Part shown: positions 1 through 64,000 of the stretch, one piece after another
How positions within the stretch are numbered: the stretch's first letter is position 1
Layout: each line of letters starts with the position of its first letter
Source of the DNA: Candidatus Magasanikiibacteriota bacterium
GTDB lineage: Bacteria > Patescibacteriota > Patescibacteriia > Magasanikbacterales > UBA922
Direction of reading: 5' to 3'
Assembly: GCA_016207245.1 (NCBI GenBank)
Contig: JACQQA010000009.1
Span: forward strand, 9,165-73,164
Length of the DNA: 64,000 nt
Notes under the pieces: generated by a model
Databases searched by the model: none
Seen by the model: the letters and a program-made list of their open reading frames with translations, nothing else
Told to the model about the DNA's origin: nothing
Made by a program: the position numbers and the translations under genes

Positions 1-412
1 CGTAGAATCTTGAACCGATATAAAACTGAACAATACCCGCAAGTATTGTTTGAATTAGTTTGCTTTGATAAGACTCGTCGCGCAAAATCATGCTCAAAAT
101 CGCGACTGGAATTGTCAAAACCAAACTGAAAATAAACTGATTTCTTTCTTTTTTAATCGCTTGCTCGTGCTGGCTCTGGTGTTCGTCCACTGTTTCCTCA
201 TCAGCTATCTGCGCGCCATAGCCGGCGCCCTTGACTGTTTTAATGATTTTTTCGCTATCGCAAGAATCACAGTCGTATTCCACTGTCGCTTTTTCCGTGG
301 CTGAATTCACCTGCGCGCTTTTTACGCCCGGTAATTTATTTAATTTGCTCTCAATCATCAAGGCGCAGGAAGCGCAATGCATGCCGGTAATATTAAATTG
401 TTCTTTTTTCAT
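1..412 (-). CDS. copA: Heavy-metal (Cu+-type) P-type ATPase, N-terminal part only; the gene runs off the window start
   Basis: Own minus-strand translation from ATG at 412: MKKEQFNITGMHCASCALMIESKLNKLPGVKSAQV...ATVEYD. This is an HMA domain with a GMxCxxC motif followed by a TM segment. It is absent from the ORF track because no stop lies in the window. Confidence 0.85.
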   Translation of the reverse strand, partial: MKKEQFNITGMHCASCALMIESKLNKLPGVKSAQVNSATEKATVEYDCDSCDSEKIIKTVKGAGYGAQIADEETVDEHQSQHEQAIKKERNQFIFSLVLTIPVAILSMILRDESYQSKLIQTILAGIVQFYIGSRFY

Positions 413-423
413 AGGTCGCACAC

Positions 424-473
424 TGTCATCCCGAGCGACACCGAGCTCGCGCGAGAGGGAGCCGAGGGATCCC
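424..473. repeat. GC-rich hairpin element (TGTCATCCCG family) in the copA leader
   Basis: tgtcatcccgagcg...cgagggatccc is an imperfect GC-rich inverted repeat in AT-rich intergenic DNA. The same TGTCATCCC start recurs at 53332 inside holA. Confidence 0.4.
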
Positions 474-567
474 TTTTAAAACAAAATAAACGCATTAAAA
501 TAATTTTCTTTCAAGAATAAATAATAATATTAAAAAGGGATTCCTCACCCATTTGGGGGGTTCGGAA

Positions 568-933
568 TTATTGAACGACGAGCTTCCCCTGATACATCCC
601 CATGTCGCAAGTAAATTTATATTCTCCGGCTTTGGGAGTGAATTCTACCGGCACAATTTGATCGCGTGGCAATTCTTTGCGGATATTCAAGGCGTCAAAC
701 ACCACGAAACGCGAACATTCAGTATCTTCTTGACGCAAAAAATTTATCCGCACCGGCCGACCGGCTTTGGCTTTAATCACGCTCGGTGAATAAACGCCTT
801 TTACTTTAATCTCAAATTCCTGCGTCCCGCCGGTTTCTTTGGCGCTGGCGCCGGTTTGTTTCTTGGTCCAATAAAGCCAAGCGAGGAACAAGCCGATGAT
901 TAGTAAAATTAGAACGCTGCCGATGATTTGCAT
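568..933 (-). CDS. Membrane-anchored cupredoxin-like domain protein
   Basis: N-terminal TM helix, then FEIKVKG...YKFTCDMGMYQGKLVV (C-x-M-x-M end typical of Cupredoxin_1-type proteins). Adjacent to copA. Confidence 0.7.
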   Translation of the reverse strand: MQIIGSVLILLIIGLFLAWLYWTKKQTGASAKETGGTQEFEIKVKGVYSPSVIKAKAGRPVRINFLRQEDTECSRFVVFDALNIRKELPRDQIVPVEFTPKAGEYKFTCDMGMYQGKLVVQ

Positions 934-942
934 ACAATTTAA

Positions 943-1611
943 TTAATACTTAATAGCTTTGGCGATAAAAAATGTGCCAAAATTTAAATTTTTAATTTCT
1001 AAATTGCCGAATATGGCTCTAATTTTTTCCGGAATATTTTTAGACGGATCCCAGGCCGCCAAGCGCGAGTAAATTAATTTTACCAAAGGATTTAAAAAAC
1101 GCAAACCGCCGTCAAACAAACGCGCGTCGCACACTACCAATGTTCCGCCCGGCTTTAATGCCTCATAACACCTTTGCAAAGCGCTTTCCCAGCCCGGAAT
1201 GGCGCTAATTCCCAACACGCTGATGATTGCGTCAAAATTGCTCTCGCCGATTTTCAACTCGGCCGCGTCGCCTTGCAGCAATTTCACGCTGTTCCACTCT
1301 TTTTGTCTGCATAACTTTTTCGCCGCGTCAAGCATCTTTTGGCTATAATCAAAACCGAACAATTTGCCTTCCGGGCCAATCGCTTGCATTATAAAAGAAA
1401 AATTCCGGCCTGAACCGCAAGCCACCTCCAGCACCCTATCTCCCAGCCGCAAATTCAATCGCTTGACCGCCAACCCGCGGATAAACTTCGGCCGGCCCAT
1501 AAAAGTAAAATAATCCTGCCACGCGTAAAGCCAGGGAAGCCGACCCCAAAACGAATAAACTGTTTTTACTTTATTCAATTGTCTGTCTGTATTTTTATCT
1601 TTAACTGGCAT
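943..1611 (-). CDS. Class I SAM-dependent methyltransferase
   Basis: VLEVACGSGRN glycine-rich SAM motif and UbiE/COQ5-like layout. Confidence 0.85.
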   Translation of the reverse strand: MPVKDKNTDRQLNKVKTVYSFWGRLPWLYAWQDYFTFMGRPKFIRGLAVKRLNLRLGDRVLEVACGSGRNFSFIMQAIGPEGKLFGFDYSQKMLDAAKKLCRQKEWNSVKLLQGDAAELKIGESNFDAIISVLGISAIPGWESALQRCYEALKPGGTLVVCDARLFDGGLRFLNPLVKLIYSRLAAWDPSKNIPEKIRAIFGNLEIKNLNFGTFFIAKAIKY

Positions 1612-1655
1612 AAAAACAAACGGAGCAGAGGGACGCCTGCTCCGTCCGATTAAAA

Positions 1656-1937
1656 TTACTTATGTTCGCACTCTACTCCGCTTTTGAGGCAACAGCCGAC
1701 CAAAAACCACAAACCCAGTCCGATATAAGCGTAGATATAGCTTTGGATTAAACCGAGAACAAAACTGACAAAATTCATGCCGGAAAAACCAAAGAAAGCC
1801 ATCTGGAACAATTTAACGCGCAATTCCGCGTCCACCGGACGAAAATAATGAACCGTAAAACAAAGAATAAACAAAAGCGCCAAAAATAGACCGATGCGAT
1901 TGGCACAGCGCCAATAATTGCATTTTACGCCTTCCAT
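1656..1937 (-). CDS. Small integral membrane protein, unknown function
   Basis: 93 aa with 2-3 hydrophobic helices and Cys at both ends. Confidence 0.5.
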   Translation of the reverse strand: MEGVKCNYWRCANRIGLFLALLFILCFTVHYFRPVDAELRVKLFQMAFFGFSGMNFVSFVLGLIQSYIYAYIGLGLWFLVGCCLKSGVECEHK

Positions 1938-1979
1938 ACTTTTTCACCCCCTTTCTATGAATATAAGTTAACATTTTTT

Positions 1980-2636
1980 TCACAATTTAGCCAGCTCTCC
2001 AACCAATTGATCGTTGTGTATGGCCATGTTCGGATCATCAAAAACGTGCTGGATTATCCCTTGTTTATCAATCACTATATAAGTGTGTCCGGGCAAAGAA
2101 CCGTAGTGCATTGATGACGGTGTGGTCAACAAACCCAATCTGCTGGCTAGCGCGGCGTTCTTATCAAACCCGACCAGCGCCAATCCCAATTCCGGCATTT
2201 TGTCAATCGCCCTTTGCCAGTCTTTGGCCGGATCCACCACCACGGAAAAAATTATTTCATCATCGGTTTTCAAACGCTCATCTTTTGCCAACGCCGCGAT
2301 TTGATTCCAACAAGCCGGATAGCACATCAATCCTTCGTTGAAAAACATCGCCACTTTCTTGCCCTGTAAATCTTTCATTGTATACTCCTTGCCACTGATG
2401 TCAGTCAAAGAAAAATCCGGCATGGGTTTGCCCACCAAATCACCAAGGGCGCTCGCCGACGGCGTTGGTTGAGAACCTCCTCCGTGGTGGCCGGACATGT
2501 CGTCGCCGGCGGCCGTTGTCGCCTGTTCGCCCGACGCGGAACGGCGGGAAATCGCGGACACCAAACCGAATATGACCAGCATGATAACCGCCGTGGTAAC
2601 TACCGCCACCGCTGTGTTCCTATTGTTTTTCGTCAT
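1980..2636 (-). CDS. Membrane-anchored thioredoxin-fold redoxin (AhpC/TSA/TlpA-like)
   Basis: N-terminal TM, then PMPDFSLTDISGKEYTMKDLQGKKVAMFF and a CYPAC (CxxC) motif. Confidence 0.75.
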   Translation of the reverse strand: MTKNNRNTAVAVVTTAVIMLVIFGLVSAISRRSASGEQATTAAGDDMSGHHGGGSQPTPSASALGDLVGKPMPDFSLTDISGKEYTMKDLQGKKVAMFFNEGLMCYPACWNQIAALAKDERLKTDDEIIFSVVVDPAKDWQRAIDKMPELGLALVGFDKNAALASRLGLLTTPSSMHYGSLPGHTYIVIDKQGIIQHVFDDPNMAIHNDQLVGELAKL

Positions 2637-3498
2637 ATTGTTGTTTTTCTTTTTTAAATAAATAAAACACTTTGATAGTCAGTCCGATTAAAATCGCCAA
2701 AAAAAACAAAGCCCATGCCCATTCGGGAACAACCACTACCGCGAACTTGATGACATTGAACAGTTTTGCGGAAAAAATATTAATATCAATTTGAAAAGAC
2801 GAACGCATTTGTAATTTATTGGTGAAGGCCAAGATGACTGTCAACAAACCCATAACCACAAACATCGCGCCGGCGATAATTTCGGCGATGGTCGCGGAAA
2901 TCCGGCGGCCGAACATAGAATATTTCACCTGCTTCTTCGCGCCCGTTAGTTTGCGCATAATGTTCGTTTTGTCCAAAAAAATGGAAATGAAAAAAAGCGG
3001 CGCCACCATACCGAGAACATAGCTCAAGGTGTAAGCCGCGCCCAAAAAAATTGAACCGGGCAAGACCGCCAAAGCCAAAACACCGGCCAAAACCGGAGCG
3101 CAGCAGGTGGTCGCGATGCCGGAAAATATGCCGAGAATAAATACTGAAATAGCATGATGATTTTTCAGGGCGGGATTAACGTGAAAAGGCAAAGAATAAT
3201 GTTTTCCCATAAGCAAAACTAAACCGGAAAATAACAAAAATGCTCCGCCAACAATAAAAATCGCGTTATGATACTTGCTCAAAAGCTGGCCGAAAAACGC
3301 CGCTCCCAGGCCGAGCGGCAGAAAGACCAAGAGAATCCCCAAAAAGAAAATAAAAGTCATCAAAAAAACCGTTCTCTTTTCACGGAAAACCGAAGCCAAG
3401 TAAGATGGCAGCAAAACCGTAATGCAACATGGAGCAAACAAAGCCGCCAAACCGGCGATAAACGCCGCCACCATGGATGTGCTGACTAATAAATCCAC
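2620..3498 (-). CDS. ccdA: CcdA/DsbD-family transmembrane thiol-disulfide electron transporter
   Basis: FAPCCITVLLPSYL and TTCCAPVLAG motifs in a polytopic membrane protein. Overlaps the redoxin gene by 17 nt. Confidence 0.8.
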   Translation of the reverse strand: MDLLVSTSMVAAFIAGLAALFAPCCITVLLPSYLASVFREKRTVFLMTFIFFLGILLVFLPLGLGAAFFGQLLSKYHNAIFIVGGAFLLFSGLVLLMGKHYSLPFHVNPALKNHHAISVFILGIFSGIATTCCAPVLAGVLALAVLPGSIFLGAAYTLSYVLGMVAPLFFISIFLDKTNIMRKLTGAKKQVKYSMFGRRISATIAEIIAGAMFVVMGLLTVILAFTNKLQMRSSFQIDINIFSAKLFNVIKFAVVVVPEWAWALFFLAILIGLTIKVFYLFKKEKQQYDEKQ

Positions 3499-3503
3499 AA
3501 GGT

Positions 3504-3740
3504 TTAAACTAAATCTTTCTTTTTTTCCTCAAATTCTTTTTTGTCAATCTCGCCTTTGGCATAGCGCTCCTTCAAAACATCCAAAGCGCGGCCGGCGCTA
3601 ACGCTGTTATTGCCGCCAGTCAAAGACTTTACCAACAACACAATGCCCGCGATCACCAGCGCCCAGAAAAGAATCATAAAAATCCAGCCAAAAAACATCG
3701 TTCCGTAACCAAAATTACTTCCCCAGAAATAACTCATCAT
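3504..3740 (-). CDS. SHOCT-domain small membrane protein
   Basis: TM helix plus C-terminal [22 protein letters not shown] (SHOCT signature). Confidence 0.75.
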
Positions 3741-3772
3741 ATGATTTGAATTTAGAATAAATAAATAAAAAA

Positions 3773-4954
3773 TTAATGAACACGGCCAAACACCTCATCG
3801 TCTGGTCGTAAAATTTTATTTTTCAAAAAATACGCGGCAATGAGCGATGTCAAGGGCACGGCCACCACAAGCCCCATGCTCCCCACCACAGTCCGGACAA
3901 TCTCGGTGGCGATGGCTTCATTGTTTATAATTTGCGCGGCTGACAGAACGGGCGGCGAATCCAGAGAAAACAAAAGCAGGAGTGGAAGCGAAGCGCCGGC
4001 GTAAGCCAAAACCAGAGTATTTACTATGGAACTGACATGATCAACTCCGACTTTCATCGCCCGCCGATAAATTTCCCACGAACTTAACTTGGTGTTGGCC
4101 AAATAGATTTGTTCCACGACCGATGCCTGGCTAATGGTAATATCGTCAAGTACGCCCAAAGCGCCAATTATCATGCCGGCCAAGAGAATGCCTTTCATGT
4201 TAAAAACATTCTGCCCCAAACTGACCAAAAAAACCGCGCTCTCATCGCCAAAACCGGTCAAGCGAGTGAACTGAACGAACACTGACGACAAAATGCCGGT
4301 AAACACCAGGCTCAAAAAAGTCCCGGTCAAGGCTACGCTGGTTTTAGCGTTAAAGCCATGCACTAAATACAATGATATGATAAGAATAACAAAAGAACCG
4401 ATGATGCTAATAACAATCGGATCCGATCCGGCAAGAATTCTCGGTATAATAAACTTCATTAAAACCAAAAAAGTAAATCCCAAGCCGACAATCGCTTTGC
4501 CGCCCTGTCTTTTACCGACAAGCAAAATTAAGCCGAAAAAAAGCGCCAGTAAAAAATATAACCGGTTCGTGCGCGCGTAATCCGTGACGTAGAAAGTTTC
4601 CCCGCCCTCTGCATCCACGTTTCTATTCATCACTACTTTATCTCCGACCTTAAAGGCCGGCAAACCAATAATATCCGCTGTCAAATTCATGCCGTCATAG
4701 TTTATTTCTTTATTTTTCCATTCTCCTTCCAATCCTTTCAACCTCAAAACTTGCGCGGTGTATTCCTTGCCGTTTTCATCGGTTTTTTTCTGCTCGCTCA
4801 CCACCGCTGTCACTTTGGCAAAAAACGGCTTTTCCGCTGGAGCGGAGTTTTCTTCGGCAGAAACAAATTTAGGAAGCGCTAAAATCGCCAAAAATATTAA
4901 TGCCAATAAAAATGGACGATAAATAAAATTCATACGCGCTTTAATTAATGCCAA
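3773..4954 (-). CDS. YibE/F family membrane protein
   Basis: Signal/TM, extracellular N-domain, then multi-TM with [14 protein letters not shown], typical of YibE/F. Confidence 0.8.
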
Positions 4955-5446
4955 CTATTCTTTGCAACAATCCAACAGCCGGCTCATTACTTCTTCTTGA
5001 CTCATTGGGATGTCGGCATCCGATGATTGGTTGTTTGGCAAGCTGACAAGCTTTAGCCGCAGACTCCAAAATAACAAATAAACTTCATAAGCTTTTTTAA
5101 ACATTGCTTCCGCTTCGCTCTTTTTGTTACTGCCCAAAAGCTTAGTCCCAACCTCAATCATCCGCATGCTGGCCGCGAGCAAATGTTTGGCCACACACCA
5201 GGTTTCGCCCTCATGCTGATCTATCATCTTGCCTAAAAGTTCTTTTCTCATTGTCCGAACCTGATTTAACAAATCAAAATACTCTTTTTTACCGGTCTTT
5301 TCCGCGGTAAAGAAAAAATGCTCTTCCAAACTTATTAGATTCATCACCGCGATGCTCAAATCTTCTTCCAACGACAAATCCATCGTTCCGCTCGCTTTTA
5401 ATTTTTCCACTTTGGCCAAAAATTCCTCCAGGCTGGGTTTAGACAT
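4955..5446 (-). CDS. Hypothetical helical cytoplasmic protein ending DCCKE
   Basis: 163-aa ORF abutting its neighbours with no gap. No motif recognised. Confidence 0.5.
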   Translation of the reverse strand: MSKPSLEEFLAKVEKLKASGTMDLSLEEDLSIAVMNLISLEEHFFFTAEKTGKKEYFDLLNQVRTMRKELLGKMIDQHEGETWCVAKHLLAASMRMIEVGTKLLGSNKKSEAEAMFKKAYEVYLLFWSLRLKLVSLPNNQSSDADIPMSQEEVMSRLLDCCKE

Positions 5447-5455
5447 AATAAAAAA

Positions 5456-6718
5456 TTAGGTGAACCAAACTAAAATCATAACACCGAGAATAAGCATAAC
5501 CGCGGCTGACAAAATCTTCATATTCCGGCTTTCATTCTGCTCCCACGCCGTTATTTTCTCCACCGCGTATTTATTCGCTGACAAAAGCAAAATAATCACG
5601 AGCGGCATGACAAACATTAAATTATACAAGAACAAATAACCGACGCCGGAAAAATAGGTGGTCTTAACAGCGAGCAAGCCGATTATTGCCACGTAAATTC
5701 CGCCGGAACACGGAAAAGTGCAGAGCCCAACGAGAAATCCGGCCACAAACGCGGCCGGCATGGTCGCCTTGGTAATCCACTGGCGCAAAGTTTCCTTGCT
5801 AAACATGGGAATGCGAAATTTTATCGGAAATTTGGGGAAAACCAGACCGACAATATTTATCACGCCCAAAACAATCACCAGCCAAGCTCCGAGCTTGGCC
5901 ATCAGGTGCGGCGAATTGGTAAAGACCAACGCTTTCATCAGACCAAAACCGATTAGAACATAAGCCAAAAAAATCGCCGCGATATAAATTACGCCCATTT
6001 TCCCGATGTTAGCTCTGGTTCTTTTGAGAGAAAAAAGAAAAGCAATAAACAAGAGCAGAACGGCAAAAGCGCAAGGATTGATGCCGTCCAAAAAACCGGA
6101 AACTAATACCACCGGCAGAAGCGATTTATATTTTTCCGCCTGTCCGCCCACCCTATCATCCAGGCTAAACTGACTTTTATTATCATTTAAATATTTGAAA
6201 TACTCGCTGACCGGCGTGTTAATCGGATAAATTTTGATTTCGCCGACAAAATTATCGGCGTAAGCGGGAATGGCAAAAATTTTATATTCCTTCGCGTCAG
6301 TGTGCATTTCATCCTGCGATACCACCACTAGTTTGAATTGGTGACTGATTTCTTCGCTGAACAAATCTTCAACTATTTTGTTTGGCACATGCCCGCCTAA
6401 AATAAACTTATTGCCCACAAAAGCCATAATATGGCTCTGCAAATCAATCGGAATTTTATATCGCGTTAAAAGTTGATTCATTTCCGCTCTCACTCCCTGC
6501 TGACTGATATAGTCCTTTTTAATAATTTCACCCACGCCGTGCTCATTCAAAAGCGCCGGCAAATCAGTATTCACGTGAACAGCGCAGGCGCCGCAGGCTT
6601 CGTTATAATAAATAACGGCCTTGGCTCCGGCCACATCGCCGTGCGCGAATGCCAAATGCAATGGCGACAAAATCGCGGTGATAATAACAGTAAAAATAAA
6701 AAACTTCTTTAATTTCAT
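5456..6718 (-). CDS. CcdA/DsbD-like membrane domain fused to an N-terminal extracytoplasmic CxxC domain
   Basis: Signal peptide, CGACAVH motif, then GINPCAFAVLLLF and CTFPCSGG motifs in TM helices. Confidence 0.7.
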   Translation of the reverse strand: MKLKKFFIFTVIITAILSPLHLAFAHGDVAGAKAVIYYNEACGACAVHVNTDLPALLNEHGVGEIIKKDYISQQGVRAEMNQLLTRYKIPIDLQSHIMAFVGNKFILGGHVPNKIVEDLFSEEISHQFKLVVVSQDEMHTDAKEYKIFAIPAYADNFVGEIKIYPINTPVSEYFKYLNDNKSQFSLDDRVGGQAEKYKSLLPVVLVSGFLDGINPCAFAVLLLFIAFLFSLKRTRANIGKMGVIYIAAIFLAYVLIGFGLMKALVFTNSPHLMAKLGAWLVIVLGVINIVGLVFPKFPIKFRIPMFSKETLRQWITKATMPAAFVAGFLVGLCTFPCSGGIYVAIIGLLAVKTTYFSGVGYLFLYNLMFVMPLVIILLLSANKYAVEKITAWEQNESRNMKILSAAVMLILGVMILVWFT

Positions 6719-7188
6719 ACTTTGGGCATGTCCGCGCAGTGGGCCTTAATTTTTTTATACTTATAAACCATATAAACCAATCCGCCAAAAGAAAACAAAA
6801 TGCTGATTAAAAAAATATAATTTTGATAGGCGGCAAAGAAAACCGCCAAACCGCTGATGCCGGCGATTGACATAACGCCGACAAAATTATGCATACAACA
6901 CGCTATCATCGCGCTGGTGGAAACCCCGCCCGACGCGGCCACGGGCTTGCCACGCCGAAGTGAAACGAAGGCGGGGCTGCTGCTAATTTTAACAACTTCT
7001 CTCATCCTCTGCCACAAACCGACCTGAATCGCGAACAAAATTATCAACGGCGAAATAAAATACCAATTCTTTTGAAAAAAATAGTACGGTCCGGACAAAC
7101 TCTGCATCCCCAGCGCCTGAACTGAATAAAAAACTAAAATAATCCCGCCAGCCCCCAGCAATCCCCAAATGTACGCGGAGCGATTCAT
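6715..7188 (-). CDS. Integral membrane protein with ACCMHN and HCADM motifs
   Basis: 157 aa, 4 predicted TM helices, Cys/His/Met clusters. 4-nt overlap with the next gene. Confidence 0.5.
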   Translation of the reverse strand: MNRSAYIWGLLGAGGIILVFYSVQALGMQSLSGPYYFFQKNWYFISPLIILFAIQVGLWQRMREVVKISSSPAFVSLRRGKPVAASGGVSTSAMIACCMHNFVGVMSIAGISGLAVFFAAYQNYIFLISILFSFGGLVYMVYKYKKIKAHCADMPKV

Positions 7189-7189
7189 A

Positions 7190-7678
7190 TCATTTTATAT
7201 CAAATTCAAACTGCAAATCGCTTTTTAATCCCACCAACAGCCTGCCGTATAATTCTCCCGGAAAAACTAGACTGACTTCCAAATGATGCCCGCCTTGCTG
7301 CGCTACAGGCGAGGCAGGCCCGCCGACTTGATCGCCTTCTATGTTATAACCATCCGGCTGAACGCCGTTTAAACTGGAAAAATCTTTGACGGCAAAATCC
7401 GCCAGATTATAAACATGATTATCCATCGCCAGTTTTATTATAGTTCGATTATTTTCACGCTTCACTTCTTCAACCGCGACTTGAATCCCGTCTTTTTCCA
7501 CCGTCAACTGATCCGGCGATTGGCTGCCCTGCTCAGGCGAATTCGAACTCGATTCTACCGACCCATTGGTCTGCGGCTTGGTCCCAGCCCGCGTATAAAC
7601 GAACGCGCCAATTATAAACATCGTCACTATTATCGCTAAAATAACTAAATTTTTCTTCATATGGATTTGGGTTGACAA
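7190..7678 (-). CDS. Membrane-anchored extracytoplasmic protein, unknown function
   Basis: N-terminal TM, Ser/Gln-rich linker, then a beta-rich domain with a QQGGHH motif. Confidence 0.5.
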   Translation of the reverse strand: MSTQIHMKKNLVILAIIVTMFIIGAFVYTRAGTKPQTNGSVESSSNSPEQGSQSPDQLTVEKDGIQVAVEEVKRENNRTIIKLAMDNHVYNLADFAVKDFSSLNGVQPDGYNIEGDQVGGPASPVAQQGGHHLEVSLVFPGELYGRLLVGLKSDLQFEFDIK

Positions 7679-8199
7679 ACCAATTGTTTTTTAATATTTT
7701 CCACCAATAAATTAACAGATAATAGCAGCAGAGTCACGCTTAATGCTTTCAATTCCAAACCGTGAAACGGCAAAGAAAAAAGCGCTAACGGCGCGCCGAA
7801 CAAAGCGAACAGCGGCGCTCCGCAAGTCGGACAGCCGGCGGCGAAAAGTCCGGCGGCCATTCCGCTGACGCCGGACAATTTGTTTTTCCCGCCCGAGGCG
7901 AGTCCTCCTTTGGTGGATATTTCTTTGCTTTTAATTATCCGCCGCCTCGCTAAAAATAAAGACGAGTAGACGCCTGCCAAAACTGAAATAATTAAACTCA
8001 AAAATAGAGAAAATAAAGTGAATGGCCAGCCGCTCATCGCCGCGTAAGCGCTTAGACTTTTGCCGGTAATATTCCAAACTGTCAAAATATAAGACAAAAT
8101 AAACGTTACCGTCGCCGTCAGCAAAACTGAAACAAAATACCGCCGTCTCTTAAGTATCAAAGGAATCGTAATCAACATAATTCCTGATTCATCCCTCAT
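7657..8199 (-). CDS. Integral membrane protein with an intramembrane CPTC motif
   Basis: AAGCPTCGAPLFALFG (CxxC inside a TM helix, MerT-like style), 180 aa. Confidence 0.5.
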   Translation of the reverse strand: MRDESGIMLITIPLILKRRRYFVSVLLTATVTFILSYILTVWNITGKSLSAYAAMSGWPFTLFSLFLSLIISVLAGVYSSLFLARRRIIKSKEISTKGGLASGGKNKLSGVSGMAAGLFAAGCPTCGAPLFALFGAPLALFSLPFHGLELKALSVTLLLLSVNLLVENIKKQLVCQPKSI

Positions 8200-8723
8200 T
8201 TAGTTACATTGCCGCTAAAATTAATCGTTGACTGCGTGCCGTCTTGCCCGCCGTCATTGCTAAAAATATCAATCGTGCGAGTAATCAAACCCGTCGCGTT
8301 CGGCCCATGCGCGTTTGGATCAAAAATTATCTCCAGTTCCCCGCTCTCGCCCGGTTTGATAACTTGCGACCAGCCCGATGCGCCGCCCCCATGCCCGGGC
8401 ATGCCAAACTCCGGGCTTTGTTTTCCTCCGGCATCTAAAGTTACTTTAGTGCACATGCACGAAGTTTGCATTCGGCTGATTTTCAAATCACCATCGCCGA
8501 TGTTGGTTATTTTAACTTTTTTTTTCGCCAAACCATTGGCCATGGACACGTCGCCAAAATCAAACTTATTAATCTCCAGCGCCAATTTCGGCGTCCCCTT
8601 GCTTTCGCTCCCCGCGCTCTCGCTTTTTATCGCCCAAATTATCCCCGCGAAGCCCAAAACCAGCACCGCGACAGCAATACCTAAAAAAATTTTAATTCTC
8701 GGGTCGGTATTGTTTGTTGTCAT
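8196..8723 (-). CDS. DUF1573-like domain protein, membrane-anchored
   Basis: FDFGDV...ITNIGDGDLKI...TSCMCT pattern of DUF1573. Confidence 0.7.
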   Translation of the reverse strand: MTTNNTDPRIKIFLGIAVAVLVLGFAGIIWAIKSESAGSESKGTPKLALEINKFDFGDVSMANGLAKKKVKITNIGDGDLKISRMQTSCMCTKVTLDAGGKQSPEFGMPGHGGGASGWSQVIKPGESGELEIIFDPNAHGPNATGLITRTIDIFSNDGGQDGTQSTINFSGNVTK

Positions 8724-8733
8724 AAAAATAGAA

Positions 8734-9222
8734 TTATTTTTTAATCACTGTCGCGCTAAATTCCGCCTCAATTTCCGGATTGCCAGGCTCATCGGTGCCA
8801 ATATAAACGACCCGCTTAATTTCCCCCACATCAGTATCATCTTTGTGAACAGCCGGATCAAATGTAACTTCTATTTTCACCACCTGCCCGGGAGCGACTT
8901 CTTTATCTTTTTCATCCATAACCGCTTTGGTGCAACCGCAAGAGGTGGAAAGCCTCAAAATTTTAACTGATATGTCGCTGACATTTTTAACTTGCAAAGT
9001 ATATTTACCGATTTCGCCGTAAATCACGGTACCCAAATTATAATCTTGCGGTTCAACTACCAATGAAGACGCGGCGGATGGTTGCTGATTATTTTGCGCG
9101 ACCGGCAACGGCTCTGGCAAAGCAGTCTGATAATTATAAACTGCCGCGCCGGCTATCACCAGCAAAATCACGGCTAAAAAAATTAAAACGGTATTTTTAT
9201 TATTCATAATATCAACAGCCAC
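8734..9222 (-). CDS. DUF1573-like domain protein, membrane-anchored
   Basis: YNLGTV...VKNVSD...LSTSCGCTKAV pattern. Paralog of the previous gene. Confidence 0.7.
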   Translation of the reverse strand: MAVDIMNNKNTVLIFLAVILLVIAGAAVYNYQTALPEPLPVAQNNQQPSAASSLVVEPQDYNLGTVIYGEIGKYTLQVKNVSDISVKILRLSTSCGCTKAVMDEKDKEVAPGQVVKIEVTFDPAVHKDDTDVGEIKRVVYIGTDEPGNPEIEAEFSATVIKK

Positions 9223-9228
9223 TCACAA

Positions 9229-10080
9229 TTACTGCGAGGCAGACGTGGTTGCCTCTGGTTTCACTACCATTCCTGTCATCATATTTTTATACGCGCCCAT
9301 CTGCTTCACGCCTTCGCGGAAAACATAGGCGCCGTCTTTTTCTATCGTGCCGACTTTAGACCAGATATTGACCAGACCGCCATAAACATCTACCTCGCCC
9401 TTTAACACAAATGTTGGCATCATTTTGATGTTATATTTATTTTTCATCATCATTCCTTCGCCGCTGGCGATTGATAATACTTTGATATTCTCCGTTGGAA
9501 TGCCAAAACCGCCGCCCAAAATCTGCTTATGCCCCATTACATCATAGCACTCGCCGCAAGAATCGTCGGTCAGAAAAAACACTTCCACTTCGCCTTTTGT
9601 CTTTCCAGTGGCGACTTCAACATACGGCGCGCCGGTTTGGCGTAAAACAAAATTGCCGTCAATTGTCTCTCCAATTCCGGGCCACGCATTTTTTAATTTA
9701 ACATTTTTATTTATCTCTCCGCTTAAAATTACGGTTGGAATTTTTTCAATTTTATATTTCTCCACCAGCGCTTTTCCTTCATCGCTTTTCCAATCAACAT
9801 TTTTTTGTTCAACAAATTTAACGTTCTCTTTCTTCACCGCCGCCAAAAAACCGTCTAATTTAAAACAATCGGTGCAATCAAGCGCGTCCACTAGGGTGGC
9901 TTTAAACTCCGCCGGCCGCACCGCCTCCGCCGCTTCGGCCACTTTCTTGCCGACAAAAGCATTAGTCTTAAAAGAGATCACCAAACCGACCACCAAGGCG
10001 AGAATTAATACGCCGCCAAAAATGTAAAACAGTTTGGAGTCAAGATGAATTGTGTTTTTTGATTGTGGCGCCTCATCCAT
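9229..10080 (-). CDS. Membrane-anchored protein with two thioredoxin-like CxxC domains
   Basis: CTDC...KIPTVIL and CGEC...MMPTFVL. Each is a CxxC followed by a cis-Pro-like motif of the Trx fold. Confidence 0.6.
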   Translation of the reverse strand: MDEAPQSKNTIHLDSKLFYIFGGVLILALVVGLVISFKTNAFVGKKVAEAAEAVRPAEFKATLVDALDCTDCFKLDGFLAAVKKENVKFVEQKNVDWKSDEGKALVEKYKIEKIPTVILSGEINKNVKLKNAWPGIGETIDGNFVLRQTGAPYVEVATGKTKGEVEVFFLTDDSCGECYDVMGHKQILGGGFGIPTENIKVLSIASGEGMMMKNKYNIKMMPTFVLKGEVDVYGGLVNIWSKVGTIEKDGAYVFREGVKQMGAYKNMMTGMVVKPEATTSASQ

Positions 10081-10136
10081 ATAAAATAGAGGTTATTCGT
10101 TTGTTAGTTGTTAATTGTTCATTGTTAATTTACCAA

Positions 10137-10475
10137 TCAGCATCCTCCTACCATATCCGGCGCGTCTTGCACGCTGGCTGCCGGAGCGCTGCCGCCCAAG
10201 TTCACATTTCCGCTCTTAATTTTGCTTAATAAGATTGCTGATTGCGCGGTTTGAACAACCGATAATAAGGTTAAGAGCGCCAGAACAATCGTCACTGACA
10301 AACTGCCCCACGGCAATTTTGGTTTTTCCGCTTTATTTTCCAAGGTGCTCAAAATCTCCGCCTTTAACTGCTGAATTTCGTTGGGTGTTTCTCTCGCCTC
10401 CGCCGACTGATGTTCGTGATTTTCACAACAATTATTATTTTCGTCGTGATGTTCTTCATTGTGTGTTTGGGTCAT
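10137..10475 (-). CDS. Single-pass membrane protein with a His/Cys-rich N-terminus and C-terminal DAPDMVGGC
   Basis: MTQTHNEEHHDENNNCCENHEH..., one TM helix, and the tail ...SVQDAPDMVGGC*. Confidence 0.55.
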   Translation of the reverse strand: MTQTHNEEHHDENNNCCENHEHQSAEARETPNEIQQLKAEILSTLENKAEKPKLPWGSLSVTIVLALLTLLSVVQTAQSAILLSKIKSGNVNLGGSAPAASVQDAPDMVGGC

Positions 10476-10515
10476 ATTTACTATTAAGAAATTAGTTTGA
10501 AAATTGAAAATTTCG

Positions 10516-11274
10516 TCAGCAACCTCCCACCATCCCCGGCGCGTCTTTGATTGAGCTCGGCAGCGGGGCGTCGCCGGACTGTCCGCTATATTTCGGAACT
10601 TCTAACTCCAATAAAAGCGCCGCCATATCCGGAGTATATTGTCCGTTTTGCAATTGTTCGGTCATTTTCTTGGTCATCTGTTTCGGAAAATATCTCCCTT
10701 TCCAGCGCGCCAATTCGCGCAAAATCTGGTCATCGGTGTATTCCGCGCCGTGATTTTGAATTAAATAGGCCGCCAACCCGCGCATCGCCTGGGAGTGGGC
10801 GCAGCCGCAGGCGGCTTCGCCGTTGGGAAAAACCAAAGATTTCGCTCCGCAGCAATACTCGCACGCGATTCTTGAACCGATATCCACGTATCTTTTTAAA
10901 TCCGCGCCTTGCAAAACAATTTTTTTATTGCCATAAGTCGGATCATAGGCTTTCATGGCCGTCATTGACGGCACGACCTGATCAAAACTTACATTAAGTT
11001 CCTGGCCATAAATACCCGGTACTCCGCTGGCAATTGCCAATTTCACCGCGTCTTCGCCCAGATTGCCGCTTAATTTAATCGCGCCGCCGCCCGCGCCGCT
11101 GAAAAACGATAAGGGAGACAAACGATCAAACAACCCCTTGCTGTTCAAACCGAGCTTATCTTTTGTTTCTCCCATTATCCAGCCGTTAGCAATCATGGAC
11201 ACCGCCACCACCCCAAGTAGCGCGAAGTTAACAACTTTTAATTTTGGATTAAAACCCGTTAAATCCTTTGGCAT
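10516..11274 (-). CDS. Membrane-anchored Cys-rich domain protein (CEYCCG...CGCAHS) with C-terminal DAPGMVGGC
   Basis: N-terminal TM. The Cys cluster is reminiscent of the PCYCGC-motif family (uncertain). The tail ...SIKDAPGMVGGC* matches the neighbouring gene. Confidence 0.55.
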   Translation of the reverse strand: MPKDLTGFNPKLKVVNFALLGVVAVSMIANGWIMGETKDKLGLNSKGLFDRLSPLSFFSGAGGGAIKLSGNLGEDAVKLAIASGVPGIYGQELNVSFDQVVPSMTAMKAYDPTYGNKKIVLQGADLKRYVDIGSRIACEYCCGAKSLVFPNGEAACGCAHSQAMRGLAAYLIQNHGAEYTDDQILRELARWKGRYFPKQMTKKMTEQLQNGQYTPDMAALLLELEVPKYSGQSGDAPLPSSIKDAPGMVGGC

Positions 11275-11290
11275 AATTTAAAAATTTAAA

Positions 11291-11315
11291 AACCTACTAC
11301 ATAGTATAGTAGGTT
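11291..11315. promoter_or_regulatory. 9-bp-arm inverted repeat AACCTACTA-N7-TAGTAGGTT (candidate operator or M56-gene terminator)
   Basis: Arms paired by hand. It lies between a TATAAT (minus strand) and the start of the 252-aa gene, and a T-run follows on the minus strand. Confidence 0.45.
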
Positions 11316-11347
11316 CTTTTATTATAGTAAATAGTAGTTATCCACAC

Positions 11348-12478
11348 CTACTTCTCGCACGCCTGCGCGTGGTTTAGATAGCTGTCCTCGCAAACTTGCT
11401 TGCTATTGCTTTCCGCCGCGCATTTATTATCCGCCGCTGTCATTTCTTGCATCTGGCAAGAACCTAATTCTTGATGTGTCGCTAAAGCGGCCGAACTATC
11501 CTTGAATAAAACCATGATTGACAGCAAAATTACTGCCAAAATCGCCGCGGCCGCAAAAAACTGACGATTAAAAATCTTAAACACCGGGGCATAAGAGGCG
11601 TCTGACAAACGATTTACCCGCTCTTCAATCACTGAGTTGAAAAACGACAACGCCAAACCATTCCTCAATATTGTCTGTTCCTCTTGATTGATGATTTTAA
11701 ACAACGCGCCAGCCAAACTGATTTTTTCATTATCGCCGGCACCAACCTCTTCGTCCGCCGCCATTTCTGAATAAGTAATATACTGTTTGACCAAAGCTTT
11801 AAAACCCGGAACGAAAAAGAAAAAACCTTCTCCCAATTTAAGACAAAATAGTTTCAATGGATCGCGATTTAACAAATGACGACGCTCATGGCGTAATACC
11901 GCTCGCAGTTCCTCCTCGCTCAAAGCCAAAATCAAACCGTCGGAAACGCAAATTTTGGTCTGAAAAAATCCGTAACAAAATACTGTCGGCGACTGTTCCC
12001 GAATTTCAACCACCTTCCCGGCCAAACCCAGTTCATCGGCAATTTTACGCAAATTCGCGCGCAATGTCGGCCTCGCTCTTTTCAAATGCGCTCTGACGAA
12101 TCTGTGATTTAATTTTTTAAATTTTATTGTTTTGTAAATCAGGAGCCCCGCGCCCGCAAACAATCCCAGTCCCAAGACAACAAAAGTGGAGATAATAAAC
12201 GGATGCATGGAAAAAGACAAATGTTCGGTACAGCCGCAAGCAGATTTAATTTTATCCAAAAGCATTCCGCTGAAAAAAAACAGCCGCTGGTAAACAAAAA
12301 AACCAAAAATCAAAAGACCGACCAAAACCGCCGTTGCTAATATGACAATGTTCCTTAATACTTGCTGGGATTTTGTCGTAAAGTTGTTCGACATACAGAT
12401 TTGAACGACTAGATTTCCTTTTCCAAGGGAATGACAAAAGAGAATTATCTTACCAGCTCTTTTAATTTCTTCTTCCAC
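11348..12478 (-). CDS. M56 (BlaR1-like) membrane metallopeptidase / signal transducer with a Cys-rich C-terminal tail
   Basis: HERRHLLNRDPL (HExxH) after TM helices. The C-terminus has 4 Cys (SCQMQEM..KCAAE..VCED..ACEK). Alternative start at 12394 (MSNNF). Confidence 0.8.
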   Translation of the reverse strand: MEEEIKRAGKIILFCHSLGKGNLVVQICMSNNFTTKSQQVLRNIVILATAVLVGLLIFGFFVYQRLFFFSGMLLDKIKSACGCTEHLSFSMHPFIISTFVVLGLGLFAGAGLLIYKTIKFKKLNHRFVRAHLKRARPTLRANLRKIADELGLAGKVVEIREQSPTVFCYGFFQTKICVSDGLILALSEEELRAVLRHERRHLLNRDPLKLFCLKLGEGFFFFVPGFKALVKQYITYSEMAADEEVGAGDNEKISLAGALFKIINQEEQTILRNGLALSFFNSVIEERVNRLSDASYAPVFKIFNRQFFAAAAILAVILLSIMVLFKDSSAALATHQELGSCQMQEMTAADNKCAAESNSKQVCEDSYLNHAQACEK

Positions 12479-12846
12479 TCTTTTGACTGTTTAGAATCGG
12501 AACTTTCCACGATGTCAACAAATTGCGCCACCGCCACGTCGCCATATTCGCGAATAAATGATTGCAGCGCCAGTTTGGATGCCGCGGCCAGAAACGATTC
12601 GCGACAACGAGTCGGCTGATAAACATAAGCGCCGCCCTCATCCATTTTTCGCTTCAAAATTCCTTTATCAAACAATCGCGACATCACTGTCATTATCGTG
12701 GTATAGGCGATTTGCTTCTTTTGTTTAATAACAGCCAAAACCTCCCGCACTGACGCGTTTTTTAATTTCCAAACGACTTCCATTACCTCTGCCTCCAGCT
12801 CGCCCATGGCATAATTAAGTTTTGACTGTGGTTTCATAATATGCAT
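12445..12846 (-). CDS. BlaI/MecI/CopY-family winged-helix repressor
   Basis: MGELEAEVMEVVWKL...YTTIMTVMSRLFDKGILKR is typical of BlaI/CopY. It sits immediately upstream of the M56 gene. Confidence 0.85.
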   Translation of the reverse strand: MHIMKPQSKLNYAMGELEAEVMEVVWKLKNASVREVLAVIKQKKQIAYTTIMTVMSRLFDKGILKRKMDEGGAYVYQPTRCRESFLAAASKLALQSFIREYGDVAVAQFVDIVESSDSKQSKEWKKKLKELVR

Positions 12847-12887
12847 ACTACACAGAGTAGTATAAAAAATTCCGCGATGCTTGTCAA
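12845..12887 (-). promoter_or_regulatory. Promoter TTGACA-N17-TATACT overlapped by inverted repeat ATACTAC-N5-GTAGTAT
   Basis: -35 at 12882-12887 (overlaps the recA stop), -10 at 12859-12864. The inverted repeat at 12845-12863 covers the -10 to start-codon region. Confidence 0.6.
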
Positions 12888-13945
12888 CCTTCGTCCGCCA
12901 CCGCGTCCGCGCCCGCCACTCCCGCCTCTTCGTCCGGCGCCTCGCCTTTTTCCGCCGCTTCCCAGATTTTTTCTCTGATTTCTTTCATCAGTTTTGGATT
13001 CTCGCGCAAATACTGCTTGGCTTTCTCGCGCCCCACGCCTAATTTTTCCTCGCCGAATGAGTAGCTGTTGCCGAGTTTAGTCACAATTTTATGGATAACG
13101 CCGGTATCCAGCAAATCCCCGCTGACAGAAATGCCCTCATTATACATGATATCAAACTCGGTCGTCCGAAATGGCGCCGCCACTTTATTTTTTACTACTT
13201 TTGCTTTCACGCGATTGCCAATAATTTTTTCGCCCTGTTTGATTTGCGCCGCGCGCCTAACCTCAATTCTTACTGAGCAATAAAATTTCAAAGCATTACC
13301 CCCGGGCGTAGTTTCCGGATTGCCGAAAAATACGCCGATCTTGTGGCGAATTTGGTTGATAAAAATCGTTACGGTTTTTGTCTTGCTCACAATGCCGGTG
13401 AGTTTGCGTAAAGCTTGGCTCATCAAACGCGCCTGCAAACCCATGTGCGAATCCCCCATTTCGCCTTCAATTTCCGCTTTCGGCACTAACGCGGCGACAG
13501 AATCAACCACCACCACGTCAACCGCATTGGAACGAACCAGGGTTTCAAGAATTTCCAGCGCCTGCTCGCCGGTGTCCGGCTGGGAAATTAATAGATTGTC
13601 AACATCAACCCCGATTTTGCGCGCGTAATCAGGATCCAGCGCGTGTTCCGCGTCAATGAAAGCCGCGATGCCGCCCAATTTCTGCACTTCCGCGATAATG
13701 TGCTGGGCCAAAGTGGTTTTGCCGCTGGCTTCCGGCCCAAAAATTTCAATTATCCTCCCGCGCGGCACTCCGCCAACACCCAAAGCCATATCCAATGACA
13801 CTGAGCCGGTTGATACTGCGTCAACTTCCATGGCTTTTGATTCGCCAAATCGCATAATCGCGTTATCGCCAAAACGTTCTTTTATCTGCGCGATTGCCGT
13901 TTCCGCCACCGCCAATTTTGCTTTTTCTTCGTCTTTTTTAGACAT
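12884..13945 (-). CDS. recA: Recombinase RecA
   Basis: [11 protein letters not shown] Walker A plus full-length RecA-like sequence. Confidence 0.98.
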
Positions 13946-14008
13946 AATAAAGAGTTAAAAAGGAGGGGTTTAATTCCCCTACCCAGTCATAGAATAATAT
14001 TTTTTGTT

Positions 14009-14692
14009 TTAACTGTCAACCTCCTTATACACCACATATCTCGTCTCGCTCGTCGTCTTGCCATGCTTCTTCTTCGCCAGAATAATAATGGTGTTAACGC
14101 CGGATGATAAATTGATTTCTTCCTTAAACATGCCTTTCTCATTGGTCATTATTTTTTGGCCATTGATCAGCACTTCAACCTCCGGATTTGTTTCGCCCTG
14201 TATAACCACCGCTGGTTTGTCCACCACCAAGCCGTCGGGCGGATAATAAATCAACAGCCGCGGCACTTCCACGATTCTTTTAACTTGCAATCCCAAATAA
14301 AAAACTATTGCCAGTAATAAAATCGCAATGAAGCCATAACGCGCTATCGTCGGCACCCACTGCCAATACTGGCCGGTGAATTTTTTAAAAGAGTAGCGCG
14401 GTTTGTTTTCTCCGGTTTTTTCTTCAACCAAATATTGTTCCAAAAACGGAATCGGATCAATCCCCAGCGCTTCCACATAGCGCCGCAAATAATTTTTTTG
14501 ATAAATTTCCGCCGCCGGCAAATCGCAGAACCTGCATTCTTCCAACGCCAGCAAATATTTTTTTATTATTTTAGTCTTAATCACCAAATCATCCAAACTT
14601 ACTTTCTTTTTCTCCCTTTCTTCCTTAAGACGCAAACACACCCGACGAGGCGTTTCTAGATTTTTCTGCTGAAAAACACTCTTTGATAACAT
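14009..14692 (-). CDS. RodZ-like HTH membrane protein
   Basis: N-terminal XRE-type HTH, central TM helix, extracytoplasmic C-domain. Confidence 0.6.
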   Translation of the reverse strand: MLSKSVFQQKNLETPRRVCLRLKEEREKKKVSLDDLVIKTKIIKKYLLALEECRFCDLPAAEIYQKNYLRRYVEALGIDPIPFLEQYLVEEKTGENKPRYSFKKFTGQYWQWVPTIARYGFIAILLLAIVFYLGLQVKRIVEVPRLLIYYPPDGLVVDKPAVVIQGETNPEVEVLINGQKIMTNEKGMFKEEINLSSGVNTIIILAKKKHGKTTSETRYVVYKEVDS

Positions 14693-14714
14693 AAAAATCG
14701 TTAGGTCAAACGCA

Positions 14715-14770
14715 AAATAAAAATGAAAAAAATATGAAACAAATACGACTTCGCAATATCTGTTTCATAT
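14715..14770 (-). terminator. Rho-independent terminator after ftsK
   Basis: ATATGAAACA ... TGTTTCATAT 10-bp stem followed by a T-run on the minus strand. Confidence 0.6.
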
Positions 14771-14805
14771 TTGTCTCGTATCTGTTTTATATTCTTCTGA
14801 TATTT

Positions 14806-17238
14806 TTATCTATCCTCAGCCCTGTCTTCCTCTGCTCCCTCAACCTCTTCTTCAATGGCTCCAACGTCTTCCTCATCTTCTTCACTATTTTCATCGTCTT
14901 CATCACTATCTCCGTTATCTCCACTATCTCCATTTTCCTCGCCGCTCTCTCCATCATCAAACACATTAAACTCGCCGCCGGAATCAGTGCCGGAAACTTC
15001 TACCTCGGTCGTTAAAATTTCGCGCGGTTTCGCGCCATCAGCCGGGCCGATAATTCCCGCCGCCTCCATCTCATCCAAAATTCGCGCCGCGCGGGCGTAG
15101 CCGACTTTCAAACGGCGCTGTAATAATGACGCGCTGGCTTTGCCGGCTTGTAAAACCGCTGTTTTCGCTTCATCAAACATCGCGTCATGGTCATCGCTCG
15201 GCCCGCCGAACATATTCGCGGTTCCGCCGACAGCTTTCCCCACGATTGCTTCATCATATTCCGGCTCTTCATCGCCTTTCAAATAATTACCCACATTATT
15301 AACTTCCCCTTCGGAAATATAGGCGCCCTGAATCCGTTTTGGTTTGCTTAATTCCGCGGTTAAAAACAGCATATCGCCGCGGCCAAGCAGTTTTTCCGCG
15401 CCGGGACAGTCAAGAATCGTGCGCGAATCAATCAGCGACGCCACGGAAAACGCGATGCGAGCCGGAATGTTCGCCTTCATCAAGCCGGTGATAATATCAA
15501 CGCTCGGCCTCTGTGTGGCGACGATTAAATGAATGCCGACCGCGCGCGCCATCTGCGCCAGACGGATAATGCCGGCTTCAACTTCGCTCGCCGCGGATGC
15601 CATTAAATCCGCCAGTTCGTCAATGATAAACACAATGTGGGGTAATTTGGTTTCCGGATGTTTTTCATTATATGAATGAATATCGCGCGAACCGGCTTGC
15701 GCTAAAATTTCAAACCGCCGATCCATTTCGCCGGTTGTCCACTTCAGCGCGTTCACGGTTTTCTGCACATTGGTAATCACCGGCGCCAACAAGTGCGGGA
15801 TGCCATTATATAAAGTAAGCTCAACTCGTTTCGGGTCAACCATAATAAACCGCAAAGTTTCCGCGGTGTTCTGATACAACAAACTCATGATAATTGTGTT
15901 GATGCACACGGTTTTTCCCGAACCGGTCGCGCCGGCAACCAATAAATGCGGCATTTTCGGCAAATCCGCGAACCACACTTTGCCCGCGACATCTTTCCCC
16001 AACGCGATCATCAGATTGTGTTCGCGCTCGGCAAATTCCCGGCTTTCCAAAAGCTCTTTCAATGTTACCAGCGCGGCTTTGAAATTTGGCACTTCAATTC
16101 CGACCAAGGATTTCCCCGGAATCGGAGCTTCAATACGAATCGGATGCGCGGCCAAAGCCAAAGCCAAATCATTTGAAAGCGAGGTAATGCGGGAGAGTTT
16201 GACACCCTTCGCCGGTTTCAAAGAATATTGGGTAACCGCCGGACCAACTCTGATTTCCCCCATTTCCACTTCGATGCCAAACTCAGACAACATGCTCTGG
16301 ATCGCCTGTGCGTTCGCCTCAATGTCTCCGCTCGTCGGCTTGTCCCGTTTCGTGGTTAACAAAGAAAGCGGCGGCAAATTTTTTATAATCACTCTCTTTG
16401 TCCACGGCGAAGAATTTTTTTCTTTACCCTGAGCTTGCCGAAGGGCTTCCTCCTCTTCTGTTTCCGCGCCTTCTTCCTCGCCGTTGTTGTTCCCAGCCAT
16501 GGCTTTTTTAACAAACGCCCGCTGTTTATTCACATCCACTTCATCATCTTCATCACCTTCCCCGCCATAGACGGGTCCGCCTTGGGCGGAAACATTATCA
16601 TCATCTTCGCTTTCATATCCTTCAAACTCGCCGTTAACTTTAACGCCACCACTCCCGGTCTTAACGAATAATTTAAACAAATTAATTACTGTCTGTCCGG
16701 CCAAGCCCAAGCCCGCGAATAATTTTTTATTCAACAAAACAAAATGGGCAAGCGCAGTGTTGAAAATTAAAAATACGGATACGGCCGCCATTCCGACCAG
16801 AACCACCACGCTCGCGATTGAACCCAAATATGTTTTCATCGGCCAAGCCAGCATTCCGAACACGCCGCCACCGCTTCCTTCTAGCGCCATACTCCACATT
16901 TCCGTTGGATTAAAACCGATATGGAACAAGCTGGAGAGCGAAAGAAAAAATAAAATCGCGCCAATGCCATGCGTCTTGCGATAGTTGTATTCAATGTCTT
17001 TAAAATAAAACCAGGCGAGGATTAAAATAATCGCCGGCGCCGCATAACGCATTGAACCAAACAAAAAACTCAAAATATACTCGTCCAGCATAATGCCGAC
17101 CGCGCCCGCTTTTCCCAAAAAACTCAAAACAAAAAGAATGGCGGCAATCACCAAAACAATGCCGATAATCCCGCGGGATAATTCCGGGTCAAAGCGTTGG
17201 GAATGGTGATGGTATGGGCGGGGCATAAAAAACAACAA
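14806..17238 (-). CDS. ftsK: DNA translocase FtsK/SpoIIIE
   Basis: N-terminal TM helices, acidic linker, AGATGSGKT Walker A, and C-terminal gamma winged helix. Confidence 0.97.
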   Translation of the reverse strand: MLFFMPRPYHHHSQRFDPELSRGIIGIVLVIAAILFVLSFLGKAGAVGIMLDEYILSFLFGSMRYAAPAIILILAWFYFKDIEYNYRKTHGIGAILFFLSLSSLFHIGFNPTEMWSMALEGSGGGVFGMLAWPMKTYLGSIASVVVLVGMAAVSVFLIFNTALAHFVLLNKKLFAGLGLAGQTVINLFKLFVKTGSGGVKVNGEFEGYESEDDDNVSAQGGPVYGGEGDEDDEVDVNKQRAFVKKAMAGNNNGEEEGAETEEEEALRQAQGKEKNSSPWTKRVIIKNLPPLSLLTTKRDKPTSGDIEANAQAIQSMLSEFGIEVEMGEIRVGPAVTQYSLKPAKGVKLSRITSLSNDLALALAAHPIRIEAPIPGKSLVGIEVPNFKAALVTLKELLESREFAEREHNLMIALGKDVAGKVWFADLPKMPHLLVAGATGSGKTVCINTIIMSLLYQNTAETLRFIMVDPKRVELTLYNGIPHLLAPVITNVQKTVNALKWTTGEMDRRFEILAQAGSRDIHSYNEKHPETKLPHIVFIIDELADLMASAASEVEAGIIRLAQMARAVGIHLIVATQRPSVDIITGLMKANIPARIAFSVASLIDSRTILDCPGAEKLLGRGDMLFLTAELSKPKRIQGAYISEGEVNNVGNYLKGDEEPEYDEAIVGKAVGGTANMFGGPSDDHDAMFDEAKTAVLQAGKASASLLQRRLKVGYARAARILDEMEAAGIIGPADGAKPREILTTEVEVSGTDSGGEFNVFDDGESGEENGDSGDNGDSDEDDENSEEDEEDVGAIEEEVEGAEEDRAEDR

Positions 17239-17308
17239 TTTAGCAATTTAATAATTTAACAATTCAACACCCCAATATTTTATCACAATTCCATAAAAAG
17301 CCAAAGTC

Positions 17309-17337
17309 TTGACAATTAAAGAAAAAAGTGATTTAAT
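17309..17337 (+). promoter_or_regulatory. Sigma70-type promoter TTGACA-N17-TTTAAT
   Basis: Hexamers and 17-nt spacer counted by hand, directly upstream of GC-rich island 1. Confidence 0.55.
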
Positions 17338-17356
17338 TCGCCGCAAGGAGGTGCCC

Positions 17357-17581
17357 ATGAGTTTCAAATTGACAGCAGAAATGAGACGAAGCGCTATGCC
17401 GCTCAACATTACCATAACTGAGGATGGCAAGTTTCGAGCATGGACAAGTTGCGAGGGTACAAGAAAGGCGGGAATCATGTTTCTTGAGGACTTCGCCCAG
17501 AGGCTCGTTCTGACAGATGACCAGTTGGTCGCTCTCGTTGGCGAGCTCTGCCAACAACTGCCGGATCTCCCGCCCCGCTGA
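17357..17581 (+). CDS. GC-rich island 1: 74-aa hypothetical protein
   Basis: AAGGAGG SD 6 nt before the ATG at 17357. Sequence MSFKLTAEMRR...ELCQQLPDLPPR; no family recognised. Confidence 0.55.
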   Translation: MSFKLTAEMRRSAMPLNITITEDGKFRAWTSCEGTRKAGIMFLEDFAQRLVLTDDQLVALVGELCQQLPDLPPR

Positions 17582-17625
17582 ATGCCACACCGCTCACCCG
17601 CCGAATCGGTGACGCAGGGAAACCC

Positions 17626-17708
17626 AAAACCCGCTCGCGCCACCATCTATCTTTCTAACTGAATTAGAAAAATAGATGGGAGGAATCCGCGAGCGGGTTT
17701 TGTTTTTT
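17626..17708. terminator. Nested double hairpin, bidirectional terminator
   Basis: Outer stem AAAACCCGCTCGCG/CGCGAGCGGGTTTT encloses CCATCTAT...ATAGATGG. A T-run follows. It sits between convergent genes. Confidence 0.7.
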
Positions 17709-18429
17709 ACACTCTCTCCCACAAATTTTCAAACATCGCCATCTCCATATCAGCTAATTCTTTGCTTTCAATAACAACGGCAACAAAATCGCCGGTAAAA
17801 GAAAACATGGCGATTTTATTTTTCCATATATATTTTAATCCGTGAAAAGGATAATCGTCTTTGACTAACTTCATCTGCCGCAATTCTTTTGGAGCGAGAG
17901 CCTGTCTCTCCCTGGCCGCGGCTGAATCTCGGGCAATTACCCTGACTGGAATTTTCTTTTCCATTCTTTTCATCAAAAATTTCCGATGGCGCTCGCCTAA
18001 CTCACTCAAATAATCGCCGGCAGAGGCAAAACACGTTATGGCTTCCGCTTCGCTCACGATTTCATTCAAAATCAACCCCATCTCTTCCTTGCCTTGATAA
18101 AAACGGACGGTCGGACGCTTTCTGGCGCGTCCGGCAATCGCGTTCAGTTCCGGCAATGCGTCTTTTAGAGTCGCCGCGCGGCTTTCGGCCAAACGAATAA
18201 TCTGACCCGGGTCTTCGGCGCTAAAATAATGGATCTGTTTTTTATTATAAGTGCTAACAAACCCTTCATCAACCAAGTGTTCTAAAACTTCATAAACTGT
18301 GGAGCGCGACAATCTTGCTTTTTGCGCTATTTTGACTACCGGCCCTGAGCCAAGCTCTAAGCAGGCTAAATATACTTTGGCTTGTTTTTCCGATAAACCA
18401 TAAGTTTGGAGAATCTTGGGTAGGTTCAT
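17707..18429 (-). CDS. TrmB-family transcriptional regulator (paralog 1)
   Basis: LSEKQAKVYLACLELGSGPVVKIAQKARLSRSTVYEVLEHLVDEGFV, an N-terminal TrmB-type wHTH. Confidence 0.8.
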   Translation of the reverse strand: MNLPKILQTYGLSEKQAKVYLACLELGSGPVVKIAQKARLSRSTVYEVLEHLVDEGFVSTYNKKQIHYFSAEDPGQIIRLAESRAATLKDALPELNAIAGRARKRPTVRFYQGKEEMGLILNEIVSEAEAITCFASAGDYLSELGERHRKFLMKRMEKKIPVRVIARDSAAARERQALAPKELRQMKLVKDDYPFHGLKYIWKNKIAMFSFTGDFVAVVIESKELADMEMAMFENLWERV

Positions 18430-18467
18430 ATTATTGTCGGCAAAAGCGACGATATTTTTATATCAAT

Positions 18468-18508
18468 ATTTTAGCATAGATAAGCTAATTTGTCAAGGGT
18501 GTGGATAA
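18468..18508 (-). promoter_or_regulatory. Promoter TTGACA-N17-TAAAAT with an abutting perfect DnaA-box 9-mer
   Basis: -10 at 18468-18473, -35 at 18491-18496, TGTGGATAA at 18500-18508. Confidence 0.55.
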
Positions 18509-18524
18509 CAAACTGTCGTTAATA

Positions 18525-18553
18525 TTGGCAAACATAAAAAAATTTCTTATACT
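18525..18553 (+). promoter_or_regulatory. Promoter TTGGCA-N17-TATACT for GC-rich island 2
   Basis: Spacer counted by hand. It is followed by the leader hairpin TCCACT-CCACGG...CCGTGG-AGTGGA. Confidence 0.5.
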
Positions 18554-18622
18554 GCCCTGTTCCACTACCACGGTACAGTGCCGTGGAAAGTGGACGCTCG
18601 TTCAAAACAAAGGAGACAGACA

Positions 18623-19153
18623 ATGAAACACACGGTATTCGTCATCGTTCGCCACGCCGAGGTGGACAAGAAACACCCTCTGGGCGAAAGCGCCCCGCTC
18701 ACCGAGAATGGGGTGAAGCAGGCGAAGGAATTGGCCCGAAAGTGTAAGAACGCGGGAGTAGGCCTGGCCGTTCTCCCCACCGAAGACCTGCCGAGGTTCA
18801 GTCAGGCCGCGGCCGAGATGGAGGCGGTCGGGATCAGGGTGAAACGCGTGGACGGCATCAGCTTCAAGAACATGAAGGGCCAGATCCCAATCCGCGAAAT
18901 CGCCGCGAAGTACCGCGAAGCTGGGCTGACTCTCGTGTTCAAGCTGTTGAACCTCGGCACCGTGGCCAAGGGCGAGAAGGTCGTCATCATCGGATCCTAT
19001 CCGCTCATCGCCGGCCTGCGCTACGATCCGGCCACAGCCACGGACGAAGAGCTGGAAACCAAGCCGGACTTCTGCACCGGCATTGTGGTTGAAATCGCCA
19101 GCAACGGCATGGTGACAGTCACCTCACATGACTTCTGCCCTCTGGATGACTAG
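18623..19153 (+). CDS. GC-rich island 2: histidine-phosphatase-like (SixA/PGAM-type RHAE motif) protein
   Basis: AAAGGAG SD. VFVIVRHAEVD...PLTENGVKQAKELA resembles the N-terminal RHG motif region. The second catalytic His is not evident (GSYP). Confidence 0.45.
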   Translation: MKHTVFVIVRHAEVDKKHPLGESAPLTENGVKQAKELARKCKNAGVGLAVLPTEDLPRFSQAAAEMEAVGIRVKRVDGISFKNMKGQIPIREIAAKYREAGLTLVFKLLNLGTVAKGEKVVIIGSYPLIAGLRYDPATATDEELETKPDFCTGIVVEIASNGMVTVTSHDFCPLDD

Positions 19154-19284
19154 TCTCTCTGATCTCCTTTCTTTTTTGCGCGACCTCTCCTGATGCACAT
19201 CAGGACTGAGACCACCGCGCAATTCCCTTTTGCTTATCAATTTGGTAATCAGGATGGAGGAAATAACTTTTAAACTAAAAATTT

Positions 19285-19950
19285 ATGCTGTACAAAAATA
19301 TCAGTGTGGAAAAAATTTTTCATGCCGGAATAAAAATCAAAAATAATTCTACTGTCATTTATGTTGACCCGCTCAATCTGCCGACTGATTCTGAATCTGC
19401 TGATTTTGTTTTAATCACACATGAACATTTAGACCACCTCAGTCCAAACGATATCAAAAAAATTTCCGGTAAAAATACAGTCATAATTACAACCCCGCTC
19501 TGTGCGAAAAAAATATCTGGAATTGAAAATAAACAAATTTTACATACTAAACCTGGAAAAATTTTTGATTTTGGCAATCTAAAAATATCCGCTGTTCCAG
19601 CCTATAACACCAACAAATTCCGCTCCCCAGGCGTTCCTTTTCATCCAAAAGAACACGGCGGAGTTGGTTTTGTTTTGGGGATTGACGGTGTAAAAATTTA
19701 TCACGCGGGCGACACTGATGTTGTTCCTGAAATGAGTGATTTAAAAGATGTTGATGTCGCGCTTCTGCCTGTTTCCGGGATCTTTGTTATGACACCGGAA
19801 GAAGCGGCCGAAGCCGCTGGAACTATCAAGCCCGCTCTTGCCATACCCATCCACTATGGCGATTTTGAATTTAACGGCCAAATAGTCGGCGCTAAAGAAA
19901 ACGGCGCCAAATTCAAATCTCTCTGTAATTTTCCAACAAGTATTGTATAG
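19285..19950 (+). CDS. MBL-fold metallo-hydrolase
   Basis: ITHEHLDHL (HxHxDH) motif. Confidence 0.85.
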   Translation: MLYKNISVEKIFHAGIKIKNNSTVIYVDPLNLPTDSESADFVLITHEHLDHLSPNDIKKISGKNTVIITTPLCAKKISGIENKQILHTKPGKIFDFGNLKISAVPAYNTNKFRSPGVPFHPKEHGGVGFVLGIDGVKIYHAGDTDVVPEMSDLKDVDVALLPVSGIFVMTPEEAAEAAGTIKPALAIPIHYGDFEFNGQIVGAKENGAKFKSLCNFPTSIV

Positions 19951-21439
19951 CTATATGAAATGGGAAAAATTCGTCGGGGCCGGCATTCGTTTACCCTACT
20001 ATATGCACTTGTATATGTTAGGTAAATTGATCGACGCTCCGAAGGTCGGCGGGTGGAAACACAGCCCTTGGTTGCTACAGGTTGAAAAACAATTATCAAC
20101 CATATATTTTAATCCTGATGAAATTGAGTTGGCCGCCCAGTGGTTTAAAGATAATATCCACGATGCCAAATTTTTGGAAAACTTTCTAAGCGCTATCCAT
20201 CAAATTGAAAATCGGCTTTTGGTATTTTCCCAGCGGTTGCTTTTCGTCAACTTCAAAAAGGCAAGCGACCAAAAACTAATTGATATTTTAAATTACTTCT
20301 CCCTGTTATTCCGGATAAAATTCGGAGTCTATGGCTTTCCCAAAATTATTGACGCGGCTTTTACCGGTCTGCTCACAGAGATTCTCGCTGTCGTTCCTGC
20401 CAAAAAAGACTACGCATTGCTGGTGGAGAATCTTGAGCTTAGCGAGTACCAAAAAGAGCGGCTTTCGCACTTAAAAATAGTTAAAAAAATTATCGACGAG
20501 AATCTCCGGCCGCTATTTGAAGAAACCTCTCAAGAAATAATAGAAAAGACCGGACGTTTCCACCCGGGACTTTACCACCAATTGGAAAAACACACACAAA
20601 ATTTCGCGTGGCTCACCACCGGCCACCATGTACAGCCAATGAATATTGATCGGACAATTTTATCAATCAAAAATTCTTTGAGAGACAGCGCGGCGCTGGT
20701 TGAATTGGATAATTTATTGGAACGAAATGAAAAAATAATTTCCGCGCACAATCAACTGATTAAAAAATATCAATTCGGCGCGAAAGATTTAAAAATCATT
20801 GAATTCTTGCGCCAAATCAATCATTATAGCGAAACGCGAAAGGCCGGAATGAGCAAGGCGGTTTTATGGTCTTATCCATTGTTTCAAGAAATCGCCGAAC
20901 GTTTAAACACAGATATCGTTTCCTTGCGCCAACTCACGGTCAAACAAATCACCGCGTCGCTCCGCGCTGGCAGTATCAACCCAAAACATCAGACAATAAT
21001 TAAAAAAAGGCTGGAATATTATTTGTGCCTATTGCATCAAAATAAAATTTATGAACTAAACGGCGATGAAGCAAAAAAGTATTTTGAACAGCGGTTCTCA
21101 TCTGTCAACCAAGATATTAAAGAGTTAAAAGGGGTCGTAGCCCATCCTGGCAAAGCTGCTGGCAAAGCCAGATTAATATTAATTGAACATCAGGTGGAAA
21201 AACTGCAAGAAGGAGAAATCTTAATTTCTTCCATGACTGACCCGCAAATGCTGCCGGCCATGAAAAAAGCCGCGGCGATTGTTACTGACGAAGGCGGCAC
21301 CCTCTGCCATGCCGCGATCGTCGCCCGCGAACTGAAAAAACCCTGCCTCATTGCCACAAAAATCGCCACCAAGGTTTTCCATGATGGCGATTTGATTGAG
21401 GTGGACGCGGATGCTGGAGTGGTAAAAAAACTGAGTTAA
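19943..21439 (+). CDS. Protein with a C-terminal PEP-utilising-enzyme mobile (swivel His) domain and an N-terminal helical region of unknown function
   Basis: C-terminus GGTLCHAAIVARELKKPCLIATK...GDLIEVDADAGVV. Overlaps the MBL gene by 8 nt. Confidence 0.7.
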   Translation: MYSYMKWEKFVGAGIRLPYYMHLYMLGKLIDAPKVGGWKHSPWLLQVEKQLSTIYFNPDEIELAAQWFKDNIHDAKFLENFLSAIHQIENRLLVFSQRLLFVNFKKASDQKLIDILNYFSLLFRIKFGVYGFPKIIDAAFTGLLTEILAVVPAKKDYALLVENLELSEYQKERLSHLKIVKKIIDENLRPLFEETSQEIIEKTGRFHPGLYHQLEKHTQNFAWLTTGHHVQPMNIDRTILSIKNSLRDSAALVELDNLLERNEKIISAHNQLIKKYQFGAKDLKIIEFLRQINHYSETRKAGMSKAVLWSYPLFQEIAERLNTDIVSLRQLTVKQITASLRAGSINPKHQTIIKKRLEYYLCLLHQNKIYELNGDEAKKYFEQRFSSVNQDIKELKGVVAHPGKAAGKARLILIEHQVEKLQEGEILISSMTDPQMLPAMKKAAAIVTDEGGTLCHAAIVARELKKPCLIATKIATKVFHDGDLIEVDADAGVVKKLS

Positions 21440-21513
21440 AAACGCTTCGCTATTATTATTGACACCCGCCAAAAAACACGATATACTCTACTCGTAGAAA
21501 CAATAACAATAAT

Positions 21514-21927
21514 ATGACGATAAACATTAAAAAATTATTTAACTACTGGCTGTCAGACGCAGAGGAAAGCTGGAGCGTGGCGGAGTCCTTAATGGAAAAA
21601 AATAAATACCCTGAAGCGTTATTTTTTGGACATCTGGCGCTAGAAAAAACACTGAAAGCGATAGTTGTCGCCAAACACAATGCTCACGCTCCGCCTATAC
21701 ATAATTTATTAGAATTGTGCAAAAAAACCGATATCGTCCTAGATAATAGACTCGTTGCGGAATTGCGCTTGTTCAGCGGCTTCTACATGGCCGGAAGATA
21801 CGATGAAGAAAAAATGGACTTCCGCAAAAAATGCACGAAAAAATTCAGCGAGGAAAATTTGAAAAAGATAAAAAAGTGTTATCTATGGCTAAAAGACGAA
21901 GCAAAAAAAATCTCCCGCTTGCTGTAA
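21514..21927 (+). CDS. HEPN domain protein (TA toxin-like)
   Basis: HEPN-like helices and a MAGRYDEE (R-x4-6-H-like) region. Paired with a nucleotidyltransferase. Confidence 0.7.
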   Translation: MTINIKKLFNYWLSDAEESWSVAESLMEKNKYPEALFFGHLALEKTLKAIVVAKHNAHAPPIHNLLELCKKTDIVLDNRLVAELRLFSGFYMAGRYDEEKMDFRKKCTKKFSEENLKKIKKCYLWLKDEAKKISRLL

Positions 21928-22220
21928 GCTCTTACATCTGGGGATACTTGACGATGCTGGAGAAGCAGGGCGTTCCGATCAAAAACGCCTATCTTTTTGG
22001 TTCGTGGGCAAAAGGCGCGCAACACAAAGATAGCGATATTGATCTGGCGATTGTTTCGTCCGCGTTTACTACCTGGTCTAAAAAAACAGAAAAATTAAGC
22101 CGAGCCATGCGAATGGACTTTAGTTTAATTGAATCGCACGGATTCCATCCCAAACAATTTGATCCTGAAATAAATCCCGTAGCGCACGAAATATTAAAAT
22201 ACGGAATAAAAATAATATAG
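21885..22220 (+). CDS. Minimal nucleotidyltransferase (MNT) domain protein
   Basis: YLFGSWAKGAQHKDSDIDLAIVS (GS...DxD). Start chosen at MAKRRSKK; 43-nt overlap with HEPN. Confidence 0.7.
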   Translation: MAKRRSKKNLPLAVSSYIWGYLTMLEKQGVPIKNAYLFGSWAKGAQHKDSDIDLAIVSSAFTTWSKKTEKLSRAMRMDFSLIESHGFHPKQFDPEINPVAHEILKYGIKII

Positions 22221-22302
22221 TATAAAAATACCCCGACAAACTGCCGGGGATATTTTTTTGTTGCCGCTTGCAAATCGTTGGTTGTTAGTTGCTAATTTTT
22301 AA

Positions 22303-22827
22303 TTATTCCACAATTATCGCTCCAAACTCGCTCGGGTTCAGATGATTGTGATACTTCCAATTGCCGACAATATTAAATTGAAATAACCAGCTACTGCCCG
22401 GCTGGATGTTTTGACAGGCATCAAAAGTACTACCGATGCATCCGCCGGTGGTCGGATAGACGGCATGGGTCGGATGCATAGCCGATGCCGGCCACATTGA
22501 TTCCGCGCTTTGATTTTTGAAAATAACCGTTTCTCCTTTTTTAATTTTTAACATCGCCGGCGAAAAACCTGAACCAGTGTAAGTTATTGTTTTTTTCTCA
22601 ACGACTGGAATGACTGTCGCTTCCGCTTCCACCGCCAGTTGGGCGATTGATGGTTGAGCCAACACTTCCACGGCGGACGCTTCAGAAACCGGCGATGATT
22701 CAGCTGTTGCCTGTTGATTTACAGCCGGGACAGCCGATGATGCCGGCTGGCTCTTTTCCCGAAAAATAAAATATCCGCCCAGCGCCACAACGACGATAAC
22801 AGCGGCGGTAATGGCTATTTTGTTCAT
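22303..22827 (-). CDS. Secreted or anchored cupredoxin-fold-like protein (uncertain)
   Basis: N-terminal TM, then LKIKKGETVIFKNQS...MHPTH...C..C...WKYHNHLNP, a His/Cys/Met ligand-like pattern. Confidence 0.45.
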   Translation of the reverse strand: MNKIAITAAVIVVVALGGYFIFREKSQPASSAVPAVNQQATAESSPVSEASAVEVLAQPSIAQLAVEAEATVIPVVEKKTITYTGSGFSPAMLKIKKGETVIFKNQSAESMWPASAMHPTHAVYPTTGGCIGSTFDACQNIQPGSSWLFQFNIVGNWKYHNHLNPSEFGAIIVE

Positions 22828-22853
22828 ATGACTATAAATTAAAAATAAAAGAA

Positions 22854-23234
22854 TTATTTTTTAAAAAAACCAATCCGATTAATGATTGATTGCGGCAGAG
22901 AATCAAGAAACAGCGCCAATGTACCGGCCAAAAGCCCGATATCCCGCACGGTTATATCGCTAATACCGCTCACCGTGAGCACAATAATCAGATGAACAGC
23001 GCCAATAAACGCCGCGAGCCAGGTAAAAATATCCACTAACAAAAATACGCCGATGACAATGTCCAAAATTGCCGTGCCGATCATGGCCTGCTCAATTGGA
23101 ACCAGCAAAAGCCTATCCGCCCATGGCTGAATATACCCGCCCCAGGTCTCCGGATTTTTCAAAATCAAAACCCCAATCCACAAAAACGTAATCGCCAATC
23201 CGACTCGTAAAATATGAAAGCTGATTTTTTTCAT
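22854..23234 (-). CDS. DoxX-like small membrane protein
   Basis: Start at MKKISFHILRVGLAITFLWIGVLILK, 4 TM helices. Confidence 0.5.
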   Translation of the reverse strand: MKKISFHILRVGLAITFLWIGVLILKNPETWGGYIQPWADRLLLVPIEQAMIGTAILDIVIGVFLLVDIFTWLAAFIGAVHLIIVLTVSGISDITVRDIGLLAGTLALFLDSLPQSIINRIGFFKK

Positions 23235-23635
23235 ATAGAAATTAAAATTATTACTCCCATCAACCACACGGTAAAAGCTGACATCAAACACCAAAAGCAC
23301 CATGCTTTAATTACTTTCCATTGCAGATAAGTAAAGACTAGCGACAAAAGCGACCCAACCGCGATTGCAAATTTAAAAATAAAATCCCAGAACGCGAGCG
23401 GCGCAACGCCGATTACCAAAAATCCGGAGATAAACAAAGCCGTGAAGTAGAATAGCAAACCCAAAATATCATTATGAATGCCGAAAATTTTGCTGTATTT
23501 GCTCTCTAAAACCAAATTACAACTGCCGCCAATCAAACAAACCGGTTTTTCCGCGGACACTCTTTTGCGAATAAGATAAACCGTTTCGCTGGCGCCAATG
23601 GCAGCCAAAGTGAAAAGCAAAGCGTAAACCGTCAT
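23231..23635 (-). CDS. Vitamin K epoxide reductase (VKOR) family protein
   Basis: CLIGGSC loop cysteines and a CFWC (CxxC) in the last TM helix. Start at MTVYALLF, just after the DoxX stop. Confidence 0.75.
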   Translation of the reverse strand: MTVYALLFTLAAIGASETVYLIRKRVSAEKPVCLIGGSCNLVLESKYSKIFGIHNDILGLLFYFTALFISGFLVIGVAPLAFWDFIFKFAIAVGSLLSLVFTYLQWKVIKAWCFWCLMSAFTVWLMGVIILISI

Positions 23636-23636
23636 A

Positions 23637-24020
23637 TTATTGAAGCCCGATTGTCCCTCCGCCGCCAAACAGAATGACTATGCTCGCGGCCAACAAAATC
23701 AAATCAAACTCCCAGCCGTTCTTATCCATCGCGCTAAATGGAATATGCCACTTCACGGTCTTCATCCAAATTGCGCCGATCATCACAATTGCCAGAAGAA
23801 ACGCGGCGAGCTGAATGTAGACACCGAATATCAATCCGACTGACGATAAAAACTCCGCCGCGCCGAGGACAAGCACCGCCCCTGCCGGCATCCCCATTCC
23901 CTGCGCCATGCCTTTCGCGTTCTTAAATTTCGGCAGAGCGTGATAAATAAAAATTATCGCCACCACTAAACGGAGAATGAAAAACCCGATGTCGTTGTAT
24001 TGTGTTAATTGCGCGAACAT
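23637..24020 (-). CDS. DoxX family membrane protein
   Basis: LRLVVAIIFIYHALPKF and overall DoxX topology. Confidence 0.75.
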   Translation of the reverse strand: MFAQLTQYNDIGFFILRLVVAIIFIYHALPKFKNAKGMAQGMGMPAGAVLVLGAAEFLSSVGLIFGVYIQLAAFLLAIVMIGAIWMKTVKWHIPFSAMDKNGWEFDLILLAASIVILFGGGGTIGLQ

Positions 24021-24121
24021 AGTTTTATGGATTAATTAATAAATTTGAACTACGGCCTTTTAGCCTTTCTTTTTATAGTATACCGGATTAGTCTGACTTG
24101 CGCAATAATTTTTTCAGCTTG

Positions 24122-24898
24122 TCAATGCTTTGAAACGTACTTCTTTCCTTGCTTCCAAAGATACTCAAAATGAGTGCGGTAGCTGGTGGCGATAGCTTTG
24201 TTCCAAATCTGGATAATGACTGTTTCCGCGTCGTAAATTTCAATCGTAGCCAGTTCCGGAGTAATACGCGTCTGGGTCAAACTGGAAAAATCCGGCGGCA
24301 TGATTTTTAAAATAGTATTTTTTTCCCGCGCGAAATTATCTTTAAACTCGGTGGCGGTATTTTCCGGAGAAATCTGCCATTTACTCACTTTCTTGCGCGT
24401 CAGCAACTCAACATAGTTGGGATACCAATCGCCGATAACCCGATAAAAATCTTTCGCCGCCGCGCCGCCGATCACTCGCATCACGTGGTCATAACGGGCG
24501 GCTGATTCAACCACATCCTGCAAGTTGTCAATAAATCCCTCATGTCCATACAAAATTTTGACCTGCAAACGGTCACTTCCTGTCTTCTGCAATTCTTTCA
24601 ACCGAGGTATCAGCGCTTGCGCGACATTTTCCATCTTGCGCACACTGTCTAACAAACCGGAGGGCGCGGAAGCTTGAAAATGCTTGCGTCCTCGCTTGAA
24701 AATAAAGCTAGTTAAATTGCGGGCCAACAAACTTTCTAACGCTTGATAAACTAGCTGGCCATGCAAACCGGTTTTTTTGATAATTGGACCGGTGGTGGTC
24801 AGTCCCAAACCCAGCAGCGCGCCATACACCACCGCCTCGTTGGCCGATAAACCAACGACCTGTAATTGTGACAACAAAGTGGATGAAATTTTAGTCAT
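24122..24898 (-). CDS. TrmB-family transcriptional regulator (paralog 2)
   Basis: GLSANEAVVYGALLGLGLTTTGPIIKKTGLHGQLVYQALESL. Confidence 0.75.
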   Translation of the reverse strand: MTKISSTLLSQLQVVGLSANEAVVYGALLGLGLTTTGPIIKKTGLHGQLVYQALESLLARNLTSFIFKRGRKHFQASAPSGLLDSVRKMENVAQALIPRLKELQKTGSDRLQVKILYGHEGFIDNLQDVVESAARYDHVMRVIGGAAAKDFYRVIGDWYPNYVELLTRKKVSKWQISPENTATEFKDNFAREKNTILKIMPPDFSSLTQTRITPELATIEIYDAETVIIQIWNKAIATSYRTHFEYLWKQGKKYVSKH

Positions 24899-24971
24899 AG
24901 ATTAAATTTTAAAGCCCAAAACTATTATACCGCCCCAAAATTACCCTGTCAATAACTATCATCAAAAATTG

Positions 24972-25000
24972 TTGACAAAATTTAAATGGTGTGCTATACT
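24972..25000 (+). promoter_or_regulatory. Promoter TTGACA-N17-TATACT
   Basis: Counted by hand, upstream of yjbQ. Confidence 0.6.
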
Positions 25001-25024
25001 ACGGAATAATCCTTAAATGACCAT

Positions 25025-25465
25025 ATGAAAACAGCCAATACGACCACAGTCATCGCGACCGCGCAAAAAATCCAGACGATAGATATTACCCAACAAGTAA
25101 CTTCGGTCGTGTACCACAGTGGAGTTAAAAACGGCTTGGCTTCGGTTTTCTGCCGCCATACTACCGCCGCGGTGATAATCAACGAGTGCGAACCCGGACT
25201 TAGTCAGCATGATATACCAAAAATACTGGAACAGCTTGTTTCCGCCGGCCAATACCGGCATGATAAAACCGCGGCTGGCCACACCATGGTGGGAGAAAGA
25301 GAAAATGGCCGCGCCCATCTTCAATCAATAATTTTATCAACCAACCAAACTGTACCGATAAAAGACGGGGAGTTAGCGTTGGGCAAATGGCAAAATATCA
25401 TTTTTGTGGAGTTAGACGGCCCGCGCCCGCAAAGAGAAATTATGATCCAAATTATTGGGGAATAA
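25025..25465 (+). CDS. yjbQ: YjbQ/UPF0047 family (secondary thiamine-phosphate synthase) protein
   Basis: IDITQQV...GLASVFCRHTTAAVIINE is typical of UPF0047. Confidence 0.8.
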   Translation: MKTANTTTVIATAQKIQTIDITQQVTSVVYHSGVKNGLASVFCRHTTAAVIINECEPGLSQHDIPKILEQLVSAGQYRHDKTAAGHTMVGERENGRAHLQSIILSTNQTVPIKDGELALGKWQNIIFVELDGPRPQREIMIQIIGE

Positions 25466-25466
25466 T

Positions 25467-25835
25467 ATGAAACTGATTAAAAAAGAAAATTTAGCTTGGT
25501 TTGACCGCTTCACCTACCGCAAGGCGGTACCATTCATGGAAAAAGATTTTAATCAGCCGGGAACGCAATTTCAAATCGTGTGCTTCCCGTCTCACTCTTC
25601 CATCGGCGAACACTGGCACAAAAAAACCCGTGAATTATTTTTTGTGGAATCAGGACGCGGCACGGCTGTTATTAATGCGGAAAACATAGATCTGACGCCT
25701 GGCGATATATTACTGTGCGAGCCGGGCGACCATCACGCGTTCAGCAACACAAGCAACGAAGACCTGGTACTGTTGGATTTTAAAATCAACGCGCGGGAAG
25801 ATGACATTTTCTGGCAAACCCAATCGATCAATTGA
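25467..25835 (+). CDS. Cupin domain protein
   Basis: HSSIGEHWHKKTRELFFV...GDHHAF cupin motifs. Confidence 0.75.
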   Translation: MKLIKKENLAWFDRFTYRKAVPFMEKDFNQPGTQFQIVCFPSHSSIGEHWHKKTRELFFVESGRGTAVINAENIDLTPGDILLCEPGDHHAFSNTSNEDLVLLDFKINAREDDIFWQTQSIN

Positions 25836-25888
25836 CTAATTATGATAAAAACAAAATCTAGTACCGGCTAAATTTATCATCCACTGAA

Positions 25889-26158
25889 TTAATTATACGC
25901 TTCCCGCCGATGGCGAACCACCAAAATCACCAAAATTATTATTCGTCCTTTTTCAGCAAGATCAAAAATGACTCGATAGTCGCCAATACGAAAACGATAC
26001 TGCCCGCCGGAGAAATTTGTAAGTTTTTTGGCGTAATACAAGGGATTATTTTGTCGGCAATAAAAATCAACTTTATCCAAAATTCTTTGCGCTGTCATTT
26101 TTTCTATTCTTTGTAAATCTTCGGCGGCTTGTGTCGTGTAATGCGGAAAAAAGTTCAT
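25889..26158 (-). CDS. RelE/ParE-family type II toxin
   Basis: YRFRIGDYRVIFDL motif, 89 aa, 3 nt downstream of the antitoxin gene. Confidence 0.75.
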   Translation of the reverse strand: MNFFPHYTTQAAEDLQRIEKMTAQRILDKVDFYCRQNNPLYYAKKLTNFSGGQYRFRIGDYRVIFDLAEKGRIIILVILVVRHRREAYN

Positions 26159-26161
26159 ATT

Positions 26162-26413
26162 TTAATCAATCCCCAGCTGTTTTCTCATTTCTTCCGCCGT
26201 ATAATATCTCCCTTGTTTATAATCCTCGCGCGCTTTGGCAATGTCAGCATATAACTTTTCCAGGGTGGCATTTTTGCCTCTAATCGGCCTGACTTCAAAA
26301 ATCGGTTGATTGCGATTCATGATCAAAAATCGCCAATCATTTCTGATAGATTTACGGTAATAAGAAGCGATGTTTTGGCGGAACTCCCTCACGCCGATAA
26401 GTTTGGTAACCAT
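26162..26413 (-). CDS. Type II antitoxin (Phd/YefM-like)
   Basis: 83 aa, position upstream of the RelE-like gene, sequence GVREFRQNIASY... Confidence 0.65.
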   Translation of the reverse strand: MVTKLIGVREFRQNIASYYRKSIRNDWRFLIMNRNQPIFEVRPIRGKNATLEKLYADIAKAREDYKQGRYYTAEEMRKQLGID

Positions 26414-26597
26414 AAATTTTTATAATTATGTTAGAGCCTGCCCTGAGCCATAAGCTTGTCGAATGGCCGAAGGGTGTATCTTAAGTGTACACCATATTAA
26501 AATATGTGTCAACAAAACACCCCCGCGTTCGGAGGTGTTTCAATTTCAATTACCACAATCTGCGATCTGTGTTATCTGTGTCGCCAATATCTGTGGT

Positions 26598-28589
26598 TTA
26601 TTTCAACAATCCAACAATCAACAGCGCCACTATGTTCGCCACTTTTATCATCGGATTTACCGCCGGACCGGCAGTGTCTTTGTACGGGTCGCCGACTGTG
26701 TCGCCGGTAACCGCGGCTTGATGCGCGAACGAACCTTTGCCGCCGTAATTTCCGCTTTCAATATATTTCTTCGCGTTGTCCCACGCTCCGCCGCCGGCGG
26801 TCATGGAAATCGCGACAAATAAACCGGTAATAATCGTACCCACCAACAAACCGCCCAAGGCCGCGGCGCCCAAAAATAATCCGACCAAAATCGGCGCGAG
26901 AACCGGAATCAGCGCCGGCAAAACCATTTGTCCGATCGCGCCTTTGGTAACAATATCAACGCATTTCGCGTAATCCGGTTTGCCATGTCCATCCATAATT
27001 CCGGCAATTTCTTTAAACTGCGTCCGCACTTCTTCCACCACTTTGCCGGCGACTTTACCGACCGACTGCATTAAAAGCGAACCGAATAAATACGGTAATA
27101 ACCCGCCGATAAATAATCCGGCCAAAACCAACGGGTCATCAATTTTAAACACTGAAGAAATCCCGCGCTCAACCAATTTATGAGTAAAGTCCGCGAATAA
27201 AACCAGCGCGGCTAAACCGGCGGAAGCAATCGCGTAGCCTTTTGTTACCGCTTTGGTCGTATTGCCAACCGCGTCCAATGGATCGGTGACTGAACGAACT
27301 TCTTCGCCCAACTCCGCCATTTCGGCGATGCCGCCGGCGTTATCCGTAATCGGGCCATACGCGTCAATCGTTACGATTATTCCAGCAAGTGAAAGCATTG
27401 CCATCGCCGCGATCGCCACACCATAAAGTCCGGCCAAGTTAAACGCGGCCAGTACTGCCGCCACAATAAAAATTACCGGCAGCGCCGTCGCTTTCATTGA
27501 TACTGCAAGGCCGGTAATAACATTCGTCCCATGTCCGGTTTCCGACGCTTTGGCAATTGATTTAACCGGCCCGTATTTTGTTGAGGTGTAATATTCGGTT
27601 ATCCAAACCATTAGTCCGGTTAAAATTAAACCGGCTAACGCGCTTCCCAATAATTGTTTAACTGATAATCCCAAATCTCCAGCATAAGCGCGGGAGGCGA
27701 AATAAAAACCGATTAAGGCCAATACCCCCGCGGCCGCCAGTCCTTTGTACAATGCGGCCATAATTTTTTTCTTTTTGCCAAGCTTGATAAAAAATGTGCC
27801 GATGATAGAAGCGATAATTGAAATCCCGCCCAAAATCAATGGAAACATAATCGCTGATTCATTGCCTTTGAAAGTCAGCGCGCCCAGCACCATTGCCGCG
27901 ACCGCTGTCACGGCGTAAGTTTCAAACAAATCCGCGGCCATGCCGGCGCAATCACCCACATTATCGCCGACATTATCGGCAATCACTGCCGGATTTCTCG
28001 GATCGTCTTCAGGAATGCCTTTTTCAACCTTACCAACCAAATCAGCGCCCACATCAGCGGCTTTGGTAAAAATCCCGCCGCCAATTCTGGCAAAAATAGA
28101 GATTAAACTTCCACCGAAGGCTAAACCGATCAAAGAATTGATGTCTTTAAAAATTAAATAAAAACCGCCGACACCCAAAAGCCCCAAACCAACCACCAAC
28201 AAACCGGTAATTGACCCGCCTTTAACCGCCACATCAAGCGCCTGCTTCAGGCCTTTTTTAGCGGCTTCGGTTGTCCTGACATTGGCTTTAACGGAAACGC
28301 GCATGCCCAAATAACCGGCCAAACCGGAAAACGCGGCGCCGATCAAGAACCCTAAACCGGTCTTCCAGCCCAAAAACCACCATAATACCGCAAAAAATAC
28401 CACCGCGACCAGCGCGATTGTGCTAAACTGACGTTTTAAATACGCTTTCGCGCCATCTTCAATCGCCCGCGCGATCGCTTGCATCCTGTCCGTGCCAGCC
28501 GGCAACTTATTGATTAAAAAAATAAGCGTGATTCCGTAAATAATCGCCGCCACTGCCGGTATGAGGACTAAAAGCCATGTTCCTAACAT
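26598..28589 (-). CDS. hppA: Membrane-bound pyrophosphate-energised ion pump
   Basis: 663 aa polytopic with [18 protein letters not shown] and DPYKDTAGP motifs. Confidence 0.97.
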
Positions 28590-28627
28590 AATGTGTGATT
28601 AAGAGTTAATTGATTTAGATGCGGTTA

Positions 28628-28656
28628 ATTATAGGAAAACTGAAGGGAAAAGTCAA
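28628..28656 (-). promoter_or_regulatory. Promoter TTGACT-N17-TATAAT for hppA
   Basis: Counted by hand. Confidence 0.6.
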
Positions 28657-28686
28657 GATATGCCGCCTTTTTAAAAATAAACTGAC

Positions 28687-28729
28687 ATGTGGATAATGTC
28701 CTTGACAAATACAAAATTTTGTAGTATAG
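28687..28729 (+). promoter_or_regulatory. Perfect DnaA-box 9-mer (TGTGGATAA) plus promoter TTGACA-N17-TATAGT
   Basis: Box at 28687-28695, -35 at 28701-28706, -10 at 28724-28729. Confidence 0.55.
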
Positions 28730-28735
28730 TGATAG

Positions 28736-28819
28736 TAATCTGATGTGTTGCTTGGACACCACAAGCCGCACCCGAAAACAGAGTATCACAATAAGAGTCT
28801 TTGTAAAAGGACTCTTTTT
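28736..28819 (+). ncRNA. Candidate ~85-nt small RNA (promoter to terminator unit) upstream of tRNA-Ile
   Basis: No ORF. Hairpin GCTTG-GACACCA-CAAGC, then terminator AAGAGTC...GACTCTT + TTTT at 28793-28819. Confidence 0.35.
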
Positions 28820-28845
28820 GTTGTATAATTTGGCGCGGACCCGGA

Positions 28846-28916
28846 GGGCCCGTGGTGTAACAGTAACACATCAGATTGATACTCTGACTATACGGGTGCA
28901 ATTCCCGTCGGGTCCA
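28846..28916 (+). tRNA. tRNA-Ile (anticodon GAU)
   Basis: Hand-folded cloverleaf: acceptor GGGCCCG/CGGGTCC, D stem GTGT/ACAC, anticodon stem TCAGA/TCTGA with loop TTGATAC, T stem ACGGG/CCCGT. Own TTGTAA-N17-TATAAT promoter at 28801-28829. Confidence 0.8.
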
Positions 28917-29072
28917 CAAAAATCGTCTCTAAAGAGGCGGTTTTTGATTTAACAATCCATGCGGGTGGCTAGATTGTGTTTTGCAATAATCGGTGCTAAA
29001 CTTATTTTAGGTCAGAACCCAAACCGTATGAGCAAAACAAAAATAATCCCAACCGCCCGCTAACAACATTTT

Positions 29073-29582
29073 ATGCGCTTAATAAAACCCACACTAAAAT
29101 ACAAAACAAGCTTTCAAAGAGGATTGAAAGAGTTTCTTAAAATTGATAAAAGAAATCAAGAAGGCCATGGCAACGAAGGAGATCCGGCGAAAATTGAAGA
29201 ATACATTAAAAAAAGCCGGTGCTACGAAAGAGGCGTAAATTTACCCAAAGGCATTGTCCCGGCCTCCACCTTTTGGCTGATAGATAAAGGTATTTTTATT
29301 GGGCGAGTGGGCATAAGGCACAAATTAAACAAAAAACTGCGCGGCTTCGGTGGTCATATCGGCTACGCCATCCGGCCATCAAAACGCAATCGAGGCTATG
29401 GCAGTAAAATTTTGAGGCTCGCCCTGCAAAAGGCCAAACAATTGGGACTCAAAAAAGCTCTGGTCACTTGTGATGATACCAACATCGCCTCGCAAAAAAT
29501 TATTGAAAAAAACGGCGGCAAATTGCGAAGAAAAAAGAAATGGGAAAAAAAATTAATGCGGTTTTATTGGATTGAGCTTTAA
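29073..29582 (+). CDS. GNAT family N-acetyltransferase
   Basis: IRPSKRNRGYGSKILRLALQKAKQLG (acetyl-CoA binding R/Q-x-x-G-x-G/A). Confidence 0.8.
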   Translation: MRLIKPTLKYKTSFQRGLKEFLKIDKRNQEGHGNEGDPAKIEEYIKKSRCYERGVNLPKGIVPASTFWLIDKGIFIGRVGIRHKLNKKLRGFGGHIGYAIRPSKRNRGYGSKILRLALQKAKQLGLKKALVTCDDTNIASQKIIEKNGGKLRRKKKWEKKLMRFYWIEL

Positions 29583-29793
29583 CATTAACAAAAACATATC
29601 ATATACTATTTGGCATACTGTGATATACAAAATAGGATCTTATTATATTATACATAGCAGTTACCCACAAACCACCCATATTTTATGGGCGGTTTTGTTT
29701 TAAAACCAAACCTCTTAATCAACGGCTCAATCTGTGCTATACTTTAAATTGACACAAAGACAAAATGGGTAGATAATATCTACCTTCTGTTTT

Positions 29794-31161
29794 ATGCCAA
29801 TTAACCGACATAAAATTCTGCTGGTTGGCCTAAAAAGCCTGGTTTATCTAAAACGAGGCTTGATTTGGTCGTTGACGCGGATTTCTTTTTTATTTATCAA
29901 GCTCGGCCTGCTCGGAAAAAATATTTTCGGCTTTAGGGTTTTAAAAATCGGCTTTCGTTTTAAAAAATTGTTCGGCAAACTTAATTTAGGCGGCAACAAT
30001 CGCCTAACTGAATTGCTGGGGGCAAGGTGGACACTGCAAATAATTATTTTCCTTGTCATAACTTTTTTAATGGTCCCGCATAGCCGGCTTTACACGCGCG
30101 ACACGACTGAAATCGCGGGCCAAAAAACCTTGCTTTACAAAATCGTCGGCCCGGGCGAACAAGACTTTAGTCTTGACGCGATAACTTTTGAAACCGTTTC
30201 CGCTACAGTTCAAGAAAAAACCGCGCCGAACTGGAAAGAGGGCGCGGTTGGCGCGCAACCCGGCGCGACGGCCGGCGCCGCGAGCCAGCCGTTTCAACCG
30301 CAGGATATCGCGTCCATAAGTTCCGGCGGCATGGCTTTATCAAAGCCGACCATCTTGCCCGGGGCAGTTGTTCCGGGCTCAACTTCCGGCCCGACAAGAA
30401 CGCAAATTGTTTTACATACCGTGCAAACCGGCGACACCATCGGCAGTATCGCGGAAAAATATCGCGTCAGCATAGCCACCATACTTTGGGCTAATAACCT
30501 AACCGAGCGTTCTTACATCCGGCCGGGAAACGAATTAAAAATCTTGCCGGTGTCCGGACTTCTTCATACCGTTAAAAAAGGCGACACAATCGCGAAAATC
30601 GCCAAACTCTACAAAACTGACGCGGAAAAAATAATTAAATTTAATAAATTAAAAGAAGACGGATCTGATGTGGTAATCGGCGAAGGATTGGTAATTCCCG
30701 ATGGTTTGAAACCGCAGCCGGTTTACGCTCCGAGCCGCGTTTACACCCAGCTTGGCAGTGTTTCCGCGCCGCCGTATTCGGTTAACGCGCCCGCCGGCTC
30801 CGGTTATTTATGGCCGACAACCGTACGCAGAATCACGCAGTACTTTAGTTGGCGGCATACCGGCATAGATATCGCCGGCCCGGTTGGCACGCCGATTTAC
30901 GCGTCGCGCAACGGAACGGTTATCCGCTCGCAATGCGGCTGGAACGGCGGTTACGGCTGTTATATAATAATCGACCACGGCGGCGGAATCACCACTCTTT
31001 ACGGCCACAACTCGCGCTTGTATGTGAAAGTCGGCGAATCAGTTTCGCAAGGCCAGACCATCGCTCTCATGGGCTCTACCGGACGCTCAACCGGCCCCCA
31101 CTCGCACTTTGAAGTCCGCGTCAACGGCCGCCGTGTCAATCCGTTCCAATACGTAAAATAA
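29794..31161 (+). CDS. LysM-domain M23 family metallopeptidase
   Basis: Two LysM repeats (HTVQTGDTIGSIAEKY.., HTVKKGDTIAKIAKLY..) and M23 motifs HTGIDI...GSTGRSTGPHSHFEV. Confidence 0.93.
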   Translation: MPINRHKILLVGLKSLVYLKRGLIWSLTRISFLFIKLGLLGKNIFGFRVLKIGFRFKKLFGKLNLGGNNRLTELLGARWTLQIIIFLVITFLMVPHSRLYTRDTTEIAGQKTLLYKIVGPGEQDFSLDAITFETVSATVQEKTAPNWKEGAVGAQPGATAGAASQPFQPQDIASISSGGMALSKPTILPGAVVPGSTSGPTRTQIVLHTVQTGDTIGSIAEKYRVSIATILWANNLTERSYIRPGNELKILPVSGLLHTVKKGDTIAKIAKLYKTDAEKIIKFNKLKEDGSDVVIGEGLVIPDGLKPQPVYAPSRVYTQLGSVSAPPYSVNAPAGSGYLWPTTVRRITQYFSWRHTGIDIAGPVGTPIYASRNGTVIRSQCGWNGGYGCYIIIDHGGGITTLYGHNSRLYVKVGESVSQGQTIALMGSTGRSTGPHSHFEVRVNGRRVNPFQYVK

Positions 31162-31163
31162 AT

Positions 31164-32684
31164 ATGTTTACAAAAATAAACTCGTCCACCACTGTCGGTC
31201 TGGATTGCGCGCCGATTACCGTGGAAATTGATCTTGGCAAAGGTTTTCCTAATTTTCAAATCGTCGGCTTGCCTGATACCGCGATACAAGAAGCCAAAGA
31301 AAGAATCCGAGCGGCGTGGAAAAACAGTGAATTGCATTTTCCCAACGGCCACCGGATTTTAATTAACCTCGCGCCCGCAGATGTGCGCAAAGAAGGGTCG
31401 GCTTTTGACTTGCCAATGGCTGTCGGCATGTACACCGCGCTGGAATTGCCGGAATTGGATTTGAATAATTCAATTTTTATCGGCGAATTGGCGCTGGATG
31501 GAAAACTCCGGCGCACTACCGGAATTTTGCCGCTGGCGATTTACGCGAAACAAGCCGGCTACCAAAAAATTTTTGTGCCGGCGAGCAACGCGAAAGAAGC
31601 CGGACTGATTTCCGGCATTGAAATTTATCCGGTGGAATCTTTTCGCGCGATAGTAAATCACTTGTCTGAATTTGAACAAATCCCACAGCTTCCGCCGCAA
31701 GAAATCAGCAAACTATTTTCCCGCTCTGTTTACGAAATGGACATGGCATATATAAAAGGACAGGAATATGTTAAACGGGCGATGGAAATCGCGGCTTCCG
31801 GCGCGCATAACATCTTGCTCTCCGGCCCGCCCGGGTCTGGCAAAACTTTGCTGGCGAGAACTTTGCCGTCAATCTTGCCGCAAATGACCGCGGATGAAGC
31901 GATTGAAGTAACAAAAATTTATTCGGTTGCCGGCATGTTGCCGGAAGAAATGCCGTTAATCACTGAACGCCCTTTTCGCGCCCCGCATCACAGCGCGTCA
32001 GATGTGGCTCTGGTCGGCGGCGGCAAGTTTCCGCGCCCCGGAGAAATTTCTCTCGCCCACCGCGGCGTTTTATTTTTAGATGAATTTCCGGAATTTCCGC
32101 GCACGGTTTTGGAAAGTCTGCGCCAACCCCTAGAAGACGGCGTCGTCACCATCTCCCGCGCCCAGGGAACAATTACCTTTCCCGCCAGTTTCACATTAGT
32201 CGCGAGTCAAAATCCCTGTCCTTGCGGCTATGCCACTGATCCGGATCGAACCTGCTCGTGTTCGCCGATGCAGGTCTCGCGTTATCAAAAAAAAATCAGC
32301 GGCCCATTGTTGGACCGCATTGATTTGCACGTGGAAGTGCCGCGAGTGAAATTTGAAAAACTCGCGAAAGAAGAGTTGGCGGAATCTTCGGAAAAAATCC
32401 GCGAGCGGGTTGAGGCCGCGCGCGAACGGCAAAGAAAAAGATTGAAAGATTCGCCGTATCAAGCGAACAGCGAAATGAAAAACAAAGACATCAGAGAATT
32501 TTGCAAATTAAACGACCAATCAATTGATTTGCTCCGCCAGGCCGTAACCCAAATGCATCTCTCCGCCCGCGGTTATCATCGCATCTTAAAACTCGCCCGC
32601 ACCATCGCCGACCTCGGCGGGTCTGACGACATTGCCACCGAACATGTGGCCGAAGCTTTGCAGTATAGAGCGAAGGTGGAATGA
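31164..32684 (+). CDS. comM: YifB/ComM family Mg-chelatase-like AAA+ ATPase
   Basis: Lon-like N-domain, GPPGSGKT Walker A, full-length YifB-like sequence. Confidence 0.93.
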   Translation: MFTKINSSTTVGLDCAPITVEIDLGKGFPNFQIVGLPDTAIQEAKERIRAAWKNSELHFPNGHRILINLAPADVRKEGSAFDLPMAVGMYTALELPELDLNNSIFIGELALDGKLRRTTGILPLAIYAKQAGYQKIFVPASNAKEAGLISGIEIYPVESFRAIVNHLSEFEQIPQLPPQEISKLFSRSVYEMDMAYIKGQEYVKRAMEIAASGAHNILLSGPPGSGKTLLARTLPSILPQMTADEAIEVTKIYSVAGMLPEEMPLITERPFRAPHHSASDVALVGGGKFPRPGEISLAHRGVLFLDEFPEFPRTVLESLRQPLEDGVVTISRAQGTITFPASFTLVASQNPCPCGYATDPDRTCSCSPMQVSRYQKKISGPLLDRIDLHVEVPRVKFEKLAKEELAESSEKIRERVEAARERQRKRLKDSPYQANSEMKNKDIREFCKLNDQSIDLLRQAVTQMHLSARGYHRILKLARTIADLGGSDDIATEHVAEALQYRAKVE

Positions 32685-32830
32685 GATGACGTGAAATGGA
32701 GTATAGAACACGTAACTTAGGAACAAATTAGACAATTTAATTTTTTACAACTCCCTCACCACAATAATTTGCAACGAAAGAGATGTGCCCTGCGACTTCC
32801 GAGTGCCGGAAGTCCAAGGCTCGCCTTCCG

Positions 32831-33052
32831 TTACCCGTGCGGAAGGAACACGTTTTTGGGACCTTCGGGCCCGAAGAACTTCTCCGTGGCCCAAAAGATC
32901 CACGTCCAGTGGATCGTGGCAACAATGACGGCCGCCAAGGCCGCTATTATCGCCCCGGTGCTCTGGATAAGCACCAAAAATACAGAAAGTGGGCCAGCGC
33001 CGGCCCACAACACTGCCGCGACAAACAGTACCACAAAAAATACACTTTTCAC
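32831..33052 (-). CDS. GC-rich island 3: 73-aa two-TM membrane protein
   Basis: TAGGAGG SD 6 nt before GTG at 33052. VKSVFFVVLFVAAVLWAGAG...IIAALAAVIVATIHW. Followed by hairpins GACTTCCG/CGGAAGTC and CCTTCCG/CGGAAGG. Confidence 0.5.
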   Translation of the reverse strand: MKSVFFVVLFVAAVLWAGAGPLSVFLVLIQSTGAIIAALAAVIVATIHWTWIFWATEKFFGPEGPKNVFLPHG

Positions 33053-33123
33053 TTCTCGCCTCCTATTTAAAGAACACTTTCGGGTACTCTCTGCCACCAT
33101 GACAGTTCATTCCCGAACAATTA

Positions 33124-33152
33124 AGTATATTCTATTTTTACAATTTTGTCAA
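33124..33152 (-). promoter_or_regulatory. Promoter TTGACA-N17-TATACT for island 3
   Basis: Counted by hand. The leader contains a TTCGGG...CCCGAA stem. Confidence 0.6.
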
Positions 33153-33177
33153 GACCTATGACGAAAATATATATGAC

Positions 33178-33206
33178 TTGACACAATAGTTCAAATTAAC
33201 TATAAT
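33178..33206 (+). promoter_or_regulatory. Promoter TTGACA-N17-TATAAT for the TrmB paralog
   Basis: Counted by hand. Confidence 0.6.
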
Positions 33207-33256
33207 ATTAAATATAAAAATGACGAAAAGTTTGTCAAATATTACTTATCAACAGT

Positions 33257-34003
33257 GTGGTCAAAGAAAAACTAAAATCCGCCCTACGGGGGTATGGCTT
33301 AAACGACAGAGAAACCGGTGTGTATCTTGCCTTATTGGAGTTGGGTGTGGCCAATGGCCACGAGGTGGCGGAAAAATCCGGAATGATTAGAACAACAACT
33401 TACAGCTTGCTGGAAGAGTTAAAAAGAAAAGGCTTGGTAACCGAAGTCGAAAAAGGGAAGATAAAACACTACTCAATAGAAAACCCGCAAAAAATAATTA
33501 CTGAAATGGAAGAAAGAAACAAGTTAATAAAAGAAACGCGAGGGGAGCTCTTGTCTTTATATCAAGCCGCGGAACATCGGCCGATAGTGCGATTTTATAA
33601 AGGTTTGGAAGCGATAAAAAAATTGCACGATGACATTCTGAAAGAACGCGGACTTAAACAATATGATATTCTGACTGCCGAAGCTGACTGGCTGAATCTG
33701 GATAAAGAATTTTTCTCATCTTTTTTGCAGCGTCGCGCTGACCGCGGCATCCATACTCGCCTGATTCTTGACAGTAAATCTAAGGGGTTAGAGCATCAAG
33801 AAAAAAACAAACAACTGAACAGGGAGGTGAGGTTTTTGCCGCCCGAATACCAGGACGCTTACACTTCTGAAGTCTATATCATGCCACGCAAAGTGATTTT
33901 CATCGCGGAAAAAAAAGAATTGCTGGCCGTGGAAATTGAAAGCATGGATATTGTTGAGGCACAGCAATTCTTGTTTAATTTTTTGTGGAATAATACAAAA
34001 TAA
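33257..34003 (+). CDS. TrmB-family transcriptional regulator (paralog 3), GTG start
   Basis: GLNDRETGVYLALLELGVANGHEVAEKSGMIRTTTYSLLEELKRKGLV. Confidence 0.8.
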   Translation: MVKEKLKSALRGYGLNDRETGVYLALLELGVANGHEVAEKSGMIRTTTYSLLEELKRKGLVTEVEKGKIKHYSIENPQKIITEMEERNKLIKETRGELLSLYQAAEHRPIVRFYKGLEAIKKLHDDILKERGLKQYDILTAEADWLNLDKEFFSSFLQRRADRGIHTRLILDSKSKGLEHQEKNKQLNREVRFLPPEYQDAYTSEVYIMPRKVIFIAEKKELLAVEIESMDIVEAQQFLFNFLWNNTK

Positions 34004-34102
34004 ATGCTCCACAAATGGAAACAGCCGCTGCTCTTTCCTGGTTTCAATTTTGTTATATTATAACCCCCAACCCCTCATCATTATTCTCATATGAAGATAG
34101 TT

Positions 34103-34588
34103 TTATAATGCTTGCCCAATCTTTTTCTTTTTTGTCCTTGTCAGTTCTCCAAAAACAATCGTTGTCGCTCCCACCACAATCATCACATCCGCCAAATTTA
34201 TCACCCCAGTCAAAATCCGCAAGTAATCAATCGTGGCGCTGAAGAGAACTCTGTCTATAAAATTAGATAACGCACCAGAGATAATTAAACAATTAGCAAT
34301 TAACAAATAACAATCGGCCGCTTTGTCAGCAAATAATTTAATTAACCAAACAACCAGTCCAAAAATAATCAACGGCGTGATTAAAACCAACAGCCAATTC
34401 GGAAACGGTAAAGAAAACGCGATGCCGGGATTGGCCATATACTCCCATCCCAGCCACTTGCCAATAATATGATACTCAAAATCCTGATTGCTCCGCGCGA
34501 AAAATTTTAATAACTGGTCCACCAACAAAAAAATTCCGCCCATGCCCACTAATACGCAGACCCTCGGACGGAATTCTTTAATAAACAT
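34103..34588 (-). CDS. lspA: Lipoprotein signal peptidase II
   Basis: NPGIAFS, ALSNFIDR and INLADVMIVVG motifs. Confidence 0.9.
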   Translation of the reverse strand: MFIKEFRPRVCVLVGMGGIFLLVDQLLKFFARSNQDFEYHIIGKWLGWEYMANPGIAFSLPFPNWLLVLITPLIIFGLVVWLIKLFADKAADCYLLIANCLIISGALSNFIDRVLFSATIDYLRILTGVINLADVMIVVGATTIVFGELTRTKKKKIGQAL

Positions 34589-34652
34589 ATTTCTCTATCT
34601 CTATATCTCTATTTATCTCCGTTATCTCAACCATCTCCCATCTCAAATCCCT
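34589..34652. repeat. ~8-nt-period degenerate tandem repeat (ATCTC on plus strand, GAGAT on minus strand) in the lspA leader
   Basis: tctctatctctatatctctatttatctccgttatctcaaccatctcccatctc. Related tract at 40561-40596. Confidence 0.6.
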
Positions 34653-34696
34653 CAATAACAATTTTAAAAATAGAACAATTCAACAACAATCACTCA

Positions 34697-35089
34697 CTAT
34701 ATCTCATCCGTCAACGCCTTCTTGCAACTCACGCACGCGCCGGATGTCGGCCGAGCCAACAAACGTTTCTCGTCAATCGGCTTATCGCAATACTTGCAAA
34801 TTCCATAACCGCCCTTTTTCAAGCGCTCCAAAGATTTATTTACATCGCGTAATTCTTTTTCCAACGCGATCTCCATCGGCTTGTCCGCGGTGTATTGCGC
34901 GATCTCTTGGGCGTTCTCATCTTCTTTGTCGCCATATTCAGGAAACTCAGCGTCATAATCATCTTTGATATGTTTGTTTTTTGTGGTAAATTTTGCCAGC
35001 TCGCTTTCCAGTCTGGTTTTTTCCGACAATAATAATTTCTTTATTTTGTCTAAAAACTCTGGGCTGAACGCATTAATCTTTTTAGCCAT
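34697..35089 (-). CDS. TraR/DksA-family C4 zinc-finger protein
   Basis: CKYCDKPIDEKRLLARPTSGACVSCK four-Cys finger after a coiled-coil region. Confidence 0.8.
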   Translation of the reverse strand: MAKKINAFSPEFLDKIKKLLLSEKTRLESELAKFTTKNKHIKDDYDAEFPEYGDKEDENAQEIAQYTADKPMEIALEKELRDVNKSLERLKKGGYGICKYCDKPIDEKRLLARPTSGACVSCKKALTDEI

Positions 35090-35190
35090 ATAATTAACAT
35101 TACTCCATTATTATAAATAAAATCACTAATCAATGCAAGGGGAGATAGTATAAAACACAAAACTCGCGCTGTCAAGCATAACAACAAAAT

Positions 35191-35660
35191 AAAAAAGGCG
35201 GTCAAGCGCCCTAGGTAAATAACTTAACGGCGTGCCGCCTCAGTATCCCCAGGATACGCCTTTCAGGTAATCTAAAGGTGTTTTCCTCGCCACGCCGTAG
35301 TCCGCCCGAGGCGGACGAAGGCAGGCAAAAATACACTTAGAATACCTGAAACGCGACTGTCCTTGGGGACAGTAGTCTCCTTTCTACCGCCATAAGGTGG
35401 ACATTCCCGGCGATTCGGCCCGAAGGCACAAAACGCATAATGGGAAGTCACCGTTTCGAGCTAGCCATTAATTTTTGGCTTTTATTTTTGTTTCTTCGTC
35501 ACGCCGTAGTCCGCCCGAGGCGGACGAAGGCGGACACCCGATTGAGTCGGGAGCTAACGAATGGTAAGCTCGAAATTTGAGGTAGTAAAAAGGGAAGTGC
35601 TCCACCTGAATAAATTCAGAAGGAACAAATCCTGACTTTTAAAGAACAATTTTAAAGTAT
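35191..35660 (-). ncRNA. Candidate ~470-nt structured RNA of unknown class
   Basis: ORF-free region with a consensus promoter at 35667-35695 and a GGCG..CGCC + T6 end at 35191-35210. Many hand-paired helices, for example ACUGUCC-CCAA-GGACAGU, CCCGA-CUCAA-UCGGG, GUAUCC-UGGG-GAUAC, GGCGU...ACGCC. A ~36-nt hairpin module is duplicated. Confidence 0.6.
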
Positions 35661-35666
35661 ATTAAT

Positions 35667-35695
35667 AGTATAGCACATTTTTTAACTCTTGTCAA
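35667..35695 (-). promoter_or_regulatory. Promoter TTGACA-N17-TATACT driving the candidate ncRNA
   Basis: -35 at 35690-35695, -10 at 35667-35672, 17-nt spacer counted by hand. Confidence 0.65.
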
Positions 35696-35734
35696 GGGCA
35701 TTATGATGCTTTTTTAATTTTTTGCTAATTTTAG

Positions 35735-35771
35735 ATAAAAAATAATAAAACTTGTCCGCCGAAGAGGCGGA
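35735..35771 (-). terminator. Rho-independent terminator after ychF
   Basis: Minus strand TCCGCC-TCTTC-GGCGGA followed by CAAGTTTTATTATTTTTT. Confidence 0.6.
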
Positions 35772-35796
35772 ATAGTATACACTAGTGTATACTATT
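35771..35796. promoter_or_regulatory. Perfect 26-bp palindrome AATAGTATACACT|AGTGTATACTATT
   Basis: All 13 pairs checked by hand. Candidate dimeric-protein binding site. Confidence 0.5.
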
Positions 35797-35812
35797 GGGC
35801 TAAAAAATAGAA

Positions 35813-35857
35813 AGTTATCCACAATTTAGCCAAGTTTTCCCCAGAGTTATCCACAAT
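35813..35857 (+). promoter_or_regulatory. Two identical 13-mers AGTTATCCACAAT, each with a perfect DnaA box TTATCCACA, 32 bp apart
   Basis: Boxes at 35815-35823 and 35847-35855, upstream of the ncRNA promoter and next to an AT-rich tract (35712-35752). Confidence 0.55.
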
Positions 35858-35882
35858 AGTATAGAGTGTTGTATACTTTCGG

Positions 35883-36959
35883 CTATGTCGCGACATGAAA
35901 ATAGACCACATCTCCATCTCTCACCACATAATCTTTCCCTTCCAACCTCAACTTGCCAGAAGTTTTGATCCCGCTCCAGCCGCCAAACAGGATGAAGTCC
36001 TGCCAGCTACAAACATCGGCTTTGATAAAGCCCTTGATAAAATCGGTATGAATCACTCCTGCCGCTTGGGGGGCGGATGCCCCCCGTTTTACTGTCCAGG
36101 CGCGAGTTTCCGGCTCGCCGGAAGTAAGAAAAGTAATTAAATCTAAAAGCTTATAACTGGCCAAAATTAGCTTATCTAAGCCGGTTTGCTCAATCCCCAA
36201 CTCTTTCAAATACTGCTTCGCCTCTTCCGGCGACAACTCCGCCACCTCGGCTTCCAGCTTCGCGCAAACATGTGTTTGGTCCGTTCGTTCGCCAAGATTT
36301 AGGATTTCTGATTTAGGATTTAGAGTTTCGTCATCATTTATGACGTAAAGCACTGGTTTCATCGTCAACAAATGCAAGTCTTTCACAACCACCACTTCAT
36401 CCTCTGTAAATTCAAGCGCCCGCGCGGGTTTTTCGCTTTCTAAACACAATTTAATTTTTTCCAAAACTTCAATCTCTATTTTAATTTTATCATCAATTTT
36501 GCCTTTGGCGCCTTTTTTTGTTGTGTTTAATTTTTTTTCAACCGTCTGTAAGTCCGCTAAAATAAGCTCTAAATTTATTATCTCCGCGTCTTCTTTCGGA
36601 TCAACGCGGTTTTGCACGTGAACCACATTGCTGTCGGAAAACGCGCGCACGACCTGAACAATCGCGTCAACTTCTCTGATGTGAGATAAAAACTTATTGC
36701 CTAAACCGGCGCCTTCAGAGGCGCCCTTAACCAGGCCGGCAATATCAACAAACTGAATCGCGGTCGGAATTGTTTTTTTTGATTTTGAAACTTCGGCAAG
36801 CTGTGCCAAACGCTCATCTGGGACCTCTACAATGCCCACGTTGGGCTCAATCGTGCAAAAAGGATAATTCTGCGCGTCCGCTTGTTTACTGCGCGTCAGA
36901 GCGTTAAAAAGCGTTGATTTGCCGACGTTAGGAAGACCGACTATTCCGATGGAAAGCAT
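35883..36959 (-). CDS. ychF: Redox-regulated ATPase YchF
   Basis: True start MLSIGIVGLPNVGKSTLFNALT. The longer ORF-track N-terminus reads through the tRNA-Ala gene. Confidence 0.93.
   Translation of the reverse strand: MLSIGIVGLPNVGKSTLFNALTRSKQADAQNYPFCTIEPNVGIVEVPDERLAQLAEVSKSKKTIPTAIQFVDIAGLVKGASEGAGLGNKFLSHIREVDAIVQVVRAFSDSNVVHVQNRVDPKEDAEIINLELILADLQTVEKKLNTTKKGAKGKIDDKIKIEIEVLEKIKLCLESEKPARALEFTEDEVVVVKDLHLLTMKPVLYVINDDETLNPKSEILNLGERTDQTHVCAKLEAEVAELSPEEAKQYLKELGIEQTGLDKLILASYKLLDLITFLTSGEPETRAWTVKRGASAPQAAGVIHTDFIKGFIKADVCSWQDFILFGGWSGIKTSGKLRLEGKDYVVRDGDVVYFHVAT
36296..36323. repeat. Four tandem heptamers (minus strand AAATCCT-type) inside ychF, in frame
   Basis: Plus strand GATTTAG GATTTCT GATTTAG GATTTAG. 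Encodes LNPKSEILNL in YchF. Confidence 0.7.
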
Positions 36960-36962
36960 ACG

Positions 36963-37035
36963 TGGACCTGAAGGGAATCGAACCCTTAGTCTCCTCCATG
37001 CCATGGAGGCGCGATAACCGTTACGCTACAGGCCC
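36963..37035 (-). tRNA. tRNA-Ala (anticodon GGC)
   Basis: Hand-folded: acceptor GGGCCTG/CAGGTCC with G3:U70, anticodon loop ATGGCAT, T arm GGGTTCGATTCCC. Confidence 0.85.
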
Positions 37036-37049
37036 GTTTTTATTTAAAA

Positions 37050-37078
37050 ATAGTATCATTTCCCTCAAAACTTGTCAA
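37050..37078 (-). promoter_or_regulatory. Promoter TTGACA-N17-TACTAT for tRNA-Ala(GGC)-ychF
   Basis: Counted by hand. Confidence 0.55.
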
Positions 37079-37338
37079 CAAAACACCCTGACATCCTGTT
37101 TTATTATACTAAATATTCTACGACACTGTTTATGTGCTTTGTATAAATATATTTTTAATACTTTATTAATATCCCGTAAATATTTTCTTTTTTTGTCCAT
37201 CTTTCCAGTTTCATAAGGAACTGATCACTTTCCCGCCCAATTCTCATAGTCGCTGCTCCATGTTACGTGTTTTATATTTCATGCTTCTCGCCTCACTTTT
37301 GTCATGAAAGTATACAACACTCTACACTTTCGTGCTGT

Positions 37339-37359
37339 TTTGTGGACCCACCGGGAATC
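37339..37359 (-). repeat. Orphan copy of the 3' end of tRNA-Ala(CGC) (21-nt direct repeat)
   Basis: tttgtggacccaccgggaatc at 37339-37359 is identical to 37417-37437 (tRNA 3' acceptor/T arm plus 4 nt). Confidence 0.75.
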
Positions 37360-37420
37360 TCCGCCCAAGGCGGATGCGCCTCGGGCGCAGAACCCCTGCT
37401 TCACTATATTCAAAAATTTG

Positions 37421-37491
37421 TGGACCCACCGGGAATCGAACCCGGACCTCGGCAATGCGAATGCCGCGTAATACCGTTTTACTATGGGCCC
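37421..37491 (-). tRNA. tRNA-Ala (anticodon CGC)
   Basis: Hand-folded: acceptor GGGCCCA/TGGGTCC with G3:U70, anticodon stem CGGCA/TGCCG with loop TTCGCAT, T arm CCGGGTTCGATTCCCGG. Confidence 0.85.
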
Positions 37492-37500
37492 TTTTAATAG

Positions 37501-37572
37501 TGCCCTCGGAGGGAATTGAACCCCCATTTCGTCCTTAGGACGGACTTGTTCTATCCGTTGAACTACGAGGGC
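37501..37572 (-). tRNA. tRNA-Arg (anticodon CCU)
   Basis: Hand-folded: acceptor GCCCTCG/CGAGGGC, D stem GTTC/GAAC, anticodon loop GTCCTAA, T arm GGGGGTTCAATTCCCTC. One mismatch at the top of the anticodon stem. Confidence 0.75.
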
Positions 37573-37777
37573 CAAAGCCGTGGCGGGCAGGTATCCGTTG
37601 CCATGCACCGCGTGGGGCGCATGGTCCGCCTCTGGCGGAAACTACGAGGGCTTATTTCGCGATATGACAATCTTCTGACCACCAAAAATAATGGACAAAA
37701 GATTGTTGGGGCGGTGTGAATGATAGTCGCCCCAAAGAAAAAGAACGGGTGGGCCATGGTTTCAACGCGCCGGCGTT

Positions 37778-37981
37778 TTACTCCACTGCTAGAGGTGGGG
37801 CGACAAAGGATGTTGTGGAAGCCGAAGGCGGGGATTGTGAGCCGTTGTCAGGAGTCTCCCCACAACAGCGCGGACAACAATGCCCTTCGCAGGTGTGTTC
37901 GTTGCCATGGTCTGGCTTTCCTGCGCAACAGCCCGATTGACCACGACAGGACGGTGGAGAAAGTGTATTGGAAAGATTCAC
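37778..37981 (-). CDS. GC-rich island 4: 67-aa Cys-rich peptide (8 Cys, 3 His)
   Basis: AAAGGAGG SD 5 nt before GTG at 37981. (M)NLSNTLSPPSCRGQSGCCAGKPDHGNEHTCEGHCCPRCCGETPDNGSQSPP...; consensus promoter upstream. Confidence 0.5.
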   Translation of the reverse strand: MNLSNTLSPPSCRGQSGCCAGKPDHGNEHTCEGHCCPRCCGETPDNGSQSPPSASTTSFVAPPLAVE

Positions 37982-38051
37982 TCTTACCTCCTTTTGGATT
38001 TTCCGCCTTGAACATTCAGGGCGGTACCGCATTTGCATACGGATGGCCGGT

Positions 38052-38080
38052 AGTTTACTGACAAAAATAAATTTTGTCAA
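38052..38080 (-). promoter_or_regulatory. Promoter TTGACA-N17-TAAACT for the Cys-rich peptide gene (and possibly downstream tRNAs)
   Basis: Counted by hand. Confidence 0.55.
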
Positions 38081-38095
38081 ATTAGTTGTTAACTC

Positions 38096-38124
38096 TTGAC
38101 AAGATACTTAACATATGTTAATAT
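38096..38124 (+). promoter_or_regulatory. Promoter TTGACA-N17-TAATAT for the HTH-Doc operon
   Basis: Counted by hand. Confidence 0.6.
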
Positions 38125-38148
38125 ACTAAGTGTACTTAACAGAGCACT

Positions 38149-38406
38149 ATGGCGGACAAAAATCAAATTTCTACAGCCGAGCTGGCCAAAATGCTCAGAA
38201 TCAGCCGGGTGGCGATTTTTTATAAAATCAAACGCGGAGAAATACCGGCGATTAAGGTTGGACGAAATTATGTTATCAACACTTTTGATTTGCCGTATTT
38301 ATTTGGTCATGAATTAAATGCGGATAATAAGCGCGAGGTTGTCGGCGCGGTAAGACGAACAGTCAAACAATACCGCAAAACCCTGGAATTGCTGGGACGA
38401 GAATAA
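38149..38406 (+). CDS. Excisionase/MerR-type HTH protein (likely antitoxin of Doc)
   Basis: LAKMLRISRVAIFYKIKRGEIPAIKVGRNYVI (HTH_17-like). 5 nt upstream of the Doc gene. Confidence 0.7.
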   Translation: MADKNQISTAELAKMLRISRVAIFYKIKRGEIPAIKVGRNYVINTFDLPYLFGHELNADNKREVVGAVRRTVKQYRKTLELLGRE

Positions 38407-38411
38407 TTTTT

Positions 38412-38828
38412 ATGCGCAAAATTTATATTCAAGAGGTAGAATTCGTCGCGCATACCTTGGCGAAAGAAACCGTGGCTTGGAATGAACCAATCCCGCCTTT
38501 TGATACCCGTTTCCCTGGTGTTTTGGAAGGATGTCTCGCCACGCCTTTTGGCGCCTTCAGCAGACATCCGTTTTATCCCGGCCTTACCGGCAAAGCCGCC
38601 ATGCTTTTTTATTTGTTGATAAAAAACCACCCTTTCCAAAACGGCAACAAAAGAATCGCTGTGGTCGCCCTGTTGTTTTTCTTGTTAAAAAACAAAAAAT
38701 GGATTAGAGTTGATAGTGTAGAATTCTACAATTTCGCCCGGTGGGTGGCGGAAAGCAACCCTAAACTAAAAAACGAAACTGCGGCGGCGATAAAAAAATT
38801 CATTGATACTTACCTAACTGACACCTAA
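38412..38828 (+). CDS. doc: Fic/Doc family toxin (death-on-curing)
   Basis: HPFQNGNKRIAVVAL is the Fic motif HxFxxGNKR. Confidence 0.85.
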   Translation: MRKIYIQEVEFVAHTLAKETVAWNEPIPPFDTRFPGVLEGCLATPFGAFSRHPFYPGLTGKAAMLFYLLIKNHPFQNGNKRIAVVALLFFLLKNKKWIRVDSVEFYNFARWVAESNPKLKNETAAAIKKFIDTYLTDT

Positions 38829-38831
38829 TCT

Positions 38832-39917
38832 ATGCAAACATTCTTAATCATTTTCCTGTCCGCCCTTTCAATCGCCCTGCTGATCGGTTTTGTTTTGCTA
38901 TACAAAAAACTCTCAACTCTGCAAAAACCAAAAGAAGGCGAGCAGAATCTGTTTGTCATGCTGCAAAACCAAATTCAAGACCTCTCGCGCGTGATGGACC
39001 AGAAAATGGCTGACACGCATCGGGTTGTCAATGACACGCAGGCAAATCTGCACAAAACCATCCAAACGCAATTCGGCCAAAGCATGAGAATCATTACTGA
39101 TGTCACGGAAAAACTTGCCAAACTGGATGAAACCAACCGGCAGGTGGTCGGGGTCGCGGAACAATTGCAGGGGTTGGAAAATGTTTTGAAAAACCCCAAA
39201 CACCGCGGGGTTTTGGGCGAGTATTATTTGGAGAACGTGCTGAAAAACGTGATGCCGCCGGGCGCGTATGAGATGCAATATAAATTCTCCGACGGTGATA
39301 TCGTTGATGCGGCGATTTTTATCAAAGACAAAATCGTCCCGATTGATTCCAAATTCAGTTTGGAAAACTACAACCGCGTTGTTGAGGAAAAGGATGAAAC
39401 CCACCGCGCCGAGTTGGAAAAATTGTTTAAACAAGATTTAAAAAATCGGATTGACGAGACAGCAAAATACATTAAGCCGAAAGAAAACACCATGGATTTC
39501 GCGTTTATGTTTATTCCGGCCGAGGGGATTTATTATGATTTATTGATTAACAAAGTCGGGGCGATTAAAATCAACACCCAGGATTTAATTGAGTACGCGT
39601 TCAAAGACAAGCATGTGATTATTGTTTCTCCCACCTCGTTTTTCGCTTACCTGCAAACCGTAATGCAGGGTTTGCGCGCCCTGCAGATTGAAGAATCAGC
39701 CAAAGAAATCCGCAAACAAGTGGAACAGCTCGGCAAACATCTGCTGTCTTACGAGGAATATATGAAAAAACTCGGTGTAAGCCTCGGCACAGTCGTAAAC
39801 CACTATAATACTTCTTACAAAGAGTTTGCTAAAATTGAAAAAGATGTGGTGAAAATCACCGAAGGCGAACGGCGAGTTGAGCCGCTGCAATTGGAGAAGC
39901 CGGCGATTGATGAGTAA
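38832..39917 (+). CDS. rmuC: DNA recombination protein RmuC
   Basis: N-terminal TM, coiled coil, C-terminal RmuC nuclease-like region (FAFMFIPAEGIYYD). Confidence 0.88.
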   Translation: MQTFLIIFLSALSIALLIGFVLLYKKLSTLQKPKEGEQNLFVMLQNQIQDLSRVMDQKMADTHRVVNDTQANLHKTIQTQFGQSMRIITDVTEKLAKLDETNRQVVGVAEQLQGLENVLKNPKHRGVLGEYYLENVLKNVMPPGAYEMQYKFSDGDIVDAAIFIKDKIVPIDSKFSLENYNRVVEEKDETHRAELEKLFKQDLKNRIDETAKYIKPKENTMDFAFMFIPAEGIYYDLLINKVGAIKINTQDLIEYAFKDKHVIIVSPTSFFAYLQTVMQGLRALQIEESAKEIRKQVEQLGKHLLSYEEYMKKLGVSLGTVVNHYNTSYKEFAKIEKDVVKITEGERRVEPLQLEKPAIDE

Positions 39918-40013
39918 CAGAACACAGAATGCAAATAACAGAATACTTTTGTGAACGATTTTTGTCACTGTCGTCAAATCGTTGTATTCTGTTATTTGTG
40001 TCCTGCATTTTGA
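39916..40013. repeat. P1 palindromic element, alpha core
   Basis: Arms cagaacacagaatgcaaataacagaatac / gtattctgttatttgtgtcctgcattttg around the core ttttgtgaacgatttttgtcactgtcgtcaaatcgtt. Confidence 0.8.
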
Positions 40014-40020
40014 AAAAATT

Positions 40021-40251
40021 ATGTTCCAAATAATAAAAATCAAGGTCATTCCCCGCGCTGGCAAAAATGAAATTGTCGGCAAGCTGGCGGACGGAACATT
40101 TAAAATAAAACTAAAAGCCCCGCCGGTGGATGGCAAGGCGAATGAAGAGTTGGTGAAATTTTTGAGTAAAGAGTGGGGTGTTGCCAAGTCAGAAGTCTGT
40201 ATAGTAAGCGGACAAAAAACCAGAACCAAGCTTGTCCAAATTGCCAATTAA
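40021..40251 (+). CDS. yggU: DUF167 (YggU) family protein
   Basis: IKVIPRAGKNEIVG...IKLKAPPVDGKANEELVKFLSK. Confidence 0.8.
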   Translation: MFQIIKIKVIPRAGKNEIVGKLADGTFKIKLKAPPVDGKANEELVKFLSKEWGVAKSEVCIVSGQKTRTKLVQIAN

Positions 40252-40253
40252 AA

Positions 40254-40517
40254 TTACGGCAAATCTACCCCGCCCTTTCCCCATGGATTACATTTTGCTA
40301 TTCTCCACATCGCTTTCGGAATCCCCACAATGATTCCTCTTTTTTTTATTACCTGATAGGCATATTCGGAACAGGTGGGATAAAAGCGGCAGTATCCGCG
40401 CGGGTGCCGAAATTTAAACCAACCGTGGTCGGGTGAGAGGGTCTTCTGATAAAAGTAAATTAAACAAAGAAAAAAACGGCGAGGTAAAACTAAAATTATT
40501 TTAAAAATCCTCTTCAT
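40254..40517 (-). CDS. yidD: Membrane protein insertion efficiency factor YidD
   Basis: CRFYPTCSEYAYQVIKKRG...CNPWGKGGVD. Confidence 0.9.
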   Translation of the reverse strand: MKRIFKIILVLPRRFFLCLIYFYQKTLSPDHGWFKFRHPRGYCRFYPTCSEYAYQVIKKRGIIVGIPKAMWRIAKCNPWGKGGVDLP

Positions 40518-40584
40518 AAATTTCTAATTGGAAATTTTATTAGAAATTACTGCCCACCACTCTTATCTCCTATCTCCATCTATC

Positions 40585-40968
40585 TCAATCTATTTTCATC
40601 ACTCCTGCTTTTCCCAAAACAAAATTTATATCTTTTTCAATCTCCCCATACTCCGCCCCCACCACTCCCGGCTTGGCCATAACAGAAACATGAAAACCGG
40701 TTTTCAGTTTCCCATCCTTCAATAATAAACGAACAACCTCGCGCATTTGCCGTTTAATCCGGTTGCGTTTAACCGCGCTCTTGCTAACTTTGACGCTAAC
40801 AACAAAAGCAATCTTTAAGTCGTCTGTCATATATTTCCGCCGCGGATATTTTTCCAGATTTATTTTCCAAATCTTCGCGGTAATGAATTTGCCGACAAAA
40901 AATCCACTCTCTTTAAAGAGAATATCAAAATCTTTCATGTGTTTTAGGCGATTTTCTTGCGGAAGCAT
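40585..40968 (-). CDS. rnpA: Ribonuclease P protein component
   Basis: Start MLPQENRLKHMKDFDILF, then KSAVKRNRIKRQMRE. Sits downstream of rpmH. Confidence 0.85.
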   Translation of the reverse strand: MLPQENRLKHMKDFDILFKESGFFVGKFITAKIWKINLEKYPRRKYMTDDLKIAFVVSVKVSKSAVKRNRIKRQMREVVRLLLKDGKLKTGFHVSVMAKPGVVGAEYGEIEKDINFVLGKAGVMKID

Positions 40969-41064
40969 AAAAACATCCAAACATATTAACATTCTAACAT
41001 ATTGGCACAAAAACAAAAGCGGCTGTTGCCGCTCGTGTTTCAATGTTAAAATGATTGTTTGTTT

Positions 41065-41241
41065 TTAGTGCGTTCTCTTGGTTCTCTTACCCTTGCGCTC
41101 ATCGCTTACAGTTAATTTCTTTCTGCCTTTAACTCGGCGTCTTTTTAATACCCCGCGGCCGTCCTGGGTCTTCATCCTGGCGCGGAAACCATGTTTTTTC
41201 GCTCTCTTGCGCTTATTTGGTTGGTAAGTTCGTTTAGACAT
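41065..41241 (-). CDS. rpmH: 50S ribosomal protein L34
   Basis: Own translation: [45 protein letters not shown]... (58 aa, below the ORF-track cutoff). Confidence 0.93.
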
Positions 41242-41312
41242 AAAATTAAATTTAGTGTGGAATAACTATATCATTGCCGTGTTTTATTGTCAAATTTGGC
41301 ATTTTCGCCTCT

Positions 41313-41351
41313 TTATCCCCACTATCCACAGTTTATCCCCAATTTACCCAC
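41313..41351 (+). promoter_or_regulatory. Four tandem DnaA-box-like 9-mers upstream of dnaA
   Basis: TTATCCCCA (41313), CTATCCACA (41322), TTATCCCCA (41333), TTTACCCAC (41343), all in the same orientation. Confidence 0.7.
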
Positions 41352-41418
41352 TTTTTGGCTGGTTTAAGCCATTTTTGCTTTATAAAAAGTGTGGTAGAAT
41401 AGGACAAAAGAGAAAATT

Positions 41419-42819
41419 ATGACTAATCACGAAATATGGCAAGCAGTGTTAGCAGAGTTTGAATTAAAGCTAACTAAAGCCAATTTTACCACATGGTTCC
41501 ACCACACCGGCATATCTGAATATGAAAACAATCAGGTGGTGATTTGTGTTCCCAGCGCTTTTGCCAAAAACTGGCTAGAAAAAAAACACCACTCTGAAGT
41601 GGTAAAAATACTGGAAAAAGTGACTGGGAAGCCTTTAAAAAGGGTGGAATATCGAGTGGAAAACATAAAAAACATCGCGGAGCATGAGTGTGTTGTTGCC
41701 ACAACAAAAACAACACCTGCTCCGACTAGTGCTTTGGTGGCGCCCCAAAACATTCCAACACCCAAAACAAGCGGCCAAAACGGCGTTAGGTTTGGCCTTA
41801 ACCAAAACTACCTCTTTGATACTTTTGTTGTTGGCAAAGGTAATGAGTTGGCGCACGCCGCGGCTCAAGCGGTTGTAAATAGGCCGGGAGAAGCTTACAA
41901 TCCTCTCTTTATATATGGCGGAGTGGGTTTGGGAAAAACCCATCTTTTGCAAGCGATTGGACATGGTCTTTTGGAAAAAAACCCGCAAACCAAGATTCTT
42001 TATGTGAGTTCCGAGCGTTTTACCAATGATTTTGTATCTTCGGTTAAAGAGGGCCGAGCCAAAGAGTTTAAAGATCGGTACCGCAATGTTGATTTATTAT
42101 TAATTGATGATATTCAGTTCATTGGCGGCAAAGAACAGACACAAGAAGAGTTTTTTCACACCTTTAACGAACTACACCAACAACACAAACAGGTGGTAAT
42201 GACGTCTGATCGTCCGCCAAAAGCTATTCCGTCGCTGGAAGACCGTTTGCGCAGCCGTTTTGAGTGGGGAATGATTGTTGATGTGGCGGCGCCAGATCTT
42301 GAGACTCGCGTAGCTATTTTACAAACAAAGTGCCAAGAAAAATCTTTTATTTTAGACCAAAAACTCGTTCAAATGGTCGCGGTTGCCATCCAAAGCAATA
42401 TCCGTGAACTTGAGGGGGTTCTAAATAAAATAATCGCGGTCCACCAACTAAAAAACATGTCACCAAACGAAGAGTCGGTCCGGTCAGTCTTGTCCACATT
42501 GGAAGCGCAAAACCTGAGGCGTTCGGCAACACCAAAAGATGTTGTTGGTGTTGTTTCCGAGTTTTATGGTGTCGGACTTGACGATATTGTTGGCAAAAGC
42601 AGGGAAAAACGCTTGGCCGGACCGCGGCAGGTTGTCATGTTTTTGTTGCGCAACGAGCTAAAGATGTCTTATCCCGCAATTGGCGATGAGTTGGGCGGCA
42701 GAGACCACACCACGGCCATGCACGCGCACACCAAGGTCGGCACAGAAATGGAAAACGACCTTAAACTAAAACAGGATATTGAGGCAATCAAACAAAAATT
42801 ATATATTGGCGCCAGCTAA
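41419..42819 (+). CDS. dnaA: Chromosomal replication initiator DnaA
   Basis: GGVGLGKTHLLQAIG Walker A and C-terminal DHTTAMHA DNA-binding motif. Confidence 0.98.
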   Translation: MTNHEIWQAVLAEFELKLTKANFTTWFHHTGISEYENNQVVICVPSAFAKNWLEKKHHSEVVKILEKVTGKPLKRVEYRVENIKNIAEHECVVATTKTTPAPTSALVAPQNIPTPKTSGQNGVRFGLNQNYLFDTFVVGKGNELAHAAAQAVVNRPGEAYNPLFIYGGVGLGKTHLLQAIGHGLLEKNPQTKILYVSSERFTNDFVSSVKEGRAKEFKDRYRNVDLLLIDDIQFIGGKEQTQEEFFHTFNELHQQHKQVVMTSDRPPKAIPSLEDRLRSRFEWGMIVDVAAPDLETRVAILQTKCQEKSFILDQKLVQMVAVAIQSNIRELEGVLNKIIAVHQLKNMSPNEESVRSVLSTLEAQNLRRSATPKDVVGVVSEFYGVGLDDIVGKSREKRLAGPRQVVMFLLRNELKMSYPAIGDELGGRDHTTAMHAHTKVGTEMENDLKLKQDIEAIKQKLYIGAS

Positions 42820-43067
42820 CAACATGTGGAGAACGTGCGCGAATCCTGTTTAAATATGGTTGATATCAACGAACATTAATCACAGTTTTTCCACCGACAA
42901 AAATTTTTTACGAAAAATAACAACAATTTCTTAACAGACAAACAACAAAAGCTTTAACACAAAATTCATTAAAACTAAGCGATAAATATCGTTTTTACAC
43001 CAAAAACACAGCCCCTACTATCTATTACTATATATTTATATAATTCGATTAGTAACACGATAATAAT
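42820..43067. other. AT-rich dnaA-dnaN spacer, candidate oriC/DUE
   Basis: 248 bp, strongly AT-rich (ctatctattactatatatttatataatt), with the degenerate box TGTGGAGAA at 42825-42833. Confidence 0.4.
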
Positions 43068-44192
43068 ATGAAGTTTATTTGCACCAAAGAAAACTTGTCT
43101 TATTCGTTGGATTTGGTTAGCGGGGTGGCGGGAAGGCATGCAAGCCTGCCCATCCTATCGAACATCCTTGTGCAGGCCGAGACGTCCGGCGTCAGGTTGG
43201 TGTCCACAAACCTTGAGATGGCCACAAAAGCGAACCTGCGCGCCAAAGTTGATGAAACAGGGTCTTTCACTGTGCCGGCAAAAACATTAACCGACTTTGT
43301 GCATCTTTTGCCGGACGAACAAGTGGAGATTTCTCTACAAGAGAACGAGCTGTCTATAAAATGCGGAAACTCTTCCACAAAAATAAAAGGCGCGCCAGCG
43401 GATGAATATCCGGTAGTGCCGGAAATTGAAGAACAACACGCGTACGCGATAAACGCGGACAAGTTTAAGGACGCGCTGTCTCGCGTGGTTTTTGCCAGCG
43501 CGAAAAACGAGATCAGGCCGGAGCTTTCCGGTGTTTATTTTGGTTTGTTTACGGAGAGACACGCAGGAATGATACTGGCGGCGACAGACTCTTTTCGTTT
43601 GGCGGAAAAGAAGCTTGAAGTTGAACAAGGAAGCGATGAGGCGCGGGCGATTGTTCCAGCCAGAACCGCTTATGAAATGTCGCGGCTGGTTTCTTTGGCA
43701 AAGAACAAACAGGGAGAAGCGCAGATTAGGTTGTGGCTGAGCGACGGGCAGATTGCCATGCGCTACGATGATTTTGAGGTTAGTTCTCGTTTGGTTGAGG
43801 GGAAGTATCCAGATTACGCGCAGATTATTCCGACAAAAACAAAAACCACCGCGAGTTTTCCTGTGGGCGTTATGGTAAACAAAATAAAAGCCGCGAGTTT
43901 GTTTACCGCCACGGGCGTAAACGCGGTTTCGTTTGATTTAAACGCGGGGCAAGGAACAATCGGACTGTCTTCCACCAGCACACAAACCGGCGAACACTCA
44001 TCGGAAATAGAATCCGAAGTGGTTGGCGAGGAAAACTCAATTTTATTAAACCACCGCTATGTTTTGGATGGCTTACAAAATCTTAACAACGAAGACGGCG
44101 AGCTTGGGGTGAACAGCAGCGACACACCCTGTGTGTTTAAAGCAAAAAGCAAAGACGATTATGTTTATGTGGTGATGCCGATTAGGCAGTAA
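43068..44192 (+). CDS. dnaN: DNA polymerase III beta sliding clamp
   Basis: Full-length DnaN-like, 374 aa, directly after dnaA. Confidence 0.96.
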   Translation: MKFICTKENLSYSLDLVSGVAGRHASLPILSNILVQAETSGVRLVSTNLEMATKANLRAKVDETGSFTVPAKTLTDFVHLLPDEQVEISLQENELSIKCGNSSTKIKGAPADEYPVVPEIEEQHAYAINADKFKDALSRVVFASAKNEIRPELSGVYFGLFTERHAGMILAATDSFRLAEKKLEVEQGSDEARAIVPARTAYEMSRLVSLAKNKQGEAQIRLWLSDGQIAMRYDDFEVSSRLVEGKYPDYAQIIPTKTKTTASFPVGVMVNKIKAASLFTATGVNAVSFDLNAGQGTIGLSSTSTQTGEHSSEIESEVVGEENSILLNHRYVLDGLQNLNNEDGELGVNSSDTPCVFKAKSKDDYVYVVMPIRQ

Positions 44193-44216
44193 TTGGGGGA
44201 GGGAGGAGAGGTGGGA

Positions 44217-44717
44217 TTAGGGCAGAGAGACAATTGACATGCGAAGGTCTTCCGCCATAGCCAATTCTTTCGCGCAGCCGGTAGATCCAGGGAGATCTTC
44301 CTTGAAGTGGTAGAGTGTCGCGCCTCTTTTGCTAAGCGCCACAATCACCCACACCCAAAAGACCATGTGCTCGGTTGGTCCCCAATGGGTCGACGGCATT
44401 TTGTCGGCGGCAGGATTGATCGTGTTTGAAGGAAGGTGTTTTGCGCGCCACTTACCGAGCAGGATGTTTTTTTGGTACGTCCAGCCAAGAGTGCCGTTGT
44501 CACCAATACGAGTGGACAAGTAGTGTTCAGCCGACAAGAGTTTGCGCAGGAAACAGCAGACTTCTCTTGGACTAAGCATGATTCCAAGAATGAAAGCGGC
44601 CGGACGGAACGGACGATAGCCGTTCGTGGTGCGGAGCTTCAGAATTTCGTAGCGGCGCAGAAGATGAAGCGTGGTGCGGATAGTGTGGGGGGAGAACAGC
44701 GCCAGATACCTCTGCAT
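44217..44717 (-). CDS. GC-rich island 5: 166-aa hypothetical protein
   Basis: GAGGAGG SD 5 nt before the ATG at 44717. MQRYLALFSPHTIRTTLHLLRRYEILKL...; no family recognised. Confidence 0.5.
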   Translation of the reverse strand: MQRYLALFSPHTIRTTLHLLRRYEILKLRTTNGYRPFRPAAFILGIMLSPREVCCFLRKLLSAEHYLSTRIGDNGTLGWTYQKNILLGKWRAKHLPSNTINPAADKMPSTHWGPTEHMVFWVWVIVALSKRGATLYHFKEDLPGSTGCAKELAMAEDLRMSIVSLP

Positions 44718-44784
44718 CACAGCCTCCTCTCTGTGTGTGTTGAGAACCTCTCCGTTATTGATAAAAAGAACCAAATGAATTTTA

Positions 44785-47763
44785 TCAGATAACATTTATT
44801 TCCACAACATCGCTTTTGGTTTTATCCCCAGTCTTTGTCTCCGGTTCCGCGATTAGACTCCAAGCGCCTGTTTCCGGCGCGGAATTCCAGGTAAAAATAA
44901 TTTGATTATTAAAAAGATTTGAAAAGTCTGATATTGTTGCGAGAATAGTTTTTTCTCCGCCGGGTTTTTGTTGATAAATTATTACCTCTTTAATTTGTTC
45001 TAATTTAAACGGCTCCAGCGCGAACTGAATCGGAAAATTGTTTTGCGAAACAGTTTTATTTTTTTCCACCCACGAAACACTCGGCGGCTCCTCTCCGGCC
45101 TGCAAAGTAAAATTTATTGTCTGTTCGGTTTTGTTGCCAATATCATCTTCAACTAAAACCAACAGTGTGTGCGCGCCCGGCTCTAACCACTTAGCATAGT
45201 AATTTAAATTAAATGGGCTGGTTTTTATCACACCAACATAGCGATCCTCAATTTTGTAAGTTACCCGACTCACTCCGCGTGGAGCGCGGAAAATAAAATT
45301 GGTGTCAATTTGGCGAGAGTATAATATTGCTCCGTCGGTTGGAAAAACAAATTCTATTGTCGGCGCCAGTTCCGCGGAATGTTCGCTGTCATATTCTGTT
45401 GGCGGGTCGGCAAAACTTATCTGCCAGTCCGGATTTTTTTCTTTGGTCCTTTTTATCCAGTCTTGAATCGCGTTTTCCCAGATTTGATATTGCGGGTCAT
45501 CGGCGGGGTTTTCCGGCGCCGGTCCGCGCGGGTCGTCTTTATTCACGTAATGCAAAATGGAATGCGCCGGCAAGTAAGAACGCTGAACAATATATTTTTC
45601 CGGTGTTGAGCTGGAAGCGATTTTGCCGGTCAGTTTATCAATTGACAAGGTGATCGCGCCGTTGGTTGAGCCGCGTAAAATCGGCTTCTGCGCGTCGTTT
45701 GGCGGCGGTTCCGGAAAAACCTCCACCGGCGAATTTTTTAACGCCTCGCGCATAAATTTGTTCCAAATAACGCCGGCTACTTTGCTGCCGCCATACCCCT
45801 GCTTCATTTGGGTATTATCCGTATTACCGGCCCACACGCCGGCGACAAAGCTTGGGGTATATCCGATTGTCCACGCGTCAACATAATTATTCGTGGTGCC
45901 GGTTTTTGCCGCCACCGGCCGATCAGGCAAAGTTAAAGTTCCGCCGGCGCCGAACATATAAGCCCGCGCCGCGTCATCGCTTAAAACATTGGAAATCGTC
46001 GCGGTGATTTTTTCATCCAAAACTTTTTCGCCTTTGGTTTTTTTCCATTCAAACAAAGTGTCGCCGGCGCTGTCTTCCACGCGCAAAATGCTAACCGACT
46101 CAAACTTATTTCCGTTATCAGCAAAAACAGAATAAGCGCGAACATGATCAAGTAATTTTATTTCTCCGCCGCCCAGCACGAGAGTTAAACCAAACTCGCC
46201 GTCGCTTAAAGTCGTATAACCCATTCTTTTGGCAAACTCCACAGACTTATCCTGCCCGACCAAATACATAGTCTGCACCGCCGGAATATTCAGCGAGCCC
46301 TGCAATGCCTGCCGCATACTCACCGGTCCGCGCTCTTTGGAATCATAATCAACCGGCTGGTAAGGTTTTCCGGAAACCGCGAAATTAGTCAACACATCAA
46401 AAAGCACCGTATCCGGAGTGTAGCCTTTTTCAAATGCCGCGGCGTAAATAATCGGTTTGAAAGACGAACCCGGCTGGCGCTTGCCCAAGGTCGCGACATT
46501 AAATTGGCCATCAATGGTTTCATCAAAAAAATCTCGCGAGCCGATCATTGATAAAATTTGCCCATTTTTTGGATCCATTGCCACCAGCGCGGCATTGTTC
46601 GCGCCGGCTTCCAGCAAACTTTTTTCATTTTCTTTTATCGCCAGTTCAGCGGCCTGTTGTTTTTCCCAATCTAATGTGGTAATTACTTTCAAACCGCCGG
46701 TGTCAACCAACTGTTCGCCGAACAAACCCACCAGCTGTCCTTTAACATAAAGCACAAAATGCGGAGCCTGTATATTTTCAATTTTCTGCTTGATTTTCAG
46801 CGGCTCGGCCTGCGCCGTGTCAGCTTCGGCGCGCGAAAGATAGCCTTCGGCGACCATTCTTTCCAAAACAAAATCGCGCCGATTTTTTAATTTATCCGGG
46901 TCGTTTAAATAGAGCGATGGCGCTTTCGGCAGACCGGCGAGCGTCGCGGCCTCGGCGAGCGTTACGTCAGAAACATGTTTGCCAAAATAACTTTGCGCGG
47001 CGGACTCAACACCATAATTGGTTGATCCGTAAGGAATTTCGTTAAAATAAATTTTCAGAATCTGCTCTTTGGTATATTTTTGTTCCAAACGGACGGATAA
47101 AATAATTTCTTTGATTTTGCGGGTAATTTTTCTTTCATTGGTCAGCACCGCGTTTTTCACCAACTGTTGCGTCAAAGTTGATGTGCCGCCAATGCGCTTG
47201 CTGGTGAACACGCCATAGAAAATCGCGCGCAACATGCTTAGGGGCCGGATGCCCTTGTGTTGGAAAAATTCCGTGTCTTCTGTCGCGATTACACCGTTGA
47301 CTAGATATTGCGGAACCTGATCAAGCTCAACCAGAGTTCTTTTTTCCTGCGAGTAAACCTCATAAAGCAAATGCTCGCCGGTGCGGTCAAAAATTTTTGT
47401 GCTTTGCGCCACCTTGCGGTCCGTCAGTTTATCAGGATCCGGCAGGTCTCGGCTGGCCCAGGCAACCATAATGGTACCAGCCAGAAAGATAAATATAAGC
47501 CCAACCAGTGTCAGCCAACAGGCTTTTTTCCAGAGATATTTTTTTGTTTGCGGGTTTGGTTTGGGCAGTTTTTTCCAAACCCAAAACAAGGTTTTTAAGA
47601 CAAAAAAGGCAATAATCATGGGCGACAAAAGGAGCTTGATAATAAATTTTTGCCGTCTTGTCCAGCCACCGCGGTTTTGCGCGTATACGCGAGTTTTGGG
47701 CTCAATCGGATTGGTTTTGCCGGTATAACCGTAAGTCCGGCGATAGTTATCCCCATTGCTCAT
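44785..47763 (-). CDS. Class A penicillin-binding protein (glycosyltransferase + transpeptidase) with a long C-terminal Ig-like extension
   Basis: EDTEFFQHKGI (GT51), SSFKP (SxxK), KTGTT motifs, 992 aa. Confidence 0.93.
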   Translation of the reverse strand: MSNGDNYRRTYGYTGKTNPIEPKTRVYAQNRGGWTRRQKFIIKLLLSPMIIAFFVLKTLFWVWKKLPKPNPQTKKYLWKKACWLTLVGLIFIFLAGTIMVAWASRDLPDPDKLTDRKVAQSTKIFDRTGEHLLYEVYSQEKRTLVELDQVPQYLVNGVIATEDTEFFQHKGIRPLSMLRAIFYGVFTSKRIGGTSTLTQQLVKNAVLTNERKITRKIKEIILSVRLEQKYTKEQILKIYFNEIPYGSTNYGVESAAQSYFGKHVSDVTLAEAATLAGLPKAPSLYLNDPDKLKNRRDFVLERMVAEGYLSRAEADTAQAEPLKIKQKIENIQAPHFVLYVKGQLVGLFGEQLVDTGGLKVITTLDWEKQQAAELAIKENEKSLLEAGANNAALVAMDPKNGQILSMIGSRDFFDETIDGQFNVATLGKRQPGSSFKPIIYAAAFEKGYTPDTVLFDVLTNFAVSGKPYQPVDYDSKERGPVSMRQALQGSLNIPAVQTMYLVGQDKSVEFAKRMGYTTLSDGEFGLTLVLGGGEIKLLDHVRAYSVFADNGNKFESVSILRVEDSAGDTLFEWKKTKGEKVLDEKITATISNVLSDDAARAYMFGAGGTLTLPDRPVAAKTGTTNNYVDAWTIGYTPSFVAGVWAGNTDNTQMKQGYGGSKVAGVIWNKFMREALKNSPVEVFPEPPPNDAQKPILRGSTNGAITLSIDKLTGKIASSSTPEKYIVQRSYLPAHSILHYVNKDDPRGPAPENPADDPQYQIWENAIQDWIKRTKEKNPDWQISFADPPTEYDSEHSAELAPTIEFVFPTDGAILYSRQIDTNFIFRAPRGVSRVTYKIEDRYVGVIKTSPFNLNYYAKWLEPGAHTLLVLVEDDIGNKTEQTINFTLQAGEEPPSVSWVEKNKTVSQNNFPIQFALEPFKLEQIKEVIIYQQKPGGEKTILATISDFSNLFNNQIIFTWNSAPETGAWSLIAEPETKTGDKTKSDVVEINVI

Positions 47764-47862
47764 ATTTGGCTTATTTAAGCTGGTTTTTTGTTAGTTTGAC
47801 CAATGTAAATATTATATCACACTATTGACAAAAGCGCATTTTTATGATATAATGTCGCGGTT

Positions 47863-48369
47863 ATGAGTTTACTTAACAAAAGTCAAAAAATTTGGGTAAA
47901 AAGAACTGTCGCCATATTGGCCATAATCAGTTTTATTGTGTCTGCCGGCAGGCCGCAGATGGCCGAAGCCGTGTCTTTGGCCGACTTGTTTAGTTTGGAT
48001 TTTGTAAACGCGGTTGAGCCATCTGAATTGCCAACCTCTTCTGACCGCGAGCCGGTAAGGATGGTTTGGGTGGTAGTAACGGCCTATTCCAGCACTTCTG
48101 ACCAAACTGACAACACACCTTGCATTGCCGCCAAAGGTTTTGATTTGTGCAAAGCGCATGCGGAATTCGGCGAGGGCAACACGATCGCCGCCAACTTTTT
48201 GCCGATAAACAAACAAATTAAACTGCCGGAACTGTTCGGCGACAAAACTTTCGTGGTTCGCGACCGCATGAACGAACGCTACGGCAACGGCCGGATTGAT
48301 GTCTGGATGCCGACGCGGGAAATGGCGAAAGAGTTTGGGGTGAAGAGGGTGAAGATGGAGATTTATTAA
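47863..48369 (+). CDS. 3D-domain (MltA/YuiC-like) cell-wall protein
   Basis: VVVTAYSSTSDQTDNTPCIAA...VVRDRMNERYGNGRIDVWM. Confidence 0.8.
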   Translation: MSLLNKSQKIWVKRTVAILAIISFIVSAGRPQMAEAVSLADLFSLDFVNAVEPSELPTSSDREPVRMVWVVVTAYSSTSDQTDNTPCIAAKGFDLCKAHAEFGEGNTIAANFLPINKQIKLPELFGDKTFVVRDRMNERYGNGRIDVWMPTREMAKEFGVKRVKMEIY

Positions 48370-48370
48370 T

Positions 48371-48400
48371 CAGAATGCAAAATTCAGATAACAGAATACA
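48371..48400. repeat. P1 element, isolated left arm
   Basis: cagaatgcaaaattcagataacagaataca. Confidence 0.65.
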
Positions 48401-48404
48401 TACG

Positions 48405-48430
48405 AAACCCGCCGATGAGGCGGGTTTTAG
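48405..48430 (+). terminator. Rho-independent terminator
   Basis: AAACCCGCC-GATGA-GGCGGGTTT followed by TAGTTT. Confidence 0.7.
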
Positions 48431-48434
48431 TTTG

Positions 48435-48506
48435 AGGTACCGGCGAGAATTGCACTCGCGCATAGAGGTTTTGCAGACCTCTGCCTTACTGCTTGGCTAC
48501 GGTACC
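48435..48506 (-). tRNA. tRNA-Cys (anticodon GCA)
   Basis: Hand-folded: acceptor GGTACCG/CGGTACC, anticodon stem GAGGT/ACCTC with loop CTGCAAA, T arm GCGAG-TGCAATT-CTCGC. Confidence 0.8.
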
Positions 48507-48556
48507 GCGAATGTGGATATTCTAACATTTTTTTCAAATTAGTCAACCGGCAGCCG

Positions 48557-48660
48557 CAGAAATCAGAAGACAGATAACAGGATACATTTTTGTGAACGAT
48601 TTTTATCACTGTCGTCAATTCGCTGCATTTTGTTATCTGTATTCTGAATTCTGACATCTG
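48557..48660. repeat. P1 palindromic element, alpha core
   Basis: Arms cagaaatcagaagacagataacaggataca / tgcattttgttatctgtattctgaattctg. The core is near-identical to the copy at 39947-39983. Confidence 0.8.
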
Positions 48661-48662
48661 TC

Positions 48663-48691
48663 TTGACTTTTTTTTCGCCAACAAATATAAT
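48663..48691 (+). promoter_or_regulatory. Promoter TTGACT-N17-TATAAT for island 6
   Basis: Counted by hand. Confidence 0.6.
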
Positions 48692-48893
48692 TAACCCCAT
48701 CGTCTCGGCGAACCGAGGCAGACACAGCTCGTATGCGACGGGTTGCCGCATTTCGCGGTCTTTTCTCTACCTTGGCTGTCGTATTAAGGAGGACGGCAGA
48801 CGAATTTGGTGAATCCAAGGAATGAGACAAGAGCGTCTGGTTTGGCGAGTCGGACAGTGACAACACTGGTTCTCAACCAACAGAAAGGACAAG
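48692..48893 (+). promoter_or_regulatory. ~200-nt GC-rich structured 5' leader (candidate cis-regulatory RNA)
   Basis: Hand-paired stems GTCT-CGG-CGAA-CCG...AGAC, ATGCG...CGCAT, and CCTTGG...CCAAGG enclosing CTGTCGT-ATTAAGGAGG-ACGGCAG. Confidence 0.4.
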
Positions 48894-49325
48894 ATGAAGA
48901 AGATTCTCGGAATTGCAGCGGTTCTGCTCCTTTGTGGGGCGACCGCCTCTGCCAAGGCGACCGGTGTCGGTCCGCCTTCCAACGCGCGGGACTGTATCAG
49001 TATATGCTTCGGCGACATGGCGATCGGCGTGCAGGTCAATGGCGACCAGGCAGCCGACATCGGCGTGATCTTCAACGACACCGCGATCTTCATGGGCGCG
49101 ACTGACGGCGGCTTACAAGAGTACCTGCACGTCATACACATCGCGGCGACACAGCTCGAGGCCAACTCTGGCTCGGCAACGGGGGTGGACCTCCTGGGCG
49201 CCGGGAAGATTGACGCGGCCTTCTTCATGAGCGAGGATGAGGCGCAGCCTGTGTCCACGGCTGTCATTCACTCTCCGCCACCCGACCCCAACACCGGATT
49301 CCGTGGCATCACCAGCGTCGGCTGA
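48894..49325 (+). CDS. GC-rich island 6: secreted 143-aa hypothetical protein
   Basis: Signal peptide MKKILGIAAVLLLCGATASA. No family recognised. Followed by GGGAGGGC...GCCCTCCC and a CGCCC...GGGCG + T6 terminator. Confidence 0.55.
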   Translation: MKKILGIAAVLLLCGATASAKATGVGPPSNARDCISICFGDMAIGVQVNGDQAADIGVIFNDTAIFMGATDGGLQEYLHVIHIAATQLEANSGSATGVDLLGAGKIDAAFFMSEDEAQPVSTAVIHSPPPDPNTGFRGITSVG

Positions 49326-49580
49326 ACTGCTGCGTATCCTCGGGGGCGGTCGCCTCCGCTGTTCTTTCACACACCACGGGAGGGCTGAACAGACATGCTC
49401 TGACTTCGCCCTCCCAAACTCCCATAAAATCAAACCCGCCCCAAGCTTGCCGAAGGGCGTTTTTTATTTCGCCGACTTCCAACCATTCGTTGTTAATTGT
49501 TAGTTGCTCATTGCTAATTGTATTGTTAAGATGTAAAATTGTTTTAGTTAACAAGCAGGCTGTATGGTAATAATTCGTGT

Positions 49581-49613
49581 CCCCTCCCCTATGAGGGGAG
49601 GGTGAGGGTGGGG
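49581..49613. repeat. G/C hairpin CCCCTCCCC-TATG-AGGGGAGGG plus G4-type tract
   Basis: GGGG-A-GGG-TGA-GGG-T-GGGG on the plus strand. Left flank of the DUF559 gene. Confidence 0.6.
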
Positions 49614-49636
49614 TTTTCAAAGCACAATTTTTAATT

Positions 49637-50038
49637 ATGAAATTTGTTCCTTACTCAAACCAGAAAGAATACAAAAGTTTGCGAGTCGCTCTGAGAAAAA
49701 CACAGACGGATGCTGAAGAATTATTATGGGCATACTTGAGGAACAAGAGAGCAGGCTTTAAATTTCGCAGACAGCACGGGATTGGTAATTATATTGTTGA
49801 TTTTTATTGCCACCGCTCAAAAGTAATAATTGAGATAGACGGTTTTGTGCATGAAGATGACGGTGTGTTTGAAAAAGACAAAATTAGACAAGGTGAGCTT
49901 GAAAGATTGGGTTTTAAAGTTTTACGTTACACCAATAAGCAAGTTTATAAAAATTTAAGAGGTGTCTGGTATCACATAATTGAAGAGTGTAAACAGAGAT
50001 GTGGGCCATTAACCCCCTCCCGAACCTCCCCCTCATAG
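49637..50038 (+). CDS. DUF559 (Vsr-like endonuclease fold) protein
   Basis: TDAEELLWAYLRNKRAGFKFRRQHGIGNYIVDFYC...IEIDG...LRYTN is typical of DUF559. Confidence 0.8.
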   Translation: MKFVPYSNQKEYKSLRVALRKTQTDAEELLWAYLRNKRAGFKFRRQHGIGNYIVDFYCHRSKVIIEIDGFVHEDDGVFEKDKIRQGELERLGFKVLRYTNKQVYKNLRGVWYHIIEECKQRCGPLTPSRTSPS

Positions 50039-50046
50039 GGGGAGGG
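50025..50046. repeat. G/C hairpin CCTCCCCCT-CAT-AGGGGGAGG (right flank of the DUF559 gene)
   Basis: Paired by hand. Same type as the element at 49581-49602. Confidence 0.6.
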
Positions 50047-50061
50047 ACTGTGTCCGACCGT

Positions 50062-50748
50062 ATGAATCAAAAAAAATTTGTCATTATTGACGGCAACGCC
50101 ATCATCCATCGCGCTTACCACGCCTTGCCGCCGATGACGGTCAAGGGCACGATGGTGAACGCGGTGTATGGCTTCACATCAATGCTGTTGAAAGTGATTA
50201 AAGATTTAAAACCGGATTATTTGGCCGTTAGTTTTGATGTGGCGGGCGGAACTTTTCGCGATAAAGTTTTTGACGGTTATAAAGCCAAGCGCGTGAAAGC
50301 GGACCAAGAATTATATGATCAAATTCCGCTCGTGCATAAAGTTGTTGAGGCATTTGGTTTGCCGATTTTGAAAAAAGAAGGTTTTGAAGCTGACGACGTC
50401 ATTGCCACTGTTGTGGCTAAAATTAAAAATGAAAAAATCAAAATGAAAAATGTTGTAGTGAGTGGCGATATGGACTTACTACAACTCGTTGACGATGACA
50501 CGAGCGTTTACGCGTTAAGAAAGGGCATGAGCGATATTGTGATGTATGACGCGGAAGAAGTCCAAAAGAAATATGGTTTTGGGCCGGAGCATATTGTTGA
50601 TTACAAGTCTTTGCGCGGGGATCCGTCGGATAATATTCCGGGCGTGCCGGGGATTGGGGAGAAGACGGCGACGGAGTTGATACAGAAAGTTGGAGGGATT
50701 TATGAGATTTACAAACAAATCCGAAATCCGAAATCAAAAATCTACTGA
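50062..50748 (+). CDS. polA: DNA polymerase I, 5'-3' exonuclease (FEN) portion; the frame ends inside a heptamer repeat
   Basis: MNQKKFVIIDGNAIIHRAYHALPP...GIGEKTATELI. Stop at 50746 directly after the AAATCCG repeats. Confidence 0.9.
   Translation: MNQKKFVIIDGNAIIHRAYHALPPMTVKGTMVNAVYGFTSMLLKVIKDLKPDYLAVSFDVAGGTFRDKVFDGYKAKRVKADQELYDQIPLVHKVVEAFGLPILKKEGFEADDVIATVVAKIKNEKIKMKNVVVSGDMDLLQLVDDDTSVYALRKGMSDIVMYDAEEVQKKYGFGPEHIVDYKSLRGDPSDNIPGVPGIGEKTATELIQKVGGIYEIYKQIRNPKSKIY
50717..50744. repeat. Heptamer tandem repeat AAATCCG AAATCCG AAATCAA AAATCTA at the polA frame break
   Basis: Read directly. Removing the first two units (14 nt) fuses both polA frames. Confidence 0.85.
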
Positions 50749-50795
50749 GCGAAAATATTATAAGAAAACTTACTGACGGGGAGGAGAGCGCGAGG

Positions 50796-52745
50796 ATGAG
50801 CCAGAAGCTGGCAACGGTAGTGAACGATGTGCCGGGATTGAATTTTAAATTGGAAGACTGCGCGATGAAAGATTTTGACCGGCAGAGCGTGGTGGAGTTG
50901 TTGAGGAAGTTTGATTTTTTTTCGCTGATTAAACGCCTCCCCGGAGGCGACGATTCACTTCATCACACCACCACACCACCACACCATCACCGGAAACACG
51001 TGGATTTTGAGTTGGTTGAAACTGATGAGAATAATGTTAAAGAATTTGAAAAGGCATTATCAACAACAAACGTTTTTGCTTGTAAGGAAATTTTGAGCGG
51101 AACGGATATTTTGAACAGCGATTTGCTGGGTCTGGTTTTCGTCGTTGGAGATAAATCGTTTTACTTTAAAAATCCGCAACAATTTGTGGGGTCTGTGTTT
51201 CACCAAAAAGACAAGACATTGGTTGGTCATAATTTGAAACAATTAGTCAAGATACTTACACACTTACACACTTACACACTTACACACTTATTCGACACCA
51301 TGATCGCTTCCTATCTCCTCAACTCCAGCACTCGCGCCCATGACGCGAAAAGCGTGATTTTGCGCGAATTGGGGCAAGAGATCCATGGTAGCTCAGATCA
51401 AAGCAGCTTGTTCGGCGCTAATCCAAGACAGGTTGCCGAAGAATTAAAATTGATTTTGCAAGCGCATGAAACACAAAAGAAAAAATTGGCGGATTTGGAA
51501 GACTTCGGTTTGTTTGAAAAAGTTGAGATGAAATTGATACCGGTTTTAGCCGAGATGGAATTAAACGGTGTGGCAATTGATTCTGGTGTGCTAAAAAAAT
51601 TATCCAAAGATGTTGGCGAAGAAATAAATAAAATTGACAAACAAATTCAAAAAGAGGCGGGCGAGGAATTTAATGTCGCTTCGCCCACGCAGCTGCGCGA
51701 TATTTTATTTGATAAATTAAAATTGCCGAGCGAGGGAGTTAAAAAGGGCAAGACCGGATATTCCACGGCCGACGCGGAATTGGAAAAGTTGATTGACGCG
51801 CATCCGATTATCAGTCTGATTCGCGACTATCGCGAGCTGGCGAAGTTGCAAAACACTTATGTGGATGTTTTGCCAACGCTGGTAAATAAAAAAACCGGAC
51901 GCATCCACACAACTTTTAATCAGGCGGTAACAACAACCGGCCGGCTTTCCAGTTCGGAGCCGAATCTGCAAAATATTCCAATCAGAACAGACTTGGGCAA
52001 AGAAATTCGCAACGCGTTTATCGCCGAGGCCGGAAATAATTTAATCGCCGCGGATTATTCTCAAATTGAACTGCGCATTGTCGCTTCGCTGGCCAAAGAC
52101 CAGACAATGATTGACGTATTTAAGCGTGGTGAGGATATTCATCAAGCCACGGCCGCGGTTATAAATGATGTGCCGTTGGAAAAAGTAACGAAAGAAATGC
52201 GCTACGCGGCCAAAGCGGTAAATTTCGGCGTGCTATATGGCATGGGTTCTTATGGATTGGCGTGGCGGACAAAAATGCCGCAATGGCAGGCGAAAGATTT
52301 TATAAAAAAATATTTTGAAAAATTTTCCAGCGTGAAAAAATATATTGATCAGACTTTGGAATTCGCCAAAAAAGAGGGCTATGTGGAAACTTTGTTTGGC
52401 CGTCGGCGTTATATTCCGGAATTAAAATCCGACAATTTTCAACTGCGTTCGGCCGGCGAGCGGATGGCGATCAATATGCCGATTCAAGGCACAGCCGCGG
52501 ATTTGATGAAAATGGCGATGATTGCCGTTCATGACCAAATCCGAAATCCTAAATCCGAAATCCTAAATCACGACGATACAAAAATGATTTTGCAGGTGCA
52601 TGATGAGTTGGTATTAGAAGTTAAAAAGGGTTTGGAAAAAGAAGTGTCAAAATTAGTGAAAGACGCGATGGAGAATGTGGTGAAATTAAACGTGCCGGTG
52701 GAGGCGCATGTAAGTGTTGGGAAAAGGTGGGGAGAGTTGAAATAG
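50796..52745 (+). CDS. polA: DNA polymerase I, 3'-5' exo-like and polymerase domains (frame open from 50706, first ATG at 50796)
   Basis: TGRLSSSEPNLQNIP, DYSQIELR and QVHDELVLEV motifs. The pre-ATG in-frame codons encode LLSENIIRKLTDGEESAR, which is homologous to the Pol I linker. Confidence 0.93.
   Translation: MSQKLATVVNDVPGLNFKLEDCAMKDFDRQSVVELLRKFDFFSLIKRLPGGDDSLHHTTTPPHHHRKHVDFELVETDENNVKEFEKALSTTNVFACKEILSGTDILNSDLLGLVFVVGDKSFYFKNPQQFVGSVFHQKDKTLVGHNLKQLVKILTHLHTYTLTHLFDTMIASYLLNSSTRAHDAKSVILRELGQEIHGSSDQSSLFGANPRQVAEELKLILQAHETQKKKLADLEDFGLFEKVEMKLIPVLAEMELNGVAIDSGVLKKLSKDVGEEINKIDKQIQKEAGEEFNVASPTQLRDILFDKLKLPSEGVKKGKTGYSTADAELEKLIDAHPIISLIRDYRELAKLQNTYVDVLPTLVNKKTGRIHTTFNQAVTTTGRLSSSEPNLQNIPIRTDLGKEIRNAFIAEAGNNLIAADYSQIELRIVASLAKDQTMIDVFKRGEDIHQATAAVINDVPLEKVTKEMRYAAKAVNFGVLYGMGSYGLAWRTKMPQWQAKDFIKKYFEKFSSVKKYIDQTLEFAKKEGYVETLFGRRRYIPELKSDNFQLRSAGERMAINMPIQGTAADLMKMAMIAVHDQIRNPKSEILNHDDTKMILQVHDELVLEVKKGLEKEVSKLVKDAMENVVKLNVPVEAHVSVGKRWGELK
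51254..51290. repeat. 8-nt tandem repeat ACTTACAC x4.6 inside polA
   Basis: Encodes LTHLHTYTLTHL. Confidence 0.75.
52537..52571. repeat. Five heptamers AAATCCG/AAATCCT inside the polA polymerase domain, in frame
   Basis: Encodes QIRNPKSEILNH in the loop before QVHDELV. Confidence 0.8.
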
Positions 52746-52746
52746 T

Positions 52747-53775
52747 ATGCTTATTTTTCTCTATGGCACGGATACGTTCCGTAGCCGGCAACAATTAAAA
52801 AAAATGATTGCCAAATTCAGGCAAGACCGCGATCCTGGCGGATACAACGTGGCGGTTTTGGATTGTCAAAAAGAAGAAGGCGGGAAAATAATGGAACAGA
52901 TTTTGTCCGCGCCATTTTTGGCAGAAAAAAGAATGGTGGTTTTGGAAAATTTTTTGTCTGCCACAGGCCGCGGTGATTTACAAGAAGAGATTTTAAAAAG
53001 AATAACAAACAAGACATTGCCGGAATCAACAGTGCTTGTTTTTTATGAAAGCCCTTCGGCTCCTTCGACAAGCTCAGGACGAGTCGCTCAGGGCAAGCCC
53101 AAAACAAAAGTTGCTAAAGAATTGTTTGATATATTAAGTAAAGAAAAATTTAGCCAGCAATTTGATTTATTGATCGGGGTGAAGTTAATCAGCTGGATTT
53201 TACAAGAAGTAAAAGATCATGGCGGCAAGATTAATCAGCCGGCGGCACAATATCTGGCGCAAAATGTTGGTGGAGACATGTGGAGGTTGAGTTCATTGGT
53301 GAAACAGTTGATTGCCTTCAAACAATCGTCTTGTCATCCCCGTGAAAACGGGGATCCAGAAATCGCGCTGTCCGATGTCCAACTCTTTCTTGACGAAAAA
53401 GCAGATGACAGCATTTTCAACCTCGTTGATGCGGTTGTCGGCGGGCAAGCGAAAAAAGCCTTTGAAATGATTCGCGAACAATACAGAATCGGCGAGGACG
53501 CGCAGTTTGTTTTTGCCATGCTATTGAGGCAATTCAGAATTTTGCTGGAATTGCGGGATTTGTACGACCGTGAGGATAATTTATCGAGCGAACAGTTGGC
53601 GAAAAAATTAAACCTGCATCCATTTGTGGTAAAAAAATCTTTGGTATTCGTCAAAAAATATTCTTTGGCTAAATTAAAAACAGTTTATCAGCGGTTGTTG
53701 GATTTAGATGTAAAAACAAAGACCGGCCAAGGAGACCAGTCGTTATTGTTGGATGTTTTTGTGGGAACCGTTTAG
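52747..53775 (+). CDS. holA: DNA polymerase III delta subunit
   Basis: MLIFLYGTDTFRSRQQLKKMI... with a HolA-like layout. Carries two GC-hairpin insertions (53053-53099, 53336-53355). Confidence 0.75.
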   Translation: MLIFLYGTDTFRSRQQLKKMIAKFRQDRDPGGYNVAVLDCQKEEGGKIMEQILSAPFLAEKRMVVLENFLSATGRGDLQEEILKRITNKTLPESTVLVFYESPSAPSTSSGRVAQGKPKTKVAKELFDILSKEKFSQQFDLLIGVKLISWILQEVKDHGGKINQPAAQYLAQNVGGDMWRLSSLVKQLIAFKQSSCHPRENGDPEIALSDVQLFLDEKADDSIFNLVDAVVGGQAKKAFEMIREQYRIGEDAQFVFAMLLRQFRILLELRDLYDREDNLSSEQLAKKLNLHPFVVKKSLVFVKKYSLAKLKTVYQRLLDLDVKTKTGQGDQSLLLDVFVGTV

Positions 53776-54329
53776 GACAACCTTCTGTCATTGGATAGTT
53801 CGGCGGCTGCTTCAGCGGCCTCTTTTTGTTTTTGATATTCAGGATCTTTTTCCGGGTCAAAACGAGTGGTTTGGCGCAGCTCATTGAAGTCTTTTATTAA
53901 TTCACCAGCTTCTTTAGCTAAAGCTAATGATTCGTTTTTTTCCGATGATAGCCGGTCATGAATATCATCCAGTTGGCGTTGAAAAAATTCTCGCAAATAA
54001 TCGGCGTATTCAAGGCATTCTTTCAGCTCGGGGATATTTTCAACAATTTTTAGGCAATCCACTTCCGAACCTTCCGGGAGTGTTTCCGCCGTCTTCCCAA
54101 ACTGTTCCGGCAGGTTTTTTTCAACCCAGCTTTTTAACAGCCAATTTTTAGCGCCACAGGTTCCATACGACTCGTCAAATTTTGGGAGCTGCCAATCTTT
54201 TGGCTGCAGCGATTCGGTATCATCATCATTTAAGCAGTCTCGCAAAAAAGAAATGGGGACGCCAACTCCGTTCGGCAAGTAATCTCCGCGGGTTATGTCA
54301 GTGAGAAAACTTTCTTTTAATTTTGACAT
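53772..54329 (-). CDS. Hypothetical acidic protein
   Basis: 185-aa ORF, no recognised motif. 4-nt convergent overlap with holA. Confidence 0.45.
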   Translation of the reverse strand: MSKLKESFLTDITRGDYLPNGVGVPISFLRDCLNDDDTESLQPKDWQLPKFDESYGTCGAKNWLLKSWVEKNLPEQFGKTAETLPEGSEVDCLKIVENIPELKECLEYADYLREFFQRQLDDIHDRLSSEKNESLALAKEAGELIKDFNELRQTTRFDPEKDPEYQKQKEAAEAAAELSNDRRLS

Positions 54330-54375
54330 ATAATATAAAATCCCAGCCTTAACCGGGATTTATTGTATACTATTT

Positions 54376-54642
54376 TTACTTTTTTGCAACCTTGTTGATC
54401 TGCGCCATAATGCGGGAGAGCCGCCGGCCGGCGGTATTTTTTTTGATGACCCCGCGTTTGGCCGCTTTGTCCAGCGCCTTTTGGGCGAGACGGAGTTTTT
54501 CTTTTAATTCCGTTTCTCCGGCAACCACCGCTTTTTTTACTGTTTTCACCGCGGTTTTGTATGTCTTGGCGGCAACAACATTGCCGATTGCTCTTTTTTT
54601 CGCTCGGCGCAAGGCTTTTTTGGCGTTTTTTAGATTTGGCAT
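54376..54642 (-). CDS. rpsT: 30S ribosomal protein S20
   Basis: MPNLKNAKKALRRAKKRAIGN... is a typical S20. Confidence 0.92.
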   Translation of the reverse strand: MPNLKNAKKALRRAKKRAIGNVVAAKTYKTAVKTVKKAVVAGETELKEKLRLAQKALDKAAKRGVIKKNTAGRRLSRIMAQINKVAKK

Positions 54643-54698
54643 AGTGTTTTAAGAGGAAATTAAGTGTGGGTAGAGTATATTATAGCGCAGAAGAAAAG

Positions 54699-55976
54699 TC
54701 AAGCCGCCGCACCCTTCATCCACTGTATAGCTTTTTTATTTTGCAAGGAGACAGCGATGGCCCCGCGTACTTCCGGAAGCTTCAACCGTTCCAGATACTC
54801 TTTATTATCTTTATACATTCTCTCCATTGTTTTTATTTCTTCGTCAATTTCTTCATTTTCAACTTTAATATTATTTTCCTTCGCGATTTGGCGGGAGACC
54901 AGCGCGGCTTTGGCGCGTTTTTCCGCCTGCGCGCGGAAGCCCTCAAACATTTCTTGCTCGGTTTTTTTGATATCTTCCAAATATTGCTCAATTGTAATGC
55001 CATGGTGTTCAAGATCAGTTTTTAATTCATAAAACATTTTTTGCCGTTCGGCGTTAAGCAAAACTTCCGGAATTTCGCCAAACTCTGATTGAGCGACCAC
55101 GGTGTCTAACAATTCAATCTCATATTTTTGCTCGGCGTGTTTTTCCGCTTCTTCGGTCAAATTTTTGCGGAGCAGTTCTTGAAGCTTGACAAAATTTTCC
55201 TGTCCAAGATTTTTAGCGAATTCATCATCGGCCGGCGGCAATTGTCTTTCAAAAACATCTTTAACTTTTACTTTAAAATTAACTTTTTTGCCGGCGAGAT
55301 TTTTTTGATAATGCGTTGGCGGAAAATCCAGCGCGAATTCTTTTTCATCGCCTTTTTGCAATCCGGCAACCTGCTGATTAAATCCTGGCACGTAGTGATC
55401 TTCGCCCAAATACACGCGATAATCTTTTGCTTGCCCGCCTTCAACCGGTATTTTGTCTAAAAACATTTCCAAGTCAATCAATAGCATGTCGTTGCCAATG
55501 GCCGCGCCGGTTTTTATTGCTTCTTTTGCCCGCATTTCGCGCAGACTGTCCAAAGTTTTTTCTATATCTTTGTCTTCAACCGGTTTGGTCTCTTTTTTAA
55601 TTTTTACTTTTTTAATATCAGCCAAACCAACTTTTGGCATCAGCGCCACAGTTGCTTTGAAAACAACATCATTGCCCGGAGCCATTTTTTCCACGCTGAT
55701 TTGCGGCATGCCGACAGTTTCCACGCCTTCGGATTTTATCGCTTCAAAAAAACCGCTCTGCATGATTGTTTCCAGCGCTTCCTGCATTATTTTCATCTCG
55801 CCGATTTCTTTTTTTATTATTTCATACGGCGCCTTGCCCGGGCGGAAGCCCTTGATCGCGGCTCGCTCCGATATTCTCTGCGCCGCCTTTTCCAAATGTT
55901 TTTGGTATTCAGCCGGCGGGACGGTAATGGTTAGTTCAATTTGCGATTTTTCCAGTTTTTTTGTAGTGTGGGACAT
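54699..55976 (-). CDS. tig: Trigger factor
   Basis: True start MSHTTKKLEKSQIELTITV...GFRPGKAP. The longer ORF-track N-terminus reads into the P1 repeat. Confidence 0.9.
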   Translation of the reverse strand: MSHTTKKLEKSQIELTITVPPAEYQKHLEKAAQRISERAAIKGFRPGKAPYEIIKKEIGEMKIMQEALETIMQSGFFEAIKSEGVETVGMPQISVEKMAPGNDVVFKATVALMPKVGLADIKKVKIKKETKPVEDKDIEKTLDSLREMRAKEAIKTGAAIGNDMLLIDLEMFLDKIPVEGGQAKDYRVYLGEDHYVPGFNQQVAGLQKGDEKEFALDFPPTHYQKNLAGKKVNFKVKVKDVFERQLPPADDEFAKNLGQENFVKLQELLRKNLTEEAEKHAEQKYEIELLDTVVAQSEFGEIPEVLLNAERQKMFYELKTDLEHHGITIEQYLEDIKKTEQEMFEGFRAQAEKRAKAALVSRQIAKENNIKVENEEIDEEIKTMERMYKDNKEYLERLKLPEVRGAIAVSLQNKKAIQWMKGAAA

Positions 55977-56041
55977 AAGATGGGTGATAAATAAAGTTGC
56001 TATATTATGGCAGAAAAAGTAGAGCAAGTCAAGTCCGCTGT

Positions 56042-56145
56042 CAGAATACAGAAGGCAGATAACAGAATGCACTTATGATTTGTGTTTGTTCTGCTCGCCA
56101 ATCATCCGCTCGTTGCATTTTGTTATCCGTATTCTGCATTCTGTG
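56042..56145. repeat. P1 palindromic element, beta core
   Basis: Arms cagaatacagaaggcagataacagaatgca / tgcattttgttatccgtattctgcattctg. The core contains ctcgccaatcat. Confidence 0.8.
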
Positions 56146-56180
56146 TCCGTTTGTGATATAATACCTCCAAACCACCGCAG

Positions 56181-57971
56181 ATGATTAGCAAAACAAAACA
56201 CAAAGGTTTCACTCTGGTCGAGATCGTCGTCGCGCTCGGCGTGTTTTTATTATTCGTGAGCGGGATTTATTCCGGCATTCAATTTGTTTTCAAATCGGTT
56301 TATTATTCTCGCCTGAAAATTTTGGAGACCGGAATTTTGAATGAACAATTGGAAATCATCCGCAATCTGCCGTTTGAAGACGTCGGCATTATCAACGGCA
56401 GTCCGTCTGGTGTTTTAGAAAGAACAGCCACAACAACCCGCAACAACATTGATTTTGAAATTACGCGCACAATCAGAAATATTGACGACCCGTTTGACGG
56501 CACTATCGGCGGCGCGCCGAACGATCTCGCGCCGGCGGACTATAAAATGGCTGAAGTGGAAATAATCTGTACAAATTGTAATCAGACAAAAAAAGTCAGC
56601 GAGGTTACTTATGTCTCGCCAAAACTTTTGGAAGGCGACCCGACTCACGGCGCGCTGTTTATTGAAGTGTTTGACGCTAACGGAGATCCGGTTTCCGGCG
56701 CCGATGTTCATGTGGTCGCGACTGAAACCGATCCGAGTATTGATTTGACCGACACCACGGACAATGACGGCATGTTAAAATTGGTTGATTTGGGCGCGGG
56801 CATCGGTGTTTATAATATTACCGTCTCTAAAGATGGATACACGACTGATCAGACAGTTATTCCAACCGAAGCAAACCCGAACCCAACAAAAGGTTCGGCA
56901 TCGGTTGAAGCGCAAAATGTTACCGAAATCAGTTTTTCCATTGATCATGTTTCACAGCTTGATTTGTCAACCATAAATAGCGCTTGCAACGCGGTCGGCA
57001 ATGTTGGTGTCCGCGTGATGGGAACAAAATTGCTTGGCACAGACCCGGATGTATTAAAAGTGGATGAGAATGTTTCTACTGACAGCGGCGGCAATTACAG
57101 TTTAGCTGATTTGGAATGGGATGCTTATGCTTTGCCGATTTTGTCCAGCTATGATTTGATTGGGTCAATTCCGATTTTGCCGATTAGTTTGCCGCCCGGA
57201 GTTACTCAGCCGGTTCAGCTTTTGGTTGGCGCCAACACCAACAATTCTTTATTAGTTAATGTTTCCGACAACATGACAAACCAGCCGATTTCCAACGCGA
57301 GCGTGCGCGTTTATGCCGGAAGCTACGACCAGACCAAGACAACCGGAATCGGTTTTACCCGGCAGACCGACTGGTCGGGAGGTTCCGGCCAGGAAAGTTT
57401 CGTCAATGAAACAAAATATTGGGATGACGACGGCAAAGTTAATGTGACCGGAAGCGCCGGCAGTATTACTTTAAAAAAAGTTGGGCAAGATTATTTATCA
57501 AGCGGAGAATTGGAATCTTCCACTTTTGATTTAGGTTCCGCGGTTAATTTTGTTAATTTAATTTGGGAACCGCTGGGTCAGCCCGCCGAGGCGGGCGCTG
57601 ATCCGGTTCGCTGGCAGATTGCTACGAGCAATCTCGCTAATCCTGCTTCTTGGGATTATCTGGGGCCGGACGGCACGACAGCGACGTATTATGACGCGGA
57701 CGATATCGCGATAAACAGCGCGCATAATGGCGATAGATATTTTCGTTATAAATTATTTTTAAGCACCGCGTCAGACGAGGTTACGCCGACAGTTTCCGAT
57801 TTGATGGTAACTTACACCAATGCCTGCACCCCGCCCGGCCAATCATATTTTGGCGGTTTATCAGAGACAGATTACACGGTTGAAATTACAAAAACCGGCT
57901 ATCAGATCAACACTCAGACTGTCAGCGTTTCCGGAGATATGGTATTTGGAGCGGAGATGGCGAGTGAATAA
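56181..57971 (+). CDS. Large pseudopilin with a prepilin-type N-terminal methylation domain
   Basis: KGFTLVEIVVALGVFLL N-terminus. CarboxypepD_reg-like repeats (GDPVSGADVHVV..TDNDGMLKL). Confidence 0.8.
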   Translation: MISKTKHKGFTLVEIVVALGVFLLFVSGIYSGIQFVFKSVYYSRLKILETGILNEQLEIIRNLPFEDVGIINGSPSGVLERTATTTRNNIDFEITRTIRNIDDPFDGTIGGAPNDLAPADYKMAEVEIICTNCNQTKKVSEVTYVSPKLLEGDPTHGALFIEVFDANGDPVSGADVHVVATETDPSIDLTDTTDNDGMLKLVDLGAGIGVYNITVSKDGYTTDQTVIPTEANPNPTKGSASVEAQNVTEISFSIDHVSQLDLSTINSACNAVGNVGVRVMGTKLLGTDPDVLKVDENVSTDSGGNYSLADLEWDAYALPILSSYDLIGSIPILPISLPPGVTQPVQLLVGANTNNSLLVNVSDNMTNQPISNASVRVYAGSYDQTKTTGIGFTRQTDWSGGSGQESFVNETKYWDDDGKVNVTGSAGSITLKKVGQDYLSSGELESSTFDLGSAVNFVNLIWEPLGQPAEAGADPVRWQIATSNLANPASWDYLGPDGTTATYYDADDIAINSAHNGDRYFRYKLFLSTASDEVTPTVSDLMVTYTNACTPPGQSYFGGLSETDYTVEITKTGYQINTQTVSVSGDMVFGAEMASE

Positions 57972-57972
57972 A

Positions 57973-58057
57973 CATGCGAAATGCGAAAGATTGCGAAAAT
58001 GCGAACAACCGCTACAATTCGCTTTTCGCAATTTCGCAATCTTTCGCATTTCGCATG
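57973..58057. repeat. P2 palindromic element built from ATGCGAA heptamers
   Basis: catgcgaaatgcgaaagattgcgaaaatgcgaa ... ttcgcttttcgcaatttcgcaatctttcgcatttcgcatg. The outer 26 nt are perfectly complementary. Confidence 0.8.
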
Positions 58058-58066
58058 TATACTATT

Positions 58067-58687
58067 ATGTTTAAATTACAACTGCCAACAAAACATTACG
58101 GCTTTACCATCGTGGAGCTCTCCGTCGCTCTCGGTATTTCCGCCATGATTGCCGTAACCGTGGTTTGGCTTATTATTGACGGCTTGCGTTACAGCAATAT
58201 TATTTTTGATCAACTGCAAACGCAAAACGACGGCCGTCGGGTTTTACAACAGGTGGTTGATGTGGTGAGAAAGACGGAAGAATCCAGCATCGGCGGCTAT
58301 CCGCTGGTTTCTGCCGGAGAATATGAGCTGATAGTTTACGCCAATGTTGACAGCGACAGTTTGCGCGAGCGGGTCAGATTTTGGCTGGATGGAACCACGC
58401 TAAAAAAAGGCGTAATAAAACCCAGCGGCAGTCCGTTGAGCTATTCCGGCGCGGAACAAACGGTTGAAATAGCCCATGATGTTGTTAATTTTTCTGAAAA
58501 CAAGCCGTTGTTTTTATATTATGATGAAAATTACACCGGCACTGAAGAGGCGCTGGTTCAGCCGGTGGAAGAAGTTGGTGTGCGAATGGTGCGCGTGCGG
58601 CTGGAGTTGGAAGAAGATCCTGACAAGAGTCCGGTGCCGCTGGAAGTGGAAAGCGCGGCGATGATACGCAACCTGAAAGCGAATTGA
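58067..58687 (+). CDS. Minor pseudopilin (PilW/GspJ-like) with a prepilin N-terminal domain
   Basis: MFKLQLPTKHYGFTIVELSVALGISAMIAV. Confidence 0.75.
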   Translation: MFKLQLPTKHYGFTIVELSVALGISAMIAVTVVWLIIDGLRYSNIIFDQLQTQNDGRRVLQQVVDVVRKTEESSIGGYPLVSAGEYELIVYANVDSDSLRERVRFWLDGTTLKKGVIKPSGSPLSYSGAEQTVEIAHDVVNFSENKPLFLYYDENYTGTEEALVQPVEEVGVRMVRVRLELEEDPDKSPVPLEVESAAMIRNLKAN

Positions 58688-58691
58688 CGAA

Positions 58692-58832
58692 CAGAATGCA
58701 GCCACCAGATAACAGAATGCAACGAACGGGTGATTGGCGAGTAGAACAGACACCAATCGTAAATGTATTCTGTTATCTGTATTCTGGTAACTGTTCGTTG
58801 TAATTGCATTCTGTTATTTGTATTCTGCATTC
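58692..58832. repeat. P1 palindromic element, beta core, with a duplicated right arm
   Basis: cagaatgcagccaccagataacagaatgca ... ggtgattggcgagtagaac ... tgtattctgttatctgtattctg ... tgcattctgttatttgtattctgcattct. Confidence 0.8.
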
Positions 58833-58840
58833 TAAAAAAT

Positions 58841-60247
58841 ATGTTATTCAAAAAAACCAAACAACTCATCGCAGATAATCATTGCAAACGAAAGGGCAGC
58901 ATCTTGATGTTTGTTTTGGTTTTCGGCGCGGTGGCGAGCATGATGATAATTTCCGGCGTGGCGAGCTACGCGATTTTTGAGAATAAAGCGTCAAACCGCA
59001 AACATAATCGCGATTTAGCGTTTCAAATCGCCGAAGCCGGAGTAAATTATTATAAGTGGCATTTGGCGCATTCGCCCACCGACTATTGGGACGGCACCGG
59101 CGGTCAACCCGGACCGTATCAGCATGATTATGAAGATAAAAATGGGACAATAATAGGATATTATTCTTTGGAAATTGACGAACCGTTAGCCGGCAGCAGC
59201 GTAGTGGTAATGCGTTCAACAGGCTGGACTGTCGCCGAGCCGGAAACCAAACGAACACTTCAAGTCAGACTGGGCTTCGCGGCTTTGACTGATTACACCT
59301 TTCTTTCCAACGCCAACATGAATTTCAGTTTTACCACGGATGTTCACGGCACGGTTCATTCCAATGGTGGAATCAGGTTTGACGGCACGACCGACTCTTG
59401 GGTTAAAAGCGCTAAGGAAACATATACCTATTTAAATCAAACCCACAAAGGCGTTTGGGGCGCCGGCGGGCCGAAATCTTTTTGGCAATATCCTGTGCCA
59501 TGGATAGATTTTTTTGCCGTAACCTCTGATTTATCGAATATCAGCGATATGGCTGATGAATCAAACACCCACTACACATCTTCCGGCAAAGAAGGGTGGC
59601 ACATTGTTTTCACCGGGACGACTTACAAACTTTACAAAGTTACCAGCCGCGAGTGCCATTATGGCGAAGGGAGTTGGAAATATAAAAAGAAAACAGGTTG
59701 GTATTGGGTTGGGAGCACCTATTGTTATGATATTGGCGCGGAACAATTAGTCGGCACATATTCAATACCAACCACGGGCGCGATTTTTGTTGAGGATGAT
59801 GTGTGGATAGAGGGCACGGTTGATGGTAGAGTGAGTGTTGGCGTCGGTAAATTTCCCGTGCAGGAGCCGTATAAAACCGCGTATATCAGCAACAACCTGC
59901 TTTATACGGAAAAATCCAGCGATGATGTTATTGGCATCTTGGCGCAAGGCAATGTTGTTGTTCCGTATGATGTGCCTGATGATATGGAAATTAACGCCGC
60001 CATGCTGTCGCAGTTTGGCCAGCTTTACCGTCCGTATTATTACGATGATTTAAAAGACGATTTGACGATATTCGGTTCGCAGATTTCTTATCAGGGCGGC
60101 GGTTGGAAGTATGTCAATGGTTGGGGCAATGTAGTTTCCGGTTTCGTGGACACTCACCATGTTTACGATGGCAACCTGAAATACTACCCGCCCCCGGGCT
60201 TTCCGGTGGGAACGGTGTACGATTTGATTAGTTGGGAAGAGTTGTAG
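58841..60247 (+). CDS. PilX-like minor pilin / pilus-associated protein
   Basis: Start MLFKKTKQL..KGSILMFVLVFGAVASMMIISGVASY (PilX_N-like hydrophobic segment). Confidence 0.65.
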   Translation: MLFKKTKQLIADNHCKRKGSILMFVLVFGAVASMMIISGVASYAIFENKASNRKHNRDLAFQIAEAGVNYYKWHLAHSPTDYWDGTGGQPGPYQHDYEDKNGTIIGYYSLEIDEPLAGSSVVVMRSTGWTVAEPETKRTLQVRLGFAALTDYTFLSNANMNFSFTTDVHGTVHSNGGIRFDGTTDSWVKSAKETYTYLNQTHKGVWGAGGPKSFWQYPVPWIDFFAVTSDLSNISDMADESNTHYTSSGKEGWHIVFTGTTYKLYKVTSRECHYGEGSWKYKKKTGWYWVGSTYCYDIGAEQLVGTYSIPTTGAIFVEDDVWIEGTVDGRVSVGVGKFPVQEPYKTAYISNNLLYTEKSSDDVIGILAQGNVVVPYDVPDDMEINAAMLSQFGQLYRPYYYDDLKDDLTIFGSQISYQGGGWKYVNGWGNVVSGFVDTHHVYDGNLKYYPPPGFPVGTVYDLISWEEL

Positions 60248-60248
60248 A

Positions 60249-60407
60249 CAGAATACAGAGTGCAGATAACAGAATGCACACGACAAAAACAGCTACCAGA
60301 TAACAGAATGCAACGAGTTGGCATTGGTGAGTAAAATCGGTCGCGGATGTATTCTGCTATCTGTATTTTGGTAATTGCTCGTTTTGTTATCTGCATTCTG
60401 CATTCTG
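60249..60407. repeat. P1 palindromic element, beta core, nested double arms
   Basis: Outer arms at 60249-60278 and 60383-60407, inner arms at 60296-60311 and 60349-60375. Core is ggcattggtgagtaaaatc. Confidence 0.8.
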
Positions 60408-60450
60408 AAAAGCTGGTCAACCCACCCAAGTTTTGTTATAATAACGGCGT

Positions 60451-61290
60451 ATGAAAAAATCTTCAATAGTGAAAAAAGGTGTCATCCTCGCCGCGGGTTT
60501 GGGAACACGTTTTTTGCCAATCACCAAGTCCGTTCCCAAGGAAATGCTGCCGGTTTTGAATAAGCCGGTTTTGCAGTATATCGTGGAAGAAATGGCGGAC
60601 AGCGGGATTAAAAATATTACCATCGTCATCAGCCGCGAGAAGCAGGCGATCAAACATTATTTCACTCGCGATTTGAGATTTGAAAAAGAATTAAAAAAAT
60701 GCGGGAAGTATGATAGAATAGAGGGGCTGGTAGATTTGTTTAAAAAAGTTAAATTCAGTTTCGTGTATCAGGAAAGACCGTTGGGAAACGGTCACGCATT
60801 GCTGATGGCGCGCGGGTTAATTGGAAAAGATCCATTTGTCTGTTCCGATGCCGACAGTATTATCAGCGGCAAGATACCGGCGGTTAAACAATTATTGGAA
60901 GTGCATAATCAAACTTCGGCATCGGTGATCGGCGTGCAAAAAATTACTGACAAAAACATGATGACAAAATATGGCAATGTGTATGGAGAGCGAACTGCGG
61001 ACAAGCGGATTTATAAAGTAAAAGAATTTGTTGAAAAGCCGACGCTGGACGCGGTAACGCCGCTGGGACTGATTGTCGGCGGAATGCGGTATGTTTTTAC
61101 CGCGGACATCTGGCCGATTTTATTAAAACAAAAAAAGGGGCGGAGCGGGGAAATCTGGCTGGCGGAAGCGGCCAACACATTGGCGCGCCAAAAAGATTTT
61201 TTTGCTTACGAGTATGAGGGAAAATATTTAGACACCGGCAATCAGGACGCTCTATTAGACGCCGCGTCGTTTTTCAAGAACAAGTTATAG
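60451..61290 (+). CDS. galU: UTP-glucose-1-phosphate uridylyltransferase
   Basis: GVILAAGLGTRFLPITKSVPKEMLPV. Confidence 0.93.
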   Translation: MKKSSIVKKGVILAAGLGTRFLPITKSVPKEMLPVLNKPVLQYIVEEMADSGIKNITIVISREKQAIKHYFTRDLRFEKELKKCGKYDRIEGLVDLFKKVKFSFVYQERPLGNGHALLMARGLIGKDPFVCSDADSIISGKIPAVKQLLEVHNQTSASVIGVQKITDKNMMTKYGNVYGERTADKRIYKVKEFVEKPTLDAVTPLGLIVGGMRYVFTADIWPILLKQKKGRSGEIWLAEAANTLARQKDFFAYEYEGKYLDTGNQDALLDAASFFKNKL

Positions 61291-61310
61291 GCGATTGTTC
61301 GAACACACCC

Positions 61311-61372
61311 CCTGCCCCTCTCCGAGAGGGGAGGTTGCGAGTTCCCTCCTCAGAGGAAGGCGAGGGAGGTGT
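61311..61372. repeat. G/C-rich hairpin element (CCCCTC-TCCGA-GAGGGG type)
   Basis: Same CCCCTC/GAGGGG style as the hairpins flanking the DUF559 gene. Confidence 0.5.
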
Positions 61373-61391
61373 TCGGGTGAACACGAGAAGT

Positions 61392-62111
61392 ATGAAACAC
61401 AAGAACATTTTACTTTCATTACCATTCATATTTTCAGCATTTGGTTTTTTGTTTTTTAAGGCGGATTTCGCGTTTGGGGCGGACGGTATGTGCACCTGCG
61501 ACATTGTCCATACGGACACCGGGGAAAAAGAAACAGACGACGTGAGCGATAAGTCGCAAGCAGTGTGCTATGCGCTGGAGGGGACAGCGCCTTTTGAGAA
61601 TCAGCTTTATAAAAACTGCCTTTGGCAGGATACCGGCGGAACCTGCCAATGCAAAGTTAAAAACACACTGAACCAAGAAATAACTTTTGAAAAGATTGAC
61701 GGTATTGGGACAGAAGAGAAATGCAAGAATTTAGTAACGGAGACATCTGGTGGAGAAACAGATGTTTTAGTAAATGAAAGCTGTGAGTGGGTGGGGGGGG
61801 CGGCGCCACAACCAATTACTACCGAAGGATCCGAATCAGCTATTGATCTGCCTTCGGTCGCGGGTTTAAACAAACTAAAAAATACCGACGTAAAAGCCGT
61901 GTTTGGCAATATTATTTCTGTCGCCATGGGATTGCTGGGAAGTATCGCTTTGGCATTGTTCGCCTACGCCGGCGTGCTCTGGATGCTGGCCGGCGGCAAC
62001 GCCGAAAGGTCAACGCAAGCAAAAAATATTGTGGTCTGGGCGACGCTGGGTCTGTTTGTTATTTTCGCGAGTTATACTATAGTGAGTTTTATATTTAGCG
62101 CGGTAGAGTGA
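61392..62111 (+). CDS. Secreted Cys-rich protein with a C-terminal two-TM T4SS-pilin-like (TrbC/VirB2-style) segment
   Basis: Signal peptide MKHKNILLSLPFIFSAFG. The C-terminus GLLGSIALALFAYAGVLWMLAGGNAERSTQAKNIVVWATLGLFVIFASY resembles the T4SS_pilin family. Confidence 0.6.
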   Translation: MKHKNILLSLPFIFSAFGFLFFKADFAFGADGMCTCDIVHTDTGEKETDDVSDKSQAVCYALEGTAPFENQLYKNCLWQDTGGTCQCKVKNTLNQEITFEKIDGIGTEEKCKNLVTETSGGETDVLVNESCEWVGGAAPQPITTEGSESAIDLPSVAGLNKLKNTDVKAVFGNIISVAMGLLGSIALALFAYAGVLWMLAGGNAERSTQAKNIVVWATLGLFVIFASYTIVSFIFSAVE

Positions 62112-62112
62112 T

Positions 62113-62236
62113 AATACAGAACACATAACACAATTAACAAAACACACACGATTCAAAACACATAACCCAATAAACATAACACAACAAACCCAATCGCCAA
62201 TCCACTGTGTTCTGTTATCTGCATTCTGTATTCTGC
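62113..62236. repeat. P1 element, degenerate left arm and intact right arm
   Basis: Right arm tgtgttctgttatctgcattctgtattctg, core caatcgccaatcc (beta type). The left side has decayed to a CA-rich tract. Confidence 0.6.
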
Positions 62237-62242
62237 AAAACT

Positions 62243-63619
62243 ATGAAGCACAAAAAAATTATTTCCGTTGCAATACTATCTTTAGCTCTGCTAACTCTCG
62301 GTTTCGGCTGCAAGGGTCTTTCCGCCGAGCAAGCCGCCGCGGTCAAGCCGGTCAAGTTGAATTATTGGACGGTTTATAACGACTTGGATCAGCTTGAAGC
62401 GTTCAAAAAAGAATACGAGGCAAAGCGGCCGTATGTGAAAATAAATATCCGCAAAGTGCGCGGGGAAGAGCTTGAGCAATTATTATTGCGCGCGCTGGCC
62501 GACGATGTTCCGCCGGATATTATTTCCGTGAGTCCGCGCGACTTGCGGCGCTATGCCTCCTGGCTCGCGCCAATGCCGGCGAGCGTGAAAGTCGCGAATG
62601 TTTACATCAAGAGCCAATACACCAAAGAACAGGTCGTTACTATTGAAGAGAACAAAATGCCGTCGGTGAGCGCGGTGAAATCAAATTTTGTCAGCGCGGT
62701 TTATGATGACGCGGTGATTGACGGAAAAATTTACGGCCTTCCTTTGGCGTTTGATACCATGGCCATATACTATAACAAAGAACTGTTGGACAAGTCCGGA
62801 GTCGCGGAAACGCCGAAAACCTGGGATGAATTTATGGCCGCGGTTAAGCTCGGTACGCGATTTAATGAAAAGGGCGATATTGTTCAATCCGGCGTTGCTT
62901 TGGGCACCGGAAATAATATTGATCGCGCGTTTGATGTTCTTTCTTTGTTTATGCTGCAAAGCGGAGCCAAGATGGCGCAAGGCAATTCAGTTAGTTTTGC
63001 CAACGGTTTGACCCCGGGCAAGCCGAACCACCCCGCATTAGTCGCTCTCCGTTTTTACACTGATTTTGCTCGGCCCACCAAAGAAGTTTACAGCTGGAAT
63101 GAAACCATGAAAGACGCATTGGAAAATTTCGCATCCGGCAAAAGCGTATTTTATTTCGGCTTTGCTTATGACTATCCGCTCATCAAAGCTCGCGCTCCGC
63201 AAATGGATTTGGAAATTATGCCGATGCCGCAGTTGAACGAGGCCGCGCCGGTGAATGTGGCGAATTATTGGTTGGAAACAGTTATTAAAAAATCTAAACA
63301 TCCGGATGAGGCCTGGGACTTTGTCCGTTTTATGACCACGCCGGATAATATAAAGAAATACACTGACGCGACCAAACGGCCGACCCCTTTGCGTTCGCAA
63401 ATTAAAGACCAGGAAGCGGATGAGATGCTGAAGTCGTTTGTCAGCACGATTTTGCAGGCGGAGAATTGGTATAGAGGTAGAAACAAAGAAGCGGCCGCGA
63501 AAGTGTTTGCGGAAATGCTGCACAATAGTTTACAGCCATCCGGCTCCGCTAAGAGCGAGAATCAAAAAGACGTTCAATTATTAACCAACGCGGCGAAGTT
63601 AATTCAACAGACGATGTAG
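62243..63619 (+). CDS. ABC transporter substrate-binding lipoprotein (family-1 sugar-type SBP)
   Basis: Lipobox LTLGFGC. SBP_bac_1-like sequence (LNYWTVYND..., YNKELLDKSGV). Confidence 0.8.
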   Translation: MKHKKIISVAILSLALLTLGFGCKGLSAEQAAAVKPVKLNYWTVYNDLDQLEAFKKEYEAKRPYVKINIRKVRGEELEQLLLRALADDVPPDIISVSPRDLRRYASWLAPMPASVKVANVYIKSQYTKEQVVTIEENKMPSVSAVKSNFVSAVYDDAVIDGKIYGLPLAFDTMAIYYNKELLDKSGVAETPKTWDEFMAAVKLGTRFNEKGDIVQSGVALGTGNNIDRAFDVLSLFMLQSGAKMAQGNSVSFANGLTPGKPNHPALVALRFYTDFARPTKEVYSWNETMKDALENFASGKSVFYFGFAYDYPLIKARAPQMDLEIMPMPQLNEAAPVNVANYWLETVIKKSKHPDEAWDFVRFMTTPDNIKKYTDATKRPTPLRSQIKDQEADEMLKSFVSTILQAENWYRGRNKEAAAKVFAEMLHNSLQPSGSAKSENQKDVQLLTNAAKLIQQTM

Positions 63620-63628
63620 GTATATTGA

Positions 63629-64000
63629 TATGGGGAATAGTATAAAATATTTTGTCATTATCAGCATCAGCGCTGGTTTTGCTGGTATATTGGCATACGC
63701 GCAAAGTGTGCAAGCATCGGAAAATGCGGCGTTTTTAACCTATTATAACAAGTGTTCTTGTAAATATTCTCAACAAACTTCAGGTGGCGGGTGTTATTAT
63801 AGCGAGGAGGAATTGGAGATTGGTTTGGGGGAAACTCAGGATATAACATTTCAAGGAAATGATGAGAGCATTAAATTTTCAAAAGCTGAAGACTGTGAAG
63901 ATTTGTTGCAGTTTGCGGTTGATCAAAAGAAAGTTTGCGTTACCGCCACCACGCCCAAATGCCAGCTGTATCATGCCGTAACATACACAGATACCAACGG
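63629..64000 (+). CDS. Secreted Cys-rich protein, partial (runs off the window end)
   Basis: Own translation: MGNSIKYFVIISISAGFAGILAYAQSVQA SENAAFLTYYNKCSCKYSQQTSGGGCYY... Resembles the N-terminal domain of the 61392 protein. Confidence 0.55.

Follow-up and report, generated by a model that had tools for sequence, protein, structure and literature searches.

Shine-Dalgarno-Led, GC-Rich Gene Islands as Candidate Native Accessory Transcription Units in a Candidatus Magasanikbacteria Genome

Six short units, islands 1 to 6, are scattered through the SD-poor window analysed here, a 64,000-nt stretch of DNA from an ultra-small groundwater bacterium, Candidatus Magasanikbacteria. We believe, at roughly even confidence, that they are accessory transcription units native to a Magasanikbacteria-related (Patescibacteria) clade, with structured, probably long-lived mRNAs translated in a Shine-Dalgarno (SD)-dependent manner. 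The initial annotation had described six GC-rich, SD-bearing ORFs and read them as one family of foreign mini-cassettes, for example from a high-GC host, or as effectors under special translational control. The six units lie where it placed them, all quoted pairs of SD and start are present, and its base counts (37/60 and 21/60 G+C) are reproduced exactly; islands 1, 3, 4 and 5 are not GC outliers. The cassette-like build and the special translation found support, and the foreign origin and the single family did not.

Composition of the islands

The GC content of the six segments was 0.53-0.59; the window as a whole stands at 0.449 and intergenic DNA of the backbone at 0.347. Strong outliers were limited to islands 2 and 6, with 300-nt maxima of 0.63-0.64 (mean 0.449, sd 0.052). 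The 300-nt peaks of islands 1, 3 and 4 were 0.55-0.56, and island 5 never reached 0.55. Backbone genes, among them ftsK and the gene of the M23/LysM peptidase (30051-31170), climb to 0.57-0.59; islands 1, 3, 4 and 5 (0.53-0.56) are not GC-richer than parts of some of these genes. The islands are distinguished by a combination of features: an SD, no T at -1, stem-loops where the 5' end is predicted, and 3' hairpins of very high stability.

The GC enrichment spans the whole island transcript and goes beyond the codons, with island UTRs at 0.45-0.57 against the 0.347 of backbone intergenic DNA. C-ending and G-ending codons were both raised, and the C-ending share of two-fold pyrimidine boxes was 0.79-0.84 in the islands and 0.39 in the backbone. 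The GC boundaries are sharp and match the unit ends, falling from about 0.6 to about 0.35 inside roughly 100 nt. The six islands share no sequence relationship and their products are unrelated, which contradicts a single family.

Two regimes of translation start

An SD precedes 6/6 island starts and 3/41 curated backbone starts (Fisher p = 8e-6, a value inflated because the island starts were picked with the SD in view). T at -1 was found in none of the six islands and in 34 of the 41 backbone genes (p = 1.6e-4); with relatives pooled in, the counts were 3/19 island-type and 118/158 backbone genes (p = 8e-7). Among 456 ORFs of 30 loci, SDs were enriched in GC outliers (odds ratio 5.3, p = 7e-4). 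The typical backbone start has a short or absent, AU-rich leader, no SD and U at -1 (UAUG). The backbone is SD-poor, as first noted, and the initiation signal of the islands is unlike that of the backbone, which agrees with the proposed special translational control.

Upstream of the island 5 homologs, at 30% protein identity, only GGAGG and its spacing are common. The small genes in the island 6 slot of relatives all (5/5) carry GGAG, GAGG or AGGA 5-9 nt from the start. These comparisons suggest that the SD of island-type genes is under selection. Less favourable to SD-dependent initiation, no more than 48% of Parcubacteria had a detected anti-SD motif (PMC9297842).

Island 2 and its inheritance

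Island 2 (18525-19235, plus strand) consists of the promoter TTGGCA-17-TATACT (18525-18553; promoter scan), a folded 5'-terminal stem-loop (18561-18594), the SD AAAGGAG (18609-18615), a 176-aa CDS (18623-19153; GC 0.60, GC3 0.80) and a conserved 3' stem, GCGCGACCUCUC...GAGACCACCGCGC (19178-19220). The product matched Pfam His_Phos_1 (E = 3.6e-5), and its AF2 model matched TIGAR/SixA-type phosphatases (Foldseek E = 5e-7). The payload is, by its predicted fold, a divergent histidine phosphatase. Divergent from island 2 lies TrmB1 (17707-18429, minus strand; Pfam TrmB), a winged-helix regulator of the TrmB family, which is probably the regulator of this unit. The control region between them (18430-18560), defined by alignment, promoter scan and motif count, holds both promoters, together with a DnaA-box-like TGTGGATAA at 18500-18508. 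It is nearly invariant in the alignment of four orthologous loci, across which compensatory changes occur in the leader hairpin and the 3' stem does not vary. The pairing of TrmB with island 2 is kept in the related loci L013 and L014, and the control region 5' of island 2 is kept in L061 too.

The ortholog in L013 lies between TrmB and Lactamase_B/PEP-utilizer, with 56% amino-acid identity (flanks 56-65%). In L014 and L015, whose contigs are closely alike, it adjoins TrmB and the PEP-utilizer gene, with 80% identity (flanks 85-90%). These orthologs retain the SD and have a GC of 0.60-0.62 and a GC3 of 0.77-0.87, compared with 0.38-0.47 in the flanks. Between the window and L013, pS of the flanking genes was 0.77-0.83 in two of three (saturated) and 0.62 in the third; the bias of island 2 was preserved though flank synonymous sites are largely saturated. 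Island 2 is vertically inherited, its divergence equal to that of its flanks and its GC3 undiminished. A search of 5.8 billion proteins returned 4 relatives and no homologs outside the clade; all relatives whose contigs were read sit in the same gene context. The initial annotation had named same-locus orthologs of the same composition as evidence against foreign cassettes. Such orthologs exist for island 2, with equally diverged flanks, and none were found for islands 1 and 3.

Islands 1 and 3

Island 1 (17309-17706, plus strand) begins with a -35 TTGACA (17309-17314) and a weak -10, under the threshold of the promoter scan. It continues with the SD AAGGAGG (17345-17351), a 74-aa CDS that matches no known family (17357-17581) and, on the 3' side, a nested hairpin/terminator whose outer stem measures 14 nt (17626-17639 / 17688-17701). 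The identical 74-aa gene was called on independent Logan contigs, and no relatives were found.

Island 3 (32725-33152, minus strand) carries the promoter TTGACA-17-TATACT (33152-33124; promoter scan), a 5'-terminal stem-loop (33117-33079), the SD TAGGAGG (33065-33059) and a 73-aa ORF encoding two hydrophobic helices (33052-32831). About nine hairpins follow in series across the ORF and 3' UTR (whole unit z = -8.5, ORF alone z = -5.9). The gene was called in Logan assemblies. TrmB2 (33257-34003, plus strand; Pfam), a second TrmB-family regulator, is divergent from island 3 and 29% identical to TrmB1 (BLASTP). In L026 and L032, the interval from MgChl to LspA has neither the island 3 unit nor TrmB2. 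Because the data hold no orthologs of islands 1 and 3, these two may have been acquired recently.

Islands 4, 5 and 6 and their slots in relatives

Island 4 (37573-38080, minus strand) comprises the promoter TTGACA-17-TAAACT (38080-38052; promoter scan), two leader hairpins (38042-38027 and 38024-38003), the SD AAAGGAGG (37994-37987) and a 67-aa ORF rich in Cys, Pro, Gly and Ser (37981-37778). The coding status of this ORF is doubtful: it lacks coding periodicity (GC1/2/3 = 0.57/0.65/0.46) and is absent from the protein collection. A GC-rich hairpin region 3' of the ORF reaches tRNA-Arg(CCU) (37572-37500), no terminator was found between the two, and about 70 nt into the island the 5' end of tRNA-Arg recurs as a 12-nt copy. 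In L033, promoter, SD and start position are preserved in this slot around an unrelated ORF of 88 aa.

Island 5 (44217-44729, minus strand) lies between the PBP1 gene and dnaN and consists of the SD GAGGAGG (44729-44723) and a 166-aa CDS (44717-44217); the consensus scan found no promoter of its own. Positional homologs in L021 and L040 have 30-31% identity and a GGAGG SD, and the island is absent in L033, L019, L024 and L025. The family has 15 representatives in 1.84 billion proteins searched, and no homologs outside the clade were found. The AF2 model reached pLDDT 95, with only weak DUF4406 / nucleoside-deoxyribosyltransferase hints.

Island 6 (48663-49465, plus strand) has the promoter TTGACT-17-TATAAT (48663-48691; promoter scan) and a structured leader of roughly 200 nt, in which folding places a 5' hairpin (48702-48719) and an SD-like AAGGAGG displayed in a hairpin loop (48776-48799). 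The true SD, GAAAGGA (48883-48889), precedes a 143-aa CDS with a signal peptide (48894-49325; GC 0.62, GC3 0.77), folded 3' hairpins (49378-49415) and a terminator with a T-run (49431-49449). The L033 homolog conserves the signal peptide and C-terminus (tblastn aligned 163 positions at 38% identity, with 65% reached in those ends that can be aligned). The leader, including the loop-displayed AAGGAGG, is conserved there, and leader and 3' UTR show 76-82% nucleotide identity, like the flanking DNA. tRNA genes adjoin islands 4 and 6.

A GC-rich, SD-led ORF adjoins tRNA-Cys in L019, L021, L029, L032, L033 and L040. It is small with a hydrophobic N-terminus in five of them, and in L032 it is a 476-aa orphan (GC 0.70, GC3 0.93) for which no homologs were found outside the clade. 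L021 also has additional half-copies of tRNA-Cys. GC-rich segments at least 2 sd over the locus mean lie beside tRNA-Cys in the same six loci and just 3' of the PBP gene in L020, L021, L023, L026 and L040. Positional homologs of islands 5 and 6 carry the same GC offset and SD, and payloads in the island 4-6 slots of relatives are GC-rich, SD-led and fast-diverging or replaced.

Promoters, RNA structure and regulators

The consensus scan found sigma-70-type promoters at islands 2, 3, 4 and 6 (10-11 of 12 matches), of the same type as backbone promoters. Promoters had been proposed for five of the six islands; these four stand, the one at island 1 does not pass the scan, and island 5 is without a promoter. 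The leader hairpins likewise held for islands 2, 3 and 4 (z = -3.3 to -3.8) and are absent from islands 1 and 5. In 4/6 islands, a leader stem-loop begins 0-4 nt after the transcript start, as predicted from -10 boxes alone. The GC-rich 3' hairpins were confirmed in the UTRs of islands 1, 2 and 3 (z = -4.3 to -7.8; island 1 z = -7.8). Coding-region MFE per nt was -0.39 to -0.45 in the islands and -0.287 +/- 0.035 in the backbone. The structure of the island 2 and 6 coding regions was not above composition expectation (z = -1.2 and 0.0), so that selection for specific folds is shown in the UTRs and in island 3 alone. Islands 2, 3 and 4 are divergent from winged-helix/HTH regulator genes (TrmB1, TrmB2 and HTH_17). 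The neighbouring TrmB genes may regulate islands; the pairing is not universal, since 3/9 TrmB-like genes examined face ordinary SD-less divergent partners.

Proposed design of the island mRNAs

We propose that each island is a self-contained mRNA under a host-type sigma-70 promoter (sub-threshold for island 1, none found for island 5). Its order would be a 5' stem-loop (4/6), an accessible SD, a body rich in GC and, at the 3' side, a hairpin that is very stable and often nested. Such autonomous units, each bringing its promoter, leader, SD and terminator, agree with the cassette-like build first described, except that island 5 has no detected promoter. RNase J, RNase III and PNPase are retained in at least 90% of CPR genomes (PMC12641178). 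The 5' exonuclease RNase J might be blocked by the 5'-terminal stem-loop and a ribosome parked on the SD, and PNPase by the 3' hairpins, and the GC-rich body would offer few single-stranded AU-rich cleavage sites. A structured leader would be unfit for the SD-independent route of the backbone, and therefore the 30S subunit would have to be recruited through SD:anti-SD pairing. Composition and SD could then be two sides of a single selected design, which would explain why both persist past synonymous turnover in the neighbours. Against this proposal, RNase III might target the long perfect stems rather than the stems being stabilising, and islands 1 and 5 lack the leader hairpin.

The predicted payloads include the divergent histidine phosphatase and a DUF4406-like protein, along with a small secreted protein, a membrane peptide and a peptide rich in Cys. 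The payloads are confined to the clade, and most are fast-evolving or swapped inside conserved slots. The suggestion that they are effector-like agrees with several fast-evolving secreted, membrane or Cys-rich small proteins among them. Such turnover would be expected of cell-surface or host-interaction functions.

Alternative explanations

Recent transfer of single genes from high-GC donors, such as the host of an episymbiont, with donor composition and SD, would account for the atypical GC and SD, the sharp edges, the uneven distribution among relatives of island 5 and of island 3 with TrmB2, the tRNA neighbours of islands 4 and 6, the tRNA-Arg copy, the L021 half-copies and the extreme composition of the L032 gene. 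We consider it improbable. It is contradicted by the vertical inheritance of island 2, by the positional homologs of islands 5 and 6, by island 6 UTRs conserved like their flanks, and by the island 4 slot, whose promoter and SD are kept around an unrelated ORF. The island promoters are of the backbone type, and no integrase or transposase domain was found among the larger genes scanned at 17-50 kb, as had been noted at first. There were no PHROG or PADLOC hits, and no relative found for islands 2 and 5 gave any sign of a high-GC donor. In relatives with a genome GC of 0.27-0.49, the island GC offset is constant (+0.11 to +0.21), which is unexpected for fresh imports. Recent import thus appears to fail, and the design seems to have been long maintained in the clade. 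The islands may have been acquired anciently, but this leaves the lack of compositional amelioration unexplained. Some islands, chiefly 3 and 4, could instead be structured non-coding RNAs, with island 4 forming the 5' portion of the transcript of a tRNA operon and the ORFs by-products of GC-rich, stop-poor sequence. The hairpin chain of island 3, the GC2 above GC3 of the island 4 ORF, its absence from gene calls, the loss of ORF sequence in L033 and the missing terminator before tRNA-Arg fit this reading, which we regard as unlikely yet worth keeping in mind. There was no Rfam match even at E <= 5, both island 4 versions keep a correctly spaced SD and start at equal distance from the tRNA, and in island 3 the periodicity of the ORF is coding-like (0.55/0.43/0.66) and its translation gives two clean hydrophobic helices. 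Islands 2, 5 and 6 are certainly coding, given amino-acid conservation and the predicted folds for island 2 and the island 5 family.

Another possible cause is GC-biased gene conversion at recombination hot spots, with frequent allele exchange in variable slots between conserved flanks. It agrees with the variable slot content, the fast payload divergence and the joint rise of C- and G-ending codons that a non-codon-specific force predicts. It has a low likelihood: GC drops within roughly 100 nt to adjacent conserved genes that are unenriched and through which the recombination tracts would need to run, island 2 shows the strongest bias and is not unusually variable, and the SD, the missing U(-1) and the conserved hairpins would be left unexplained. 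Codon adaptation of very highly expressed genes to the tRNA pool is just as improbable, even though promoters, SDs and terminators suggest high output and C-ending codons are preferred in two-fold pyrimidine boxes. The GC3 of trigger factor, RecA and H+-PPase, taken as proxies of high expression, is ordinary (0.44-0.55), and tRNA matching does not predict enriched G-ending purine codons or UTRs; the composition does not follow from high expression alone. The sharp GC steps might also arise from chimeric assembly or binning of a CPR genome with a GC-rich organism, which we regard as next to impossible. The same architecture occurs in unrelated metagenomes, and every island is flanked by CPR genes on one contig. 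The islands are not chimeras: the junctions recur in the NCBI MAG and in separate single-run assemblies, where islands 1 and 2 keep their context together on two contigs and island 2 on a third.

Composition of the GC-rich islands

The window spans a replication-origin neighbourhood with a GC content of 0.449. It carries ftsK, recA, an H+-pyrophosphatase gene, ychF, rmuC, rnpA, rpmH, dnaA, dnaN, a class A PBP gene, polA, holA and tig, together with three TrmB-family regulators. The product of one island is identical to an NCBI protein assigned to a Candidatus Magasanikbacteria MAG (Patescibacteria/CPR). Six short gene units (islands 1-6) are spread over 17309-49480. The G+C counts of the initial annotation, 37/60 and 21/60, were exact on recount, and the six segments that it called GC-rich do lie at 0.53-0.59, compared with 0.449 for the window and 0.347 for the backbone intergenic DNA. 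However, only islands 2 and 6 were true outliers in 300-nt windows (mean 0.449, sd 0.052), at 0.63-0.64. The GC peak of islands 1, 3 and 4 was 0.55-0.56, and island 5 always stayed below 0.55. Internal stretches of backbone genes, for example of ftsK and the M23/LysM peptidase gene, reached 0.57-0.59, so GC by itself does not delimit the island set. The M23/LysM peptidase gene (30051-31170) has an internal stretch with a GC of 0.59-0.635, equalling most islands.

Codon usage and composition departed from the host norm clearly in islands 2 and 6 (GC 0.60-0.62, GC3 0.77-0.80) and modestly elsewhere. The GC at codon positions 1, 2 and 3 was 0.61/0.39/0.80 in island 2 and 0.61/0.49/0.77 in island 6, with strong coding periodicity; the periodicity was weaker in islands 3, 5 and 1, and none was seen in island 4. 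G-ending and C-ending codons were both raised in the islands. The enrichment also reached the island UTRs (0.45-0.57, against 0.347 in backbone intergenic DNA) and ended sharply at the unit borders. The silent sites of the backbone were split: four-fold sites were 62% G+C, two-fold sites favoured T (61%) and A (62%), and intergenic DNA was 35% G+C. Because the four-fold sites are GC-rich and the two-fold sites prefer T or A, the genome is not merely AT-biased at silent sites.

Independent gene callers called islands 1, 3, 5 and 6, and the island 2 gene was called on all contigs read; the island 4 ORF had no entry in the protein collection. Islands 1 and 2 were found in the same context in separate single-run assemblies, and the same architecture occurs in unrelated metagenomes, which excludes a chimeric assembly. 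None of the islands matched an Rfam covariance model, either at the gathering threshold or with the cutoff relaxed to E <= 5, and a repeat search found no element common to the islands and no attC-like site. The products of the six islands were unrelated to each other. His_Phos_1 was the only Pfam match among them, and PHROGs and PADLOC gave no match for the island products.

Two kinds of start signal

All six of the quoted pairs of Shine-Dalgarno (SD) motif and start codon were present (6/6), and the backbone was SD-poor as described. An SD was found at 3/41 curated backbone starts and at 6/6 islands (p = 8e-6, an optimistic value because the island starts were chosen with the SD in view). 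Across 30 loci, a 5-nt SD motif occurred at any candidate start in approximately 11% of ORFs. GC outliers were SD-enriched among 456 ORFs from 30 loci, called with a crude gene caller that makes errors (odds ratio 5.3, p = 7e-4). The nucleotide at -1 was a further discriminator, absent from the initial annotation: T at this position (UAUG) was found at 34/41 backbone starts and 0/6 islands (p = 1.6e-4). In the metagenome loci of relatives, which span L004-L040, the proportions were 118/158 for backbone starts and 3/19 for island-type starts (p = 8e-7), and T(-1) occurred at only 5/23 starts in two more distant loci, L034 and L035. The backbone starts considered include those at 41419, 43068 and 47863.

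In many backbone genes, the -10 box was merely 7-25 nt from the ATG, and the upstream DNA was A/T-rich. The sequence pattern suggests that backbone genes may use short-leader or leaderless initiation with an extended, clade-specific start context. No 16S 3' end was present in the window or in the fetched loci. The anti-SD motif was found in only 48% of Parcubacteria (PMC9297842). From the SD kept in diverged homologs, we infer that this clade probably has a usable 16S anti-SD; homologs of island 5 at 30% identity keep GGAGG alone, which argues for a functional anti-SD here. Literature searches on CPR plus SD, GC islands or leaderless translation brought up no account of the pattern.

Inheritance of island 2 and its probable regulator

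The island 2 product had 4 homologs among 5.8 billion proteins, and the three relatives read beyond the window's own protein were all in a CPR-type gene context. In locus L013, the ortholog is 56% identical and lies between TrmB and the Lactamase_B and PEP-utilizer genes, as in the window; these flanks are 57%, 65% and 56% identical, respectively. In L014 and L015, the ortholog is 80% identical and the flanks 85-90%. All orthologs kept the SD and a GC of 0.60-0.62, with GC3 0.77-0.87, compared with 0.38-0.47 for the neighbours. The initial annotation held that orthologs of the same composition at the same locus would speak against a foreign origin, and for island 2 they were found, with a divergence equal to that of the flanks. 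Between the window and L013, synonymous sites were saturated in 2/3 flanking genes (pS 0.77-0.83; 0.62 in Lactamase_B). This indicates that the bias of island 2 is maintained, more than merely retained.

The non-coding flanks of island 2 were more conserved than its coding sequence, and the divergent control region between TrmB1, the adjoining regulator gene, and island 2 was nearly invariant. The leader stem-loop showed compensatory changes (CCACGG/CCGTGG, CCGTGG/CCACGG and CCAUAG/UUAUGG). The 3' stem GCGCGACCUCUC...GAGACCACCGCGC was invariant and its inner loop variable. The product has a histidine-phosphatase fold of branch 1: the Pfam match to His_Phos_1 has E = 3.6e-5, and the model, with a pLDDT of only 65, matched TIGAR, phosphoserine phosphatase and SixA (Foldseek E = 5e-7). 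R10-H11 of the catalytic RH motif is invariant in the 4 homologs. At the position where the second catalytic His would be expected, all 4 homologs have GSYP or GSWP.

Islands 2, 3 and 4 are each divergent from a regulator gene, namely TrmB1, TrmB2 and an HTH_17 gene. Comparable pairs, in which a TrmB-like gene is divergent from an SD-led gene of raised GC, were also found in L013, L019, L026, L034 and L005; they were absent in L004, in L006 and at the third TrmB gene of the window. The island 2 slot of L005 has the conserved promoter region, but its SD-led ORF is not homologous and has a smaller GC excess. A scan of contigs with TrmB1 as the query returned relatives at 60-72% identity, with none of the window's neighbour genes, including island 2, detected around them. 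The pair of regulator and payload looks like a unit that is gained and lost.

Variable slots near the replication origin

A metagenome scan with the PBP as the query gave 42 loci. The gene order PolA-Exo53-[slot]-tRNA-Cys-o168-PBP-[slot]-DnaN-DnaA-RpmH-RnpA is conserved. Island 6 occupies the tRNA-Cys slot and island 5 the PBP-DnaN slot. The tRNA-Cys slot of L019, L021, L029, L032, L033 and L040 contains a segment whose GC exceeds the local value by 2 sd or more. In five of these loci, the segment carries a small ORF that is SD-led and hydrophobic at its N-terminus; in L032, it carries a 476-aa orphan. The homolog of island 6 in L033, where the flanks are 85-89% identical, had 38% identity over 163 positions by tblastn; the signal peptide and C-terminus were kept, and over the alignable ends the identity was 65%. 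Nucleotide identity with L033 was 76-82% for the 200-nt leader and the 3' UTR. The island 6 product is a small protein, the N-terminus of which reads, by inspection, as a putative signal peptide.

The 476-aa gene of L032 (7192-8622, minus strand) has a GC of 0.70 and a GC3 of 0.93 in a genome of GC 0.49. Used as a probe for a high-GC donor, it had no homolog beyond itself in 5.8 billion proteins. Of all the payloads seen, this one looks the most foreign, yet no donor could be traced.

In the PBP-DnaN slot, homologs of island 5 with 30-31% identity and a GGAGG SD were found in L021 and L040, and other GC-rich genes in L020, L023 and L026; the slot was empty in L033, L019, L024 and L025. The island 5 family has 15 representatives in 1.84 billion proteins, and its C-terminal domain was modelled confidently (pLDDT 95). 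There are weak hints that the product resembles DUF4406 or nucleoside 2'-deoxyribosyltransferases: DUF4406 matched 3/15 family members weakly (best E = 0.054), and deoxyribosyltransferases were the best folds by Foldseek probability (0.57, TM 0.41-0.44), with E >= 0.66. A PDB sequence profile search with the family gave no match.

The tRNA-Cys gene (48434-48506) has its own promoter and terminator and lies between inverted copies of a ~30-nt CAGAATGCAAAATTCAGATAACAGAATACAT-family repeat (48371-48654); a third copy follows rmuC (39918-40013). Relative to its neighbours, the tRNA-Cys is on the minus strand in L019, L029, L032 and L033 and on the plus strand in L021, L040 and the window equivalent. 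This flip looks like an inversion mediated by the repeats. In L021, partial copies of the tRNA-Cys, a 33-nt 5' part (8740-8772) and a 40-nt 3' part with 100% identity (9205-9244), flank the full gene and hint at a past integration or rearrangement at the slot.

Promoters and RNA structure

Backbone-style promoters had been claimed for five of the six islands. Consensus promoters were found at islands 2, 3, 4 and 6, but the one at island 1 was sub-threshold and island 5 had none. The hairpins reported in the leaders and at the 3' ends proved real: z-scores were -3.3 to -3.8 for the leaders and -4.3 to -7.8 for the 3' UTRs of islands 1-3. With the transcription start predicted 7 nt past the -10 box, a stem-loop would begin 0-4 nt after the start in islands 2, 3, 4 and 6; none was found in islands 1 and 5. 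Very stable terminal hairpins close several units. In island 6, AAGGAGG lies in a hairpin loop (48776-48799) approximately 100 nt before the true SD, and this is conserved in L033. The island 3 unit is a chain of hairpins (z = -8.5).

The coding bodies of islands 2, 3 and 6 folded at -0.39 to -0.45 kcal/mol per nt, compared with -0.287 +/- 0.035 for the backbone. In islands 2 and 6, the coding region is folded no more than its composition predicts; structural selection across the whole coding region of these two islands was rejected, as the z-scores were ordinary.

Origin and maintenance of the composition

Deviant GC together with a ribosome-binding site of foreign appearance is what textbooks give as the mark of horizontal transfer, and the initial annotation read the islands as foreign mini-cassettes. 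The observation itself is real and was well characterised there, but this origin is wrong for the islands that could be tested. Foreign cassettes would be expected to be missing from the same locus in relatives or to have incongruent phylogenies; island 2 is syntenic, and islands 5 and 6 have positional homologs. Absence from the same locus was partial: island 5 is absent in L033, and island 3 with its divergent regulator gene TrmB2 is missing in L026 and L032, where MgChl and LspA abut. Possible traces of mobility are a 12-nt copy of the tRNA-Arg 5' end and the position of islands 4 and 6 next to tRNA genes. As had been stated, no integrase or transposase was found nearby, among the larger genes scanned between 17 and 50 kb. 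A search for homologs recovered no donor lineage of high GC for islands 2 and 5. The GC offset of island-type genes lay between +0.11 and +0.21 across genomes whose GC spans 0.27-0.49. A diversity-generating target (DGR) was also considered and rejected: neither a reverse transcriptase nor a template repeat was found in the 17-50 kb searched.

Two host processes might raise GC without transfer, and both are unlikely. Codon adaptation would place the bias in highly expressed genes, yet tig, recA and the PPase gene, taken as proxies for expression, have a GC3 of only 0.44-0.55. Biased gene conversion would act through recombination tracts, yet the flanks, the supposed carriers of such tracts, are unaffected. 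The persistent composition best fits a property at the transcript level. An mRNA is classically shielded from a 5' exonuclease and from PNPase by a stem-loop at its 5' terminus, by a ribosome bound at an SD (STAB-SD) and by hairpins at its 3' end. Among the nucleases that CPR genomes have kept are RNase J, RNase III and PNPase (PMC12641178). The islands would thus be expressed as structured, long-lived mRNAs, which would recruit the ribosome by SD:anti-SD pairing; we propose that they must do so because the unstructured short-leader route of the backbone is closed to them. Taken together, the islands are best read as a class of autonomous accessory genes, maintained by selection throughout the clade, with their own composition and start signal.

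Comparison with known systems

The island class combines known themes: islets of atypical composition, a minority of SD genes in a genome that mostly lacks the SD, and stabilised mRNAs. Literature searches brought up no account of this combination. Like horizontally acquired genomic islets, the islands are short and sharply bordered, and they deviate in GC and codon usage; islands 4 and 6 lie beside tRNA genes, presence among relatives is patchy, and the products are mostly orphans. Unlike such islets, their deviation persists in orthologs at the same locus although the synonymous sites of the neighbours are saturated, they have host-type promoters and neither mobility genes nor a donor lineage, and their GC offset tracks the host GC.

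The Bacteroidia are said, in work of Baez in 2019, Jha in 2021 and McNutt in 2023, to sequester the anti-SD and to control rpsU/bS21 through its own SD. Similarities are the mostly SD-free initiation, the AU-rich upstream context and a few strong-SD genes, which could, by analogy, form a separately controlled translation class. The phylum and the context are different: here the backbone has U at -1 and very short leaders, and the SD genes are GC-rich, fast-evolving accessory genes rather than ribosomal protein genes.

Known stabilisers of the mRNA 5' end include 5'-terminal stem-loops (the ompA and aprE leaders) and the STAB-SD of Bacillus thuringiensis cry3A. The islands resemble them in a stem-loop a few nt from the predicted 5' end, strong SDs and strong 3' hairpins, and the looped AAGGAGG of island 6, which precedes the start codon by ~100 nt and is conserved in a relative, is STAB-SD-like. 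RNase J and PNPase are encoded by CPR genomes (PMC12641178). The islands differ in that the coding body is GC-enriched throughout and the design recurs in unrelated genes across the clade.

With integron cassettes the islands share single-gene units, variable slots and unrelated payloads. However, they have no common attC-like repeat or intI integrase and are dispersed, not arrayed; cassettes typically lack a promoter and terminator of their own, and the island units have both. Island 3 alone resembles type I toxin mRNAs (hok, tisB and fst type) in its small hydrophobic product, highly structured stable mRNA and strong SD. Its product, two hydrophobic helices in 73 aa, exceeds the usual length of such toxins. 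There is no evident gene for an antisense RNA, and the SD is unsequestered in the predicted fold. A type I toxin was rejected for island 3 on the length of the product and the missing antisense gene.

Possible significance of the two start signals

It is conceivable, if on balance rather doubtful, that this Patescibacteria clade has two initiation regimes separated by selection: short-leader, AU-rich, SD-free U(-1)AUG housekeeping mRNAs and insulated, GC-rich, nuclease-resistant, SD-dependent accessory mRNAs. The accessory set would then consist of fast-evolving secreted, membrane and host-interaction genes in conserved slots, often beside a TrmB-type regulator. If true, the two regimes would let the cell switch the accessory set as a block, for example via anti-SD availability or via global RNA decay during attachment and dormancy, and would explain a compositional island without amelioration.

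The horizontal transfer signature is here vertically inherited and held long after the turnover of neutral sites, so compositional detectors of transfer would mislabel native genes in these genomes. The resulting picture of expression in an uncultured CPR lineage, bulk U(-1)AUG SD-free starts as opposed to an SD-reliant minority, is concrete and testable. The SD-reliant genes match known mRNA-stabilising devices in their anatomy, which also fits the RNase J and PNPase that CPR genomes have retained. The payloads are clade-restricted, secreted or membrane-associated and fast-evolving, which makes them candidate factors of episymbiont-host interaction, and the island architecture offers a sequence-only route to further such genes.

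Islands 1 and 4 and other elements of the window

The island 1 product is an orphan. The product of island 4, if translated, would be a Cys/Pro/Gly-rich peptide. In L033, the slot upstream of the tRNA-Arg keeps the promoter, SD and start position of island 4, and the ORF is an unrelated one of 88 aa. The stretch from the island 4 ORF to the tRNA-Arg yielded no terminator, so co-transcription of the two is possible. The 12 nt at the 5' end of tRNA-Arg(CCU), 37561-37572, recur exactly at 37640-37651 (0 expected by chance), inside island 4 and ~70 nt upstream of the tRNA gene. This copy may be the scar of an ancient attachment site or what is left of a tRNA duplication.

Toxin-antitoxin-like pairs were seen at 21514-22220 (HEPN and minimal nucleotidyltransferase) and 38149-38828 (HTH_17 and Fic/Doc protein). 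The latter is divergent from island 4 and was not detected in L033, the closest relative. At 49540-50038, a gene for a DUF559 protein (Vsr-like endonuclease) adjoins island 6, with a G/C-rich palindrome CCCCTCCCCTATGAGGGGAGGG before it; none of the fetched loci, L033 among them, has a detectable homolog. An additional AT-rich ORF is inserted beside TrmB in L005 (5520-6000) and flanked by the palindromes CCCCTCTAGAGAGGGG, which resemble CCCCTCCCCTATGAGGGGAGGG. This may be a small selfish insertion.

At 35195-35695 on the minus strand, a promoter (TTGACA-17-TATACT) and a terminator enclose ~460 nt without a convincing ORF. The stretch holds two copies (35282-35327 and 35491-35536) of a 46-nt element with a GUCCGCC...GGCGGAC hairpin; it had no Rfam match and is possibly an unannotated non-coding RNA. 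The perfect DnaA-box TGTGGATAA occurs in 5 copies (0.55 expected), at 11338, 18500, 28688, 35815 and 35847. Two of them form a pair 32 nt apart downstream of ychF, and the copy in the TrmB1/island 2 control region is conserved in 4/4 orthologous loci.

Follow-up and report, generated by a model that had tools for sequence, protein, structure and literature searches.

A putative large structured RNA of a new family, encoded upstream of the dksA-like and lspA genes in Candidatus Magasanikbacteria

In Candidatus Magasanikbacteria (Patescibacteria/CPR), ychF and a dksA-like gene are separated by a gap that we interpret, with moderate confidence, as the site of a stand-alone gene whose product is a non-coding and highly structured RNA of an undescribed family conserved in these bacteria. 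Coordinates refer to the window, that is, the whole 64,000-nt stretch of DNA that was analysed; the RNA with its helices and inserts, both promoters, the downstream genes, the AT-rich spacer and the DnaA boxes all lie on its minus strand. An initial annotation had proposed an independently transcribed, highly structured RNA gene at this place, and the proposal is supported by a conserved promoter and terminator, by homologues and by covariation, with the transcript itself being predicted.

A predicted transcription unit between ychF and the dksA-like gene

The gap extends over 793 nt, from the ychF stop (35883) to the dksA-like start (35089), and all ORFs inside it are at most 59 aa long. Among 30 homologues there is no ORF that is conserved in position, length or strand, and the longest ORFs vary in all three, which agrees with the earlier description of an ORF-free gap of ~790 bp. 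Coding potential was also considered for an A-rich segment of the RNA (see below) and was ruled out, as the reading frame is not common to the sequences of alignment A1. The gap transcript appears to be non-coding.

The promoter of the RNA, P1 (35667-35695; TTGACA, 17 nt, TATACT, with an extended -10 of the TGn type), has 11/12 consensus matches and lies exactly where the initial annotation had placed a minus-strand promoter. At the -10, TGnTATAAT is near-invariant in alignments A1 and A3, and we infer a transcription start close to 35660. The terminator consists of a hairpin followed by T6 (35212 to 35191), also recognised earlier as a GC hairpin plus T6 at 35191-35210. Both the -10 of P1 and the terminator are kept across the 30 homologues. 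The promoter, the terminator, the fold and the alignment together delimit a predicted transcript of ~470 nt (35191-35660) that includes two inserts; in insert-free relatives, the predicted RNA is ~385-390 nt long. The GC content of the RNA is 0.50-0.54 vs. 0.30-0.42 in the flanks, so that the transcript is indeed richer in GC than its surroundings, as had been noted. The minimum free energy of the RNA is -196.6 kcal/mol (z = -9.1), and since the opposite strand of the same region folds with z = -9.4, folding energy alone does not decide the strand.

Downstream of the RNA lies an operon (34103-35089) that, according to Pfam matches, encodes a DksA/TraR-type C4 zinc-finger protein (34697-35089) and the signal peptidase II LspA (34103-34588). 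The RNA adjoins these two genes in the same orientation in 10/10 genome loci, including L046, in which the RNA is unlinked from ychF yet still sits beside dksA-like/lspA. Directly past the RNA terminator is the promoter of this operon, P2 (35147-35175; TTGACA, 17 nt, TATACT). An equivalent of P2 between the terminator and the dksA-like start has 9-12 of 12 consensus matches in 27 of the 28 close homologue loci and 8/12 in the remaining one, and the promoter is found in diverged loci as well. On the upstream side, the sequence reads as a ychF terminator hairpin (35755-35771) and, between this hairpin and P1, an AT-rich spacer (35696-35754; GC ~0.30). The layout is fixed as DnaA boxes, AT-rich spacer, P1, RNA, terminator, P2, dksA-like gene and lspA, and the locus is close to the replication origin region, ~6 kb from rnpA|dnaA-dnaN. 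Another GC-rich, ORF-poor region of the window (37573-38830) was considered as a second RNA and rejected: relatives do not conserve it, it has no Rfam match, and small protein genes lie inside it.

Homologues and covariation

The family was searched for beside ychF and dksA-like genes. The strain of the window is itself represented in the sequencing runs SRR12113383, SRR12113385 and SRR12113424. With nhmmer, full-length homologues were found in 10 of 80 Magasanikbacteria ychF loci, and many metagenomic dksA-like loci also carry homologues, giving 30 distinct sequences altogether. A protein search with the DksA-like query returned only close relatives (at least 67% identity) and did not widen the phylogenetic range. 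Some lineages carry an RNA core so diverged that nhmmer barely aligns them. A covariance model built on an automatic consensus structure of a sub-alignment (R1, 9 pairs) was poor, and a hand-specified model of 18 pairs (R2) was used instead. R2 scores 76.5 bits at 35379-35453 of the window and detects the H4 domain in ~20 further diverged loci, where both strand and position are as expected and E ranges from 1e-7 to 0.03; in a 621-kb control, only the window's own RNA exceeded 11 bits.

The initial annotation had named homologous sequence in relatives and covariation as checks on the RNA. Homologous sequence is present in both genomes and metagenomes, and covariation is strong: the structure model, which includes a pseudoknot and comprises 101 pairs, is 90.3% paired, and 66 pairs are changed on both sides. 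None of 500 shuffles matched the pairing and compensation values of this model, and slid controls were 39-47% paired. For the H4 domain in the diverged set, 80% are paired and 16 of 18 pairs are compensated. In the alignments, the compensatory changes together with the pseudoknot show that the folded RNA product, and not just its transcription, has been under selection.

Consensus structure

The model describes a two-domain fold. In its 5' domain, a three-way junction that holds H3, the A-rich strand and H4 is closed by the 13-bp helix H2. The RNA begins with the 5' hairpin H1 (35594-35632; GGAUUUGUUCCUUCUGAA ... UCAGGUGGAGCACUUC), of whose 15 pairs 8 are changed on both sides and within which GUUC is invariant. 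H2 is a long-range helix (13 pairs, 93.6% paired) formed by a 5' strand at 35581-35593 (CCUUUUUACUACC) and a 3' strand at 35379-35391 (GGCGGUAGAAAGG). The latter, identified from the alignment and the helix model and included in R2, shows the strongest sequence conservation of any block in the family (GGUAGARRGG), and the ACUNC/GNGGU portion of H2 is kept in diverged homologues. H3 (35457-35572) pairs CGAGCUUACCAUUCGUU (35556-35572) with AAUUAAUGGCUAGCUCG (35457-35473), with 12 of 14 pairs changed on both sides; inside it lie insert 1, a hairpin that varies among homologues, and the A-rich strand. This strand is a conserved single-stranded segment (35479-35493; AAACAAAAAUAAAAG) with invariant or near-invariant A columns in alignments A1 and A3; its family consensus is AAAACAAAAACAAAAG. 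H4 (35396-35452; helices 5-8 of the model, supported by the R2 match and by covariation) is a three-tier hairpin with the tiers GGUG/CACC, UUCC/GGAA and GCGUU/AAUCGC and the apex UGUGCC-UUCG-GGCCG.

The modelled 3' domain consists of H5, H6, the terminator H7 and a pseudoknot between the H5 loop and a segment downstream of H6. H5 (35357-35372; CUGUC-CCCAAG-GACAG) and the pseudoknot correspond to helices 9 and 10 of the model. The pseudoknot pairs CCCA in the H5 loop (35364-35367) with UGGG (35248-35251), and 4/4 pairs are changed on both sides; one of them, for example, is CG in 23 sequences and UA in 6, and the joint changes of C to U and G to A are visible in L012, L011 and L049. H6 (35258-35354) is a long hairpin in which GCGUUUCAGGUAUUCUAAGUGUAUU (35330-35354) pairs with AACACCUUUAGAUUACCUGAAAGGC (35258-35282), 19 of its 21 pairs being changed on both sides. 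H7 (35191-35241; helices 12 and 13, 95% and 93% paired) is the terminator, a two-tier hairpin with U6 behind it (35191-35196), the outer stem GAGGCGG/CCGCCUU, the inner stem CGCC/GGCG and an AU-rich, conserved 18-nt loop; this architecture is kept in diverged homologues.

Of the eight helices drawn by hand in the initial annotation, CUGAAUUUAUUCAG, GAGCU/AGCUC and ACUGUCC/GGACAGU correspond to the conserved H1, H3 and H5. Four others (CCCGA/UCGGG, GCCA/UGGC, CCUUU/AAAGG and GUAUC/GAUAC) are not conserved, being 30-67% paired across the 30 homologues (58% overall), and are lineage-specific or chance pairings; GGCGU/ACGCC overlaps two other hand-drawn helices and was given no separate count. A kissing pair of CUAGG in the 5' leader with CCUAG in the loop of the terminator was dropped, as a reading of A1 revealed no covariation, and an all-against-all column search for extra long-range pairs returned too many clade-driven false pairs to be of use. 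The pseudoknot, H2, the upstream DnaA boxes, P2 and the strict dksA-like/lspA linkage had been overlooked in the initial annotation.

DnaA boxes upstream of the RNA and a possible link to replication

Two perfect DnaA boxes (TGTGGATAA in RNA orientation) were found at 35847-35855 and 35815-35823; their spacing is 32 nt, and they precede the -35 of P1 by 120 nt. Ahead of the RNA promoter, one to three perfect boxes are conserved. In 27 of the 28 close homologue loci, the 350 nt that precede the RNA contain one or more perfect boxes, and a perfect upstream box was also found in 13 of the 14 diverged loci with enough upstream sequence, as well as in L046 and L143; the background is 0.18 boxes per kb. 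In L046 there are at least 8 DnaA-box-like sites within ~150 nt. Upon relocation of the locus, the boxes travel with the RNA. The RNA gene is probably under DnaA control, as far as these motifs indicate.

DnaA-box clusters outside oriC are known from B. subtilis, which also has DnaA-regulated genes such as sda, and from E. coli (datA and DARS). The cluster described here resembles them in being small, of consensus sequence, close to the origin and adjacent to a promoter; none of those loci, on the other hand, is known to control the expression of a large structured RNA.

Judging from gene order and motifs, DnaA would set the transcription of the RNA, and under such control the RNA level would follow replication or cell-cycle status. 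The RNA itself would be a stable, folded and trans-acting molecule, most likely a protein-binding scaffold, and the product of the DksA/TraR-type neighbour, an RNA-polymerase-binding protein, would be its most likely functional partner or a co-regulated function. A role at RNA polymerase is a reasonable guess because this neighbour is an RNA-polymerase-binding factor and 6S RNA and Ms1 likewise bind RNA polymerase. The more far-reaching proposal that a CPR-specific RNA set by DnaA, together with a DksA/TraR-type neighbour, is a new kind of RNA-protein regulator that links transcription to replication status, or alternatively that the RNA is a new macromolecule-sensing leader far exceeding known riboswitches in size, is speculative, and we consider it rather improbable.

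CPR/Patescibacteria genomes are ~1 Mb in size and contain very little non-coding DNA. That such genomes keep a 400-nt RNA with 100 pairs, a strong promoter and a fixed setting implies that its function is important. Few large structured RNAs of bacteria have no known function, and past examples (RNase P, tmRNA and 6S RNA, and later OLE, ROOL and GOLLD) each opened new biology. For the present RNA, the upstream DnaA boxes, the DksA/TraR-type neighbour, the proximity to the origin and the two sites that tolerate 40-nt hairpins (and could thus be used for tagging) offer experimental handles. Rfam-based annotation misses this conserved RNA gene across a whole candidate phylum.

Relation to the downstream operon

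A different reading, which we regard as unlikely but take most seriously among the alternatives, is that the RNA serves as a very long 5' leader of dksA-like/lspA, comparable to an attenuator or a riboswitch, that senses a ligand or a macromolecule and gates read-through, with P2 providing basal expression. The RNA is always directly upstream of these genes and co-oriented with them, and a leader, too, would be expected to adjoin a single operon strictly across widely separated lineages. The intrinsic terminator precedes the dksA-like start codon by 65-250 nt (up to ~440 nt in L095). Furthermore, two diverged clusters comprise 9 sequences, and in 8 of these, as well as in L150 and L160, a segment located 6-12 nt upstream pairs with the 5' strand of the terminator. 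This antiterminator-like pairing has energies of -11 to -22 kcal/mol vs. -13 to -16 kcal/mol for the terminator, and co-varies in L139, where GCC is changed to GUC together with a change of GGC to GAC. In the window, the same GUC bases are contested by H5 and the pseudoknot. The antiterminator look-alike favours a cis-regulatory reading in those diverged lineages.

However, no conserved local antiterminator was found in the window clade and the 29 other close homologues, in which the best partners are scattered, and the antiterminator-like segment is absent from one diverged cluster. A near-consensus sigma-70 promoter lies past the terminator in essentially every lineage; because this promoter is located between the terminator and the operon, the operon would be independent of read-through, and for the same reason a leader role is doubtful. 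With at least 10 helices and ~390 nt, the RNA also exceeds every known riboswitch or T-box in size. T-box leaders have the sequence GGUGGNACCGCG in an antiterminator bulge, a specifier loop and a downstream gene related to aminoacyl-tRNA, and the RNA shows no T-box signatures: GGUGGNACCGCG was found in 0 of 46 homologous sequences, there is no match to RF00230, and a T-box-like GGUGGUA is fully paired inside H2, with dksA-like and lspA as the downstream genes. Firmicutes have related ylyA-lspA genes behind ileS, a gene with a T-box leader. The RNA resembles T-box leaders and attenuating riboswitches in its position upstream of an operon, its intrinsic terminator and, in some lineages, its antiterminator-like hairpin, but differs from them in that it has no T-box match, in that the operon has a promoter past the terminator and in that the antiterminator-like element is not universal. 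On the sequence evidence, we do not think that the RNA is a leader of the downstream operon.

Relation to the replication origin

Still less probable, in our estimation, is that the locus is part of the replication origin or accessory to it, with the DnaA boxes and the AT-rich spacer serving for DnaA binding and unwinding and with transcription serving the origin (through transcriptional activation, an R-loop or a primer) without a folded product. Perfect DnaA boxes are indeed followed by an AT-rich stretch of ~59 nt upstream of P1 and relocate with the RNA, and the box-like sites of L046 are numerous. The RNA locus is ~6 kb from rnpA|dnaA-dnaN (rnpA at 40588-41043), in L005 dnaN is found ~2 kb past lspA, and the cumulative G-C curve of the window is flat from 37.5 to 43.5 kb. 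The minimum of this curve, however, is at 41.5 kb, where it coincides with the classical rpmH-rnpA|dnaA site, and a separate cluster of 5-6 degenerate boxes is located there. The 66 compensated pairs and the pseudoknot show selection on the RNA fold; transcription runs away from the boxes and stops at a strong terminator; ychF and the tRNA genes would meet a fork that started at 35.8 kb head-on; and the RNA strand is not G-rich, which is unfavourable to R-loops.

Comparison with known RNA classes

The RNA appears to match no known family, as the initial annotation, which could assign it to no class and named a search against Rfam as a check, had suspected. Rfam was searched with gathering as well as permissive thresholds. 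A cmscan of the whole window with all 4227 Rfam 15 families detected only tRNAs elsewhere; in the RNA region, it returned only implausible matches with E of at least 0.1 (unrelated microRNA, snoRNA and leader families), and nothing relevant was found in 11 homologous loci either. Two short homologues (L005 and L140) searched alone, with matches listed down to ~12 bits, likewise yielded none. The covariance models of OLE, ROOL, GOLLD, raiA and HEARO gave no match, and a literature search on structured RNAs of CPR or Magasanikbacteria found no account of the RNA described here.

The earlier statement that the RNA lacks tmRNA and SRP signatures and the P4 pairing of RNase P was confirmed by ARAGORN, motif searches and Rfam. 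ARAGORN found no tmRNA, the tmRNA T-loop motif is present in only 6 of 46 sequences and its place is not conserved, and no tRNA halves were found at the RNA ends. The SRP RNA domain IV motif (a GGAA tetraloop with the AGCA/GGAAGCAG symmetric loop) occurs in 0/46 sequences, and there is no Rfam match for it. For a group I intron (the divergent CPR tRNA introns included), which would have tRNA or rRNA exons at its flanks and a P3-P7 pseudoknot core, there are no tRNA halves and no RF00028 match, the helix order is unlike P3/P7, and the RNA has a promoter and a terminator to itself. As for 6S RNA, the consensus fold is branched and two-domain, without end-to-end pairing, and an Rfam match is absent. 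The RNA shares with 6S RNA (and Ms1) the character of a stand-alone gene for an RNA of the abundant type beside one conserved protein gene; it differs in that 6S RNA is a ~180-nt rod with a closing stem and a central bubble, whereas the Magasanikbacteria RNA is branched and its two ends do not pair with each other.

OLE, the raiA motif, ROOL and GOLLD are large orphan bacterial non-coding RNAs, mostly without a known biochemical function. The Magasanikbacteria RNA resembles them in being stand-alone and hundreds of nucleotides long, in its covarying helices, long-range pairs and pseudoknot, and in its narrow range. OLE has a fixed neighbour gene, oapA, to which the dksA-like/lspA genes beside the Magasanikbacteria RNA can be compared. 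The differences are that no model matches, that the host belongs to the CPR and that the neighbours here are DnaA boxes and a DksA/TraR-type protein gene; ROOL and GOLLD, moreover, are linked to phages or tRNA islands, and no such link exists for the Magasanikbacteria RNA.

RNase P RNA deserves a separate comparison, as the most plausible form of the very improbable explanation that the RNA is a highly divergent universal RNA. In RNase P RNAs of types A and B, CR-I (GGAAAGUCC) and CR-IV/V (ACAGAA...GGCUUA) form the long-range helix P4. Because the window encodes RnpA, an RNase P RNA must exist somewhere in the genome, and the size of 385-470 nt, the strong promoter and the high conservation would fit a housekeeping RNA. 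CPR RNase P RNAs are also known to fall below Rfam cut-offs: 10 of 35 complete CPR genomes needed lowered RF00010 thresholds, and many of these RNAs are without some helices (PMC8172020). Thus, the organism group, the size, the failure of default Rfam thresholds and the presence of rnpA in the window are shared with the diverged RNAs of that study, which, however, "still had many conserved features" (PMC8172020), whereas the RNA described here has no CR-I/CR-V, no P4 pseudoknot, no P1 and no sub-threshold RF00010 match. The RNase P model gave no match at E of at most 10 in the window region, L005 and L140, and no RNase P, tmRNA, SRP or 6S model appeared even at ~12 bits. The CR-I motif GGAAAGUC was found in 0 of 46 homologues, and the CR-IV/V motifs GGCUUA (6/46) and ACAGAA (9/46) are at positions that are not conserved. 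A P1-type pairing of the ends is absent: for 30 sequences, the energy of a duplex formed by the first 35 nt with the pre-terminator region is close to that of shuffled controls. P4-type long-range pairing is absent as well, and the sole pseudoknot is that between the H5 loop and its downstream strand.

Inserted hairpins

The window copy of the RNA carries a module that forms a 46-nt direct repeat (35282-35327 and 35491-35536; 91% identity, spacing 209 nt). Its 24-nt core occurs exactly 2 times in the 64 kb, vs. 0 expected from 100 shuffles. Insert 1 (35494-35536; UGUCCGCCUUCGUCCGCCUCGGGCGGACUACGGCGUGACGAAG) is a self-contained GC hairpin in the minimum-free-energy structure, and insert 2 (35285-35326; GCCUGCCUUCGUCCGCCUCGGGCGGACUACGGCGUGGCGAGG), delimited by the repeat search and alignment A3, forms the tip of H6. 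The initial annotation had described a ~36-nt module present twice, about 209 nt apart, as a GC hairpin, which holds; the internal loop, given there as 4x4, is 3x3 (UUC/UAC) when the flanking G-C is counted as paired. According to alignment A3, the closest relatives (L004, L084 and L086) keep the whole RNA but are without the module, and so it is not a feature of the family and was dropped as a conserved functional motif. L092 has different hairpins at both insertion sites, and its hairpin at the insert 2 site holds the reverse complement of 21 nt of the module. The module is a 42-43-nt GC hairpin that was inserted recently in a lineage-specific manner outside the functional core, at two sites (the H3 multiloop and the H6 tip) that are structurally tolerant.

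REP elements are repetitive extragenic palindromes with many copies per genome, mobilised by RAYT (Y1) transposases, and GTAG is their hallmark. On the plus strand, GTAG-TCCGCC-CGA-GGCGGA is found at 35297 and 35506, and the opposite strand of site 1 in L092 reads GTAG-CCCC-GAA-GGGG, so that the inserted modules show the imperfect palindrome of 20-40 nt after GTAG that characterises REP elements. The likeness concerns the inserts only: they are imperfect GC-rich palindromes of 35-45 nt preceded by GTAG on the opposite strand, L092 keeps GTAG with another palindrome and has one copy in inverse orientation, and the insertions are outside protein-coding sequence. The difference is that GTAG with the module palindrome is present in only 3 copies in the 64-kb window, which contains 6 TCCGCC..GGCGGA hairpins.

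It is scarcely credible that the locus encodes no functional RNA and that GC-rich palindromic (REP-like) elements and terminators have simply accumulated in a long spacer between genes. Such a reading might be suggested by the two near-identical GC hairpins of the window copy with GTAG and then a palindrome on the opposite strand, and by similar TCCGCC...GGCGGA hairpins at four further positions of the window, one being the ychF terminator. Against it, the closest relatives keep the whole RNA without these hairpins, the core is kept in sequence and through compensatory changes across lineages that nhmmer barely aligns, and the promoter and the terminator are conserved. One of the 3 copies of GTAG with the palindrome sits after a duplicated tRNA-Arg 5' end, and its GTAG may derive from the tRNA.

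A probable independent structured RNA gene

The predicted RNA of about 470 nt between ychF and the dksA-like gene (35191..35660, minus strand) is real, conserved, highly structured and probably independently transcribed, and it represents a new family that appears neither in Rfam 15 nor in the searched literature. The 793-nt gap that contains it (minus strand; ychF stop at 35883, dksA-like start at 35089) has no ORF longer than 59 amino acids (the initial annotation saw no ORF there), and no conserved ORF was found in the homologues of the RNA. The promoter proposed initially, TTGACA-17-TATACT (P1; 35695..35667, minus strand), and the terminator, a GC hairpin followed by T6 (35212..35191, minus strand), are both present, and P1 has an extended −10 TG. 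The ychF gene has its own terminator (35771..35755, minus strand), and a second promoter, TTGACA-17-TATACT (P2; 35175..35147, minus strand), lies directly 3' of the T6. The GC content of the predicted transcript is indeed raised (0.50–0.54 vs. 0.30–0.42 in the surroundings), and its folding energy is −196.6 kcal/mol (z = −9.1). Folding does not distinguish the strands, as the opposite one scores just as well (z = −9.4); the RNA was assigned to its strand by the promoter and the terminator.

Relatives of YchF indicate that the window belongs to Candidatus Magasanikbacteria (Patescibacteria/CPR). Among the 80 ychF loci, nhmmer identified 10 with a full-length homologue, and in each of these the RNA is directly upstream of, and co-oriented with, the genes for a 130-amino-acid DksA/TraR-type zinc-finger protein and then the signal peptidase LspA. 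One of them is L046, in which this trio is not downstream of ychF. Pooling 80 metagenomic loci, fetched via the DksA-like protein, with the genome loci yielded 30 distinct full-length sequences (alignment A3), so that the search of relatives suggested in the initial annotation was productive. Loci whose DksA-like protein is 56–66% identical contain weak but collinear nhmmer matches to the RNA. Most of these loci have an ORF-free gap of 600–1000 nt with a TGnTATAAT promoter 420–530 nt before the dksA-like gene; their sequences align mutually and contain the core blocks of the family.

The RNAalifold consensus was consistent between the alignments of 11 and 30 sequences, and with the pseudoknot introduced by hand the model comprises 101 pairs in 13 helices. 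Covariation, named initially as a check, is evident: 66 of these pairs change on both sides and 90.3% of the cells are paired, compared to 24–35 compensated pairs and 39–47% paired when the partners were slid by 1–3 columns, and none of 500 shuffles reached the observed values. Of the eight helices initially drawn by hand, four are not conserved (58% paired overall). In the consensus, H1 is a 5' hairpin, and H2, a 13-bp long-range helix of CCUUUUUACUACC with GGCGGUAGAAAGG, closes a three-way junction. This junction holds the three-tier hairpin H4 and also H3, inside which lie variable hairpins and the conserved, single-stranded AAAACAAAAACAAAAG. The loop of hairpin H5 forms the pseudoknot by pairing with UGGG(G)A, which lies 3' of the long hairpin H6; here, C-to-U changes are paired off by G-to-A changes. 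H7, the terminator hairpin, has two tiers and an AU-rich, conserved loop and precedes the U-tract. A covariance model of H4 and the 3' strand of H2 (R2) found the H4 domain in about 20 diverged loci, on the expected strand and in the expected place (E = 1e-7 to 0.03), whereas in a 621-kb control, made up of the window and the 70 ychF loci without the RNA, the window's own copy scored 76.5 bits and all else at most 11 bits. In the diverged set, this domain is 80% paired (36–49% in slid controls) with 16 of 18 pairs compensated, in an alignment fitted to the model and therefore biased towards it.

The main rival explanation is that the RNA is the leader of the dksA-like/lspA operon. Two diverged clusters (8 of their 9 sequences) and L150/L160 have a segment 6–12 nt upstream of the terminator 5' strand that can pair with that strand about as strongly as the terminator itself, and this alternative pairing co-varies between lineages. 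Such a segment is almost identical to the terminator 3' strand in L116, L133, L129, L127, L139, L149 and L132, so that the upstream hairpin and the terminator are mutually exclusive in lineages of this type. However, the interval from the RNA terminator to the dksA-like start contains a promoter (TTGMCA-17-TATAAT, 9–12 of 12), not only in the window but also in 27 of 28 close relatives, and the diverged lineages have one there as well, so that the operon needs no read-through; the close homologues contain no conserved antiterminator, and the window's clade lacks the competing segment. Because the operon has its own promoter and the close homologues lack a conserved antiterminator, we favor an independent RNA gene.

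DnaA boxes upstream of the RNA

Two perfect DnaA boxes (TGTGGATAA in the direction of the RNA; 35847-35855 and 35815-35823, minus strand) lie 32 nt apart, 120 nt before the −35 element of P1. In the 350 nt preceding the RNA, 27 of the 28 close loci contain at least one perfect box, as do 13 of the 14 diverged loci whose upstream sequence is long enough, against a background density of 0.18 per kb. The 32-nt pair is present in 17 of the 27 box-bearing close loci, and in many a third box, in inverted orientation, is close to the promoter; across homologous loci, paired boxes are often 32 or 20 nt apart. The relocated locus L046/L143 likewise has a perfect box within 350 nt upstream, the boxes moving along with the RNA. 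We infer from these motifs that P1 is probably under DnaA control. The product is most likely a folded RNA acting in trans. Gene order and sequence motifs suggest that its synthesis is tied to DnaA via P1 and its role to the neighboring DksA/TraR-type protein.

An accessory origin function of the RNA locus is conceivable as well, and the locus is near the origin in other gene arrangements too. The classical replication-origin neighborhood of the window is at 40588-44189, where the minus strand carries rpmH and rnpA and the plus strand dnaA and dnaN; this layout, 5–6 degenerate DnaA boxes in the 178-nt rpmH-dnaA spacer (41241-41418) and the cumulative G-C minimum at about 41.5 kb place the classical origin site about 6 kb from the RNA locus.

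TATAC-containing repeats occur on both sides of the first DnaA box upstream of the RNA. Between the boxes and the ychF terminator there is a perfect 26-bp palindrome (AATAGTATACACT/AGTGTATACTATT; 35771-35796), which may be a site for a dimeric regulator.

Comparison with known RNA families

At gathering thresholds, Rfam 15 returned only five tRNAs in the whole window. Permissive scans of the RNA region gave only implausible matches (E ≥ 0.1; microRNA, snoRNA and leader families), as did scans of 11 homologous loci, and two short homologues searched alone yielded nothing relevant among matches listed down to about 12 bits, in agreement with the initial view that the RNA belongs to no recognizable class. 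Literature searches on structured RNAs of CPR/Magasanikbacteria found no description of it. Because rnpA is present, the genome must also encode an RNase P RNA, and CPR RNase P RNAs are diverged, often falling below Rfam cut-offs, while retaining many conserved features (PMC8172020); this identity is very unlikely for the RNA, which lacks the RNase P elements CR-I, CR-V, P1 and P4 and has no sub-threshold match down to about 12 bits either. Signatures of tmRNA, SRP, 6S, T-box and group I intron are missing, and ARAGORN detected no tmRNA.

GC hairpins in the RNA and at the tRNA genes

The GC hairpin module that the initial annotation saw twice, about 209 nt apart, is a 46-nt repeat (91% identity between copies, spacing 209 nt), the 24-nt core of which has exactly two occurrences in the 64 kb, none being expected by chance. 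The copies are two insertions in the window, since the closest relatives L004, L084 and L086 (DksA-like protein 87–92% identical) lack both while the remainder of the RNA is intact in A3, and the close relative L092 (740-1236) has other GC hairpins at precisely both sites. Insertion 1 (35494-35536, 43 nt) is in the H3 multiloop and insertion 2 (35285-35326, 42 nt) at the tip of H6, and each forms a self-contained hairpin. On the opposite strand, the module reads as GTAG plus a palindrome (GTAG-TCCGCC-CGA-GGCGGA); in L092, the site-1 hairpin is GTAG-CCCC-GAA-GGGG and the site-2 hairpin includes a 21-nt stretch of the window's module, inverted, which suggests mobility at the DNA level or inversion between the H6 arms. 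The window contains a third GTAG..TCCGCC..GGCGGA copy (37625-37645) and six TCCGCC..GGCGGA hairpins, the ychF terminator among them. A TCCGCC-TTG-GGCGGA hairpin at 16576-16590 is within coding sequence, inside a long ORF (14806-17238). The module resembles REP-type palindromic elements, a likeness that serves as a lead only; it is also complementary to the terminator 5' strand. Three short Logan contigs of the same strain (SRR12113385, SRR12113383 and SRR12113424) start inside module copy 1 or 2, as expected because the module is repeated, and automated assembly pipelines tend to fragment the RNA gene there.

The tRNA-Ala(cgc) gene is immediately followed by a duplicated 3' fragment of tRNA-Ala (GGGGTTC ... 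GATTCCCGGTGGGTCCA; 37340-37400, minus strand). The T-loop of this fragment is split by GCGCC-CGA-GGCGC and TCCGCC-TTG-GGCGGA, two GC hairpins in tandem that are of the same kind as the RNA's inserted modules. A GC-rich stretch at 37573-38830, not conserved among relatives, has the appearance of an integrated element at the tRNA genes. Its first 12 nt, read on the tRNA strand, duplicate the 5' end of tRNA-Arg (GCCCTCGTAGTT), and a GTAG-TT-TCCGCC-AGA-GGCGGA hairpin comes next. On its minus strand (about 37778-37982), the stretch has a Cys-rich ORF of about 67 amino acids that is equipped with a good Shine-Dalgarno sequence, and on its plus strand (about 38151-38400) a small ORF of a helix-turn-helix, excisionase-like type.
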